A stretch of DNA of 36,740 nt from the NCBI GenBank assembly GCA_964590835.1, contig CAZPYD010000001.1:1-36740 (forward strand), written 5' to 3'. The notes under the pieces were generated by a model. It searched no databases. It had not been told where the DNA came from and worked only from the letters and a program-made list of their open reading frames with translations. This stretch comes from an uncultured Candidatus Saccharibacteria bacterium. Lineage in GTDB: Bacteria > Patescibacteriota > Minisyncoccia > JAHISW01 > Tagabacteraceae. Positions 1 through 36,740 of the stretch are shown here, one piece after another. A program made the position numbers and the translations under genes. How positions within the stretch are numbered: the stretch's first letter is position 1; the number at the start of each line of letters is the position of its first letter.

Positions 1-160
1 GTCGTCTCAAAACAACACTCTGAAAAACCTTAAAAACCAAAATAAGGCCAATGAAAATAGCAAAAGTAATGGCGTATTTTAGCCCTGTATTACCCCAATA
101 TTCCTGTTGAAAATATGGGTGCAATAAAAATTGTTGAATATTTGTTGTAAATTCTTGCAT
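1..160 (-). CDS. N-terminal part of a membrane protein, probably MscS-family mechanosensitive channel (runs off window start)
   Basis: ATG at 160 reads MQEFTTNIQQFLLHPYFQQEYWGNTGLKYAITFAIFIGLILVFKVFQSVVLRR open to the edge; 'YWGNT..Y' plus TM helix resembles MscS N-termini. Confidence 0.45.
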   Translation of the reverse strand, partial: MQEFTTNIQQFLLHPYFQQEYWGNTGLKYAITFAIFIGLILVFKVFQSVVLRR

Positions 161-196
161 AACAGTGTTATTTTGACATAAATATCGTAAAAAATA

Positions 197-417
197 AACC
201 CCAAACCACCATAATTCCATTTTCGAACTCTGCGGAAAGGATTAGAGAATTAAGGAGTGTAGTAGAAAAATTCATCCTGTTTAAGCCCGACTGTCTACTT
301 TAATAAATCTATAAAAAAGACAGGAGGGTGAGATATGGGTTTTTCGTTAAGCGAAACGACTATAATTTTCAATTATTGAAGCAAAGAGAGAAAAGGGAGT
401 TATGGCGGTTTGGGGTT
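197..417. repeat. ~220-bp dispersed foldback/MITE-like element, copy 1
   Basis: Ends AACCCCAAACCACCATAATTCCATTTT / AAAAGGGAGTTATGGCGGTTTGGGGTT form a 27-bp inverted repeat with 3 mismatches; highly similar to 22585-22823 and 36125-36200. Confidence 0.9.
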
Positions 418-448
418 GAGAAGTAAGAACAAAAAACTCAAAAAAAAT

Positions 449-483
449 AACCCCCTTTGCGGAATATCCGCGTCGGGGGGTCT
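449..483 (-). terminator. GC-rich hairpin plus U-tract downstream of the 507-761 ORF
   Basis: Minus strand CCCCCCGACGCGGATATTCCGCAAAGGGGG followed by TTATTTTTTT; homologous to 841-873. Confidence 0.7.
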
Positions 484-506
484 GGGTTGGGCTTGTCTGT
501 CTAGGT

Positions 507-761
507 TCACTCTGGGAAAGCGTAGTAGCCTTCGCTAGCTCCCCAGCCGAGTTCATTTCCAGCACATTCGATTACTCCGGCTTGGTTTTTAAATTCTTCG
601 TCGCTCCCGCCGTTTTTGATGATCAGCTCAGCGCATTCGATAACATGTTTGTCCTCAAAAGGACATTCGCCTTCCATATAGTGTTGCTGGTACAGTTCTC
701 CTCTCTCCAGTTTAAGGACCTCTTCGGGTTTGCTTTCTCTAGTAAGTTTCAGGGTTTCCAT
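507..761 (-). CDS. Hypothetical 84-aa protein (start corrected to ATG 761)
   Basis: SD AAGGAG upstream of ATG (METLKLTRESK...), own promoter at 802-830 and terminator at 449-483. Confidence 0.75.
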   Translation of the reverse strand: METLKLTRESKPEEVLKLERGELYQQHYMEGECPFEDKHVIECAELIIKNGGSDEEFKNQAGVIECAGNELGWGASEGYYAFPE

Positions 762-801
762 TTCTCTCTCCTTGTTAATGGTTGTTTCAAAATCTAAGCC
801 A

Positions 802-830
802 AAAGTAGCACAGAGAAAGAGATGTGTCAA
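802..830 (-). promoter_or_regulatory. sigma70 promoter
   Basis: TTGACA-17 nt-TACTTT with extended -10 TG. Confidence 0.65.
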
Positions 831-840
831 ACAAAAAGGG

Positions 841-873
841 AACCCCCGTCGCGGTTTTCCGCGTCGGGGGTCT
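841..873 (-). terminator. GC-rich hairpin downstream of the 922-1128 ORF
   Basis: Minus strand CCCCCGACGCGGAAAACCGCGACGGGGG then TTCCCTTTTT; homologous to 449-483. Confidence 0.7.
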
Positions 874-921
874 TGGGGAGTTGGCCTAGACTTGCTAGAC
901 CAGGGCCGGCAGCCGTAACTG

Positions 922-1128
922 TTATTCATTGTTTTTTCTTAGAATGGTATAGGCTCTAATTTTGTCGCCTGTGACCAGTCTAATCTTTTCAACAGGGTGG
1001 TATCCGTTCGCTTCAAAGTCTTTTGCCCGCATGGTAGGACAGATGACTTCGTTTTCAGGGTCTTCAACCCTGATGGATACGCTTTCGCCTTCGCCAATAA
1101 CGACTTTTGTTACCTTGAAATGTGCCAT
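922..1128 (-). CDS. Hypothetical 68-aa protein
   Basis: SD AAGGAG upstream of ATG; consensus promoter upstream; terminator downstream. Confidence 0.75.
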   Translation of the reverse strand: MAHFKVTKVVIGEGESVSIRVEDPENEVICPTMRAKDFEANGYHPVEKIRLVTGDKIRAYTILRKNNE

Positions 1129-1181
1129 GTTTGATCTCCTTGTTATATTTGGTTGTTTTTGTATTTTTCAATTCTGTTTAT

Positions 1182-1209
1182 ATTATACATGAATTACATG
1201 ATTTGTCAA
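1182..1209 (-). promoter_or_regulatory. Consensus sigma70 promoter
   Basis: TTGACA-16 nt-TATAAT. Confidence 0.8.
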
Positions 1210-1226
1210 TAGCCACAAAAAATCGG

Positions 1227-2393
1227 TTATATCTTCCCTGTTTTTATTTTCTCGCGGATTTGGGCCACGTAGTTGCTAAAAAAGTGTAGGTTGTGGAAAG
1301 TAAGCAAGCTCATGGCGTTTATCTCGCCTGCTTTGAATAAATGGCAAACATAATTGCGACCGTAGTTTTGGCACACAAAGCAGTCGCACTTACTATCTAG
1401 TGGTTTTTTGTCTTTTAAGAATTTGGTCTGGCGCATATTTATTCTTCCCTTATTTGTATAAGCGAGGCCTCTGCGCGCATGGTGTGTTGGTACTATACAG
1501 TCAAAAGTATCTACTCCGTTTTTGATAATAAATTCCATATCTTCTAGGTAGCCTATTCCCAAGAGATGTCTTGGTTTGCTTTCGTCTAGGTTATCAAAAG
1601 ACCAGTTTAAAATTTCTTGGGTTTCTCGCTTGTTTGTTCCCATATCGCCGCCTATCCCAAATCCATCAAAAGGAAGCGAGTTAATAAACTTGGCGCTTTC
1701 CATTCGCAAATCTTTAAAGCACGAGCCTTGCACAATTCCATATAATGCCTGGTCGGGGTTCTTTTTCTTAGCTTTTATGCATATTTCTGCCCATTTATGA
1801 GTTCTTTCTAGGGACTTTTTCATATATTCTTTGTTTGCAAGTGGTGAGGTGCATTCGTCAAAGGCAAAAATAATATCAGCACCTATTTTCTCTTGGATTT
1901 TTATAGATTCTTTTGGGCCTAAAAAAATCTTGTCACCATTTATGGGTGAGCGAAACCAGACACCTTTATCAGTAATCTTAATAGACTTTGGCTGCTGCCC
2001 CTTCTTTATTTTTTTCTCAACTATCGAGGTTGGACCTCGATAGTTGGAGTTGGGTTTTAGGATTTTGCCTACTCCCAGGTCTTGGCCAAACCCCAAGCTA
2101 AATACCTGAAAGCCACCAGAGTCTGTCATGGTTGGCTTGTCCCAGTTCATAAACTTGTGTATTCCGCCTGATTTTTTTAGCACATTTTCACCCGGCTTAA
2201 GGTGCAAATGAAAGGTGTTAGAGATAAGTAGCTGGCTGCCGGTTTTTTTAACTAGCTCTGTCGGCAAAGCCTTAATGGTGGCCTGCGTAGCCACAGGCAC
2301 AAAAGCCGGTGTGCGTACAACACCGTGTGAGGTTTTGAGAAGACCCAGTCTGGCCTTACTCTTCTTTGATTTCTTTAAAATTTTGAATTCCAT
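1227..2393 (-). CDS. tgt: tRNA-guanine transglycosylase
   Basis: Motifs ARLG..T.HG...TPAF.PVAT, NTFHL, TDSGGFQVFSL, FDEC, GIVQG, RHLLGIG, DTFDC..PT, Zn site CDCFVC...H, HNL. Confidence 0.97.
   Translation of the reverse strand: MEFKILKKSKKSKARLGLLKTSHGVVRTPAFVPVATQATIKALPTELVKKTGSQLLISNTFHLHLKPGENVLKKSGGIHKFMNWDKPTMTDSGGFQVFSLGFGQDLGVGKILKPNSNYRGPTSIVEKKIKKGQQPKSIKITDKGVWFRSPINGDKIFLGPKESIKIQEKIGADIIFAFDECTSPLANKEYMKKSLERTHKWAEICIKAKKKNPDQALYGIVQGSCFKDLRMESAKFINSLPFDGFGIGGDMGTNKRETQEILNWSFDNLDESKPRHLLGIGYLEDMEFIIKNGVDTFDCIVPTHHARRGLAYTNKGRINMRQTKFLKDKKPLDSKCDCFVCQNYGRNYVCHLFKAGEINAMSLLTFHNLHFFSNYVAQIREKIKTGKI
2018..2046. repeat. Perfect REP-like hairpin inside tgt (encodes NYRGPTSIV)
   Basis: CAACTATCGAGGT-TGG-ACCTCGATAGTTG, 13-bp perfect stem; core GAGGTCCAACCTC shared with 32615-32637. 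Confidence 0.85.
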
Positions 2394-2500
2394 AATGGGG
2401 TTATCCTAGCAAAGATTTTGCTGTTTGTGTATATAATTGATATAATGCAAAAGATAAAGGAAGGTCGAGTTTTTATATTTTATAAAAAAAAAATAAAAAA

Positions 2501-2788
2501 ATGGACGAAGAAAAGAAAAAGTTTCAAGGGGACTGGATATGTTCTGGTTGTGGTGCACCTATTACAGAGCTTCCTTTTCAGCCAGATCCGGCTAGAGAAG
2601 GTGAGCTGACTTGTTTTGATTGTCATAAACAAAAAATGGCAAATAATCCTCGTGGAGAACGCAGAAAGTTCCAAGGAGACTGGAAATGCGGAAAATGCGG
2701 AGGCGCAATAACCGAGCTTCCATTTCAACCAAACCCTCAAGGATTAGACAGACTAATGTGTATTGATTGTTTTAAAAAAAGTAAATAA
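2501..2788 (+). CDS. Tandem CxxC-x17-CxxC zinc-binding domain protein
   Basis: Two repeats of KFQGDW.C..CG..ITELPFQP......L.C.DC; promoter TTGCTG-17-TATAAT at 2418-2446. Confidence 0.85.
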   Translation: MDEEKKKFQGDWICSGCGAPITELPFQPDPAREGELTCFDCHKQKMANNPRGERRKFQGDWKCGKCGGAITELPFQPNPQGLDRLMCIDCFKKSK

Positions 2789-2808
2789 ATTTCTTAAAAA
2801 AATCAAAA

Positions 2809-2845
2809 CAAAAAAGTCTCCGAAAAACATCGGAGACTTTTTTGT
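2809..2845. terminator. Bidirectional intrinsic terminator
   Basis: AAAAAAGTCTCCGA-AAAACA-TCGGAGACTTTTTT between convergent genes. Confidence 0.85.
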
Positions 2846-2865
2846 TTGTAATCTAAGTCGATATA

Positions 2866-3075
2866 TTACATTCCACATTTGTGGCTCATCATTTTAGGAC
2901 ATGTAAAGATCATAGCAAGTGCTGATAGTCCAACCAGACTGTAAACAACACGAGAAGCCATTGTCATGTCGCCAAAAATAGAAGCAACCAGGTCAAAATT
3001 GAAAAAACCAATTAAGCCCCAGTTTAGACCACCAATAACTACTAAAACAAAAATAATCCAGTTTAATGTTTTCAT
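2866..3075 (-). CDS. DUF378-family small membrane protein
   Basis: LVVIGGLNWGLIGFFNFDLVASIFG....SRVVY.LVGLSAL signature. Confidence 0.9.
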   Translation of the reverse strand: MKTLNWIIFVLVVIGGLNWGLIGFFNFDLVASIFGDMTMASRVVYSLVGLSALAMIFTCPKMMSHKCGM

Positions 3076-3129
3076 TTTTATTAAAAATATAAAATTTATA
3101 AAAATCGACCTTGTTTCTTAATTCGTTGG

Positions 3130-3738
3130 TTAAGAGAAAGCTATTTTTTTATATATCTTGCGAGTAACCTCTACGTCTCGTTTACAATATTCCAAAATCT
3201 CTTTTATTTTTCCTTTTTTATAAAAATTATAAACCTGGGATCCGTCTATCCCCTCTTTTGGTGTAGGGATACCTAATGCCAACGCTAATTTTTCCAGGCC
3301 TATTTTTCGCATCGCCCATTTCATCCATTCTCTATCTGTATCAAACATAGGATTGCGCCTATATCTGGCAAAATTAAGATCTTTTGTTGGAGTAACGCCA
3401 TTTACTATAGATCTTTGATAAATAAAGCGCATATCAAAGTCAATAATATTATGACCAATAAACAAATAAGCATCTTGGGCTATTTGCCAAAACTCTTGGA
3501 GCATTTTTGCTTCGTCGCTTTCTGCATATAGCACTTCTGCCGGGTTGTCGTCTATGGCATAACCAATGCAAAATATTCGCCCAAAAGCTCCATCAAAGGA
3601 GGTATTTAAAAGATACTGTTCAAAATCTTGCCCGAGATCTTTATTTTTTTCTAGTGCTTTTTTATGTAAAAATTTTACCGCTTCGTGTTTATTTTCCGGT
3701 GCAGGTAAAGTTTCTATATCCAAATATAGCTTGCTCAT
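3130..3738 (-). CDS. Stand-alone DEDDy/PolB-like 3'-5' exonuclease (RNase H fold)
   Basis: ExoI LYLDIET, ExoII GHNIIDFD, ExoIII YCKRDV. Confidence 0.85.
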   Translation of the reverse strand: MSKLYLDIETLPAPENKHEAVKFLHKKALEKNKDLGQDFEQYLLNTSFDGAFGRIFCIGYAIDDNPAEVLYAESDEAKMLQEFWQIAQDAYLFIGHNIIDFDMRFIYQRSIVNGVTPTKDLNFARYRRNPMFDTDREWMKWAMRKIGLEKLALALGIPTPKEGIDGSQVYNFYKKGKIKEILEYCKRDVEVTRKIYKKIAFS

Positions 3739-3839
3739 ACATAAATATTATACCACAAAAACTGCAGCCGGGGCTGTGGAGAAGTTTAAATACTAAAAAA
3801 TAAACACCTTACCCCTTGAGGTATTTATTTTTTATTGTA

Positions 3840-3867
3840 TTGACTTTTTAGATATTTTGTGTATAAT
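3840..3867 (+). promoter_or_regulatory. sigma70 promoter
   Basis: TTGACT-16 nt-TATAAT upstream of the 3920 ORF. Confidence 0.75.
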
Positions 3868-3919
3868 GAAATCAGATAAAAAAAAATTTTAAAATACAAA
3901 ACCATCAAGGAGGATAGCC

Positions 3920-4138
3920 ATGTCAAATGTTTTTAACAACAATCATCCAGAATTAAAAAAGGGTGAGATATTTTTGCTAAACATTGGGTGGAATGAATTC
4001 AATGAAATTAAATGGAAAACAAAAAGACAGGGTAAACACGCTTATACTAATCACGGACGCCCTGTGAAAAGACTCGTCCCTGTTTTTGTTCAGCATTCAG
4101 AATTAGAAGCCGCTGGATATAATTCAGATGATATTTAA
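3920..4138 (+). CDS. Hypothetical 72-aa protein
   Basis: AAGGAGG SD, own promoter, terminator at 4164-4190. Confidence 0.8.
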   Translation: MSNVFNNNHPELKKGEIFLLNIGWNEFNEIKWKTKRQGKHAYTNHGRPVKRLVPVFVQHSELEAAGYNSDDI

Positions 4139-4163
4139 TAACAATCAAATCATCGCGACGATT

Positions 4164-4190
4164 AAAAGGCCACAGTTAGTGGCCTTTTTT
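4164..4190. terminator. Bidirectional intrinsic terminator
   Basis: AAAAGGCCAC-AGTTA-GTGGCCTTTT between convergent genes. Confidence 0.8.
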
Positions 4191-4953
4191 ATTTCATTTT
4201 TTTGAAACCTTTGTCTTTGTGTAGTTGTGCTGGTGTGTATACCGAAGTTTTTTCTGGCAAGAATTTTTTTAAGTGGTCGTTTATAGGTTTTACTCCAAGC
4301 GCTTTTATTTCACCCTTTTCTGGCTTCCCCCAAACAACAACGACATCGTTTTGTTTTATTTTAATACCCGGTCTTAGGCGTGTTTTTGAAGAAGTACTTA
4401 TTTTAAAATCTTTTCTATTCCTTGTTTGTAAAACAAAGCCATCATCGACAAACTCAACCACTTTTCCGCGATAAACATTTTTTGTTTTTGGTACACCATA
4501 ATCTCGATACATTTTTCCCATAATTGGCAGTTTGTCTTTTTCGGCTTGTATTAAAAGAGATGAATGCACTGGTGTTTTGTCTATAAAAAATCCACCCAAA
4601 AGAGCCAAGAAAATAAATCCTAAAAAAGAATATAAAATTGGTCTGCGATAAACAAGAGAAAATCTGCGAGTAAGTGCCCCTAAAAGAATTACCAAAATTA
4701 TCAAAACCAACAAAAGCAACCATGGCACAGAGAAAAAGAATGGCACCACCCCCTTGAGTCCAAATTTAAGTAAATACAATCCCCCACTCAAGCGCAAAAT
4801 AAACAAAATAAGGCCGACCAAAAAGAACATGGCGATAGCCACACCCAAAGCAGCCAAAATAGCTAATACTGTTTTTAGCATAAAATGCCACTTTGGCTTC
4901 ATTTTTAATTCTCCATTTTTGATTTTATTTATTATTGTTTGTATTTTCGTCAT
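4189..4953 (-). CDS. Three-TM membrane protein with C-terminal OB-fold/DUF5666-like domain; candidate anti-sigma partner
   Basis: Overlaps the 3' end of the ECF sigma gene; hydrophobic N-half, beta-rich C-half (YRGKVVE...F.LQ...ISTSSKTR...DVVVVWG). Confidence 0.6.
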   Translation of the reverse strand: MTKIQTIINKIKNGELKMKPKWHFMLKTVLAILAALGVAIAMFFLVGLILFILRLSGGLYLLKFGLKGVVPFFFSVPWLLLLVLIILVILLGALTRRFSLVYRRPILYSFLGFIFLALLGGFFIDKTPVHSSLLIQAEKDKLPIMGKMYRDYGVPKTKNVYRGKVVEFVDDGFVLQTRNRKDFKISTSSKTRLRPGIKIKQNDVVVVWGKPEKGEIKALGVKPINDHLKKFLPEKTSVYTPAQLHKDKGFKKMK

Positions 4954-5500
4954 ATTTCTTTTTTATAAGTTCCTTTGCTCTTTTTAACCTAACCCCGACC
5001 GTGGCAATTGGTATCCTTAAAACATCTGCGATCTCTTTGTAGCTCAATTCTTCAAAATAATACAATATTATTACTTCGCGATATTTAGGCTTTAATTTAG
5101 TCAAATATTTGTCTGTAATTTCTTGGGCTTCTCTCTCTAATGCTTTTTTATCGGCCTTTTCTTCTGACAAAAAATGTGGGAAAAGAGTGTCTAAATTAAA
5201 AATCGGAACAGGTTCTTTTTTGCACTTTCTGATTGTATTGATAAACTCGTTATGAGCTATTCTGTATATCCATGGAGAAAATCTTTTTGCTGTATCAAAA
5301 CTTTGTATGTTGATAAATATTTTTACAAACACATTCTGTATGGCATCCTGCGCATCTTCGTAATTAAACAAGAATTTTCGAGCGTAGCGCAACATTTTGG
5401 CCTCGTATCTGTCTATCAAAACATCAAAAAGATCAGTTTGACCTAATTGTATTTTTTGCGCAATTTCTTCATCTGTTATTTTGTTATCTATAATAGACAT
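4925..5500 (-). CDS. ECF-type RNA polymerase sigma-70 factor
   Basis: Region 2 (DAQDAIQNVFVK...FSPWIYRIAHN) and region 4 (LKPKYREVIILYYFEELSYKEIADVL.IP..TVGVRL.RAK). Confidence 0.95.
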   Translation of the reverse strand: MSIIDNKITDEEIAQKIQLGQTDLFDVLIDRYEAKMLRYARKFLFNYEDAQDAIQNVFVKIFINIQSFDTAKRFSPWIYRIAHNEFINTIRKCKKEPVPIFNLDTLFPHFLSEEKADKKALEREAQEITDKYLTKLKPKYREVIILYYFEELSYKEIADVLRIPIATVGVRLKRAKELIKKKYDENTNNNK

Positions 5501-5572
5501 AATATGCTCCTAGAGTCTGTTCATAATCTTAACAATATTACACTTCAAAATGCAATTTTATTTCAAAATAAA

Positions 5573-5601
5573 AAATGACCCATACTGGGTATGGGCCATT
5601 T
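5573..5601 (-). terminator. Hairpin terminator of the 5624 ORF
   Basis: AAATGACCCATAC-TGG-GTATGGGCCATTT with T-run on the minus strand. Confidence 0.65.
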
Positions 5602-5623
5602 AAAATTTTAAGGGTTTATTTAT

Positions 5624-6253
5624 TTAAATATTTATCCAGTCGTTAATTTTAATAGCCTGACTGGATTTAATTTCAAAGTATTTGGGTTCTTCACACTTTG
5701 GTCTCTCAAACTGGCAAGGAAGCACTTTGAAAGTAGCTCCAAAATCTTTTATTTTTATTATTCTCCCTTCACTGTATTTAAGCACATTGGGATCACCACC
5801 AAAACGGTCTCTTGGTATTCTATACATATCGCCAACCTGCGGCTGTTCGCGAGGTGGTAAATACCCCACATCAAACTCAATCCCTTGCTTCGTGTTTACA
5901 ACAGGATAACCAGAAACAAGAAGGTCAGGATTATTTTCTGCAAGCCTGACTTTTAAAATAGAAAAAAGCATTTGGGTTATCATTTTTGATATTAACATGT
6001 TTTTTTCTGTGTCAATGGTGGTCGCTAAACAAGGCAAGGGGCAAAAAGGGATAAATAATCCTTCTGTAAAAGGAAGAAACCTGGAACAAGGAATGTAAAA
6101 ATAATTAGGCCAATATGCACTATGTCCATTTCCAGCCCCGGATTCGTTATAATAAATATTTACAAAATCTAAAAAACGCCTCGCATCAGCTAATGAATGA
6201 AATATAAAAGACTTAAGTTTATTATTTTCAAGTATTTTTAATCTTACTTTCAT
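5624..6253 (-). CDS. Hypothetical protein (start corrected to ATG 6253)
   Basis: GAGAGG SD-like before ATG (MKVRLK...); promoter TTGCCC-17-TAATTT at 6294-6322. Confidence 0.65.
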   Translation of the reverse strand: MKVRLKILENNKLKSFIFHSLADARRFLDFVNIYYNESGAGNGHSAYWPNYFYIPCSRFLPFTEGLFIPFCPLPCLATTIDTEKNMLISKMITQMLFSILKVRLAENNPDLLVSGYPVVNTKQGIEFDVGYLPPREQPQVGDMYRIPRDRFGGDPNVLKYSEGRIIKIKDFGATFKVLPCQFERPKCEEPKYFEIKSSQAIKINDWINI

Positions 6254-6386
6254 TTCGTGCCTCTCTTGTTTTTTAAGTTTCAAAACTTTTTAAAAATTAA
6301 CACGTTTTTTGGGCTTGGGCAAGTTATATTTACTAAAGTGATTAAATTTTATATACTTTAGGGGTGGAAAATTGAATAATATATTT

Positions 6387-6461
6387 TGCCGGATGGTGCA
6401 ATGGTAGTCACGCCTGGTTTTGGTCCAGGAAATCGGGGTTCGAGTCCCTGTCCGGCAGCCA
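6387..6461 (+). tRNA. tRNA-Gln (anticodon TTG), CCA encoded
   Basis: Acceptor TGCCGGA/TCCGGCA, anticodon arm CCTGG-TTTTGGT-CCAGG, T-loop GTTCGAGTC; promoter TTTACT-17-TATACT at 6329-6357. Confidence 0.97.
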
Positions 6462-6646
6462 CCAAAGTTGCTCGCGAGTTTGCGAGCGACACACAACTTT
6501 GAGTGTGCAGCATTTTTAATGCTGCATTCCTTAAGTTTGTTATCCGAAGCGAAGCGGAGTGATGACAGTAAAGCGAGCCGGGGTCGGCGAACACTTTGGC
6601 TTTTGGAGCCCGCAGGGCGAACAAAAGACTTAGTGATTCGTGACCA

Positions 6647-6663
6647 AGTCCCTGTCCGGCAGC
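6647..6663 (+). repeat. Direct repeat of tRNA-Gln 3' end (att-like)
   Basis: AGTCCCTGTCCGGCAGC identical to 6443-6459. Confidence 0.85.
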
Positions 6664-6946
6664 AAAAGACAGTTAGTCCCGATGTGTATGCATTAGGGCT
6701 TTACTGTCTTTCTGTCCGGAAAGGATGGGAAAGGCACAGACAGGCTTGAGGCCAAGCCCCCCCCTGTCCAACTATTATATAAATATCCACGAGAGTAATC
6801 GAGTCTCCCTACTAACAAATCACAACCTAAGTCTTACAATATCTTCAAAGCGGGTCTTTTTTGCGTCTACCTCCCCCCTTGACCCAAAACAATTCTTAGT
6901 TTAATCTGTACTTAAAATCGAAGTACCTAAACAAGGAGGTTCAGCA

Positions 6947-7367
6947 ATGACTCAGATTAAAAATGGAAAAAATCCTGAAAAGAAACCTGAAAAGAAAAAA
7001 GAAACCAAGAAGGAAAAAGCGTTGCGTTTGCAATATTTGTTTGACGGATTTAAAACAGAAGAAGAATGGCTTGAATCAATAAGGCAAGGTGCAAAAAAAA
7101 GACTGGGCTTATTGGACAAAGGATAAAGAAAAAATAGACGAAACAGAAGAAGAATTTATACATAGATACATAGAAACTTGCAGGTTTTTGACTGAAATGC
7201 AAGCTAGATACATTGTATCGGTGTATTCTGTGAAGGCGTTGGATCAGTCTCTTAGATATTATCAAAGCGACGGATATCGTTGCGAGCAGATAGTAAGAAA
7301 AACTGACAATCATATGACAAAAGCTGCCGGGTTGATTATGAGAGCTCCATATTTGTCTGGTGGCTGA
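6947..7367 (+). pseudogene. ~140-aa hypothetical gene split by a frameshift in an A8 tract (7093-7100)
   Basis: Promoter TTGACC-17-TAATCT (6879-6907), AAGGAGG SD, ATG 6947 frame stops at 7126; deleting one A joins it to the 7089-7367 frame. Confidence 0.65.
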
Positions 7368-7401
7368 GGTGGCCATTAATCAAACTGCAAGTTTGCAGTC
7401 A

Positions 7402-7431
7402 AAATCCCCTGTCTTCTAAGACAGGGGATTT
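7402..7431 (+). terminator. Hairpin terminator
   Basis: AAATCCCCTGTCTT-CT-AAGACAGGGGATTT. Confidence 0.75.
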
Positions 7432-7579
7432 AAATTTGCCTCACATTTTTAATAAAAGTATATAAAACTCACGATCGTGAAAGTTGTATACTTTTTCTTT
7501 GCTTGACCAAACCAGACTTCCCTTTTTTGATAAACCTTTTCGTTTGCCAATTGAGTGTTATGGTAATAAAATTTGAGTA

Positions 7580-7831
7580 ATGTACCACACCTACATCCTC
7601 CAATGCGCCGACAACACTCTATACACCGGCTCCACAAATAATCTCGAAAAAAGATTGAGGCAACATAATGAGCTTAAATCCGGCGCGCATTATACAAAAA
7701 TTCGCAGACCGGTAAAATTGATATATTCAGAAGAATTTGAAACACTAAAAGAAGCCCGACAACGAGAAAACGAAATAAAAAGCTGGCCACGAAAAAAGAA
7801 ATTGGCTTTAATAGACAAACAACGCAGTTAA
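7580..7831 (+). CDS. GIY-YIG nuclease (UPF0213/YhbQ-like)
   Basis: YTYILQC.D.TLYTGST.NL.KRL.QHN...GA.YT..RRPV.L.Y.E......A..RE..IK.W.R.KKL.LI. Confidence 0.93.
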   Translation: MYHTYILQCADNTLYTGSTNNLEKRLRQHNELKSGAHYTKIRRPVKLIYSEEFETLKEARQRENEIKSWPRKKKLALIDKQRS

Positions 7832-7958
7832 CGCATATTTTAATAAACACCATGAAAACCAAGTAGGGTTTTCACCTTGAAAATAGGGTTTTGGATGTTC
7901 TAAAGACACCAAAAAAGTGCTAAAATAATCTAACCATTAAGATTAACTTTAAAAAATT

Positions 7959-8501
7959 ATGAATGAAAAAAATACACCCAACAAGGTGCCAAATATTACT
8001 TTTAAAACTTGCCAATGGGAAGGAAAAATTCAAACCTGTGGCGGCAAAATAGATTGGAAAGAAATAACCACAGATGAAATTTTTGGCGGTAAAAAGGTGG
8101 TTCTCTTTGCTTTGCCTGGCGCTTTTACACCTACATGCTCGTCTACTCACCTACCCGGCTATGAAACTAAATACGATGAATTCAAAAAACTTGGCGTAGA
8201 CGAAATCGTTTGCCTTAGTGTAAACGATCCTTTTGTAATGCGTGAATGGGGCAAGGAACAAGGAATAGAAAAAGTAAAACTCATCCCCGACGGCTCTGCA
8301 AAATTTACAAAAGAAATGGGAATGCTTGTAAAAAAAGATAATCTTGGTTTTGGTGAAAGATCTTGGAGGTATAGTATGTATGTTGAAGACGGAGAAATAA
8401 AAAAGATTTTCAAAGAACCCGGTTTTTCTGATAATTGCGAGGATGATCCATTTGAAGTAAGCGACGCAAACACAATGCTGGAATATTTAAAAAATAAATA
8501 A
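7959..8501 (+). CDS. Peroxiredoxin (Prx5/redoxin type)
   Basis: LPGAFTPTCS, SVNDPFVM..W, DGSA.FT, G.RSWRYSM. Confidence 0.95.
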   Translation: MNEKNTPNKVPNITFKTCQWEGKIQTCGGKIDWKEITTDEIFGGKKVVLFALPGAFTPTCSSTHLPGYETKYDEFKKLGVDEIVCLSVNDPFVMREWGKEQGIEKVKLIPDGSAKFTKEMGMLVKKDNLGFGERSWRYSMYVEDGEIKKIFKEPGFSDNCEDDPFEVSDANTMLEYLKNK

Positions 8502-8507
8502 TACCCC

Positions 8508-8699
8508 ATGAACGAAGATATAAATCAAAAACTAAAAGAACAAGACCAAAAGTTAAATGCTATTTTTAATTCAGTAGAAAAAATAAGGAAATATTTTCTT
8601 ATAATGATTTGGATTGCTGTTTTAGCAATTGTGCTGCCAGCCATTGGATTAATTTTTGTCATCCCTCAATTTTTAAATCTATACACGGGATTGATTTGA
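8508..8699 (+). CDS. Small single-TM membrane protein
   Basis: Coiled N-terminus plus hydrophobic helix; 6 nt after peroxiredoxin stop. Confidence 0.7.
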   Translation: MNEDINQKLKEQDQKLNAIFNSVEKIRKYFLIMIWIAVLAIVLPAIGLIFVIPQFLNLYTGLI

Positions 8700-8766
8700 T
8701 ATAAAAATAAAACCCACCAAATATAATATTTGATGGGCTAGATAGGAGTTTGATAGTTATTTCTTC

Positions 8767-8967
8767 TTACCAATTCCTCTTTTTTAATTTACCTTGTTTT
8801 CTCAATTTACATTCTTCTTTATCATCACAAATTCCATTTTTTAATTCATCTGGCAATTCATCTTTATTATCTGATATTGCATTATAAGTCCCCAAATATT
8901 CACCACACTTCTTGCAGTGAACACTTCTGTCGTAATGAGTCATAGCTCTCTCCTTCTTACCTGCCAT
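8767..8967 (-). CDS. Small Cys-containing hypothetical protein
   Basis: CKKCG and C....C motifs; clean ORF. Confidence 0.55.
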   Translation of the reverse strand: MAGKKERAMTHYDRSVHCKKCGEYLGTYNAISDNKDELPDELKNGICDDKEECKLRKQGKLKKRNW

Positions 8968-9123
8968 AATATACAGGGTATTTTGGGTGGATTCTCTTTT
9001 ATTAAAATTTTTAAAGTTTTACTATTTATAACATTTTATAACACTCTAGTAAATATAAACAAAACCAAGTAATATAATAACAGGAGCATTAAAAAATTTA
9101 TTATTAACTTTATTTTAATTTTT

Positions 9124-10281
9124 ATGAAAAATAGAAATAAATTTATTTTGGCATCACTTGCGGTGTTAGCATTTTTTATAGCAGCACCTCTAGTTAGTCA
9201 TGCTATGACTTTAAAAAAGGGCGACAATATTTTTGTCGACCAAGACATAACCGGAAACCTGCTCACTGCCGGTAATTTGGTTGTTATTGAAAGCACTGTG
9301 GATGGTGATGTGTTTGTTGCCGGAAATAATATTGTTATAAGCGGTACTGTAAATGGCGATGTTTTTGCTGCCGGAAATAATATAGAAATAACAGGGGCTA
9401 TAAATGGAAACCTAAGATTTGTTGGTTCTAATGTAAGACTAGGAGGAGATGTAGAAAGGAACATTTTGGGAATAGGAAATAACTTTAATATAGAAGAAGG
9501 TTCTTCTGTGGGTAGGCATGTTACATATGGTGGTGCTAATTTATTTATTAATTCTCCCGTTGGTGGACAAGTGGATGTTAGCTCTGAAGGAGTAATTGTA
9601 AACAATAAAATCTCAGGAGATTTAAGAGCAGAATTAGGAAACACAGGCGAGCTTATTTTGTTAAAAAATGCAGTTTTGGATGGAGATTTAAAATATAAAG
9701 CTAAAAAAGAAGCCGATATAAGAGAAGGAGCGCAAATAATCGGTGAAGTTAACTATTCTGTTTGGGAAGCACCTGTCAGGGATGTTAAAATCCCAGATGC
9801 AAGTCAAATTGGAGCAGTATTTACTTTCTTTAAAATAATGAGCTTACTTGCTCTTCTTGTTACTGGTTTATTTATTCTTTATTTAACACCTAAACTAAAC
9901 GAAAAAATTTATCAAGAAATGAGCAAAAAGTTTTGGTCCAACTTAGGCCTCGGTTTTGTGTTCTTAATTGTAGCCCCGGTTGTTTGTTTACTACTTTTAA
10001 TAACAATCTTAGGTATGCCACTTGGAATTGTCTTATTCCTTTTGTATATGATAGGTATTTATTTTGCAAAAGTTATTGCGGCTATCGGTATTGGTAGATT
10101 TATAACAGAGAAATTTGGCTGGAAATTGCACAAAGTCTTTACTTTAATTTTAGGTGCATTAGTTCTTTGTTTGTTATCTTTAATTCCTGTTTTAGGCTGG
10201 GTAGTAGCTTTTGCCGCAGTATTGTGGGCACTAGGCGCTATGATCAAAATAGACAACAAAATCCTAAAAGATTGGCGTTAA
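9124..10281 (+). CDS. Membrane protein with bactofilin/polymer-forming beta-helix repeats and C-terminal TM bundle
   Basis: Signal peptide, repeated GDVF.AGNN..I.G.V units, ~5 TM helices. Confidence 0.85.
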   Translation: MKNRNKFILASLAVLAFFIAAPLVSHAMTLKKGDNIFVDQDITGNLLTAGNLVVIESTVDGDVFVAGNNIVISGTVNGDVFAAGNNIEITGAINGNLRFVGSNVRLGGDVERNILGIGNNFNIEEGSSVGRHVTYGGANLFINSPVGGQVDVSSEGVIVNNKISGDLRAELGNTGELILLKNAVLDGDLKYKAKKEADIREGAQIIGEVNYSVWEAPVRDVKIPDASQIGAVFTFFKIMSLLALLVTGLFILYLTPKLNEKIYQEMSKKFWSNLGLGFVFLIVAPVVCLLLLITILGMPLGIVLFLLYMIGIYFAKVIAAIGIGRFITEKFGWKLHKVFTLILGALVLCLLSLIPVLGWVVAFAAVLWALGAMIKIDNKILKDWR

Positions 10282-10304
10282 GCAACGAAAAAATAAAAAC
10301 CAAA

Positions 10305-10336
10305 AAACGGCTGTTTATAGAAATAAACAGCCGTTT
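10305..10336. terminator. Bidirectional terminator
   Basis: AAACGGCTGTTTAT-AGAA-ATAAACAGCCGTTT between convergent genes. Confidence 0.8.
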
Positions 10337-10342
10337 GTGTTT

Positions 10343-11008
10343 TTAAGCTTTTTCTTTTACCAATAAGCTCGGAATATCTTTTATTGAGTCCACAATATTT
10401 AATCCACTAACGCCGGCATTCATAAATTCAGCTGCTGTTTTGCCGCCCGTTAAAACAGCGAAAAAATTTATTCCTGCATTTTTTGAAGCATACCAATCAA
10501 AAAGCGTGTCGCCAACATAAGCAATTTCTTTTCTTTTAATCCCTTGTTGAGCCAACTCTTTAATCACTGGTTTAAATACTTTTGGATAAGGTTTACAAAC
10601 AGAGTAATCGTCCCTACACTGAACATAATCAAAAAGATTTAATTTAATACCTAAATTTTTACAAATTCTTTCAGTACTTTCTTTTTTTCTATTGGTTATA
10701 GTGCCTATATAGTATTTGTTGTTTTTTAAAAAATATAAAGTCGACAGTGCATTTGAAACAAACGGAAGTGGTAATTCACTGTACCCATTCTCTATAAAAA
10801 TTTTTTTAAACTCATCAACATCTACATCCGGCCAAATAGATTTTATAAATTTTGACCATCTCTTACCCCAATGAATATCCCACTTTTTTTTGGCGGGTGG
10901 TTTAATATTCATTAGTCTTGCAGTAGCATAATGCAAACTATAGCCTATCTCATAAGTATCTAAAATAGTTCCATCAAGATCAAAAAGTAATGCTTTTATT
11001 TCCCTCAA
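10343..11008 (-). CDS. HAD-superfamily hydrolase (IA)
   Basis: FDLDGT, TITN, KPYP, YVGDT..D motifs; TTG start with AGGAGG SD. Confidence 0.92.
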   Translation of the reverse strand: MREIKALLFDLDGTILDTYEIGYSLHYATARLMNIKPPAKKKWDIHWGKRWSKFIKSIWPDVDVDEFKKIFIENGYSELPLPFVSNALSTLYFLKNNKYYIGTITNRKKESTERICKNLGIKLNLFDYVQCRDDYSVCKPYPKVFKPVIKELAQQGIKRKEIAYVGDTLFDWYASKNAGINFFAVLTGGKTAAEFMNAGVSGLNIVDSIKDIPSLLVKEKA

Positions 11009-11011
11009 AGC

Positions 11012-11054
11012 AAACCTCCTTTTTACCCCGCTCAGCAGGGTTTGTATGTTAAAA
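11012..11054 (-). promoter_or_regulatory. 43-nt leader module (boxA-like, hairpin, SD), copy 1
   Basis: TTTTAACATACAAACCCTGCTGAGCGGGGTAAAAAGGAGGTTT; 40/43 identical to 30406-30448. Confidence 0.8.
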
Positions 11055-11096
11055 TACTAGATAATCTTTTATTATATTGCCTTTTTTGTGGAATTT

Positions 11097-11567
11097 TTAC
11101 AATAGTTGATCTTCTTTTTCCTCTCTTGAAATTTTTTCTTCCAATTTTACAAGAGAAAATAATATTATATATGTAAGAATTGTGGTAAAAGCAGCCATAT
11201 AATAAAAGCCCATTCCTACAGCCATACCTATTGCTGCAGCGGCCCAAACAGAAGCCGCGCTAGTTAATCCATGTATTTCTGTTTTGGTAAAAAATATAAT
11301 ACCTGCACCCAAAAAACCAACTCCCACCACTATCTGACTGGCAATACGACTAGGATCATAATTAAAAACATGCGGCACATTCTCCAAGCCCGCAAAGGAT
11401 AATATTGTAAAAAGAGCCGAACCCATACAAACAAGCATATATGTACGAAGGCCAGCTGGTTTACCAGAGTACTCTCTCTCAAAACCAATTATCATACCTA
11501 AGACAGCTGCAATAAAAATTTTTAACAACTGATCAAGTGGTACACTTTGTATTATTTCTGCTAACAT
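11097..11567 (-). CDS. MgtC/SapB family membrane protein
   Basis: IGFERE...KPAGLRTY.LV..GSALFT, DPSRIA.QIV.GVGFLGAG.I, GLTSAASVW..AAIGMAVG. Confidence 0.95.
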   Translation of the reverse strand: MLAEIIQSVPLDQLLKIFIAAVLGMIIGFEREYSGKPAGLRTYMLVCMGSALFTILSFAGLENVPHVFNYDPSRIASQIVVGVGFLGAGIIFFTKTEIHGLTSAASVWAAAAIGMAVGMGFYYMAAFTTILTYIILFSLVKLEEKISREEKEDQLL

Positions 11568-11594
11568 ATTAAATAAAGAATTAAGAATAATGAA

Positions 11595-12635
11595 TCAAGA
11601 ACTTTGTTTCTTTAGGTGTATTTTAGCTAAAACTAATTCTATTGGTAGCTGCGGTAAGTATGCTCGATTTGTTTTGTCATAAGCATCCAAAAGAAGTGTT
11701 AAAACATAGCCCAAATCTCTTACAGTAGTATTGCTTACTTGTGTTTTTAAAAAACCAACCTCGTCTTTGCCCAAGATTTTTCCTAAATCTCTTTCTGTTT
11801 GAGGAGATAATTTTATCATTAAAAGCGCGCGAATATTACGCAAAATAAACTTTAAAAATAATTGAGGGGCAATACCCTTTTCTATTGCTTTTTGAACTAT
11901 CTCCATCCCCTGTTCACTATTTTTTTCAACCAAAGCAGTGACAAACCCTTGGATATATTCTTTTGAGGGAGCTGATAATATTTTTCTTGCCTCATCACCG
12001 GTTATTTTTTTGTCACTATCTATTGATAAAATTTGATCTAGCATTACCAAGGCATCTCTAAAAGATCCATCAGCAAAAAGAGCAATAAGAGACCCTGCCT
12101 CACTATCTACTTCATAACCCTCCTTTTTAGAAATATTTGAAACAGCTTTTCTTAATAAATCTTCGGATAATTTTTTGAATGAAAAATGTTGGCAACGAGA
12201 TGTAATAGTATCAGGTAGTTTTTCTGGTTCGGTCGTTGCCAGTATAAAAATAACATGACCAGGTGGCTCTTCTAAGGTTTTTAAAAGAGCATTAAAAGCT
12301 TCCTTTGTAAGCATGTGAACCTCATCAATAATATATATCTTGTATTCGCTTTTTAATGGACTTATATTCACTGATTCACGCAAATTACGGATTTCGTCTA
12401 TACCCCTGGATGATGCTGCATCCATTTCCACCAAATCATATTCACGACAACCCACACCACTAGATAAAAGACGTGCAGTAGTGGTTTTACCTGTACCACG
12501 TGGACCTGAAAAAAGATAAGCATGAGATATCTTTTTTGCTTTAACAGCCTCTTTCAAAACATTTATAATATGATCCTGCCCCAAGACTTCACTAAATTTC
12601 TGGGGACGATATTTTCGATATAGTACTTTAGCCAT
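11595..12635 (-). CDS. dnaX: DNA polymerase III subunit gamma/tau
   Basis: LYRKYRP, HAYLFSGPRGTGKTT, EMDAAS, IIDEVHML, FNALLKTLEEPP, TITSRCQ, GSFRDA. Confidence 0.97.
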   Translation of the reverse strand: MAKVLYRKYRPQKFSEVLGQDHIINVLKEAVKAKKISHAYLFSGPRGTGKTTTARLLSSGVGCREYDLVEMDAASSRGIDEIRNLRESVNISPLKSEYKIYIIDEVHMLTKEAFNALLKTLEEPPGHVIFILATTEPEKLPDTITSRCQHFSFKKLSEDLLRKAVSNISKKEGYEVDSEAGSLIALFADGSFRDALVMLDQILSIDSDKKITGDEARKILSAPSKEYIQGFVTALVEKNSEQGMEIVQKAIEKGIAPQLFLKFILRNIRALLMIKLSPQTERDLGKILGKDEVGFLKTQVSNTTVRDLGYVLTLLLDAYDKTNRAYLPQLPIELVLAKIHLKKQSS

Positions 12636-12915
12636 ACCCAGTAATACACTATCGCGTTAAAGCAGAATAGCGTTTAGTTATGTTATTTATATTTATAATT
12701 TGCTGTTTTATTATTTTCATATTTGTAATTGTTTGCCCTTTTTCTGTTTTATGTTCTTCTGTATTCTTTGGATACTTTTCTTTTCTTATGGCGACCACGG
12801 TTTATAGATTAGTCATCTTTATTTTAATTAAAGAAGAACATGCGCGAGTGTGTATTACTGAGCATACTTATATTTTACCCTCCACAACCCAAAATTGCAA
12901 AATAACAAATAAATA

Positions 12916-12949
12916 AAACCCCGGGCTTGCATAAGCAAACTCGGGGTTT
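12916..12949 (-). terminator. Hairpin terminator after the PyrF-like gene
   Basis: AAACCCCGGGCTTGC-ATAA-GCAAACTCGGGGTTT. Confidence 0.7.
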
Positions 12950-12960
12950 GATAAGACCAA

Positions 12961-13671
12961 TTAGCCTCTTTTAAATTCTTTTCCAAACATATCTTGAAGA
13001 GTATTTTTCAAGACGCGTGTCGGATCGATGTTTTTTGTAATCCAGTCCCCAACAACAAGCATATCGGCTCCATCTTCAATAGCCCTAGCCGGAGTAACGC
13101 CTTGTGTATGTTTTTCTTCATCAAAATACCAGCTTGGCACAACATTTGTAGCGATTTTTTTTAAATGAATAGCTCGACAATCAAACAAAACTTTTCCAGG
13201 AATTAAAATAAAATCAAAACCTAATTGTTGAATTACCATAGCTTGTGTCTTTATAGACACATGTTCTGAAGCAAATACCGGAGCGGTTACGGATGATAAA
13301 TCTCCAATTATTTTTCTGGTTTTAAGGGGATTTTCAATCCAATCTTTTATACTAACAAGAGTAACAAACTGTTTTTCTAGAATAGTTTTTGCGTTAATCA
13401 AGTTAGTTTCAACAAGAAGAGGTAAGCCAGTCTTTTCTACATCTTCTACCATATCATCAGCAACCTTTAGACCAACAAATTTCCAAACAGATTTACCAAA
13501 AATAGTGCAACCAGCCATTTTTTCAAATATTTGCTCAACAAAATCAAGATAAGTATTAACGTTACCGAGGGATGATGGCTTATTTACCTCAATCCACAAA
13601 AAAGGTTTTTTGAATTCTTTTTTTATCGGCGCTAAAAGTTCTTCTTTCTTTTTGCTTTTGCCACCAGCCAT
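12961..13671 (-). CDS. Divergent OMP-decarboxylase (PyrF)-like protein, catalytic motif degenerate
   Basis: C-terminal TPARAIEDGADMLVVGDWIT...DP and GLKV match PyrF; DxKxxD replaced by ETNLIN; AGGAGG SD; promoter TTGACT-17-TATTCT at 13747-13775. Confidence 0.65.
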   Translation of the reverse strand: MAGGKSKKKEELLAPIKKEFKKPFLWIEVNKPSSLGNVNTYLDFVEQIFEKMAGCTIFGKSVWKFVGLKVADDMVEDVEKTGLPLLVETNLINAKTILEKQFVTLVSIKDWIENPLKTRKIIGDLSSVTAPVFASEHVSIKTQAMVIQQLGFDFILIPGKVLFDCRAIHLKKIATNVVPSWYFDEEKHTQGVTPARAIEDGADMLVVGDWITKNIDPTRVLKNTLQDMFGKEFKRG

Positions 13672-13833
13672 TTCTAGCCTCCTTTTTATCCAAATTAAAC
13701 TTTATTTGGTTTGAGTGATTATTATTTTCAAAGTAAATTTAAACCAAGAATAACAGAAAAAATAAAATTAGTCAATATTTTAAAAAACCATAAAATAAAT
13801 CCTTATCTTATGGTTTTTGTAAATTTTTTGATT

Positions 13834-14460
13834 CTACTTTCTAAATACTATAAACTTGTAGCCTAAGAAATTCCAGGTAAGAGAAAATATCGTCGCAAAA
13901 ACTTTGGCTATATTTAGCCACAGCTCGGAACTCACACCCCCTATTGGATTTATATAAGTAGTAACGAGTATCACTACTCCGCTATTTATAAAAATACCGG
14001 TTGTAACAACCAATACAAAAGTAAAAAAATCACTATAATCTGTTTTTACAGCGTCACCATCCCCACTTGTCCGGTCGGCAGGTTTTTTAAATACCCAAAA
14101 TTTGTTCCAAAAATAACTATTTGTAGCAGCTAGCATAAATCCGGGAATATTTACCCCGCCTATCAAAAAACCGGCAGTAAGCCCGCTAACCAAACTTAAA
14201 AGATTTAATACTCCAAAATCTATAGAAGTGTTCAAAAATCCTACAACAACGAATTTGCCGATTTGATTAAAAACAGGCTTCCATCTAGCTAGTAGTTTTG
14301 CAATAAAGAGGCCAATTATCCACAGGGCTGGAACTCCAACAAGCAATCCAAGAAAAATAGACCAAGAAGCAAGCCCCAAGTTTAAAAGAGAGAGTAAAAC
14401 AAAAAACACTGTCACTAAGCCAGCAATTATCGCAATAAGATAGTCTCTGTTATTGTGCAT
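13834..14460 (-). CDS. GtrA-family membrane protein
   Basis: KFVVVGFLNTSIDFGVLN, NSYFWNKFWVF, WNFLGYKFIVF. Confidence 0.9.
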   Translation of the reverse strand: MHNNRDYLIAIIAGLVTVFFVLLSLLNLGLASWSIFLGLLVGVPALWIIGLFIAKLLARWKPVFNQIGKFVVVGFLNTSIDFGVLNLLSLVSGLTAGFLIGGVNIPGFMLAATNSYFWNKFWVFKKPADRTSGDGDAVKTDYSDFFTFVLVVTTGIFINSGVVILVTTYINPIGGVSSELWLNIAKVFATIFSLTWNFLGYKFIVFRK

Positions 14461-14504
14461 AATTATATTATAGCAAAAGAATTAATATGGTAAAATAAAG
14501 TATA

Positions 14505-15353
14505 ATGACGATTAAAAAAATGGGTTTTTATTTAACTATATTTATTTTAGGATTTTTGGCTATATCGCTGTGGAGCTTTTATATTGTTGTCCGCCCACCT
14601 AAAATTATTCTTAATAGAAATCCAGCCAATTTTAATTTACCAGCAAAAGAAATAGATTTAACCACAACAGACGGTGTTAATCTTTCTTCCTGGTTTGTAG
14701 AAGGCAACAAAGAAAAAGTTGTTATGTTTTTGCATGGATATCCGGCAGAAAAATCAGATATGCTCTTTATTGCGTCTTCTTTATATCCAGATTTTTCTCT
14801 TTTACTTGTTGATTTACGTTATTTTGGTAAAAGTGAAGGAAAATATACGACACTTGGAATAAAGGAGCAGCTCGATGTAAAAGCCGGATTGGATTTTTTA
14901 GAATCAAAAGGATTTAAAAATATTGGCATTTTAGGTTTTTCTCTTGGGGGAGCAACAGCCTTAAACACAGCCGAAAAAGACAAAAGGATAAACGCCATTG
15001 TTTCGTATGCATCATTTGCTGATTTAAGAACGCTTGGCTATCAAACATACTGGACACTTCCCGGATTAAAATATCCTTTAGTTGAGTTAATGCTATTGTG
15101 GTCTAAGGCCTTATTTAGTGAATCAGCCATCAAAACATCACCACTAAATGCAGCCCCAAATATCAACATCCCTGTAATGCTGGTTCACTCCAAAGAAGAC
15201 GAACAGATTTCGTTTAAGCACGCAGAAAAATTAAAAGATGCATTTCAAAAAAACCCAAAAGCTCAATTTTATTTTTTAGAAACAGGCTTGCATGGCGAGC
15301 TGCCTGTTGATTTTAATATACGAATAAAAGAATTTTTTAAACAATCCTTATAA
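14505..15353 (+). CDS. Membrane-anchored alpha/beta hydrolase
   Basis: FLHGY, DLRYFGKSEG, nucleophile GFSLG, acid D (HSKEDEQI), His (GLH). Confidence 0.92.
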   Translation: MTIKKMGFYLTIFILGFLAISLWSFYIVVRPPKIILNRNPANFNLPAKEIDLTTTDGVNLSSWFVEGNKEKVVMFLHGYPAEKSDMLFIASSLYPDFSLLLVDLRYFGKSEGKYTTLGIKEQLDVKAGLDFLESKGFKNIGILGFSLGGATALNTAEKDKRINAIVSYASFADLRTLGYQTYWTLPGLKYPLVELMLLWSKALFSESAIKTSPLNAAPNINIPVMLVHSKEDEQISFKHAEKLKDAFQKNPKAQFYFLETGLHGELPVDFNIRIKEFFKQSL

Positions 15354-15374
15354 ATTATAATACAAATACAAATA

Positions 15375-16580
15375 ATGAAAAAGAAAAAATTATTAAAAAA
15401 TTATTTTGACGGAAAGATTTCTCATGGCTTTGTTTCTCTTTATACTGGCAAAACCATAGTAATGATATCTTCTGGTCTTTTGGGGCTATTTTTACCTATT
15501 TTTATTTACAACACTCTAGGGCAAAGCTTTAGAGGAATGGCTTTGTTTTTTGGAGTTGGTTACTTGGCTTATGTTCTTTTTTTATTTTTTGGTGTTAGAT
15601 TTTTAAATAAATTTGGCTTTAGACGGGCCTTAAGAATAAGTGTATTTTTAGGTGCACTCTATTATGCACTTTTTTATTTTGTAGATGGAGGAAACTTTAT
15701 TAAACTCGCTCCTTTTATTATTATTGTTCTTTCTTTGTATAGAGTATTATACTGGATGCCTTATCATGTAGATTTTGCAAAATTTATTGCAAAAAGAAAC
15801 AGAGGAAGACAAATAAGCGCCTTAAGAGCCACCAAAGAGATCATTGGGGTTTGTATTCCACTTATTGCCGGCTTTATGATTAACAAATTCGGGTTTGATG
15901 TTCTTTTTGTTACTGCGGTAATTCTTTATTTAATATCAGGGATACCTTATATTACTATTCCCCGTACTAGAGAGAAATTCAGATGGGGCTATAAAACAAC
16001 ATTAAAAAATTTATTTTCTCCAAAAATAAGAAAGCAAATGATTGCCTTTATGTCAGATGGCGCAGAAAACGTTATTGCCGTAATTGTTTGGCCGATTTTT
16101 ATATTTCAAATTCTTGACGGTGATTATTTTAAAATAGGCGCCCTTTCTACTTTAGTTATTGCTTTTACAGTCACAATACAATTAATGCTTGGCAAATATC
16201 TAGACAAATCCTTACAAAAAGAAAAGATCTTAAAGTTTGGGAGTATGCTTTCTTCTGTTGGATGGCTTATCAAGATATTTATAGCGACTGGATTTCAAAT
16301 TTTTATAGTTGGTGTTTTTCATAATTTATCTAGAATTTTTACAAGAATTCCTTTCGATGTTATCACCTACGAATCAGCAGCAAATCAAAATCATTATGTT
16401 GATGAATTCACGGTTTTACATGAATTGGCAATTAATATAGGCAAGGTTTTGGCTGTAATTTTTGCAATTACAGTGTCGTTTTTTCTTCCAATGCAATATG
16501 TTTTCGTTTTGGCAGCAACAGCATCTGTTTTTCTTAGTCTTTTACGTCCTGAGACAGATGAAATTATTAAACTTAATTAG
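15375..16580 (+). CDS. MFS transporter
   Basis: ~12 TM helices; RGRQIS and LGKYLDK motif-A-like loops. Confidence 0.8.
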   Translation: MKKKKLLKNYFDGKISHGFVSLYTGKTIVMISSGLLGLFLPIFIYNTLGQSFRGMALFFGVGYLAYVLFLFFGVRFLNKFGFRRALRISVFLGALYYALFYFVDGGNFIKLAPFIIIVLSLYRVLYWMPYHVDFAKFIAKRNRGRQISALRATKEIIGVCIPLIAGFMINKFGFDVLFVTAVILYLISGIPYITIPRTREKFRWGYKTTLKNLFSPKIRKQMIAFMSDGAENVIAVIVWPIFIFQILDGDYFKIGALSTLVIAFTVTIQLMLGKYLDKSLQKEKILKFGSMLSSVGWLIKIFIATGFQIFIVGVFHNLSRIFTRIPFDVITYESAANQNHYVDEFTVLHELAINIGKVLAVIFAITVSFFLPMQYVFVLAATASVFLSLLRPETDEIIKLN

Positions 16581-16594
16581 CACAACAACAACTC

Positions 16595-18169
16595 ATGAAT
16601 AAAAAACAAATATTTTTCTTTTTAATAATTATTCTTTTGATCGGTTCTTTTTTTAGATTATATCAATTAGAAACTACCCCTCCGGGACTTTATCACGACG
16701 AGGCCATGAATGGTAATAATGCCCTTGAGGCACTTGAAACCGGTGAATACAAATGGTTTTACACAGAAAACAACGGACGAGAAGGGTTGTATATCAATCT
16801 TGCAGCTCCGCTTTTGTCTATTTTTGGAAATGAGTCATGGGCGCTGCGCGGATTATCGGCAATATTTGGAATTTTAACAATTCTTGGTTTATTTTTACTC
16901 ACTAAAAAACTTTTTAATACCCGTATTGCCTTGTTCGCCTCTTTTTTCTTAGCAACAAGTTTTTGGCATATTTTATTTTCACGCATAGGATTTAGGGCAA
17001 TTATGGCTCCATTTTTCTTAACCTGGAGTTTTTATTTTTTATTTAACTGCCTGTCTGCCGGTAAAGTAGGTATTAAAAATAAAAAAACTTGGTACATAAT
17101 GGCTGTTTTAGCTGGTTTGTTATTTGGGCTTGGTTTTCATTCTTATATTGCTTATCGAATTGCGCCACTTTTGTTAATTGTTCCTTTTGTTTTGCTCTGG
17201 AAAGAAAAACAAAAGTGGGCTATTGCACTATTTTTGATTTCTACTTTTATTGCTGGTTTACCGCTTGGTTTATATTTCCTGGAAAACCCTCAAGACTTCT
17301 TTGGACGAACCTCTCAAATCTCTATTTTTTCTTCAGAAAATCCAATTCAAAATTTAATACTAAATATAGGCAAAACAATTGGCATGCTATTTTTTGTGGG
17401 AGATTTTAATTGGAGACACAATCTAGCTGGTGCCCCTACATTATGGTGGCCTGTGGCAATTTTATTTTTCTTCGGAATACTAATTAGTCTTAAAAAAATA
17501 ATTTCTAATATCAAAAGACCTACAAAAGTAGCCGGGTATTGGCTTTTGTTTATTTGGTTTGCTGTAATGATGTTACCTGTTGTTGTTTCCAGTGAAGGGC
17601 TCCCACATGCTTTGCGTGCCATTATTTTAATTCCTCCAGTAATGATTTTTGCTGCAATTGGTTTAAACTGGAGCTTTTTAAAAATTAGAAAATGGGTAAA
17701 CATTAAAATTAAAAATCATCCAGAAAACAAAAAACAACTCACAAGAATTAGATTTGAATTTATTGCACTTTTATTTGTTTTTTTATTTTTTATTACCACC
17801 TATTCTTTTAGTCAATATTTTATAAGGTGGGGTTTAAACATTAATACTTATGAAGCCTTCAATGGCAGGTATTGGAAAATTGGGAAATATCTTCAGAAAA
17901 TGCCCGATAATATTGAAAAATACGTCATAATAAATGCCGGGGGTGTTTTAGCAAATGGAATACCCATGCCAGCTCAAACTGTTATGTTTTCCGCGGCAAA
18001 TATAAAAGTTAATTATCTTTTACCAGAAGAAATTAGTTCTATAAATTGCCCGAGATCTTGTATCATAACTTCTTTGGAAACAGATAGATTTTTAAGAGAA
18101 AAAATCAAAAAACAAATACCTGGGTTAAAAATTACAATTAAGCCTGGCTTTGAGGCCTTAATAAAATAA
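16595..18169 (+). CDS. Glycosyltransferase family 39/ArnT-PMT-like
   Basis: R.Y.L...PPGL..DEA.NG, WHI.FSRIGFRAI, multi-TM. Confidence 0.9.
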   Translation: MNKKQIFFFLIIILLIGSFFRLYQLETTPPGLYHDEAMNGNNALEALETGEYKWFYTENNGREGLYINLAAPLLSIFGNESWALRGLSAIFGILTILGLFLLTKKLFNTRIALFASFFLATSFWHILFSRIGFRAIMAPFFLTWSFYFLFNCLSAGKVGIKNKKTWYIMAVLAGLLFGLGFHSYIAYRIAPLLLIVPFVLLWKEKQKWAIALFLISTFIAGLPLGLYFLENPQDFFGRTSQISIFSSENPIQNLILNIGKTIGMLFFVGDFNWRHNLAGAPTLWWPVAILFFFGILISLKKIISNIKRPTKVAGYWLLFIWFAVMMLPVVVSSEGLPHALRAIILIPPVMIFAAIGLNWSFLKIRKWVNIKIKNHPENKKQLTRIRFEFIALLFVFLFFITTYSFSQYFIRWGLNINTYEAFNGRYWKIGKYLQKMPDNIEKYVIINAGGVLANGIPMPAQTVMFSAANIKVNYLLPEEISSINCPRSCIITSLETDRFLREKIKKQIPGLKITIKPGFEALIK

Positions 18170-18178
18170 AATATCAAT

Positions 18179-20050
18179 ATGTATAACAAAGTTACAAAAA
18201 ATATTGTATGTTGCCTTCTTGGCTTAATGTTTATTTTACTTTTTACTTCTGCGTGGGGAGACTCTGCCACCATGGACGAACTGGCGCATATCCCCTCCGG
18301 CTATTCTTATTTAACAGAGCAAGATTATCGACTTAATCCAGAACACCCCCCTTTAATAAAAGATTTATCTGCCATACCCTTAATGTTTTTGGATTTGAAT
18401 TTTCCAACGGATTCTTATGCCTGGACAAACATGTTAAATGGACAATGGGATATGGGACGAATATTTTTGTATGAATCAGGCAACGATGCTGACCAAATTT
18501 TACGTTTTTCTCGCTTTCCAATAATTTTACTAACCATTCTTTTTGGTTGGATGTTTTTTAAGTGGACAAGCAGCCTTTATGGCAACAAGGTGGGACTCTT
18601 AGCTCTTTTCTTTTTTGTTTTTTCCCCCACTTTTCTTGCGCACTCTAAATATGTTACCACTGACTTAGGAGCTGCCTTCGGTTTCTTTATTGGTATTGCT
18701 TCCTTTGTTAACTTTTTACAAAAAGGATCGTATAAAAGTTTGTTTTTAGCAGGTTTTGCGCTTGGTATTGCTCAGTTGTTAAAATTTTCTTTAGCTATGC
18801 TTGCGCCACTATATATTATTTGGGGTCTTTTGTGGGTATTTTTAAGTAATTATGAAAACTTGGCTGGCTTGCACCGCTCAGCGGTGGGTAAATACATAAA
18901 AGAAAGTTTTGTAATGTTATTTAAAGTGGCACTAATTGGTGCTGTATGCATTGCCGTTATTTTCCCGGTTTATCTTTTTCATATTTGGAATTATCCAATA
19001 GAAAGGCAATTAGCAGACACCGTAGAAATATTAGAAGGTTTTAGATTTCAACCACTTGCTGATTTTGTTATCTGGCTATCTAATATGCCGATCTTGCGAG
19101 CTGTTGGACATTATCTGTTAGGAATTCTAATGGTTTTGTGGAGAGCTGCAGGTGGTAATACTGCTTATTTCTTGGGAGAATTAAACAACGTCGGCTGGTG
19201 GTATTACTTCCCTGTTTTATATTTGTTTAAGGAGCACCTAGCCTTTCATATTTTAACGGTCGCTGCCTTGTTATTTGGTGTTAAAAATATCCGCAAAAAC
19301 AGAGAGCCTGGTTTTGGAAAACAAATAAAAGCATCTTTTAACTGGATGAGAGAAAATATTGCTATCACAATAGGAATTACTTTTATAGCTATTTACTGGC
19401 TTCAAGCTGTCACTAGTCCATTAAACATTGGGGTAAGACATGTTATGCCTACTTTTCCATTTATTTATCTTTTTGTTTCTAGACAAATAATTCGATGGAT
19501 CAATAAATATTCCCCGGAAACACCTGTTGGATTTTTAGATTATGTAAAAGAATTTTACAAGCTATATATTAAGCCGATCAAAAAAGGTTTCTTGGTTTGT
19601 TTGCTGCTAATCTGGATGTTTTTGTCCGCTATTATTTCTTTTCCACACTACATTCCTTATTACAACGCGCTGGGAGGCGGCACAGAAAACGGCTACAAAA
19701 TGGCGGTAGATTCTAATTATGACTGGGGACAAGACCTAAAGAGACTCAAGACATGGACTGACGAGAACTTGGCTGTCGACGAAAAAATTGCCATAGATTA
19801 TTTTGGCGGCGGAGATCTTAAATATTATTTTAAAGACAAATACGAACCATGGTGGTCTGCCAAAGGCACTCTTGAAAAGAGAGAAGATGCACCAAAATGG
19901 TTTGCTGTTTCTATTTCATTTTTACAGTCAACCTATGGCGAGACCACAAAAGGCTTTACAGTAAAACCGGAAGATAAATATGACTGGATGAAAGGCCGAG
20001 AACCTGTTGCCCGTGCCGGCAAATCTATCTTTATATATAAATTTGACTAA
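18179..20050 (+). CDS. Glycosyltransferase family 39/PMT-like
   Basis: DSATMDE.AHI..GYSYL, NPEHPPLIK, TTDLG, LNIGVRH, DSNYDWGQDL. Confidence 0.9.
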   Translation: MYNKVTKNIVCCLLGLMFILLFTSAWGDSATMDELAHIPSGYSYLTEQDYRLNPEHPPLIKDLSAIPLMFLDLNFPTDSYAWTNMLNGQWDMGRIFLYESGNDADQILRFSRFPIILLTILFGWMFFKWTSSLYGNKVGLLALFFFVFSPTFLAHSKYVTTDLGAAFGFFIGIASFVNFLQKGSYKSLFLAGFALGIAQLLKFSLAMLAPLYIIWGLLWVFLSNYENLAGLHRSAVGKYIKESFVMLFKVALIGAVCIAVIFPVYLFHIWNYPIERQLADTVEILEGFRFQPLADFVIWLSNMPILRAVGHYLLGILMVLWRAAGGNTAYFLGELNNVGWWYYFPVLYLFKEHLAFHILTVAALLFGVKNIRKNREPGFGKQIKASFNWMRENIAITIGITFIAIYWLQAVTSPLNIGVRHVMPTFPFIYLFVSRQIIRWINKYSPETPVGFLDYVKEFYKLYIKPIKKGFLVCLLLIWMFLSAIISFPHYIPYYNALGGGTENGYKMAVDSNYDWGQDLKRLKTWTDENLAVDEKIAIDYFGGGDLKYYFKDKYEPWWSAKGTLEKREDAPKWFAVSISFLQSTYGETTKGFTVKPEDKYDWMKGREPVARAGKSIFIYKFD

Positions 20051-20148
20051 ATCAATAAAATAGTTTAATATACAAATTAAACTTAACTGTAATTTGAAAA
20101 CAAAACCCTAAATCAATTAAGGATTAATCAGCTAAAAGGAGACTGGAA

Positions 20149-20646
20149 ATGACTGAAGAAAAGGTTAATGATGTTTTTAAAATACTCATAAGCAAAGCAA
20201 AATGGCAGCAGGCCCATGAGAAATGGTGTGGAAAAAATGGGATTTTGGCCAGAGTAAAAAGACGCGAGGTTTTTATAAGTATAGGAGGAGAGAGAATATA
20301 TACTTTTCCTAGCTCTTCAGGTTCAGGAGAAAATTATCTTCCTGTAACTGAACCTTGTGGATACTGTATGGAATTTATTTGTCAAGAATGTCCTCTTTTT
20401 CAAAAAAATCTTTGTATTTCAGATGGTCGCTGGGGAAAACACGTTGCTTTTTGGAAATTCGTAAATATTATGATAAAGTTAACTGTTCGAACAAAAACAT
20501 TCGATTGGCAAAAAGCCGAAAATTACGCCAGCCAAATCGCCGACTTCATCACAGAACACGGCCGTCAACTGGAGTATCTAAAAAAACAAATTGTAAAAAA
20601 AGGTCCAGATGTTCGCCCAGAAATTTTAAAACATAAAAAATGTTAA
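20149..20646 (+). CDS. Hypothetical Cys-rich protein
   Basis: CGYC...C..CPL....C cluster; AAGGAG SD; promoter TTGACT-17-TAATAT at 20043-20071. Confidence 0.7.
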   Translation: MTEEKVNDVFKILISKAKWQQAHEKWCGKNGILARVKRREVFISIGGERIYTFPSSSGSGENYLPVTEPCGYCMEFICQECPLFQKNLCISDGRWGKHVAFWKFVNIMIKLTVRTKTFDWQKAENYASQIADFITEHGRQLEYLKKQIVKKGPDVRPEILKHKKC

Positions 20647-20656
20647 AACAAAAAAC

Positions 20657-20700
20657 AAAAGTGTATAGAGCTATGCGGTCGCATAAACCTATACACTTTT
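20657..20700. terminator. Bidirectional terminator
   Basis: AAAAGTGTATAG...TATGCG GT CGCATA...CTATACACTTTT. Confidence 0.75.
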
Positions 20701-20709
20701 TTATTTTGT

Positions 20710-21720
20710 CTATTTAATTAATTCTGGTTGGAAGGTTTTGTTTAGTCTTACTTTATCCTGTTTTACAGCGATTATTTGATCGCGTTCAAAATAGACCCTT
20801 AGCACCAGCCCCTCCATAGTCTCCTCTGAAAAGTTTTGATCAAAAATAAAGTTGCCTAAGCTATAGGCTATTATCCCTCTGTTATAGCTTTCTACTTCTT
20901 GGATCACATGAGGGTGATGCCCGGCAACCACCTTAGCGCCACTATCTATTGCCGCGCGCGCTAGCATTTTTTGCCTATCGTTTGAATTAGTTTTATATTC
21001 TTCACCAAAATGAATAGAAACTACTAAAATATCTACCTGTCTATCGGCTTCTTTTATAATGTCTTCAAAATCATCGCCTACTATCAAAATACCAGGCTTA
21101 TCTGTCTTTGCCTCAAACCACTTTGGCCCCACATCACTAAAACCCAAAAAGCCTATTTCAACTCCCTCTTTTTCTATAATTCTCACAGCGGAAGCATCTT
21201 TTTTACTCACTCCCCCACCCACAGGATAAACCTTTTCACTTTTTAATCTAAAAATATTTTCTTCAAAAGCCTGCCTACTCCAATCCCCAGCATGATTATT
21301 AGCTACAGACAACGCATCAAAACCAGCAGCCTTTATAGCATTTAAAGCATCTGGTTTAAACCTAAAAGAATACACACTTCCCGCATCCTGTCCGCTTATA
21401 GAAACAGGTCCTTCTAAATTACCAAAAGCAATATCTGCTTCCTTTATAAAATTAGTATTTTCAAAAAGCCTAGTAAAGTCTCCTTTATGATTTTTATAAA
21501 CAGAGTTTTCTACATTCCGACTAAGCATAATATCGCCCACAAAAGCCAGTTCAAGAACATCTGCACTAACAACTGAAGCCAAATTTAAATGATTCACTAC
21601 ATAAACAAAGGAGGATGAATTTGAAAACCTAGAAAAACTTTGAGCAAAATAAAAAGCTCCGGCCGAAAACGCAAAGCCCAACAATAAAGTTAAAATTGAC
21701 CAAAAAATATTCTTTCTCAT
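20710..21720 (-). CDS. CapA/PGA_cap family metallophosphatase
   Basis: FVGDIML, GNLEGP, SVANNHA.D, SIHFGEEY, GHHPHV, YSLGNFIFDQ. Confidence 0.93.
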   Translation of the reverse strand: MRKNIFWSILTLLLGFAFSAGAFYFAQSFSRFSNSSSFVYVVNHLNLASVVSADVLELAFVGDIMLSRNVENSVYKNHKGDFTRLFENTNFIKEADIAFGNLEGPVSISGQDAGSVYSFRFKPDALNAIKAAGFDALSVANNHAGDWSRQAFEENIFRLKSEKVYPVGGGVSKKDASAVRIIEKEGVEIGFLGFSDVGPKWFEAKTDKPGILIVGDDFEDIIKEADRQVDILVVSIHFGEEYKTNSNDRQKMLARAAIDSGAKVVAGHHPHVIQEVESYNRGIIAYSLGNFIFDQNFSEETMEGLVLRVYFERDQIIAVKQDKVRLNKTFQPELIK

Positions 21721-21728
21721 ATTTACAG

Positions 21729-22505
21729 TTATTTATAATAGACCTTATTACCAAATCGCAAATCTATATATTCAAATTCTTGTCCATCAAAATCTTTATA
21801 AAAAACATTAAAATTATTAACAGTCGTTTCCCAATTATCATCATTATCTACTATTATGTAAGACCCGCCCTCAAAATAAAACCTATAAACATTTTCTTTA
21901 TCCAAATAAACACTTTCAACAATAAAAAAATCATCCAACACTTTTTTAAAAACTAATAAATTTTGAAATTTTTCTTCAGGTAATAAAAACTGGCCCAAAC
22001 TTGGTCTTATAGATCTTTCATCAAATAATTTTATAAAAATGCCAGCTGAAAAAAGAGGGGCTTCACTATAAATAAAACCTGTCTTATCTACAAAAAGACA
22101 ATCCTTAAATTCATCTTTGCACAAAATAGCAACCGGCTTTCTTTCTTTTGCTTGTATAAAAATATCCGTAGATTCTTTTATTACTAAGATTTCTTTTAAA
22201 TTTAAAAACTTTTCAATTAATTGTGTTTGGGTATTTTGAGTTGGAAAAGAAAAAATTCTATCCTGAGGAATTACCCAAAATTTTTTAGCCGACATTATAC
22301 CGGCAACTTCTGCTAATAATAAGTTTTTTTGGTGCTCAGGAACACCACGAACTTCTATGGAGCTTATTTTAAACTCTTCAAAATTAAAAAGACCAAACAA
22401 GCCGGCGCTAAACATCATAAGCAAAACAAAAAACACTAAAGCAAACTTTATATAAAGCCTTTTTCTTCTTCGCTTTTTTACTAACTGTAGAGCATTTTTT
22501 GACAT
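21729..22505 (-). CDS. FtsQ/DivIB-like cell division protein
   Basis: Basic N-terminus, one TM, POTRA-like segment, C-terminal YIDLRFGNKVYYK. Confidence 0.75.
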   Translation of the reverse strand: MSKNALQLVKKRRRKRLYIKFALVFFVLLMMFSAGLFGLFNFEEFKISSIEVRGVPEHQKNLLLAEVAGIMSAKKFWVIPQDRIFSFPTQNTQTQLIEKFLNLKEILVIKESTDIFIQAKERKPVAILCKDEFKDCLFVDKTGFIYSEAPLFSAGIFIKLFDERSIRPSLGQFLLPEEKFQNLLVFKKVLDDFFIVESVYLDKENVYRFYFEGGSYIIVDNDDNWETTVNNFNVFYKDFDGQEFEYIDLRFGNKVYYK

Positions 22506-22525
22506 AGATTTAAATTTTCTTCCGC

Positions 22526-22566
22526 AAGCAAAACCTCAATTCCAACTATTTTATGAGGTTTTGCTT
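22526..22566 (-). terminator. Hairpin downstream of serS
   Basis: AAGCAAAACCTCA...TGAGGTTTTGCTT 13-bp stem. Confidence 0.55.
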
Positions 22567-22584
22567 ACAAAAGAACAAATTCCA

Positions 22585-22823
22585 AACCCAATCCGCCATA
22601 ACTCCATTTTCGAACTCTGCGGAAAGGATTAGAACCTGCCTGCCGGCAGGCAGGAATTAAAGAGTGTAGTAGAAAAACTCATCCTGTTTAAGCTTTTCTA
22701 GCTACTTTAAAAAATATGATAAAAGACAGGAAGGTGAGATATGGGTTTTTCGTTAAGCGGAACGACTATAATTTTCAATTCTTGGATGCAATGAGAGAAA
22801 AGGGAGTTATAGCGGTTTGGGTT
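22585..22823. repeat. ~220-bp foldback element, copy 2, with 20-bp insertion
   Basis: Colinear with 197-417; terminal IR AACCCAATCCGCCATAACTCC / GGAGTTATAGCGGTTTGGGTT. Confidence 0.9.
22635..22654. repeat. Perfect 20-bp palindrome inserted in copy 2
   Basis: CCTGCCTGCCGGCAGGCAGG, absent at the equivalent site of copy 1. Confidence 0.9.
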
Positions 22824-22831
22824 AGAAGGTT

Positions 22832-24109
22832 TTAACCTTGAATCTTTTTTGAGATCACCTCTTTACCAATATATTTTTGAAGAACTTCTGGCACTTCTAT
22901 AGAACCATCTGCTTTTTGATAGTTTTCTATAAAAGAGATTAAAATGCGAGGTGTGGCAATAACAGTATTATTTAAAGAGTGCACAAAATAGATTTTACCT
23001 TCTTTCGTTTTATAACGAGTATTAAGCCTTCTTGTTTGAAAATCATGAAAGTAAGAAGCTGAATGAGTTTCACCATATTTTTCTTTAGAAGGTATCCAGG
23101 CCTCTATGTCATATTTTTTGACTTGTCCTTGTCCTAAATCACCCCCACAATTAACTACAACCCTAAATGGGATACCTAGTTTTCTCATTATCTTTTCAGA
23201 ATTGTTTGTAATTTCTTCATGCCATTTTACAGATTCCATGTGATCGGCTTTACATAATACGATTTGCTCCACCTTCATAAACTCATGAAGTCTGTATAAG
23301 CCTTTTGTATCTTTTCCGTGACTTCCAGCTTCCCTTCTAAAACAAGGAGAAATAGGAACATATTTTTTAGGCAATTCATCTTCAGATAACATCTCATCAG
23401 AATGATAACCCATCATGGGGACTTCGGCTGTACCCGCTAAATAAAGATCGTCTTGGGTGTGATAAACCTCGTCCTTGCCCTGTGGCAGCCATCCTGTACC
23501 ACGAAAACTATCTTCTCTTGTCATAGAAGGAGCAAGAAAAGGAGTAAACCCAGCCTTCACCATTTCCTCAAAGCAAAACTGCCAAATAGCAAATGTAAGA
23601 AGAGCGCCTTCGTTTTTAAGAAAATAACCACGAAATCCAGACACTTTTGTTCCTCTTTCAAAATCAGCCAAATCCAAATCTTTCATTAGTTCAATATGAC
23701 CCTTTGGCTCAAAATCAAACTCTGGCAATTCTCCCCATTTTCTTATTTCCTGATTATCTAAATCAGATTCACCTTCTGGTACAGAATGATCTGGAATATT
23801 TGGAACTTCTAACATCAAGGCCTCCCACTTTTTCTGAGCTTCTTTTAGCTCCAACTCTTTTTTAGAAAGACCGTCTTTTAGCTGTTTCATTTCATTAATC
23901 ATCTCTTGCCTTTCTTCATTATCTTCCATTTTAGAAATACGTTCAGTTTGTACATTCTGCTCTGCGCGCAAAGTTTCCACCTCGCCGATTAACTTGCGTC
24001 GAATATCATCAATATCTAAAAGATTATCCACATTAAATTTAATGTGTTTTTTGTGTGCCGCCTGCTTAATCAGCTCTTTATTTTCTCGTATAAAATTTAT
24101 ATCTAACAT
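22832..24109 (-). CDS. serS: Serine--tRNA ligase
   Basis: MLDI.FIREN, coiled arm, YLAGTAEVP, CFRREAG, RLHEF.KVEQ, KYDIEAW, HSLNNT..ATPR. Confidence 0.98.
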   Translation of the reverse strand: MLDINFIRENKELIKQAAHKKHIKFNVDNLLDIDDIRRKLIGEVETLRAEQNVQTERISKMEDNEERQEMINEMKQLKDGLSKKELELKEAQKKWEALMLEVPNIPDHSVPEGESDLDNQEIRKWGELPEFDFEPKGHIELMKDLDLADFERGTKVSGFRGYFLKNEGALLTFAIWQFCFEEMVKAGFTPFLAPSMTREDSFRGTGWLPQGKDEVYHTQDDLYLAGTAEVPMMGYHSDEMLSEDELPKKYVPISPCFRREAGSHGKDTKGLYRLHEFMKVEQIVLCKADHMESVKWHEEITNNSEKIMRKLGIPFRVVVNCGGDLGQGQVKKYDIEAWIPSKEKYGETHSASYFHDFQTRRLNTRYKTKEGKIYFVHSLNNTVIATPRILISFIENYQKADGSIEVPEVLQKYIGKEVISKKIQG

Positions 24110-24351
24110 CTTTAAATAATACCAAAATCCCCATTTTTTGCAAAACCCGGTAGTACAATTTCAAATTAAATACTACCGGGCAAAAGAGCAAAACAAAAAC
24201 CGCCCTGCACACGCAAGGCGGTTTGATATTTTACTATCTTCGAGTCATTACATCACCAGCCTAAGGCTGATGGCACCACTCACAAAAAGACCAATCACAC
24301 AAAAAAATGGTTTTACGAGCAAAATCTCTTGCCATTTTATTATCTCCTCTT

Positions 24352-24522
24352 TCATATCTTAAGTTTTGTTATATCGACTTCTTTTGGAGAACCATCTGGA
24401 TTAAACCCAAGCTCCATTTGAGCTTCAAATGTATCGACATTAATAACTTTTTTGTGATATTTTATTTTTCTTCTTCTTTTCCTTCTTTTTTTTCTTCTTT
24501 TTAAAGACAAATAGAATCCCAT
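24352..24522 (-). CDS. Small basic hypothetical protein (56 aa, start ATG 24522)
   Basis: AAGGAG SD-like, promoter TTGACT-17-TATTTT at 24580-24608; poly-K/R N-terminus. Confidence 0.55.
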   Translation of the reverse strand: MGFYLSLKRRKKRRKRRRKIKYHKKVINVDTFEAQMELGFNPDGSPKEVDITKLKI

Positions 24523-24605
24523 TGTCCTTCTCCTTCCCGCCAAAGGCGGATAAATTTCAAGGTTAATATTTCTAAATAAAAAATAATACAAAAACTTATT
24601 CTAGT

Positions 24606-24632
24606 CAAACGCCTCACCTGGTGAGGTGTTTG
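24606..24632. repeat. REP-like hairpin of a different family next to the transposase
   Basis: CAAACGCCTCAC-CTG-GTGAGGTGTTTG. Confidence 0.7.
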
Positions 24633-24650
24633 GATTTTGGTGACGATATC

Positions 24651-24687
24651 AATTATTTACTCGAAGCGACGCTTCGAGTAAATAATT
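24651..24687. repeat. REP hairpin abutting the transposase stop codon
   Basis: AATTATTTACTCGAAGC-GAC-GCTTCGAGTAAATAATT, perfect 17-bp stem. Confidence 0.93.
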
Positions 24688-25386
24688 TTAAATAAGTAGG
24701 TTTATTTTTCCCCTATCTACCTCCGACCAATTTTTTAAAAAAAACTCATAATCTTTTCCATTTTTAAATTGATCGGTAATTATTTTTATTCCCGATAGTA
24801 TCCAATCATCATAATCACTATATAAAAAACTTTTCAAGCTAGACCATGGGTATTTTAACAACTCCCTCTTTTTTTGATTCCAGTTTTTTAAATTTCCGGT
24901 TCTCCAGTCTTTGCTATCAAGAAAATCTAAAGGATTTAAATGAATATACAAAGAAAGATGAAGTAAATACTGATTTGAATCGATATGTTTTGCTTTAAAA
25001 GGCCCATCAAATAGCGGACCTTTTCTACCTTTTTTTATATTTACGTATTTGGAAATCGAAGTATTGCATTTTTGCAAAAACTCAGAAATACCTCCTTCTC
25101 TTAATTCTTTTAATAAAAGGTGGTAATGGTCGGGCATAATCGCATAAGCAATTACATCAACAAGCTTATCTCCATTCCATGCAATTTCTGCGCTTCTTGC
25201 AAGAGTAGCTTTGTTATAAACCCTTAAATAATCAAAGGCTTTTGTAGATTCTGTTGAATTTGCCAATAGGAAACAATTTGCAAGTTTTTGTGCATTTTCA
25301 AAGTCATCAAATTCTGGGAGGCTTAAGATAATCCTACTATAAACATGATAATATTCTCCTGGGAAAAACGTTTCTTTTCTTTGCAT
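24688..25386 (-). mobile_element. REP-associated tyrosine transposase (RAYT, Y1 HUH family)
   Basis: YYHVYSR, HUH motif AYAIMPDHYHLLL, G.LF.GPFKAK, catalytic YIHLNP, YPWSS; identical REPs on both sides. Confidence 0.92.
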
Positions 25387-25395
25387 AATATATTT

Positions 25396-25426
25396 ATTTT
25401 ACTCGAAGCGACGCTTCGAGTAAAAT
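25396..25426. repeat. REP hairpin just upstream of the transposase start
   Basis: ATTTTACTCGAAGC-GAC-GCTTCGAGTAAAAT; 27-bp core identical to 24651-24687, same orientation. Confidence 0.93.
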
Positions 25427-25431
25427 CGTTT

Positions 25432-25460
25432 TTGACAGCACGGGGACAACAAATTAAAAT
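25432..25460 (+). promoter_or_regulatory. sigma70 promoter of dprA (leaderless geometry)
   Basis: TTGACA-17 nt-TAAAAT, 7 nt before ATG 25468. Confidence 0.8.
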
Positions 25461-25467
25461 ATACTTA

Positions 25468-26523
25468 ATGAAGGATGAAGAAAAAATTTTTGCCAATGCT
25501 TTAAATCAAGCTCCTCAATTGGGACCTGTTAGCTTGGGTAATCTCAAAAAATATTTTGGCAGCTTTAAGAAAGCCTGGTCTGCCTCTTTTGATAAGCTGC
25601 AAAAAGTTAGCGGCGCGAGAGACCTTTTTGAATTTAGACAAAACATAGATCCTGAAAAAAAAATTGAAAAACTTCAAAAAGAAAATATAAAAATATTATT
25701 AAAAGAAGAGTTGCCTTATTTTTTACAAGAGATTTATACCCCGCCAGAAATTTTATATGTAAAAGGTGAATTACCAAATGAAAATTTGAATCATCTAGCA
25801 GTGGTTGGTCCACGAAAATTCTCTACTTATGGCAAAGAGGCTTGCCAAAAAATAATAAATGGGTTAAAAGAACATAATGTGGTAATAGTAAGTGGCTTGG
25901 CTGCAGGTATAGATACCATCGCCCATATTGCCGCACTTGAAAATAACTTACAAACAATTGCTGTTTTGGGACACGGTCTAGATCCCCGAGTTTTATTCCC
26001 GCAAGACAACATGCAGCTTGCTGACAAAATAACAAAAAACGGATGTGTAATTTCTGAATATAGTTATTCTACAAGGGCTACAAAGTTTACTTTTCCGCAA
26101 AGAAACAGAATAGCCGCAGGTCTGTCGCAAGGCACTTTGGTAATAGAAGCGCCAGAAAGAAGCGGATCTTTAATTACCGCCACCATGGCTCTTGAAAGCA
26201 ATCGTGAAGTATTTGCAGTTCCGAATAATATTTTTTCAAAAAATTCCGAAGGAACAAATAAATTATTAAAAGAAGGGGCTGTGCCTGTGACAGAACCAGA
26301 AGACATTCTTAAAACTTTTGGAATAGATATTGAATCCAAACCCCAAAATATTGTTTTAAGTGAAACAGAGCAAAAAATAATTTCTTTTCTTGATGAGCCA
26401 ATAGAAAGAGACGAGCTGATAAGAAAATCCGGCATGCAGCCTCAAGAAATTAATCCACAATTAATACAAATGCAAATAAAAGGTATTATAAAGGAGATAG
26501 ATGGTAAAATTTATCAAGTTTAA
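25468..26523 (+). CDS. dprA: DNA-processing protein DprA (start corrected to 25468)
   Basis: LAVVGPRK.STYG, IVSGLAAGIDTIAH, FPQRNRIAAGLS, EAPERSGSLITA, REVFAVP, C-terminal winged helix. Confidence 0.96.
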   Translation: MKDEEKIFANALNQAPQLGPVSLGNLKKYFGSFKKAWSASFDKLQKVSGARDLFEFRQNIDPEKKIEKLQKENIKILLKEELPYFLQEIYTPPEILYVKGELPNENLNHLAVVGPRKFSTYGKEACQKIINGLKEHNVVIVSGLAAGIDTIAHIAALENNLQTIAVLGHGLDPRVLFPQDNMQLADKITKNGCVISEYSYSTRATKFTFPQRNRIAAGLSQGTLVIEAPERSGSLITATMALESNREVFAVPNNIFSKNSEGTNKLLKEGAVPVTEPEDILKTFGIDIESKPQNIVLSETEQKIISFLDEPIERDELIRKSGMQPQEINPQLIQMQIKGIIKEIDGKIYQV

Positions 26524-26532
26524 TGAAAACAA

Positions 26533-26624
26533 TGCGATACCAATATACGAATGCATGCTAATAATACTAATACTTAAATTCGTATCTATTAGTATCATTA
26601 GTAAAATTAGTATATTAGTATCGA
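26533..26624. repeat. ATACTAAT-unit foldback repeat, copy A (upstream of topA)
   Basis: ATACNAAT units then ATTNGTAT units; reverse-complement match to 30026-30151. Confidence 0.8.
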
Positions 26625-26637
26625 GTAATTAGTTAAT

Positions 26638-28755
26638 ATGAATTTAGTTATCGTAGAGTCACCAACAAAAGCCAAAACAATCCAACGCTTTCTTGGAGAT
26701 GATTTTCAAATTGAATCTAGCTTTGGGCATATGCGAGATTTACCCAAAGGAGATTTGGGTATTGATACGGAAGGTAATTTTGAGCCTCGCTATGTTATCC
26801 CGAAGAAATCACAAAAAAAAGTTACAGCACTAAAAAAGATAGCTCAAAAAGCAGATAAAATTATACTAGCAACCGATGAAGACCGTGAAGGAGAAGCCAT
26901 TGCCTGGCATCTTATCCATGCCCTTAAACTAAAAGAAGATGGAAACAAAGATAAAAAAATAGAGCGTATTGTTTTTCATGAAATTACAAAAGGCGCGATA
27001 AAAGAGGCTCTTAAAAATCCTCGCGAGGTAGATATGGATCTTGTGGATGCGCAACAAGCCCGCAGAATACTAGATAGGCTTGTGGGCTACAAGCTATCCC
27101 CTTTCTTGTGGAAAAAACTAATGCGAGGACTTTCTGCTGGACGCGTACAATCTGTAGCCCTTCGCCTAATTGTTGACCGTGAAAACGAAATTCGGGCATT
27201 TAAGCCAGATGACTACTGGACTATTTCTGCCACCTTCGATTCTCCAAAAGATGAACTTTATTCTGATTTAGTAAAAATAAACGACAAGACCATCCCTAAA
27301 CCAGGCATAATGGATAAAAATGAAGTAGATAAAATAATTAAAGAATCTCAAAAAGGCAAATGGAAAATAGAATCTATCGTAAAAAAGGAAAGGAAACAAC
27401 ATCCTAAGCCACCATTTACAACCAGCTCGTTACAGCAAGAGTCTTGGCAAAAACTAAGATTTTCAGCCAAAAAAACAATGATGATAGCGCAACAGCTATA
27501 CGAAGGTATAAACCTAAAAAAAGAAGGTGGTGCAACCGGTCTTATTACCTACATGAGAACAGACTCATTAAATGTATCGGAGAGTGCTTTAAAATCTGCA
27601 AACAGTTATCTAATAAGTAACTTAGGAGAAAAATACAGTCTAGCTCAACCTCGTCGCTTTAAGACTAAATCTAAAGGCGCACAGGAGGCTCACGAAGCTA
27701 TCAGACCATCTAAGCCGGAATTATCTCCTGAATCAATCAAGAGCGAACTTAAAACAGATCAATACAAACTATATAGCCTGATTTGGAAAAGGTTTATGGC
27801 CAGCCAAATGCCAGAAGCTATCTTTGATAACACTACCGTAAACATAAATGTAGCTCATGAAAAAAATAATTATTTATATCGCGCAAAAGGTTCTATTCTA
27901 AAATTCGATGGTTTCTTAAAAATTTATGAAATGGCAGTAGAAGAAAAGACTTTACCAGATCTTTCTGAAAAAGATAAGGTGGCAGCAAAAGAAATAAAAT
28001 CCGAAGCACATCAAACTCAACCACCAGCGCGATACAATGATGCTTCCATAGTTAAAACTCTAGAAAAGCACGAGATTGGTAGACCCTCTACTTATGCGCA
28101 AATTATTTCTACTATCTTGGCGCGCAATTATATAGAAAAAGACGAAGCAAAAAGATTTATACCAACAGAAATTGGTGAAAAAGTTAATACTATTTTAGTT
28201 GAACATTTTCCTCAAATAGTGGATATAAACTTTACAGCCAAAATGGAAGATGATCTTGATAAAATTGCAGAAGGTAAAGCAGAATATCCACCAATAATAA
28301 AAGATTTTTATGAACCGTTTGAAAAGAATCTTGAAGAAAAATACGAGACAGTAGAAAAAGAAGACTTAACAGAAGAAACAGACGAGGTTTGCGAAAAATG
28401 TGGCAAACCAATGGTTATCAAACACGGCCGCTTTGGCAAGTTTATAGCTTGCACTGGATTCCCGGATTGTAAAACAACAAAACAGCTTCCCGCTAAATCT
28501 TTAGGTATCAAATGCCCGCTTTGTAAGACAAGCTTGCCCGCCAAAACCTCAACAAAGGAGGGCGATGTGATTGAGAGAAAAACTAAAAAAGGTAGAATGT
28601 TTTATGGCTGCTCTGAGTGGCCAAAATGTAAATTTGCCACATGGCAAAAGCCCACTGGCGAACTATGTCCTGACTGTCAGTCCCCCACAGTAGAACTCAA
28701 AAATAGTATCAAGTGCTCCAATAAAACCTGCACTTATAAAGTAGAAAAAGAATAA
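26638..28755 (+). CDS. topA: DNA topoisomerase I
   Basis: LVIVESPTKAKTI, ATDEDREGEAI, SAGRVQS, ITYMRTDS, GRPSTYA, C-terminal Zn ribbons. Confidence 0.98.
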   Translation: MNLVIVESPTKAKTIQRFLGDDFQIESSFGHMRDLPKGDLGIDTEGNFEPRYVIPKKSQKKVTALKKIAQKADKIILATDEDREGEAIAWHLIHALKLKEDGNKDKKIERIVFHEITKGAIKEALKNPREVDMDLVDAQQARRILDRLVGYKLSPFLWKKLMRGLSAGRVQSVALRLIVDRENEIRAFKPDDYWTISATFDSPKDELYSDLVKINDKTIPKPGIMDKNEVDKIIKESQKGKWKIESIVKKERKQHPKPPFTTSSLQQESWQKLRFSAKKTMMIAQQLYEGINLKKEGGATGLITYMRTDSLNVSESALKSANSYLISNLGEKYSLAQPRRFKTKSKGAQEAHEAIRPSKPELSPESIKSELKTDQYKLYSLIWKRFMASQMPEAIFDNTTVNINVAHEKNNYLYRAKGSILKFDGFLKIYEMAVEEKTLPDLSEKDKVAAKEIKSEAHQTQPPARYNDASIVKTLEKHEIGRPSTYAQIISTILARNYIEKDEAKRFIPTEIGEKVNTILVEHFPQIVDINFTAKMEDDLDKIAEGKAEYPPIIKDFYEPFEKNLEEKYETVEKEDLTEETDEVCEKCGKPMVIKHGRFGKFIACTGFPDCKTTKQLPAKSLGIKCPLCKTSLPAKTSTKEGDVIERKTKKGRMFYGCSEWPKCKFATWQKPTGELCPDCQSPTVELKNSIKCSNKTCTYKVEKE

Positions 28756-28774
28756 TAAAAAACTTATTTAAAAA

Positions 28775-30022
28775 CTAGAACATACTAAAAAAATCTGTCT
28801 CTTCGTCGTCTTCTTTCTCTTCTTTTTTCATGTCTTCTGGTTCAGGAGTTGATTTAATTGGTCCTGAGTTTAGCCCGTCATCATGTTTATCGTTTTCTTT
28901 TTCAGTATCGGCAACTATTTGCTCAAACTCAAGTTCTCGCTTAGGTTCTTCTGCTGGATCTTCAGGAATAACTGGTTCAGCTTTTGGTGTAGTATCTTCA
29001 TTAAACTCTACTGTTTTGATAATTTCCTCCGCTTCTTCTTGAAGAGAAGGGGAACTTTCTGGAGTGCAAGTAGTACAACTGGCAAGTCTTATTTCAGGAT
29101 TAGAGTTTGAGATAGATTCTGGCTCCTCATGAGAACAAGTCTCGCATGGTTCTTCCTCTTTTTCGCTACAAGCAACTGCTTCATTCATAGCACCAACTTT
29201 TGCTAAAAAAGCTGCAAACTGATCCTCTGAATCAAACTCAAAAGAAATCTTTTTAGCTGGTCCTTTCTTTTGTACAGAAACTTTTGTTCCCAAAACATTT
29301 GATAATTTTTGTTGAAGTGCTTCAGCCTCTGGATCAACCTGGAGAGGTTTTACTCTTGGAGTTTTGTAGCTTTGAACAATCTCACGAGCCATTTTTTCAG
29401 CATCACGCACAGTCATCTTGGTCATAACAATATCCTTGTAAAGATTCATTTGCTCGTCTTTTTGTTTTTTTAAACTCAAAAGTGGTCTAGTGTGACCTTC
29501 ATTAATAAGACCTTGCCTTAGTCCATCTTTTATTTCGTCTGGTAAGCCCAATAAACGCAATGAATTAGAAACAAACACTCGACTCTTGCCCATCTTAGCC
29601 CCAACCTCATGGTGCCGCATTTTAAAATTATCAATAAGCTGAGCAAAAGCTTCTGCTCTTTCAATTGGGCCCAAGTCTTCTCGTTGCAAATTTTCGATAA
29701 GAGCAAGTTCTAATTTTACTTGTTCTGAAGGATCTTCACGAATAATTACCGGTACTTGCATCAATCCCGCCATTTTAGAGGCTCGCCACCTTCTTTCTCC
29801 GGCAATAAGTTCGTATTCTACCACCGTACCAGTTGGAATATCTTTTTCGTGACGAATAACAATCATTGGCTGCAAAACGCCATATTGCCTAATAGAATCA
29901 GAAAGCTGTTTTAGATGTTCCTCGTTAAATTCACGACGAGGTTGCATTGTGTTGGGTCTAATTTTTTCAACCTCAACAGTAAAAACACCACTTTCTTTTC
30001 TTATTCTTGGTAGATCATTCAT
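28775..30022 (-). CDS. parB: ParB/Spo0J partition protein with long acidic C-terminal tail (start ATG 30022)
   Basis: QPRREF, SIRQYGVLQP, YELIAGERRWRA, LIENLQREDL, HTH GKSR..VSN.LRLL.LP, GH.R.LL. Confidence 0.93.
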   Translation of the reverse strand: MNDLPRIRKESGVFTVEVEKIRPNTMQPRREFNEEHLKQLSDSIRQYGVLQPMIVIRHEKDIPTGTVVEYELIAGERRWRASKMAGLMQVPVIIREDPSEQVKLELALIENLQREDLGPIERAEAFAQLIDNFKMRHHEVGAKMGKSRVFVSNSLRLLGLPDEIKDGLRQGLINEGHTRPLLSLKKQKDEQMNLYKDIVMTKMTVRDAEKMAREIVQSYKTPRVKPLQVDPEAEALQQKLSNVLGTKVSVQKKGPAKKISFEFDSEDQFAAFLAKVGAMNEAVACSEKEEEPCETCSHEEPESISNSNPEIRLASCTTCTPESSPSLQEEAEEIIKTVEFNEDTTPKAEPVIPEDPAEEPKRELEFEQIVADTEKENDKHDDGLNSGPIKSTPEPEDMKKEEKEDDEETDFFSMF

Positions 30023-30025
30023 AAA

Positions 30026-30151
30026 TCGATGCAAATATACTAATTAATACTAATGATACTAATTAAACTGACGCCGAATATACTAATTAACACCAATGAT
30101 ACTAATAATTAAATTCGTATAATTAGTATGCATTAGTATATTGGTATCGCA
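30026..30151. repeat. ATACTAAT-unit foldback repeat, copy B (upstream of parB)
   Basis: Inverted homolog of 26533-26624 with an internal ~29-bp duplication (30035-30063 vs 30078-30106). Confidence 0.8.
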
Positions 30152-30221
30152 CTAACTTTATTATATCTAAATTGACTATCTTGCGCAAATTCACTAATAT
30201 TATAGTATCAAACAAAATATT

Positions 30222-30303
30222 GCCGTCGTGGCGGAATTGGCATACGCGCACGACTCAAAATCGTGTGAGGCAACTCATGTGGGTTCGACTCCCACCGACG
30301 GCA
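30222..30303 (+). tRNA. tRNA-Leu (anticodon CAA), CCA not encoded
   Basis: Acceptor GCCGTCG/CGACGGC, anticodon arm CACGA-CTCAAAA-TCGTG, variable arm TGAG-GCAA-CTCA, GTTCGAC T-loop. Confidence 0.97.
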
Positions 30304-30405
30304 CAAATAAATTAAGCCTCCTTCAGGATGGCTTTATTTTTTTGTGCCGTCTCCCTTCCTCTTTACTTCTCCACCATTCCATGCTTTAGTGGACATAGAA
30401 GAGTT

Positions 30406-30448
30406 TTTTAACATACAAACTCCGCCGAGCGGGGTAAAAAGGAGGTTT
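30406..30448 (+). promoter_or_regulatory. 43-nt leader module, copy 2
   Basis: TTTTAACATACAAACTCCGCCGAGCGGGGTAAAAAGGAGGTTT. Confidence 0.8.
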
Positions 30449-30453
30449 TTAAG

Positions 30454-30761
30454 ATGGGACTTTTTACTAGAGAACAAAACACTGGAACTATTGCCCTTTT
30501 TTCTTTTATTTTGCTTGTTTTTTCATTATGTTTCTTTATTGGTTATTCAAATAAAAATAATTCAATTCCAGTAATCAAAGAAAAAACCAAAGTCTTGTAA
30601 ACAAAATTACTGCTCGAAAAATCTATTATAAAGATCCCCGAGGCGAAAACTTATGTTTTTCTTATCAAGCCAGTGGAACAAGTATTGGCGAAACCTATAT
30701 CCCTTGTTCGGAAATACCAACAAATCTAATTGTTGTTGCAGAGTTACCTAAAAAGAAATAA
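30454..30761 (+). pseudogene. ~102-aa single-TM hypothetical gene frameshifted at or near an A6 tract (30581-30586); not in ORF track
   Basis: AGGAGG plus ATG 30454 gives MGLFTREQNTGTIALFSFILLVFSLCFFIGY... stop 30600; adding one A continues NQSLVNKITARKIYYKDPRGENLCFSY...IPCSEIP...KKK to TAA 30761. Confidence 0.6.
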
Positions 30762-30773
30762 GTAAGCCAATTT

Positions 30774-31004
30774 ATGGAATATAGCTATTTGGATTATTTA
30801 ATTGGCGGATTTTTATTGATTAGTTTTATTTTTATGATTTTTAAAATGGGTCACTGCTCCAAATGCGGCTTTTTTGCGATTAAACGTACTGTGCTAGCCT
30901 TTTCACATGGAGGCACAAAAAAATATAAAGACACATATTTACGCTGCCCGTACTGCAAACACGACGAAAAAATAAAAACAAAAGAAATTACTCCTTTTTT
31001 ATAA
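30774..31004 (+). CDS. Small TM plus zinc-ribbon protein
   Basis: N-terminal TM, CSKC and CPYC. Confidence 0.7.
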   Translation: MEYSYLDYLIGGFLLISFIFMIFKMGHCSKCGFFAIKRTVLAFSHGGTKKYKDTYLRCPYCKHDEKIKTKEITPFL

Positions 31005-31021
31005 TTATTAAACCCAAACAC

Positions 31022-31050
31022 AAAACCCAAGGCGCCAGCCTTGGGTTTTT
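31022..31050. terminator. Bidirectional terminator
   Basis: AAAACCCAAGGC-GCCA-GCCTTGGGTTTT. Confidence 0.8.
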
Positions 31051-31054
31051 ATTT

Positions 31055-31402
31055 TTATACTTCTTTTGCTTCACTTCGATCAATAGAGAAATCATTGGGA
31101 TCAAAGTAGCGACCTCCTGTACCTGTGACAACATCCAAAAGTATCTCATATAATCTGGTATCTTTTTCATAAGCGGCATCCAAAAGATTATCAGATCGAA
31201 CACTATACGGAGCAACTTTTTCAAATTCTTCTGGGGTCATCCCTTCTGTATCTATTTTCATTACTTTTCTGCTTGTCGTATAAATAACAGACCGCACTTT
31301 TCTAGATGCAACCTGAACTTTTAATCCAATTAACTCTTCAAGCTCTTTTCTTACACTATCAAATGCCGGAATATCCGGAACTCCTGTTATTTCTATAATC
31401 AT
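31055..31402 (-). CDS. Hypothetical 115-aa protein
   Basis: GAGGAGG SD; promoter TTTACA-17-TAGATT at 31443-31471. Confidence 0.75.
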   Translation of the reverse strand: MIIEITGVPDIPAFDSVRKELEELIGLKVQVASRKVRSVIYTTSRKVMKIDTEGMTPEEFEKVAPYSVRSDNLLDAAYEKDTRLYEILLDVVTGTGGRYFDPNDFSIDRSEAKEV

Positions 31403-31508
31403 ATCGCCTCCTCTTTTTTTTCAATTTATTCTTTCTTTTAATAATCTACAATAAAACCAGGAAATTGTAAATTGCTTAGTCTTGTGGTATTGTAATGCCA
31501 TAAATAAT

Positions 31509-33617
31509 ATGAGGTATTTTATTTTTACATACGGTTGTGCCACTAATCATGCTGATTCTGAAAGGATTGCGCGCAAGCTAGATATGGATGGGTATGAACA
31601 ATCTTCTTCTGAAAAAGAAGCTGATTTGATAGTGCTTAATGCCTGTTCTGTAAGAAAATCTGCAATGGATAGAGTGTTTAGCAAGGCACATAAATATAAG
31701 AAAAACCCAAATAAAAAAGTTATTCTATGCGGTTGCGTACTAGACAATGAAAAGAAAAAATTTGAAGAAAAGGTGGACGAAATCTGGCACCCAGACGAAT
31801 ATTTTGATTTGGCTCCTGCTTATTCCAGCGAATTTACTGCATATATTCCTATCACCAAAGGCTGTGATAATTTTTGTTCATACTGTGCTGTGCCTTTTAC
31901 TCGCGGCCGCGAAAAATCTCACCCAGCAGGACAAATAGTTAAAGAAGTGAAAACTTTGATTAAAAATGGATATAAAGAAATTTGGCTACTTGGTCAAAAT
32001 GTAAACTCATATAATTCTCGTGGAATAGACTTTCCAGGTCTGCTTAAAAAAATAAACCAGCTTGAAGGCAAATTCTGGATACGCTTTACTTCCCCACATC
32101 CAAAAGACTTTTCAAACGAATTAATAAAAATAATCAAAACTTGCAACAAAGTTACTAAATATATCAACCTACCTGTTCAATCCGGCAACAACGAAATTCT
32201 TAAGAAAATGAATCGTCGCTACACCCGCGAACAATACATAAAACTAGTGAACAGAGTAAGAAAACAAATCCCAGATATATCTTTGTCTACTGATACTATC
32301 GTTGGTTTCCCAGGAGAAACAAGGAAGCATTTTTTAAACAGCATAGATTTGTATAAGCAGCTTAAATTTGATATGGCATTTATTTCTCAATACTCTCCGC
32401 GCCCAGGGACACTTTCTGCCACAACAATGAAAGACAATATCCCAAAAACAGAAAAAGTAAGACGAGACACACAACTAACAAATGTCCTTAAAAAAACAGC
32501 TTTGGAAAATAACAAAAAGCTAGTTGGGCAAACAGTGGAAGTTTTGATTGATAGCAAAACGGACAATAAATTATTGGGCCGTACAAACACCAACAAACTC
32601 ACCGAAATCCCTTCTGTTGGAGGTCCAACCTCCAACATTGGGAGGTTTGTTGAGGTGAAGATTGTTAAGGCTGAGCCATGGAAGCTGATTGGTGAATTGG
32701 CCCCTCAGAAGATAATTGCTGTTTTGGGGCCAACATCTTCTGGGAAGAGTGACTTAGCTGTGTTGATAGCGCAAAAATTTGGCAACATGGAAATAATTTC
32801 TGCTGACTCTAGACAGGTATACAAAAACATCCCTATCGGCACAGGTGCGGTAACCAAAAAAGAAATGGGCGGCATTAATCACCACTTGCTTAATTTTGTT
32901 AATCCTAAAAAAGTCTACACAGGAGGAGACTTTAAGAAAGATGCCGAGAAAGCTATTGATGAAATAATAGCAAAAAATAAACTACCGATTGTTTGCGGTG
33001 GTACTGGCTTTTATATAGATATACTCCTAAGTGGCAAAAATATACCGCAAGTAGAACCAGACTGGACACTACGTAAAAAACTAGATAAAAAAACCGCAGA
33101 AGAATTATTTAAAATTCTCAAAAAACTAAACTCTACTCGCGCCAAAAACATAGATCCAAAAAACAAACGCCGCCTTATCCGCGCAATAGAAATCGCAAAA
33201 CACACAAAAAATAAATTAGCATCGAAGCGAGGCTTCGACGCTAAGAGGAGATATGAGGTTTTGTATTTAGGGATTAAGCGAGACGAAAAAGAACTAAAAA
33301 AACTTATCGAAAAGCGCATTAAAAAAATGCTCCAGGTGGGCCTAATAAAAGAAGTAAAAGATCTAAAAGCCTCTGGTGTAAGCTGGAAAAGGATAAACGA
33401 ACTGGGGTTTGAATACAAATACCCTGTGCAATTTATCCGTGGAGAAATAACCAAGGAAGAAATGATAGAGCGAATGCTCATAGAAAACTATCAGTACGCC
33501 AAACGCCAAATGACCTGGTTTAAAAAGTATGCACCAGAAACTCATTGGGTAAAAAGAAAAAAAGCGGTCAGCATCGACGGCCAACCAGTTTTAAAACTCG
33601 TCAAAAAGTTTTTGTAA
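31509..33617 (+). CDS. miaB-miaA: Fused MiaB (radical-SAM methylthiotransferase) and MiaA (tRNA dimethylallyltransferase)
   Basis: MiaB: TYGC..N..DSE, NACSVR, GCDNFCSYC, LLGQNVNSY, IVGFPGET, YSPRPGT, TRAM; in frame into MiaA: GPTSSGKS, ISADSRQVY, GGTGFY, RR.IRAIE, YAKRQMTWFK. Confidence 0.93.
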   Translation: MRYFIFTYGCATNHADSERIARKLDMDGYEQSSSEKEADLIVLNACSVRKSAMDRVFSKAHKYKKNPNKKVILCGCVLDNEKKKFEEKVDEIWHPDEYFDLAPAYSSEFTAYIPITKGCDNFCSYCAVPFTRGREKSHPAGQIVKEVKTLIKNGYKEIWLLGQNVNSYNSRGIDFPGLLKKINQLEGKFWIRFTSPHPKDFSNELIKIIKTCNKVTKYINLPVQSGNNEILKKMNRRYTREQYIKLVNRVRKQIPDISLSTDTIVGFPGETRKHFLNSIDLYKQLKFDMAFISQYSPRPGTLSATTMKDNIPKTEKVRRDTQLTNVLKKTALENNKKLVGQTVEVLIDSKTDNKLLGRTNTNKLTEIPSVGGPTSNIGRFVEVKIVKAEPWKLIGELAPQKIIAVLGPTSSGKSDLAVLIAQKFGNMEIISADSRQVYKNIPIGTGAVTKKEMGGINHHLLNFVNPKKVYTGGDFKKDAEKAIDEIIAKNKLPIVCGGTGFYIDILLSGKNIPQVEPDWTLRKKLDKKTAEELFKILKKLNSTRAKNIDPKNKRRLIRAIEIAKHTKNKLASKRGFDAKRRYEVLYLGIKRDEKELKKLIEKRIKKMLQVGLIKEVKDLKASGVSWKRINELGFEYKYPVQFIRGEITKEEMIERMLIENYQYAKRQMTWFKKYAPETHWVKRKKAVSIDGQPVLKLVKKFL
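32615..32637. repeat. Perfect REP-like hairpin in the MiaB TRAM domain (VGGPTSN)
   Basis: TGTTGGAGGT-CCA-ACCTCCAACA. Confidence 0.85.
33216..33244. repeat. Copy of the transposase-flanking REP inside the MiaA domain (LASKRGFDAK)
   Basis: TTAGCATCGAAGC-GAG-GCTTCGACGCTAA; core TCGAAGC-GAN-GCTTCGA matches 24651 and 25396. Confidence 0.85.
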
Positions 33618-33619
33618 AT

Positions 33620-34744
33620 TTAACTATTATTCGTCACAAAATCTTCTACTGCACGCATAGTCTGAAAAGCCTGAGTCTTTTTGTCTTGGCCGTTGTTAAA
33701 ATATTGATTAAAATCAGCTTCGCCAATAAATGCAGTGGCTCGCTTGAGGTCTTTGGATGCTTGAATAAATAAATCTGCAGAATCTTTTATTTCATTTACT
33801 CTCCCCTCAAAACCTACTGGAGTCCTATTTACTCGCAAATCTTCTGCCTTTTCATAAACCTCACTTAACAAAACTTCTGCATTGTCTATATAAGAAAAAG
33901 CTGCAACATCATTTGATTTGTTTATTTCATCAATGGCAGAATTGAGATAAGTATTACTCTTTTTAAGCATGCTCACATATACCCCCACCTCGTTTACAAA
34001 CTTAGCAAGCTGCTCTTGCTGAGCTTTTAATTCCAACTCTCTTGCTCTTCTCTGCTCTTCTTCTATTTGAGCCTGGTTTTGGGTTATTTGCTCTTGAGAT
34101 GTTTTCAATAATTCTTTTGTAGAATTTAAAGCTTGTTCTGTTTGATTCTTTTGAGAAACTGTCTGTTGAAGCTGAGACTCTACAGTACTTTTTTCTCTTT
34201 CTACTCGACTCTTGGCCTGTTCTACTGATTTTATATTTTGCTTAAGACCAGAGATTTCGTTAGCTATTTCTTTTTCAGAAGAATCCACAAGCTGGCTAGC
34301 CTGCCTATATAGCTCGAGTGCTTCATTATAAAATTTAAACTCTTGGTCAAAAACAAACTCACTACTATTAAGTAAAACCTCCACACTAAACCAATCTTCT
34401 TTTTCAGCAGCTTCAAAAGCCTTTAAGTAACTTTCTTCAGCAAACAAAAACCCTCGGGTTCTATCTACCTGTGATGCGATATCTATATTTTCCGGATTTG
34501 TTTCTTTTAATTTATTATACAAAACCAAGGCAGCTGTATAGTTACCCCCTTCTAATTCTGTGCTGGCTGTTTTTTCCATTTTTTGAAAACTATATCTTTG
34601 AGCTAAGCCAGTAGCATATATAGCAATAGCAATAATAGCAACAAAAAGTACTATCATTACAACAACATCCTTTATGGGCCACCTATGACCTTCTTCTGTT
34701 GTTTCTTCAGCGGGTTTTATGTCGTTTATTTTTTCTATATCCAT
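33620..34744 (-). CDS. Single-TM coiled-coil protein with TPR-like segment
   Basis: N-terminal TM, GNY..AL..Y motif, long Q/E-rich heptad region. Confidence 0.75.
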   Translation of the reverse strand: MDIEKINDIKPAEETTEEGHRWPIKDVVVMIVLFVAIIAIAIYATGLAQRYSFQKMEKTASTELEGGNYTAALVLYNKLKETNPENIDIASQVDRTRGFLFAEESYLKAFEAAEKEDWFSVEVLLNSSEFVFDQEFKFYNEALELYRQASQLVDSSEKEIANEISGLKQNIKSVEQAKSRVEREKSTVESQLQQTVSQKNQTEQALNSTKELLKTSQEQITQNQAQIEEEQRRARELELKAQQEQLAKFVNEVGVYVSMLKKSNTYLNSAIDEINKSNDVAAFSYIDNAEVLLSEVYEKAEDLRVNRTPVGFEGRVNEIKDSADLFIQASKDLKRATAFIGEADFNQYFNNGQDKKTQAFQTMRAVEDFVTNNS

Positions 34745-34803
34745 ATTTCTATATCTTTATTATATCAAATATAGAAAAAACAAAAAACTAAACTGTGTAT
34801 AAA

Positions 34804-36090
34804 TTACTGTTGTGTAGCACTTTCACCAGCCAAACGACCGGTACTCCAGCATATTTGCAAATTATATCCGCCGGTTGGTCCATCTATATCAATTACCTCC
34901 CCGGCAAAATATAAATTATCTATTAGTTTTGACTTCATTGTATTAGGGTCTATCTCGCTTAGCTTAACTCCGCCAGATGTCACAATCGCCTTTCTATAGC
35001 CAGTTAGTTTTTTCACTCTTATCTCAAATTCTTTCATGAGGTGAACGAGTCTGTTTCTTTCTTCTTTAGTAATGTCGCTTACTTTTTTGGCAGAAGGAAT
35101 ACCTGAAAGCTCTATAACAAGAGGGATGAGTTTTTTAGGCAGTAGTTTATCTAAAATATTCCTGTACATTTTTTTACTCCCCTCTTCAAAATCTCGCTGA
35201 ATTCTTTTATCCAATTTTTCAAAACTAAGCGCTGGCTTAAAATCAATTTTTATTTTTATGGCGCCCGGAAAAGCTTTGCCGATGTTTTTACTCATATCTA
35301 AAATAATCGGCCCACTCATGCCGTCGGCAGTAAATAGAGCCTCACCAAACCTGGAGTCTATTTTTTTATCGTTTTTCCAAACACTAATTTCAACATTTTT
35401 TAGACTTAGCCCTTCAAGCTGCTTAGTCCAAAGCTTTTCTTCTGTAATAACTGGAGTCAGTGCCGGCGCAAGATCTTCTATGGTGTGCCCCATTTTCTTA
35501 GCCCAAACATAACCCTCGCCGGTAGAACCAGTAAATGAGTAAGATTTGCCACCTGTACATATTATGTATTTACCCGCCTTTATTTTCCGCCCATTTGCAA
35601 GAACAAGTTTTTCTATTTTGCCGTCTTTTTCACCTTGACCTTGCCCCGCCTGGCGGGGTAAAGCGGGGTAAACAAACCTTTTTACCTTGGCATCCAGCTC
35701 CAGGGCTACTTTATTTTTTTTCAAATATCTTTTTAGCGCATTTAAAACATGAAGTGAGTTATCACTCGCAGGGAAAACTCTATTCCCTCTTTCTGTTTTT
35801 GTTTTTACACTTCTTTCATTAAAAAATCTGATGGTCTCTTTTGGGCCAAATTTAAAAAATGACGACAAAAGAAATTTGCCGTTTTTGCCATAAACCTGGA
35901 CCATCTCTCGCACATCTTCTGTGTCGTTTGTAATATTGCAACGCCCTTTGCCTGTTAACAAAAGCTTGTTGCCAAGAGTATTGTTTTTTTCTATCAAAAC
36001 AACGCGCGCGCCAAGCTCAGCCGCTCTACCCGCGGCCATCAACCCGGCAGGTCCACCACCAATTACTGCTATGTCATAATCTTCGTTCAT
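34804..36090 (-). CDS. HI0933/BaiN-family FAD-dependent oxidoreductase
   Basis: IGGGPAGLMAA, KLLLTGKGRCNITN, GRVFP-like NRVFP, TGGKSY..TGSTGEGY, VTSGGV, AGEV.D.DGPTGGYNLQ. Confidence 0.95.
   Translation of the reverse strand: MNEDYDIAVIGGGPAGLMAAGRAAELGARVVLIEKNNTLGNKLLLTGKGRCNITNDTEDVREMVQVYGKNGKFLLSSFFKFGPKETIRFFNERSVKTKTERGNRVFPASDNSLHVLNALKRYLKKNKVALELDAKVKRFVYPALPRQAGQGQGEKDGKIEKLVLANGRKIKAGKYIICTGGKSYSFTGSTGEGYVWAKKMGHTIEDLAPALTPVITEEKLWTKQLEGLSLKNVEISVWKNDKKIDSRFGEALFTADGMSGPIILDMSKNIGKAFPGAIKIKIDFKPALSFEKLDKRIQRDFEEGSKKMYRNILDKLLPKKLIPLVIELSGIPSAKKVSDITKEERNRLVHLMKEFEIRVKKLTGYRKAIVTSGGVKLSEIDPNTMKSKLIDNLYFAGEVIDIDGPTGGYNLQICWSTGRLAGESATQQ
35641..35672. repeat. Palindromic in-frame insertion in the HI0933 gene (YPALPRQAGQG)
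   Basis: TTGCCCCGC-CTG-GCGGGGTAA plus a second GCGGGGTAAA. Confidence 0.7.
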
Positions 36091-36124
36091 ATCTTGTAAT
36101 TTAATAAATATATAAAAAGAAAAA

Positions 36125-36200
36125 AGGCGAGATATGTGTTTTTCGTTAAGCGGAACGACTATAATTTTCTATTCTTGGATGCAAAGAGAGAAAAGGGGGT
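36125..36200. repeat. Truncated copy 3 (right half) of the ~220-bp foldback element
   Basis: GAGATATGTGTTTTTCGTTAAGCGGAACGACTATAATTTTCTATTCTTGGATGCAAAGAGAGAAAAGGG matches copies 1 and 2. Confidence 0.88.
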
Positions 36201-36250
36201 TTGTGAGGTTGAAGGAGTTTAAGTTTGTTTATTTTAATAACACCTAAATA

Positions 36251-36740
36251 TTATACCTCTCCTTGGCGCTTCACCCTAATTCTTTCTACCTCTGTAAGGT
36301 ATTTTTTGCGAAGGCGAACATTTTTAGGGGTTACTTCCAAATATTCGTCATCTGCCATAATCTCCAACCCGCTTTCGATAGTAATCGGAGTTGGCGGTGT
36401 TAGCGTGATATTTTCGTCAGAGCCACTCGCACGCATGTTTGTCAGCTGCTTACCTTTTGTGGGGTTTACTTTCATTTCTTCACCTTTAGCTGTATTCCCA
36501 ACCACCATACCTTCATATACTTCTGTGTTTGCACCAATATACAAAGTACCTCTAGTTTGTAAATTCGCCAAAGAAAACCCAAGGGCTTTCCCTGTAGCCA
36601 TAGATGTCATAGAGCCCACCTGGCGCTTTTTCACTTCACCAGCATAAGGTTTAAACCCAATTACTCTACTTGCAAAAATACCTTCACCTTTTGTATCTAC
36701 CACAAACTGTCCACGATAGCCCAAGAGTCCACGAGTAGGC
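36251..36740 (-). CDS. typA: Translational GTPase TypA/BipA, C-terminal part (gene starts outside window)
   Basis: VYEGMVVG, VNPTKGKQLTNMRASGSD, DDEYLEVTPKNVRLRK. Confidence 0.95.
   Translation of the reverse strand, partial: PTRGLLGYRGQFVVDTKGEGIFASRVIGFKPYAGEVKKRQVGSMTSMATGKALGFSLANLQTRGTLYIGANTEVYEGMVVGNTAKGEEMKVNPTKGKQLTNMRASGSDENITLTPPTPITIESGLEIMADDEYLEVTPKNVRLRKKYLTEVERIRVKRQGEV

Follow-up and report, generated by a model that had tools for sequence, protein, structure and literature searches.

The window, by which we mean the whole 36,740-nt stretch of DNA analysed here, comes from a small genome of the Patescibacteria (CPR), with 0.70 Mb at 34% GC in an assembly that is 92% complete (G000 below). 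Leader copy 1 (11012..11054, minus strand) is situated inside the 88-nt spacer between an MgtC-family gene (11097..11567, minus strand; PF02308, E 1e-41) and a co-directional downstream gene for a 221-aa HAD-family hydrolase (10343..11008, minus strand; Pfam HAD_2, PF13419, E 7e-27). It is made up of a left flank of 14 nt, a hairpin and TAAAAAGGAGGTTT, and reads TTTTAACATACAAA-CCCTGCTGAGCGGGG-TAAAAAGGAGGTTT. The hairpin core, CCCTGC-TGA-GCGGGG (11026..11040, minus strand), has one G.U pair on the sense strand, which becomes an A.C mismatch when the opposite strand is read, and the Shine-Dalgarno sequence AAGGAGG (11015..11021, minus strand) is separated by 6 nt from a TTG start at 11008. Leader copy 2 (30406..30448, plus strand) lies about 100 nt 3' of a tRNA-Leu(CAA) gene and reads TTTTAACATACAAA-CTCCGCCGAGCGGGG-TAAAAAGGAGGTTT, with a core of CTCCGC-CGA-GCGGGG (30420..30434, plus strand), again with one sense-strand G.U, and AAGGAGG (30439..30445, plus strand) 8 nt from an ATG at 30454. 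This ATG opens a 48-aa ORF (30454..30600, plus strand) containing one hydrophobic stretch; there is no convincing match to it in 30 relatives, the sole other match having an E of 0.004.

The two leaders are identical at 40 of 43 positions in the window, as the sequence-only reading had claimed, and all three differences are indeed C/T, with two in the 5' arm and one in the loop. Each copy retains one G.U pair on its gene's sense strand. A degenerate 43-mer matches the window only at these two places, and it matched none of 100 dinucleotide shuffles. The match can be extended to 47 nt at 91% identity, and aligning the copies past 47 nt gave no further similarity. The 14 nt on the left and the 3 nt past the Shine-Dalgarno sequence are common to the window leaders only and are lacking in other copies of the repeat described below. 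The repeat unit itself does not account for the shared 14-nt flank.

A third hairpin, CCCCGC-CTG-GCGGGG followed by TAAA-GCGGGGTAAA (35644..35672, plus strand), is in frame within a minus-strand gene for an HI0933-like flavoprotein, where it falls inside an insertion of 13 residues when compared with PDB 2i0z. The arm sequence that had been noticed near 35641-35672 is therefore real: GCGGGGTAAA occurs twice at 35653-35672, adjoining the hairpin at 35644-35658.

A dispersed family of oriented palindromes

The hairpin recurs well beyond the window. The pattern CCCCGC-N3-GCGGGG followed by TAAA or CAAG has about 14 copies in G000 (nine exact and five with one transition), and CCCCGC stems make up 9 of the 15 perfect GC-rich hairpins with 6-bp stems and 3-nt loops in this genome, as against 0-2 such hairpins of any kind in shuffled genomes. 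Across 30 relatives the hairpin count ranges from 0 to 31, while a reversed-pattern control scored 0 in all 31 genomes. Exact copies in seven sister genera of the host's family number 31 (G007), 14, 3, 2 and 1, with none in G003 or G004. The copies in three of the relatives (G021, G012 and G025) mostly have a TTA loop and resemble ordinary terminators, so that hairpins of at least two kinds are pooled in the broad counts.

Among 56 oriented copies, the unit is conserved over 19-21 nt, approximately AA-CCCCGC-CGA-GCGGGG-(C/T)AA(G/A), and the C-G-A loop and the 3' tag co-occur in 46-51 of them; the flanks past positions -2 and +19 are uninformative. The copies are nearly all perfect palindromes, including those at orthologous sites in coding sequence between genera with 55% identity in PheT. 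Such near-perfect palindromes at diverged coding sites could point to a sequence-specific function over selfish spread. The sequence-only reading had spoken of a conserved RNA hairpin. Covariation does not support this part, as the stem has one fixed sequence and no compensatory pairs, the G.U pairs being single C-to-T transitions. RNA folding of the leaders does give a 7-bp stem with a 3-nt loop (UGA or CGA) and, in the centroid structure, an unpaired Shine-Dalgarno sequence; the fold energies of the 63-nt leader stretches are no better than those of shuffles (z -0.2 and -0.7). With the covariance models of Rfam 15, only two tRNAs scored above the gathering score, and nothing around either leader copy fell below E 0.18.

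Many copies are in frame within conserved genes, often essential ones. By a greedy ORF call, 8 of the 14 copies in G000 fall within ORFs, as do 25 of the 31 in G007; for the relatives these ORF calls are crude and differ from gene predictions. Orientation leans toward the sense strand of the gene, with nine sense, two antisense and three ambiguous copies in G000 by manual reading, and 18 sense and seven antisense in G007 by the crude ORF call. Repair genes with in-frame copies include those for UvrB and Fpg, along with a UvrC-like gene in G007. Within Lys-rich N-terminal tails, the palindrome translates as Pro-Pro-Ser-Gly.

Comparison with orthologues lacking the repeat identifies several insertions. 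PheT has six additional residues in G000 and G007 and none in G001, G003, G005 or G006; Fpg has six additional residues in G000 alone among G000, G007, G001 and G003; and the large subunit of NiFe-hydrogenase has four additional residues in G007 and G005 and none in G000, G003 or G001. The distributions {G000, G007} and {G007, G005} are incompatible as single gains without loss, and therefore at least one gain must have been repeated or one copy precisely lost. At the leaders, the one HAD orthologue found (in G001) is without the hairpin leader, and nothing comparable to copy 2 follows the 99%-identical tRNA-Leu of G007. The dispersed family with its lineage-variable copy number, the empty orthologous sites and the unrelated downstream genes support the suggestion of the sequence-only reading that the element is mobile, possibly a domesticated REP.

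Ribosome-binding sites and competing explanations

A subset of the copies lies beside ribosome-binding sites. GGAG or GAGG occurs no more than 14 nt downstream of 10 of the 56 oriented copies, a set that includes two alleles of one locus and two contexts that are not ribosome-binding sites, compared with 4.4% of random genome positions (binomial p 1.6e-4). At six of the seven loci with a start codon, the gap from hairpin to GGAG is 6 nt. The genes behind these copies encode the HAD hydrolase, the ORFan, an M16 peptidase, a class IV aminotransferase and three proteins without a Pfam family, and the combination of hairpin and Shine-Dalgarno before unrelated genes is found in three genera of the host's family and in one distant MAG. 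The enrichment beside Shine-Dalgarno sequences could reflect function and not tolerance. The suggestion that the module supplies the Shine-Dalgarno sequence is not supported, since conservation past the 4-nt tag is zero in the 56 oriented copies and hairpin-free TAAA/CAAA-AAGGAGG leaders are common in G000. The sequence-only reading had named copies placed at random relative to start codons as the outcome that would refute it, and this outcome is in part what we see: most copies are away from start codons, within coding sequence, tRNA leaders or gene ends, and one on contig C16 carries the Shine-Dalgarno-like flank as well but has no start codon behind it.

We considered whether the 43-47-nt patch might be a portable promoter-stabiliser-RBS module, in which TAACAT of the left flank is a -10 box, transcription starts at or just before the hairpin, and the mRNA carries a 5'-terminal stem-loop and a perfect Shine-Dalgarno sequence. 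Hairpins at the 5' end and strong Shine-Dalgarno sequences close to it are classical mRNA stabilisers (ompA, cryIIIA STAB-SD). The left flank is limited to two copies that would need an expression signal of their own, copy 2 following a tRNA and a hairpin-plus-T-run that looks like a terminator by eye, although the terminator scan called none there. TATAAT-like hexamers are common near start codons in G000, and a look-alike of the flank matching at 13 of 14 positions (TTTTAAAATACAAA) stands 6 nt before AAGGAGG-ATG in the window (3887-3920) without a hairpin; by rough arithmetic, however, one such near-match to a 14-mer is about the chance level in an AT-rich genome. The promoter scan gave no sigma-70-type site ending at the flank, with counts equal to those of shuffles, and TAACAT agrees with TATAAT at four of six positions and has no -35 element at the proper distance. 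Moreover, copy 1 sits in an operon-like spacer behind MgtC, and the C16 copy follows a canonical TTGACA-16-TATAAT promoter at a distance of about 35 nt, which puts the hairpin at that locus inside the leader. Taken together, these observations make such a cassette rather unlikely. The fixed 6-nt spacing to the Shine-Dalgarno sequence, the near absence of imperfect copies, the sense-strand bias and a stem that is invariant between genera though the surrounding codons diverge would all suit a dedicated cis-regulatory site. A single sequence-specific protein would recognise CCCCGC-N3-GCGGGG, either as an operator or as an RNA target, and thereby govern a set of genes through translation or decay; the intragenic copies would be secondary. 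Such a site would hardly be expected to vary from 0 to 31 copies among genera of one family or to have the majority of its copies in coding sequence, tRNA leaders and gene ends. No function is common to the genes behind the Shine-Dalgarno-type copies, and the leader is missing both from the sole HAD orthologue found and from behind the tRNA-Leu of G007; we regard this explanation as quite improbable.

Read on the reverse strand, the unit becomes CTTG-CCCCGC-TCG-GCGGGG followed by T-rich sequence, and many copies in G007 are followed on that strand by 4-7 T, while some copies are within longer terminator-like stems (L014 and several TTA-loop copies in other families), so that an intrinsic terminator stopping antisense or read-in transcription is conceivable. 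The C/T changes, however, produce an A.C mismatch in the reverse-strand hairpin of both window copies, the tail is TTTGTATG, which is not a clean T run, and the enrichment for A across the family is confined to -1 and -2. The terminator scan was empty on both strands at both leader sites; the sequence directly after the sense-strand hairpin is TAAAAAGG, in place of the T run of an intrinsic terminator. We consider termination on the opposite strand very improbable. The sequence-only reading had also suggested an antitermination site of the boxA-boxB nut type. In its favor, TTTAACA is similar to the 3' half of rrn boxA in E. coli, and the hairpin begins 7 nt after it. The lambda nut and rrn sites do likewise consist of a linear motif and then a small hairpin in a leader. 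The full boxA consensus is GCTCTTTAACAA, of which TTTAACA alone is present and the GCTC half is missing; TTTAACA is a common word with 300 occurrences in the genome, and other copies of the repeat do not have it. In addition, the loop has 3 nt and not 5 purine-rich nt, there is no Rfam match, and the leaders differ from the known sites in having no N protein, phage or rRNA context: no phage genes were found around either leader copy with Pfam, and the assembly does not contain a 16S rRNA gene. This suggestion can be set aside almost entirely.

Origin of the repeat and its relation to known elements

The explanation we favor, and which we think is probably though by no means certainly correct, is that the two 43-nt blocks are copies of one REP-like palindromic repeat, short and oriented, a selfish repeat of the REP type rather than a dedicated switch. 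The repeat would have spread by insertion across the host's CPR family into many kinds of sites, including 5' UTRs just before strong Shine-Dalgarno sequences, tRNA leaders, gene ends, and in-frame loops or tails of housekeeping proteins. As the left and right flanks are unique to the window copies, a patch of 43-47 nt was probably copied from one of these sites to the other, or reached both from a shared source; we infer that the copying may have proceeded by duplication or by gene conversion seeded by the repeat. Both window copies are sense-oriented and would be transcribed with the downstream gene as a 5'-UTR hairpin of 7 bp, predicted to end 6 nt before GGAGG and to leave GGAGG free. The hairpin may be neutral, or it may bring a modest gain as a barrier to 5'-to-3' decay or as insulation of the ribosome-binding site, and a modest gain would explain the above-chance retention of copies at the position before the Shine-Dalgarno sequence. 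This REP-like explanation does not fully account for the fixed 6-nt spacing and the near-perfect conservation of the palindrome.

The RAYT-like Y1 (HUH) nucleases of the genome are candidates for the mobilising enzyme. There are four such genes (PF01797) in G000, four in G007 and nine in G005. None of the four in G000 is flanked by the CCCCGC hairpin, each having a different palindrome of 25-33 nt instead, and the Y1 genes of G000 (whose assembly, being 92% complete, may lack a further such gene), G007 and G005 have no CCCCGC copy within about 1 kb. Hairpin counts do not follow Y1 counts, as G021 has 10 hairpins and no Y1 gene and G014 has no hairpins and eight Y1 genes. A bolder version, which we judge unlikely at present, is that a mini-palindrome of about 19 nt, smaller than any described REP, targets translation-initiation regions (6 nt before strong Shine-Dalgarno sequences, and Lys-rich N-terminal tails), provides portable 5' hairpins tuning mRNA life or translation, and is mobilised in trans by a RAYT-like Y1 or a small GIY-YIG nuclease.

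If the REP-like explanation is correct, what appeared to be a regulatory module becomes an example of selfish mini-repeats shaping very small genomes, adding loops to essential proteins (PheT, Fpg, the hydrogenase, UvrB) and settling beside ribosome-binding sites. Gene callers and motif hunters would then misread copies as regulatory signals or as real protein sequence. The 6-nt spacing and the near-perfect palindromes raise the question of whether a 5' hairpin is being selected for or the inserting enzyme chooses such targets. As REPs inside genes are already in print, the advance over known biology is modest.

Among known systems, the ompA 5' hairpin, the Bacillus STAB-SD and the ermC leaders are 5' stem-loop mRNA stabilisers, each evolved for a single gene. 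The window leaders have a similar stable hairpin near a strong Shine-Dalgarno sequence in a short leader, and may act similarly, but they belong to a dispersed repeat. The GC clusters and double-hairpin elements of fungal mitochondria, organelle elements of 30-60 nt in AT-rich DNA, are also short GC-rich hairpins spreading through a small AT-rich genome, genes included; we know of no link between them and ribosome-binding sites. The Rickettsia palindromic elements (RPE) are selfish palindromes inserted in frame within conserved protein-coding genes and also in RNA genes of a reduced AT-rich genome. The mini-palindrome, probably selfish too, shares this manner of in-frame insertion in such a genome, although RPE are about 100-150 bp long and add 30-50 residues, compared with 4-13 residues here.

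RPE are mentioned by Di Nocera et al. 2013 (PMC3733652), used here for the REP/RAYT systems of Proteobacteria and other bacteria. As described in that paper and in Quentin et al. 2018 (PMC6006769), REPs are like the mini-palindrome in being short GC-rich palindromes with a conserved tetranucleotide at one end, in having tens of dispersed copies with sharp copy-number differences between related lineages, in showing G.U pairs in transcribed copies, and in having in-frame genic copies, often in repair genes, with the tetranucleotide tag and with enrichment at protein termini, N-termini in particular. Palindrome-flanked Y1/HUH genes are present in the same genome as the mini-palindrome, although no RAYT is flanked by the mini-palindrome itself. 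The published REP unit is 20-40 bp with GTAG or CGTC at one end (PMC3733652), whereas the mini-palindrome has a core of 15 nt, or 19 with its tag, and carries as its 3' tag (C/T)AA(G/A), which becomes CTTG or TTTA when read from the other strand. REPs are mainly extragenic, downstream of genes at their 3' ends; in contrast, most G007 copies of the mini-palindrome are within ORFs, and the position 6 nt before a Shine-Dalgarno sequence is favored. The mini-palindrome nevertheless shows two features by which REPs are recognised, above-chance repetition within one genome and presence or absence between related genomes.

The leader in the window and its two sites

The leader before the HAD hydrolase gene (copy 1, 11012-11054, minus strand) and the one before a 48-aa ORF at 30454 (copy 2, 30406-30448, plus strand) differ at 3 of 43 positions, all of them C/T. 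A degenerate form of the 43-mer matches the window at these two sites only, and none of 100 dinucleotide-preserving shuffles contains a match, which bears out the sequence-only reading that the same leader, 40/43 identical, stands before two genes. A repeat finder lengthens the matched block to 47 nt (91% identity), and when the surrounding 170 nt of the two copies were aligned with gaps, no similarity appeared outside that block. Contigs from four DNA runs, placed on 10900-30600, show no indel or joint at either copy, at a cover (about 5x, in fragmented contigs) too thin to bear on polymorphism.

Copy 1 lies in an 88-nt spacer between two minus-strand genes, one of the MgtC family and the one for the HAD_2 hydrolase, where AAGGAGG is followed after 6 nt by the TTG start of the hydrolase; read from this TTG, the protein has its DxDGT motif at residues 10-14. 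Copy 2 is found about 100 nt past tRNA-Leu(CAA) and 8 nt ahead of the 48-aa ORF, for which none of 30 relatives has a convincing match. The left flank TTTTAACATACAAA is common to these two copies only, and as it is unaccounted for by the repeat unit described below, we infer that a patch of 43-47 nt may have been copied between both sites. A 13/14 match to the left flank, TTTTAAAATACAAA, occurs at 3887-3920 in the window, 6 nt ahead of AAGGAGG-ATG, where the hairpin is absent and a 72-aa ORF follows; the likeness may be fortuitous, or may reflect a promoter-like word common to these sites.

Comparisons with relatives agree with a late arrival of the leader, as weak tests. Only one HAD orthologue was found in the same family (in G001, a sister genus; 38% identity), with a weak match added by a further relative, G009. 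The G001 gene lacks the leader and has a different upstream neighbour, so it would serve as a weak empty-site test. In G007, another sister genus, a 99% identical tRNA-Leu stands behind the same ParB-like gene, with nothing comparable downstream.

Both leaders are predicted to fold into a stem of 7 bp with a loop of 3 nt, leaving the Shine-Dalgarno (SD) sequence unpaired; the fold energy of 63-nt stretches around the copies is no better than that of shuffles. Transcripts of the HAD gene and the small ORF would carry the hairpin, which would leave the ribosome-binding site open; its effect might be nil, or slightly beneficial through protection against decay or through insulation. The C/T differences had been taken as a sign of a conserved RNA hairpin. 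They leave G.U pairs in the sense-strand stem, but they are single transitions, not compensatory changes, and the retention of sense-strand G.U in four of the five one-transition variants in the organism's own genome (G000) is not significant, with only two further variants in G007 and the sister genus G005 usable for this test of RNA-level selection. Changes that keep the sense G.U pairs and break the antisense hairpin fit a transcribed hairpin, and argue against an antisense terminator at the two window sites. The suggested resemblance to a boxA-boxB nut site does not survive: TTTAACA occurs 300 times in the genome, the loop has 3 nt, and Rfam returns nothing at the leaders. No 16S gene was found in the assembly, hence there was no rRNA leader to compare for boxA.

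Several other features of the window were seen in passing. An element of 100-230 nt occurs three times, at 197-420, 22584-22817 and 36112-36210, each copy just 3' of a minus-strand gene; the copies are 75-92% identical, and the first forms a long inverted repeat with arms at 197-233 and 381-417. AT-rich repeats on AATATACTAATTAATACTAATGATACTAAT, in direct and inverted copies, occur at 26521-26603, upstream of a topA-like gene, and at 30027-30163, between the ParB-like gene and tRNA-Leu; they may act as an operator or partition-type site common to both places. A single 711-aa ORF at 31482-33617 carries MiaB-like (UPF0004, radical SAM, TRAM) and MiaA (IPPT) domains, and would join in one protein two enzymes that modify tRNA A37 in succession.

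A dispersed repeat family with insertions

The hairpin within the leader belongs to a dispersed repeat family. A scan of the organism's own assembly (702,910 bases, 40 contigs, 34% GC) for CCCCGC-N3-GCGGGG or a one-transition variant found about 14 copies, nearly all with TAAA or CAAG directly 3'. Nine of the 15 perfect GC-rich hairpins of 6 bp with a 3-nt loop in this assembly have the CCCCGC stem, while block-shuffled genomes hold 0-2 such GC-rich hairpins in total. The exact pattern occurs between 0 and 31 times across 30 relatives (31 in G007, 14 in G005, and 0 in the sister genera G003 and G004), and a reversed-pattern control was absent from all genomes scanned. In the other families of the class, most copies have TTA in the loop and form part of stems resembling ordinary terminators; we counted these as a different kind from the CGA-loop repeat, which in its form with the 3' tag YAAR belongs to the window's own family.

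By means of the tag, 56 of the 63 collected copies could be oriented, the remaining seven being left out as ambiguous or untagged. The oriented copies have a C-G-A loop in 46-51 cases and are A-rich at positions -1 and -2, with no information past position +19; the unit is thus about 19-21 nt long and has a direction. Stem invariance in G007 and G005 is partly circular, because the copies were found by exact pattern; a looser pattern gave just two extra variants in G007 and none in G005. We also considered a replication-strand reading of the orientation, and dropped it: the strand of the element and the local GC skew match at 7 of 11 copies, no better than gene-strand agreement and on contigs too short for the purpose.

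Long ORFs contain 8 of the 14 copies in the organism's own genome. These lie in PheT and Fpg, in a NuoB-like hydrogenase subunit, in the tails of UvrB and of a U32 peptidase, in the final codons of an M48 peptidase (whose stop codon comes from the hairpin), in the window's HI0933-like flavoprotein (35644-35672) and in one open-ended ORF. Three copies lie at most 35 nt upstream of tRNA genes, and one is within a duplicated 5' part of tRNA-Lys, adjoining a small GIY-YIG gene. A crude greedy ORF call in G007 places 25 of 31 copies in ORFs (18 sense, 7 antisense), mostly read as Pro-Pro-Ser-Gly; several fall within codons 1-10, including one in a protein that looks L15-like from its N-terminus.

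Comparison of orthologues establishes that such copies are insertions. PheT has six extra residues at the hairpin in G000 and G007 and none in G001, G003, G005 and G006; Fpg has six residues, APAERG, in G000 only, which are missing from G007, G001 and G003. The NiFe-hydrogenase large subunit (Pfam NiFeSe_Hases) carries the hairpin in G007 and G005, with a net gain of 4 residues, and not in G000, G003 or G001. No orthologues of the HI0933-like protein were found in five sister genera, and it was therefore compared with the PDB homologue 2i0z, relative to which it has a 13-residue insertion at the hairpin. Since the sets {G000, G007} and {G007, G005} overlap and are not nested, at least one site must have been gained twice or precisely lost. 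A dispersed family with insertions agrees with the earlier description of the element as mobile and REP-like.

A further GCGGGG arm follows the hairpin several times (contigs C20:14165-14190 and C16:9679-9700 in G000, window 35644-35672, and G005 L076:1501-1530). At tRNA sites the extra arm is the tRNA's own 5' end, GCGGGGA in tRNA-Pro and GCGGGTA in tRNA-Gly; copies in coding sequence have GCGGGGTAAA as a third arm. The 3' arm of the hairpin resembles tRNA acceptor 5' ends.

Proximity to ribosome-binding sites

GGAG or GAGG stands within 14 nt downstream of 10 of the 56 oriented copies, compared with 4.4% of random genome positions (p 1.6e-4), so that an excess beside SD sequences is established; the ten include two alleles of a single locus and two sites that are not ribosome-binding contexts. 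A class-wide scan for GCGGGG-YAAR-AAGGAG matched 6 of 401 genomes and its control none, three of the six (G076, G119 and G238) matching without a proper hairpin. Hairpin, SD and start codon come together at seven loci (two in G000, three in G007, one in G005 and one in a Campbellbacteria MAG), with 6 nt from hairpin end to GGAG at six of them, a spacing that may come from target choice or from selection. Their genes are unrelated: the HAD hydrolase, the ORFan, an M16 peptidase, a class IV aminotransferase and three proteins without a Pfam family. The pattern GCYGAGCGGGGTAAAAAGGAGG, hairpin plus SD, found no loci in genome_contigs. The looser CCGCYNRGCGGGGYAARAAGGAG found five there, namely two ends of one Campbellbacteria MAG and three in GC-rich genomes, and three in metagenome_contigs, all 57-66% GC; the GC-rich genome_contigs loci and the metagenome_contigs loci were taken for chance.

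The SD need not be part of the repeat. TAAA/CAAA-AAGGAGG leaders without the hairpin are common in G000, where a start codon and ORF follow 47 AAGGAGG sites. The flank TAAAAAGGAGGT is shared by three G000 copies, the two in the window and one on contig C16, and the C16 copy, which lacks a start codon, is placed about 35 nt downstream of a canonical TTGACA-16-TATAAT promoter, within a long leader whose real SD and ATG come 87 nt further on.

According to crude start calls in G000, 349 genes have an upstream gap of 70 nt or more, of which only about 30 have GGAG at -13 to -9, and TATAAT-like hexamers peak about 10 nt ahead of the start codon. Many genes of this organism may be leaderless, or the crude start calls may be wrong.

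Candidate enzymes and comparison with REP systems

Two kinds of nuclease gene were considered in connection with the hairpin. A small GIY-YIG gene lies less than 100 nt from 2 of the 14 G000 copies, one such locus being common to G007, and the remaining GIY-YIG genes (matches: 9 in G000, 9 in G007, 2 in G005) have no hairpin nearby; we keep this association as a lead only. The hairpin may be mobilised by a Y1 (IS200-like, PF01797) nuclease, genes for which occur in 19 of 31 genomes, four of them in G000. None of these four is flanked by the CCCCGC hairpin, in an assembly that is 92% complete, and Y1 gene counts do not track hairpin counts across genomes.

At C27:3140-3540 in G000 (locus L007), a small GIY-YIG gene has an intact tRNA-Lys(UUU) on one side and, upstream, a partial duplicate, which comprises the first ~27 nt of the tRNA and its 6-nt leader and has the CCCCGC hairpin in its D-loop; G007 L027:2380-2480 has the same layout with two hairpins. 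This looks like a GIY-YIG cassette inserted in a tRNA gene, which it regenerated. The hairpin-bearing sequence was rejected as a tRNA in its own right, being a duplicated 5' part of tRNA-Lys in which ARAGORN calls no tRNA with or without the hairpin. Three further small GIY-YIG genes of G000 (C16:4600-5050, C9:3760-4230 and C10:2000-2470) have near-identical flanks, with GCCCGGTAGTACAAATTCAAAT upstream and an inverted match downstream, and look like three copies of a TIR-bounded cassette. A fourth small GIY-YIG gene, at C20:15572, stands among duplicated pieces of tRNA-Gly-like sequence.

The observation of a shared leader is real, and its earlier interpretation holds in part. The element is best read as a very short, new form of the known REP-type palindromic repeats, and not as a new kind of regulatory module. 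Among the matches listed in a limited full-text literature search on CPR and palindromic repeats, none concerned REPs in CPR. Each G000 Y1 gene is bracketed on both sides by its own perfect palindrome of 25-33 nt, the four palindromes having 2, 8, 6 and 8 genome copies. In the window, the 232-aa Y1 gene (24688-25386, minus strand) stands between two identical copies of the 27-nt perfect palindrome TTTACTCGAAGCGACGCTTCGAGTAAA, one at 24656-24682 and the other at 25398-25424. The other three genes (contigs C7, C13 and C15) have palindromes of their own in 6-8 copies each, partly inside the Y1 ORFs and other genes, such as those for the hydrogenase large subunit and the U32 peptidase. A Y1 gene with flanking palindromes is a REPtron-like layout, as described in PMC3733652 and PMC6006769.

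What the first reader, a model, noticed from the sequence alone, without database searches (positions are those of the whole stretch)
24651..33244. RAYT-REP system whose REP has landed in frame inside a conserved enzyme
Seen: an intact HUH/Y1 transposase is tightly bracketed by identical 27-bp hairpins TTTACTCGAAGC-GAC-GCTTCGAGTAAA in direct orientation, one touching the stop codon and one ~10 nt from the ATG. A third copy with the same core (TCGAAGC-GAG-GCTTCGA) but a different self-complementary outer stem lies in the MiaA coding region and adds LASKRGFDAK. Known: characterised proteobacterial RAYT REPs start with a GTAG/CGTC-type tetranucleotide and are extragenic; coding palindromic insertions are known from Rickettsia RPEs without an identified mobiliser. 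Inference: a RAYT lineage with symmetric, GTAG-less REPs that are also intragenic, giving a candidate mobiliser for peptide-inserting micro-elements.
Basis: partly seen in the sequence, partly recalled or inferred. Interest (0 to 1): 0.85.

Follow-up and report, generated by a model that had tools for sequence, protein, structure and literature searches.

The report
Transposase-linked hairpin repeats inside genes
A tiny marine Patescibacteria genome carries hairpin-flanked single-strand-DNA transposase genes whose short palindromes are also scattered through the genome, about a third of them read in frame inside conserved enzymes: a known kind of element in an unusually coding-tolerant form.

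Summary
Two identical 27-nt hairpins bracket an HUH/Y1 gene (24688-25386, minus strand). A third hairpin with the same 7-bp core sits in frame in the MiaA half of a MiaB-MiaA fusion gene.

It is one case of a genome-wide system. The 0.70-Mb genome has four such genes, each bracketed by its own triloop palindrome. I compiled 44 hairpin copies in about seven families. Fifteen lie in frame in 13 conserved genes, including two more in this window, in Tgt and in the MiaB TRAM domain.

The protein folds like the E. coli REP-associated transposase, 4er8. It misses NCBIfam's cut-off for that family and its hairpins lack GTAG.

The MiaA hairpin is not a clean 10-residue addition. The loop is only 3-4 residues longer than usual. 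Sister genera carry related or different hairpins at the same spot: the outer stem is kept and the 6-bp tip plus loop is changed to that genome's abundant type.

Intragenic REPs and REP-flanked transposase genes are already published (PMC3733652, PMC6006769). I therefore rate this a new variant of a known kind. The novel part is hairpin turnover at fixed coding loops.

The parts
24688..25386 (-). HUH/Y1 transposase-like gene (232 aa), class-2 TnpA-Y1 / RAYT-like
   Evidence: Pfam Y1_Tnp scores 23.1 bits against a cut-off of 23. NCBIfam REP_Tyr_transpos scores 38.8 bits against a cut-off of 80. H87, H89 and Y147 are invariant in 27 aligned sequences. The AF2 model has pLDDT 91.8; the best PDB match is 4er8_A, the E. 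coli RAYT-REP complex, at E 1.8e-6.
24651..24687 (+). Downstream flanking hairpin, 17-bp stem and triloop, abutting the stop codon
25396..25426 (+). Upstream flanking hairpin, 14-bp stem and triloop, 9 nt from the ATG. Its arms also read as -35/-10-like hexamers on both strands.
33216..33244 (+). Intragenic hairpin of the same apex family (CGAAGC-GAG-GCTTCG) in the MiaA half of the fusion gene; reads LASKRGFDAK
   Evidence: The same 15-mer apex occurs at three other loci of the genome. An orthologous hairpin is present in G002 and G007.
31482..33617 (+). MiaB-MiaA fusion gene, host of two hairpins (an ATG at 31509 is an alternative start)
   Evidence: Pfam UPF0004, Radical_SAM, TRAM and IPPT; NCBIfam MiaB and MiaA equivalogs
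32615..32637 (+). Second intragenic hairpin (10-bp stem, loop CCA) in the TRAM domain of the MiaB half; reads SVGGPTSNI
   Evidence: The loop is 3 residues longer than in PDB 7mjv.
2018..2046 (+). Intragenic hairpin (13-bp stem) of family E in the tRNA-guanine transglycosylase gene (1227-2393, minus strand); reads SNYRGPTSIVE
   Evidence: The same peptide is found in TruB and in an LTD protein. The loop is 6 residues longer than in the five closest relatives.

Best explanation
The window holds one of four REPtron-like units of a Patescibacteria genome. Each unit is a class-2 HUH/Y1 single-strand-DNA transposase homologue (RAYT-like) bracketed by its own near-perfect triloop palindrome.

Inferred mechanism: each enzyme recognises the tip of its hairpin (about 6 bp plus the triloop) when the hairpin extrudes in single-stranded DNA. 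It then nicks and rejoins there, which copies or rewrites hairpins elsewhere in the genome.

The genome is almost all coding. Surviving copies therefore sit behind genes or in stop-free frames within length-tolerant loops of proteins, where they are translated as 8-11 residues. The MiaA hairpin is an old resident copy of the family that belongs to the neighbouring gene's apex class.

Shown here: the anatomy, the fold, the dispersal, the in-frame positions, and the genome-specific apex classes. Inferred: catalysis, strand, cleavage sites, and that the enzyme rather than recombination moves or rewrites the hairpins.
For: 1. Fold and motifs. H-u-H and Y-x-x-x-N-P are invariant in 27 sequences. 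The model has pLDDT 91.8. The top PDB hit is 4er8_A, a RAYT bound to a REP hairpin, followed by the ISDra2 and IS608 TnpA structures.

2. Architecture is general. All 4 paralogues in the genome are bracketed by their own hairpin. By my reading, 19 of 31 homologous loci have same-family hairpins on both sides, 9 are one-sided or have unlike hairpins, and 3 have none. In the close orthologues the upstream hairpin lies 9-15 nt from the start codon.

3. Dispersal. I compiled 44 copies in about 7 families. Exact 15-mer apexes recur at unlinked loci.

4. Coding copies. 15 of the 44 lie in frame in 13 genes identified by Pfam or PDB matches. The same peptide appears in unrelated proteins: NYRGPTSIV in Tgt, TruB and an LTD protein, and NVRSRTPNI in TsaD, U32 and SpoU.

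5. Apex classes track the resident genes.
- CGAAGY-N3-RCTTCG: G000 9, G004 22, G002 6, G007 5, G003 0.
- CGAYRT-N3-AYRTCG: G002 19, G007 15, G000 1, G004 2, G005 2.
- The reversed-pattern controls gave 0 in every genome.
- The copies flanking each genome's transposase gene belong to the class that is abundant there.

6. No Rfam family covers any of the hairpins.
Against: 1. The NCBIfam equivalog for REP-associated tyrosine transposase is missed (38.8 bits against 80), and Pfam is borderline.

2. Copy numbers are 5-9 per family here, not the >100 that is usual for REPs. There is no GTAG or GTGG foot.

3. By motifs (DHYH/NHFH, FD/FQ, YIHLNP, 232 aa) the protein resembles subclass 2.1 of PMC6006769. 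That paper reports subclass 2.1 without REPs.

4. Simple insertion does not fit the lengths. The net gain is +3-4 residues in MiaA, +3 in MiaB, +6 in Tgt, +2 in SpoU, +4 in TruB and 0 to +1 in the hydrogenase, for elements of 23-31 nt. In the hydrogenase the left arm covers codons that are conserved in hairpin-less orthologues.

5. No presence/absence polymorphism was seen. Only assembled contigs could be laid, and none skipped a hairpin.

6. No biochemical evidence exists for this lineage.
Confidence: 0.65

Rival explanations
1. The hairpins are host-selected DNA or RNA structures, such as promoters, terminators, or binding sites that organise replication or the nucleoid. The HUH protein is a domesticated hairpin-binding factor. 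Under this view the coding copies persist because the structure is useful, not because anything moves.
For: The MiaA hairpin is kept at the same place in G000 and G002, with a two-sided change of the loop-closing pair (C-G to T-A) that preserves pairing. The upstream hairpin reads as TTTACT-17-TAAAAT on both strands. Several intergenic copies lie just behind genes. The gene's dprA neighbour is shared with G002.
Against: The same 25-31-nt sequences occur in unrelated genes and frames, which requires copying. Different families occupy the same loop in sister genera. A structural function would not need the apex to match the genome's own transposase-flanking hairpins. The dprA neighbour is shared by only 1 of 27 loci examined.
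Confidence: 0.15
2. The palindromes arise and are kept perfect by replication template switching (quasi-palindrome correction) and are spread by short-patch gene conversion. The transposase homologue is a passenger.
For: There is little or no net length change at most coding sites. One hairpin arm can be ancestral coding sequence. Outer stems are site-specific yet self-complementary.
Against: Conversion needs pre-existing homology and cannot seed new sites. Apex classes match the hairpins that flank the resident transposase paralogues. The bracket architecture is conserved in 19 of 31 loci.
Confidence: 0.12
3. The unit is an ordinary IS200-type insertion sequence: gene plus end hairpins move together, and the solo hairpins are its debris.
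For: The gene has sub-terminal hairpins at both ends, it has an HUH/Y1 fold, and some genomes hold several homologues (up to 9 matches).
Against: The four copies in this genome are 26-30% identical to the window's protein in the alignment and 31-40% over the matched parts. Each has a different hairpin. The tyrosine motif is Y-x-x-x-N-P, not the Y-x-x-x-Q of IS200 (for the published motif). No tnpB lies beside it; the neighbours are dprA and a short ORF. Solo hairpins are whole palindromes, not gene fragments.
Confidence: 0.05

Closest known systems
E. coli TnpA-REP (RAYT) with its REP/BIME sequences (REPtron; PDB 4er8)
   Same: HUH/Y1 fold; it is the best structural match. The gene is bracketed by cognate hairpins that are also dispersed in the genome. 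Paralogues within one genome are only distantly related, and each has its own hairpin family.
   Different: No GTAG guide tetranucleotide. The stems are near-perfect with a triloop and no bulge. There are 5-9 copies per family rather than hundreds. About a third of the copies are coding. There is an 80-residue C-terminal helical extension. The NCBIfam equivalog cut-off is not reached.
TnpA-Y1 subclass 2.1 of Quentin et al. 2018 (Bertels group 1; TIRYT of Di Nocera et al. 2013)
   Same: Motifs NH[YF]H-like, FQ-like and Y[IV]HLNP; median length 238 aa against 232 aa here (Table 1 of PMC6006769). Bertels et al. report low-copy flanking 16-mers for group 1 (PMC5581495, passages read).
   Different: That subclass is reported without REP-like hairpins near the gene, or with GGGG[AT][CG]A[CG]-type terminal inverted repeats. 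Here a hairpin pair brackets the gene. Membership was judged from motifs only, not from a tree or the authors' profiles.
Subclass 2.4 tnpAREP genes with in-frame REPs inside the gene (PMC6006769, section 12)
   Same: Three of the four paralogues here (contigs C7, C13, C15) carry their own hairpin in frame inside the gene.
   Different: Here the insertions lie mostly before the HUH motif (residues about 35-56), with a second site just after the Tyr motif. [quoted passage not shown] The REP type also differs (no GTAG double foot).
Intragenic GTAG/CGTC REPs (Opitutus terrae; Rickettsia conorii RPE-4/6) and Rickettsia palindromic elements
   Same: Short palindromic repeats read in frame inside conserved genes, often in nucleic-acid enzymes (PMC3733652). 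Some copies here have CGTC/GACG feet.
   Different: Here a cognate transposase-like gene is present for most families. The elements are single 23-37-nt hairpins (RPE-1 is far longer, from recall). The genome is 0.7 Mb and free-living or episymbiotic marine, not Rickettsia.
IS200/IS605 insertion sequences (IS608, ISDra2)
   Same: Same enzyme superfamily and hairpin-end logic; second-best structural matches.
   Different: No near-identical gene copies, no tnpB, and a Y-x-x-x-N-P tyrosine motif.

Membership tests
RAYT / TnpA-REP (class 2 TnpA-Y1) | HUH motif and catalytic Tyr in Y-x-x-x-N-P | tested here: met
   H87-Y-H89 and Y147-IHLNP are invariant or nearly so in 27 sequences. The motif definition is from PMC6006769.
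RAYT / TnpA-REP (class 2 TnpA-Y1) | Fold of the solved RAYT | tested here: met
   The model has pLDDT 91.8. 4er8_A ranks first at E 1.8e-6, with TM 0.62 normalised to the target.
RAYT / TnpA-REP (class 2 TnpA-Y1) | Curated profile score (NCBIfam NF047646 equivalog) | tested here: not met
   38.8 bits against a cut-off of 80. Pfam Y1_Tnp scores 23.1 against 23.
RAYT / TnpA-REP (class 2 TnpA-Y1) | Gene flanked by its cognate palindromes (REPtron) | tested here: met
   4 of 4 paralogues in the genome and 19 of 31 homologous loci.
RAYT / TnpA-REP (class 2 TnpA-Y1) | Cognate palindromes dispersed at high copy number, mostly extragenic | tested here: not met
   They are dispersed, but at only 5-9 copies per family. 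20 of the 44 copies lie inside ORFs.
RAYT / TnpA-REP (class 2 TnpA-Y1) | GT[AG]G tetranucleotide at the hairpin foot | tested here: not met
   The flanks and stems printed show no conserved GTAG or GTGG.
RAYT / TnpA-REP (class 2 TnpA-Y1) | Cleavage and rejoining of REP ssDNA | not testable with these tools
   Needs purified protein.
IS200/IS605 | Several near-identical gene-plus-ends copies; Y-x-x-x-Q motif; often tnpB | tested here: not met
   Paralogues are 26-40% identical. The motif is Y-x-x-x-N-P. The neighbours are dprA and a short ORF.
Intragenic REP / RPE-like coding palindromes | Repeat family member read in frame in a conserved gene, absent or different in orthologues | tested here: met
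   15 copies in 13 genes. Orthologue loops lack it or carry another hairpin.
Intragenic REP / RPE-like coding palindromes | Clean insertion of the element's full length relative to orthologues | tested here: not met
   The net gain is 0 to +6 residues at 8 sites. It is +11-12 only in RecG, and there only against relatives that carry other hairpins.

The most novel reading that the evidence does not exclude
The mobile or rewritable unit is not the whole palindrome but its tip, about 6 bp plus a triloop. Each transposase paralogue imposes its own tip on hairpins that already reside in the genome, while the site-specific outer stems stay. Fixed loops of conserved Patescibacteria enzymes (MiaA, TsaD, RecG, TruB, NiFe hydrogenase) would then be hairpin landing pads. 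Their peptide sequence would be overwritten, without much length change, whenever the genome's transposase repertoire changes. This would be an enzyme-driven source of hypervariable protein loops.
Probability: 0.3. Interest if true: 0.8.

Novelty: new variant of a known kind. Interest (0 to 1): 0.62.

Why it matters
REP/RAYT systems have been studied almost only in Proteobacteria and Cyanobacteria, where the repeats are numerous and extragenic.

This lineage shows the same logic in a 0.7-Mb genome with almost no intergenic space. The repeats survive by being translated, so a selfish or domesticated DNA system directly shapes loops of core tRNA-modification and DNA-repair enzymes.

The material is well suited to asking what a RAYT-type enzyme does to resident hairpins. 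It offers lineage-specific apex classes, conserved outer stems at orthologous sites, and four enzyme-hairpin pairs in one small genome. It also assigns candidate enzymes to CGTC-footed coding palindromes, which the 2013 survey left without a transposase.

For annotation, it explains odd hypervariable insertions in Patescibacteria proteins and some contig breaks at palindromes.

Tried and rejected
Chance. Rejected: none of 100 shuffles matched the core pattern, and the reversed-pattern controls gave 0 in five genomes.

Known RNA family. An Rfam gathering scan of the window found only two tRNAs.

Intrinsic terminator for the downstream hairpin. No T run follows it on the gene's strand. The scan lists only the upstream hairpin and an unrelated hairpin at 24605-24633 as terminator-like on the + strand.

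Sequence match of the protein to solved structures. Only E 0.3 to ISDra2 TnpA over the HUH region, so I relied on the fold search instead.

Population evidence for excision or insertion. Runs from 2 studies of marine or seawater metagenomes hold the stretch. They are kept only as assembled contigs. The pieces laid cover the MiaA, MiaB and downstream hairpins with 0 differences, and no listed joint skips a hairpin. This cannot show absence of variants.

Synteny. The dprA neighbour is shared by 1 of 27 homologous loci.

Target-site motif. The 5' flanks are T-rich on the + strand (124 T against 81 A on the 3' side, in 6-nt flanks of 44 copies). I could not link this to loop orientation or gene strand, so it is left unexplained.

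Literature. The term pairs and sets returned no paper that describes hairpin-flanked Y1 transposases or coding palindromes in the candidate phyla radiation / Patescibacteria. The one preprint holding both terms only mentions a KEGG annotation (passages read). Supplementary tables of PMC3733652 and PMC6006769 were not seen and may list similar cases.

Not done: a tree placing the protein among the published subclasses; a test of identity between the several close copies in G002 and G007; orthologue comparison for U32, ComEC, LTD, S74, RuvX and MBL.

Full report
OBSERVATION

The 7-bp core pattern has three matches in the window, the third at 33222-33238. None of 100 shuffles gave any match.

The two flanking palindromes are longer than reported. 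One has a 17-bp stem (24651-24687) and touches the stop codon of ORF 24688-25386 (minus strand). The other has a 14-bp stem (25396-25426) and ends 9 nt before its ATG. As single-stranded DNA they fold at -15.6 and -13.1 kcal/mol. The third copy folds at -10.1 kcal/mol with 12 pairs and one A.C mismatch. No shuffle of 200 did as well.

The third copy lies in ORF 31482-33617. Pfam and NCBIfam show this ORF to be a MiaB-MiaA fusion. The hairpin reads LASKRGFDAK in frame.

THE PROTEIN

The 232-aa product has HYH at 87-89 and YIHLNP from Tyr147. H87, H89 and Y147 are invariant in an alignment of 24 relatives and the three paralogues of the same genome.

- Pfam Y1_Tnp is borderline: 23.1 bits against a cut-off of 23.
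- The NCBIfam equivalog for REP-associated tyrosine transposase is missed: 38.8 bits against 80.
- Sequence search of solved structures gives only E 0.3 to ISDra2 TnpA.
- An AlphaFold2 model built on the alignment is confident (pLDDT 91.8, pTM 0.88). Its best PDB match is 4er8_A, the E. coli REP-associated transposase bound to a REP hairpin (E 1.8e-6). The ISDra2 and IS608 transposases follow.

Homologues at 56-77% identity are common, and sources name them 'transposase [Patescibacteria group bacterium]'. Named genome records with relatives are Patescibacteria, Paceibacterota, Nomurabacteria and a record labelled Saccharibacteria.

By motifs and length the protein looks like subclass 2.1 of Quentin et al. 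2018 (Table 1 in section 15). That is a resemblance, not a tested placement.

THE SYSTEM IN THE GENOME

The window is contig C1 of a 702,910-bp assembly of 40 contigs with 34% G+C. The genome has four homologues of the gene, on C1, C7, C13 and C15. The other three are 26-30% identical to the window's protein in the alignment. Each is bracketed by its own palindrome with a 3-nt loop.

From a scan for perfect and one-mismatch hairpins and a short-word BLAST of each family, I compiled 44 copies in about seven families.

| Position of the copy | Copies of 44 |
|---|---|
| Flanking the four transposase genes | 8 |
| In frame inside three of those genes | 5 |
| In frame inside 13 other genes | 15 |
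| Intergenic, or in short ORFs without support | 16 |

(Source.)

The 13 host genes are the MiaB-MiaA fusion (two copies), Tgt, RecG, TsaD (two copies), peptidase U32, a SpoU methylase, TruB, RuvX, an MBL-fold hydrolase, ComEC, a NiFe-hydrogenase large subunit, an LTD/PKD protein and an S74/Ig-like protein.

Copies of one family give the same peptide in unrelated proteins. This can only come from copying of DNA.

The window's family is defined by the apex CGAAGC-GAN-GCTTCG. The exact 15-mer of the MiaA copy recurs at C6:569, C23:8588 and, inverted, at C1:60811. RecG carries a GAA-loop variant.

GENERALITY

23 of 41 related genomes, counting this one, have homologues, with up to 9 matches per genome. 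Eighteen had no match with this query.

Across 31 loci I read same-family hairpins on both sides of the gene in 19, one-sided or unlike hairpins in 9, and none in 3 (a partial repeat with another tool is). The thresholds were at least 8 pairs, at most one mismatch, loops of 3-5 nt, and a position within 100 nt of the ORF ends or inside the last 15 codons.

In the close orthologues the upstream hairpin sits 9-15 nt from the start codon.

IS THE MiaA HAIRPIN AN INSERTION?

Against three solved MiaA proteins, the coded residues align with a variable linker without a large gap. Among 30 aligned relatives this linker is usually 3-4 residues shorter than in the query, not 10.

The DNA shows hairpins at the same place in several relatives:
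- G002 has a hairpin with the same outer stem and the same A.C mismatch. Its loop-closing pair is changed on both sides and its loop is different. A second, inverted copy follows it.
- G007 has a decayed pair of the same kind.
- G005, G006 and G017 have other inverted repeats there.

So this site has been occupied since before these genera split, or it is hit again and again.

THE SAME PATTERN AT OTHER SITES

| Site | Net gain in the query |
|---|---|
| MiaB TRAM | +3 residues vs PDB 7mjv |
| Tgt | +6 vs the five closest relatives, +9 vs the shortest |
| SpoU | +2 |
| TruB | +4 |
| NiFe hydrogenase | +1 vs a solved homologue, 0 vs G003 |
| TsaD (two sites) | 0 to +2 |
| RecG | +11-12, but only vs relatives whose short loop is itself a hairpin |

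Different perfect hairpins occupy the same loop in sister genera:
- TsaD: G000, G004, G005, G006, G014.
- RecG: G000, G004.
- TruB: G000, G007.
- Hydrogenase: G000, G005, and inverted dimers in G004 and G007.

At MiaA, TruB and TsaD the outer stem is shared between genera, while the tip is of the type that is abundant in each genome. These abundances are genome-specific and match the hairpins that flank the resident paralogues. In the hydrogenase, the left arm of the hairpin covers codons that are conserved in orthologues without a hairpin.

A plain cut-and-paste insertion of a 25-31-nt element does not explain these points. Three readings remain open:
1. Replacement or rewriting of resident hairpins.
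2. Homology-guided integration.
3. Long residence with concerted evolution.

WHAT IS KNOWN

REP-flanked tyrosine transposase genes (REPtrons), one REP family per paralogue, and REPs inside tnpAREP genes are described in PMC6006769 (outline and sections 12 and 15 read).

Intragenic GTAG and CGTC REPs are described in PMC3733652 (abstract and passages read). That paper notes many in replication and repair genes, and it equates the Rickettsia conorii elements RPE-4/6 with CGTC REPs.

Bertels et al. 2017 report low-copy flanking 16-mers for their group 1 (passages read).

My searches found no report of such a system in the candidate phyla radiation.

VERDICT

I read the locus as a REPtron-like unit of a Patescibacteria lineage of class-2 Y1 transposase homologues. 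Its GTAG-less palindromes are few, are largely tolerated in coding loops, and turn over at fixed sites.

This is a new variant of a known kind. Enzymatic activity, the moving unit and the strand are inferred, not shown. The population data available (contigs only) could not test mobility.

Noticed in passing
window 31482-33617: MiaB and MiaA, two consecutive enzymes of ms2i6A37 tRNA modification, are fused in one 711-aa ORF. Open frames of 621-706 aa at the MiaA match in G002-G007 and G020 suggest the fusion is kept in the family.
   Followed up: partly
window 25396-25426: The upstream flanking palindrome reads as TTTACT-17-TAAAAT (9 of 12 consensus positions) on both strands, ending 9 nt from the transposase ATG. 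It could double as a promoter or operator. A stronger TTGACA-17-TAAAAT at 25432-25460 faces dprA.
   Followed up: no
window 24605-24633: An unrelated 13-pair hairpin followed by a T-rich tail, terminator-like on the + strand, lies 55 nt beyond the transposase stop.
   Followed up: no
G000 contigs C13:18934-19635 and C15:14134-14838 (loci L003, L075): Two paralogues carry two copies each of their own hairpin in frame inside the gene. One copy on C15 has a family-D left arm and a family-E right arm. In relatives the internal copies cluster near residues 35-56.
   Followed up: partly
L142 (G004), L143 (G007), L030 (G002): In relatives, some coding loops hold two hairpins in inverted orientation a few bases apart. 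These REPIN-like dimers form 21-23-bp mega-palindromes inside the hydrogenase and MiaA genes.
   Followed up: partly
44 hairpin copies of G000: The six bases 5' of many family B, C and E copies are T-rich on the + strand of the contigs (124 T against 81 A on the 3' side). This is a possible target preference or part of the element. The strand bias across arbitrarily oriented contigs is unexplained.
   Followed up: partly
window 32613-32639: The MiaB hairpin looks chimeric. Its outer stem resembles family B (the contig C7 gene) and its inner stem and loop resemble families D/E.
   Followed up: no
L129 (G007:C3): A 27-nt hairpin whose 12-bp stem arms are identical to family B of this genome occurs in a different genus. 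Either the sequence is strongly constrained or the unit was transferred.
   Followed up: no
window 24688, 25455 (table 8): Some public contigs of the same organism begin directly beside the flanking hairpins (X4 record 29 at 24688, X1 record 3 at 25455). The palindromes may break short-read assemblies.
   Followed up: no
window 25345-26523 and 26638-28755: The transposase gene lies head to head with dprA, followed by topA. The dprA neighbour is shared with the orthologous locus of G002 only (1 of 27 loci).
   Followed up: partly

Follow-up and report, generated by a model that had tools for sequence, protein, structure and literature searches.

The window analysed here, a 36,740-nucleotide stretch of DNA from the genome of a tiny CPR bacterium, carries a single open frame at 31482-33617 (plus strand) in which MiaB and MiaA are fused, with the Pfam domains UPF0004, Radical_SAM, and TRAM for MiaB and IPPT for MiaA, and, at 1227-2393 on the minus strand, a gene for queuine tRNA-ribosyltransferase (tgt; Pfam TGT). 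Both genes host short palindromes that are translated in frame, and the MiaB-MiaA frame contains two of them. The miaB palindrome (32615-32637) is perfect, with a 10-bp stem and a 3-nt loop; it sets a GAGGT-type core inside the outer stem of a second family, GGAGT, and encodes SVGGPTSNI within the TRAM domain of MiaB. Its 5' flank (32570-32614) is rich in C and poor in G, and uses C-ending codons for the conserved MiaB residues GRTNTNKLTEIP, and its 3' flank (32638-32682) is G-rich and C-free, and encodes IGRFVEVKIVKA through G-ending codons; an overlapping alternative hairpin of 7 bp (32627-32647) reaches into this 3' flank. The miaA palindrome (33222-33238; GAAGC family, 7-bp stem, 3-nt loop) is also perfect and encodes SKRGFD in the MiaA portion of the fusion, and its 3' flank (33239-33283) is G-rich and C-poor, with 12 G and 0 C at 33245-33278. 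The tgt palindrome (2018-2046) is perfect, with a 13-bp stem and a 3-nt loop, belongs to the GAGGT family, and encodes SNYRGPTSIVE on the minus strand. The flank to its left (1973-2017), which is downstream in the coding sense of tgt, has no G at 1998-2017, and the flank to its right (2047-2091), upstream in the coding sense, has no C at 2047-2067. The Tgt genes of 29 relatives do not show this palindrome at the site, the same loop carries other palindromes in two relatives, and the net gain for Tgt is small (6 amino acids more than the closest orthologs). An initial annotation had counted bases by hand around these three hairpins and described a switch from C to G there. Every one of its counts is exact on recount (for miaB, 13 C and 2 G at 32581-32614 followed by 14 G and 0 C at 32638-32670), and the miaB flip does lie within one open reading frame, since 31482-33617 spans the hairpin and both flanks.

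Palindromes of this kind recur in the genome and measure 21-37 nt: the two main families, GAGGT and GGAGT, together have 13 + 8 copies, and the GAAGC family has about 8 more. Of the 21 copies in the main families, 16 lie inside open frames of at least 130 amino acids, RAYT genes included; five of these 16 sit in two paralogous transposase genes, and two of the in-frame calls are doubtful (C8:12923, in a 135-aa frame of no checked family, and C13:19662, just 5' of the first ATG). The window contains one of four homologs in this genome of an IS200-like Y1 transposase (RAYT-like), at 24688-25386 on the minus strand, which scores 23.1 bits against Pfam Y1_Tnp (PF01797; cut-off 23); the C13 gene (18937-19635) and the C15 gene (14137-14838) clear the same cut-off with 34.4 and 31.8 bits, and the translations of the Y1 transposase genes show an 'NHFH' HUH-like motif. 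All three of these Y1_Tnp genes have palindromes of their cognate family on both sides: GAAGC-family copies with stems of 17 bp (24651-24687, extragenic and directly adjoining the gene) and 14 bp (25396-25426) for the gene in the window, GGAGT-family copies (18905-18931 and 19662-19690) for the C13 gene, and GAGGT-family copies (14095-14125 and 14875-14901) for the C15 gene. RAYT homologs were found in 24 of the 41 related genomes searched. From sequence, then, the hairpins are assigned to the REP type, each family being predicted to be served by its own RAYT, an IS200-like Y1 transposase. The initial annotation had already called the three hairpins REPs, which holds for their type, but the miaA hairpin belongs to a different family from those of miaB and tgt.

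To express the flip as a number, we define S as (C-G) over the left 35 nt plus (G-C) over the right 35 nt, with S3 as the third-codon-position value. The miaB copy has S=25, a value reached by 0 of 20,000 random sites, and the miaA copy has S=13 and S3=9. In the two main families, 19 of the 21 copies have a positive S and the other 2 a negative one; their mean is 9.48, against -0.03 (sd 5.33) at the 20,000 random sites (z≈8.2; sign test p=2e-4). The 16 in-frame copies can also be set against control windows in the same genes, with a mean S of 12.8 versus 0.0 (sd 7.0) and a mean S3 of 7.4 versus -0.1 (sd 3.5); all 16 are positive, and S3 falls within the top 5% of its own gene for 9 of them. 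Composition around REP copies and at control sites, third codon positions included, was the comparison that the annotation had proposed, and it gives a clear step: the flip is genome-wide and far beyond chance. It is also specific to REP-type palindromes, in keeping with the annotation's reading, and is not shared by hairpins in general. Non-REP hairpin classes show no flip (class means of S from -0.45 to +1.5), and neither do 28 non-REP hairpins that are in frame, although these are weaker ones (mean S 1.1). A general property of hairpins can thus be set aside, with other classes averaging near 0, and so can an origin at junctions of divergent genes, given that the copies lie within single open frames.

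The flip is concentrated at silent sites. At third codon positions upstream of the hairpin, C reaches 30.4% compared with 11.4% genome-wide and G drops to 8.3%, and downstream G reaches 30.4% compared with 15.6% and C drops to 5.0% (Fisher test p=8e-19), corresponding to a position-3 GC skew of about -0.57 upstream and +0.72 downstream; codon positions 1 and 2 shift less. A and T flip in the same sense, with A exceeding T upstream and T exceeding A downstream (p=.05), and position-3 GC is raised on both sides (.39 and.35, from.27). The annotation's description of the pattern as strand-symmetric is borne out: position-3 composition upstream (A.34, C.30, G.08, T.27) is close to the downstream composition once this is complemented (A.36, C.30, G.05, T.28). 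In two-fold NNY codons, the C fraction rises from.24 genome-wide to.54 upstream and falls to.06 downstream; in NNR codons, the G fraction falls from.28 to.19 upstream and rises to.53 downstream. The purine share at four-fold sites differs little from that of the genome; upstream it is 39/88, which fits.42 (p=.67) and misfits the.335 expected if C had replaced all bases evenly (p=.04). The change therefore consists mainly of transitions (A>G and C>T, read on either side along the strand that lies 3' of the hairpin), with the qualification that in the first five codons the position-3 purine share is.38 upstream and.71 downstream, so that near the hairpin it is not purely transitional. Cytosine deamination, which the annotation had offered as an example of the cause, does not suffice by itself, because the larger part of the change is G gained from A (C from T on the other side), the loss of C is the smaller part, and T hardly rises. 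The affected tract forms a plateau of about 15 codons (~45 nt) per side with a fairly sharp end, and the effect is gone by about 20 codons.

Three simple accounts of these flanks were tried and rejected. The flanks show no excess of in-register complementarity (180 pairs versus 193±11 from composition), and as RNA the two flanks pair with each other to the same extent as in synonymous resamples (z≈-0.07), which together rule out an extended imperfect hairpin. A longer inserted element is ruled out by the conserved host residues that the flanks encode, and codon optimisation by the exchange of C and G between the two sides of the palindrome.

Comparison with relatives ties the flip to the presence of the REP. 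When six host genes are compared with orthologs that have no REP, the REP flanks are higher by 13.4 for S and by 8.2 for S3, with the same direction in all six genes; the annotation had named a shared composition in REP-less orthologs as the result that would speak against it, and these orthologs lack the flip in all six. Substitutions polarised by parsimony against the ortholog consensus are too few for a firm reading (17 upstream and 10 downstream) and lean in the predicted direction, 7 to 1, on the downstream side only. At REP sites common to genera with 60-70% protein identity, S3 is still raised in several lineages, with S/S3 of 14/11 in TsaD (L114), 14/4 and 17/10 in ComEC (L238 and L243), and 20/10 in TruB (L210). 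At the first internal site of the RAYT gene, homologs that carry a REP have an S3 of about 8, compared with about 2 for those that lack one; the second internal site shows no flip despite an in-frame REP, and two in-frame REPs of relatives likewise show none (S/S3 of -11/-4 at L116 and -10/0 at L021). Individual genomes differ: the in-frame copies of one relative have S of 6, 10, 28, 19, and 2, those of two others have -8, -1, -4 and 1 (no flip), and seven in-frame copies in another MAG have S3 of 3, 5, 5, 8, 2, 3, and 3. Over 48 in-frame palindromes outside this genome, the means are 3.9 for S and 1.6 for S3. The flip thus recurs at in-gene REPs of related genomes, more weakly and unevenly. 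A pattern matching only the miaB copy, run on the 41 relatives, returned unrelated palindromes with inconsistent skew. The same host loops receive palindromes repeatedly in different lineages, and one ComEC site has the core GAGGT/ACCTC in one genome and GAAGT/ACTTC in another. Because the flip is tied to REPs, falls at silent sites, is strand-symmetric, and is absent from REP-less orthologs, the host-gene sequence near REPs has really been altered.

Copies outside genes behave differently from those in frame. In this genome, 10 extragenic copies have a mean S of 1.1 compared with 10.7 for 21 in-frame copies (p=.004), and the two palindromes that bracket the Y1 gene of the window show no flip (S=-12 at the 17-bp stem and S=0 at the 14-bp stem). 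The mean S is 0.56 for 39 extragenic metagenome copies of the GAGGT family (19 positive, 17 negative) and 1.4 for 127 extragenic REP-like palindromes at other loci. The annotation had proposed that REPs locally mutagenise host genes, and of this proposal the REP-centred, strand-symmetric force on silent sites stands, but the extragenic copies do not show the flip, and for that reason a simple DNA-level footprint predicts the data poorly. This is the main difficulty for reading the force as mutational, as a mutator acting on DNA would be expected to leave no weaker a trace where the sequence is unconstrained. One hypothesis that might rescue such a reading is that the copies outside genes are recent arrivals subject to turnover, which is a candidate reason for the missing flip.

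We nevertheless tentatively favour, at somewhat less than even confidence, an explanation based on nicking at REPs followed by exposure or resynthesis of the flanks. Many REP copies would be long-standing in-frame residents of housekeeping genes, and a process running outward from the palindrome, 5' to 3' on each strand, would bias substitutions across a tract of ~45 nt, favouring A to G and C to T on the strand 3' of the hairpin. This would leave the left flank of the plus strand rich in C and A and the right flank rich in G and T, a pattern resembling a miniature of the skew switch at a replication origin. We infer that the force is mutational, and its most likely source would be repeated nicking at the foot of the hairpin, with either the RAYT or an enzyme that cuts cruciforms as the agent. 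After the nick, a short stretch of strand may be displaced, so that the 3' flank becomes single-stranded and its A and C can be deaminated; alternatively, a short patch may be resynthesised with G:T wobble errors. Purifying selection would then confine the visible bias largely to silent codon positions. None of the 5 genomes searched in this family gave a match to the endonuclease V family, and this genome (92% complete) gave none to UDG, which is consistent with inefficient repair of deaminated bases and no more than that; UDG is present in one relative with the flip and was not found in one relative without it, and its presence does not track the flip. In its most general form, which we put forward with greater reserve, the proposal is that palindromes served by RAYTs could be two-sided miniature start points of strand exposure or resynthesis, and hence strand-specific local mutators that write an origin-like skew switch at silent sites over about 45 nt per side.

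The most serious alternative is selection in place of mutation, under which silent sites next to an in-gene REP would be selected to carry C 5' of the palindrome and G 3' of it. Such selection could act on DNA, through control of hairpin or cruciform extrusion or of RAYT action in essential genes, or on mRNA, through the handling of a strong hairpin during translation. It would account for the near restriction of the flip to in-frame copies, both in this genome and, given the low mean of the extragenic metagenome copies, beyond it, for the rise in position-3 GC on both sides, for the fairly sharp end of the plateau, and for flanks that fold slightly more stably than synonymous resamples (minimum free energy, mean z=-1.1). 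We nonetheless think it unlikely, though worth serious consideration. The 28 other in-frame hairpins are flat (with the reservation about their strength noted above), hairpin probability is, like cross-flank pairing, the same as in synonymous resamples (z≈0), in-register complementarity is absent, and neither a GC clamp nor codon optimisation makes C and G swap sides. Near-perfect strand symmetry with a transition bias is unexpected at the level of translation. C-rich sequence loads Rho at rut sites, and upstream C-richness would make a Rho-loading-like sequence within genes.

A rather improbable alternative is that the flanks hold fragments of the opposite arm, acquired through template switching, slippage, or the decay of neighbouring REP insertions, with G-rich pieces resembling the left arm on the right side and C-rich pieces resembling the right arm on the left. 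Flanks do share more words with the opposite arm than shuffled sequence does (106 versus 78±10 4-mers and 32 versus 18±5 5-mers; z≈3), an excess that is modest and measured against mononucleotide shuffles only. GGAGGT-like words recur in the right flank at miaB, which also pairs with the right arm to give the alternative hairpin of 32627-32647, and the outermost stem bases, CCAAC...GTTGG, already have the same polarity. Against this, position 3 shifts generally across 45 nt and not in a few words, the palindrome has no in-register extension, and the flanks can be aligned with orthologs and code for conserved host residues, so they are not inserted DNA. It is improbable, too, that REPs simply insert or survive at pre-existing C-to-G flips. 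Suitable sites would be plentiful, S of at least 10 occurring at about 3.7% of random sites, and the recurrent use of the same host loops across lineages indicates that the choice of site is not random. Yet the flip is absent at the same sites in the REP-less orthologs of all six genes, S3 remains raised in several lineages at protein identities of 60-70%, where silent sites should long since have lost any such pattern, and extragenic insertions of the same family show no such preference. Artefact or chance is very improbable: Illumina errors cluster after inverted repeats and host-protein composition alone gives a positive baseline at some sites (REP-less homologs at the first internal RAYT site have a mean S of 9.4), but errors would strike all codon positions equally, in place of concentrating at position 3 with conserved residues kept, contigs from four runs (two studies) over 17000-36740 show 0 differences, gaps, or joints at the miaB and miaA hairpins (at a coverage of only ~5x, so that this is uninformative on polymorphism), the flip recurs in independently assembled genomes, and both the contrast with random sites and the 16 of 16 positive same-gene comparisons speak against it.

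The elements resemble REP/REPIN and RAYT systems in being short GC-cored palindromes in several families, with each RAYT bracketed by cognate copies. They differ in having only 8-13 copies per family, 16 of 21 in frame, compared with known repeats that are mostly extragenic and have many copies, and in being perfect two-fold palindromes in which no GTAG or CGTC tag was seen by eye in the listed sequences. They also resemble intragenic REPs and the RPEs of Rickettsia, as in-frame palindromic repeats within functional-looking genes. RPEs are about 100-150 bp and are inserted as a block. They are longer than the 21-37 nt found here and add a peptide module, unlike the present palindromes, whose flanks align with the orthologous protein and which replace part of a variable loop with a small net gain in length. 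Intragenic REPs occur in several species, and in-frame RPEs are cited alongside them (PMC3733652). The word 'skew' does not occur in the main text of that paper. The term 'GC skew' was not met in the REP/RAYT literature searched, and no report of compositional skew beside REPs was found there, supplementary files lying outside the search.

At replication origins and along the mitochondrial heavy strand, the strand that runs away from the switch point becomes enriched in G and T and depleted in C and A. The REP flanks have the same polarity, mainly A>G and C>T, a likeness that rests on this textbook picture, and on the outgoing strand G exceeds C and T exceeds A on both sides (p=8e-19 and p=.05 as above). 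They differ in extending about 45 nt per side and not over kilobases to megabases, in being centred on a mobile palindrome, in having a far stronger skew, and in being seen mainly inside genes. Mutagenesis by template switching at quasi-palindromes is likewise hairpin-dependent and local, and it could keep the arms complementary as the core varies, as at the ComEC site, but it predicts in-register growth, which is not seen, and predicts no fixed C-then-G polarity.

REPs and RAYTs are widespread. If a REP-centred, strand-symmetric and tract-limited bias at silent sites is true, it would be the first genomic trace of RAYT activity on DNA, and small domesticated mobile elements would reshape the codon usage, and some of the amino acids, of the essential genes around them. 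If the force is mutational, the skew of the flanks would be a record of how often or for how long a REP site was processed; if it is selective instead, it would point to a new constraint acting at silent positions next to strong hairpins within genes. As a simple statistic, flank skew can be calculated for thousands of CPR and other genomes, and it offers a handle for tests at the bench.

The switch from a C-rich left flank to a G-rich right flank that the initial annotation described beside three hairpins is confirmed at the REP palindromes of this genome (703 kb in 40 contigs, ~35% GC, 92% complete; the 36,740 nt of the window open a 62-kb contig). All hand counts of C and G beside the three hairpins proved exact on recounting. 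Each hairpin is a perfect palindrome closed by a 3-nt loop: one lies in tgt, a minus-strand gene, at 2018-2046, one in the TRAM domain (Pfam) of MiaB at 32615-32637, and one at 33222-33238, where the open frame that encodes MiaB (31482-33617) continues into MiaA. This frame is a MiaB-MiaA fusion (UPF0004, Radical_SAM, TRAM, and IPPT domains); since the matching locus in six same-family genomes holds open frames of 621-706 aa, the fusion seems conserved within the family. An alternative 7-bp hairpin at 32627-32647 (AACCTCC...GGAGGTT), whose arms resemble Shine-Dalgarno and anti-Shine-Dalgarno words, shares sequence with the miaB palindrome's right arm.

A genome-wide listing holds 892 perfect hairpins with stems of at least 7 bp, and motif search recovered two related palindrome families, GAGGT and GGAGT, with 13 copies of core GAGGTnnnACCTC and 8 of core GGAGTnnnACTCC; a third, GAAGC (core GAAGCnnnGCTTC, about 8 copies), includes the miaA hairpin, and in the miaB palindrome a GAGGT core sits within an outer stem of GGAGT type. 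There are four homologs of IS200-like Y1 transposases, and the three that pass Pfam Y1_Tnp are each bracketed by palindromes of one family; among them is the RAYT-like gene at 24688-25386 (minus strand), which lies between long GAAGC-core palindromes at 24651-24687 and 25396-25426. This is the REP/RAYT arrangement. In relatives, the RAYT-like transposase finds as many as 9 matches per genome. It is unusual that, of the 21 GAGGT- and GGAGT-family copies, 16 sit in frame inside open frames of 130 aa or more, in Tgt, MiaB, TruB, TsaD, a SpoU methylase, a peptidase U32, a NiFe-hydrogenase subunit, ComEC, two large surface-type proteins, and two RAYT genes themselves. RAYT genes contain an in-frame palindrome of their own cognate family at each of two conserved internal positions (C13:18937-19635 and C15:14137-14838 here, L102 and L103; elsewhere in loci L044, L055, L083, L092, and L180-L184), which may serve self-recognition or autoregulation. 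At site 1 the palindrome stands in place of a ~12-aa segment, roughly xPEWRERKIKNY, that is present in REP-less homologs. Other repeats were also seen. TsaD carries a second in-frame palindrome (C9:11786-11812, SVGYPISNR, S = 16, the flank score defined below) of a fourth family, related to the palindrome adjoining the transposase homolog on contig C7, and TsaD matches from many relatives break in two in this same region, around residues 78-112. The palindrome CCTGCCTGccggCAGGCAGG occurs at 22635-22654 and in at least 8 other places, and the 35-nt flanks of the copies at C1:22635 and C1:62042 are identical on both sides, which indicates a duplicated segment. A motif close to aaatttgtactaccgggca and its complement turn up repeatedly beside many unrelated small hairpins (for example C25:9253, C8:1072, C28:1412, C14:11368, C4:27105, C7:5961, C8:16638, C1:45984, and C1:53728), and look like a further repeat family.

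We scored the flip as S, (C-G) over the left 35 nt plus (G-C) over the right 35 nt, with S3 its counterpart at codon position 3. The 21 copies of the two main families average S = 9.5 (random sites, -0.03±5.3; z≈8), and 19 of them score above zero, including all 11 in non-transposase host genes (mean 10.1). As the annotation anticipated, a metaplot has a skew step centred on the REPs, with values of -0.45 to -0.26 left of the palindrome and +0.57 to +0.24 right of it across 40 nt, returning to zero by 50-60 nt; its shape is a plateau of ~15 codons per side. Control windows within the same genes average 0, and all 16 in-frame copies are positive; other hairpin classes in the genome, including 28 in-frame non-REP hairpins, have mean S near 0.

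The flip sits mainly at codon position 3, with smaller shifts at positions 1 and 2. In the 45 nt on each side, C and G make up 30.4% and 8.3% of position 3 upstream and 5.0% and 30.4% downstream (genome-wide, 11.4% and 15.6%). The C share of two-fold pyrimidine-ending codons is.54 upstream,.06 downstream, and.24 genome-wide, and the G share of purine-ending codons.19,.53, and.28; at four-fold sites C gains from T upstream and G from A downstream, and the purine share hardly changes. The strand symmetry previously claimed holds, upstream composition being nearly the exact complement of downstream, and together with the codon-class shares this means that, on each side, the strand leading 3' away from the hairpin favours A>G and C>T, a signature classically tied to single-strand exposure or G:T wobble errors. 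Cytosine deamination alone, the example first offered, would not make gains of G and C the main change. Position 3 also has more A than T upstream and more T than A downstream (p=.05), and its purine share shifts close to the hairpin, so the pattern is not purely one of transitions.

Orthologs without a REP do not share this composition. In alignments of six host genes, S/S3 values here and in REP-less orthologs are 2/11 and -7.5/0.5 (n=24) for tgt, 25/15 and 1.7/1.2 (n=12) for miaB, 11/11 and -4.1/-0.1 (n=25) for tsaD, 18/9 and 2.7/-0.7 (n=15) for comEC, 10/3 and 5.5/2.2 (n=4) for truB, and 11/4 and -1.5/0.5 (n=2) for U32, a mean excess of 13.4 (S) and 8.2 (S3). The palindromes substitute for part of a variable loop, with no large block added; Tgt has 6 more residues there than its closest orthologs. 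The same host sites bear palindromes of differing sequence in different genera: several each for TsaD and ComEC, two others for the Tgt loop, one other for TruB and for MiaA and MiaB, and a metagenome contig for the SpoU methylase (loci L004:805-829, L021:2298-2332, L082:9335-9361, L114, L115, L119, L120, L136:2579-2607 and 3165-3189, L210, L238, L241, and L243). Each such loop would be either a target hit repeatedly or an old site at which the palindrome has been updated to each genome's family. The flip recurs at TsaD (S/S3 14/11 in L114), ComEC (14/4 in L238, 17/10 in L243), and TruB (20/10 in L210, where the alignment covers only 9 upstream codons), and in the in-frame copies of one relative (S = 6, 10, 28, 19, and 2). 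In one MAG, possibly not independent of the relatives searched, all 7 in-frame copies have positive S3 (2 to 8). At RAYT site 1, S3 is ~8 with a REP and ~2 without, the latter group including four degenerate REP rows (S3 8-13) and some non-RAYT rows. Because REP-bearing proteins share just 60-70% identity, silent sites should be saturated, and the persistence of the flip requires a continuing force; a feature that the insertion site had only at the outset cannot account for it.

The proposal that the skew is a mutational footprint of strand exposure or nick-and-repair is partly supported. Against a simple footprint stand the non-transition component and the copies without a flip: extragenic GAGGT-family copies in metagenomes (mean S 0.56, n=39, among 44 unique of 57 with sufficient flank), 10 extragenic copies here (mean 1.1 vs 10.7 for 21 in-frame copies), 127 extragenic REP-like palindromes in other loci (mean 1.4), and several in-frame REPs of relatives, including RAYT site 2. 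The 5 in-frame metagenome GAGGT copies have S = 23, 21, 11, 17, and -11, the frame of the last probably being no gene. Age may best reconcile these results: in-gene copies, which are demonstrably old, could be lost only at a cost to the gene, whereas extragenic copies may turn over. Selection on silent sites is a serious rival as the cause of the flip. RNA polymerase pausing at the hairpin could account for the downstream half alone. Arm-like words are somewhat enriched in the flanks (z≈3), which would allow for a templated component. Stem extension is not supported by flank complementarity or RNA folding, a longer inserted element by the ortholog alignments, or a sequencing artefact by the concentration of the effect at position 3 and by independent contigs that are identical. 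A stalled lagging-strand polymerase does not match the pattern, since it would leave the 5' flank exposed and act on a single strand.

The best mechanism we can propose, tentatively and as somewhat short of probable, is an outward process from the palindrome that biases substitutions in its flanks, since the polarity fits any process starting there and running 5'-to-3' outward on both strands. An HUH/Y1 enzyme or a cruciform-cutting nuclease could nick the hairpin foot, after which short strand displacement would expose the old 3' flank, or short-patch resynthesis would make a new one. Among repair genes, the UDG family (PF03167) has no match in this 92%-complete genome, nor endonuclease V (PF04493) in five genomes of the family. 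REP/RAYT systems are already known, as are intragenic REPs (PMC3733652). Among the papers searched, none ties REPs or RAYTs to local skew, and "skew" occurs 0 times in the text of PMC3733652. What is new is a strong, measurable, and previously undescribed effect of a known type of element on its flanks.
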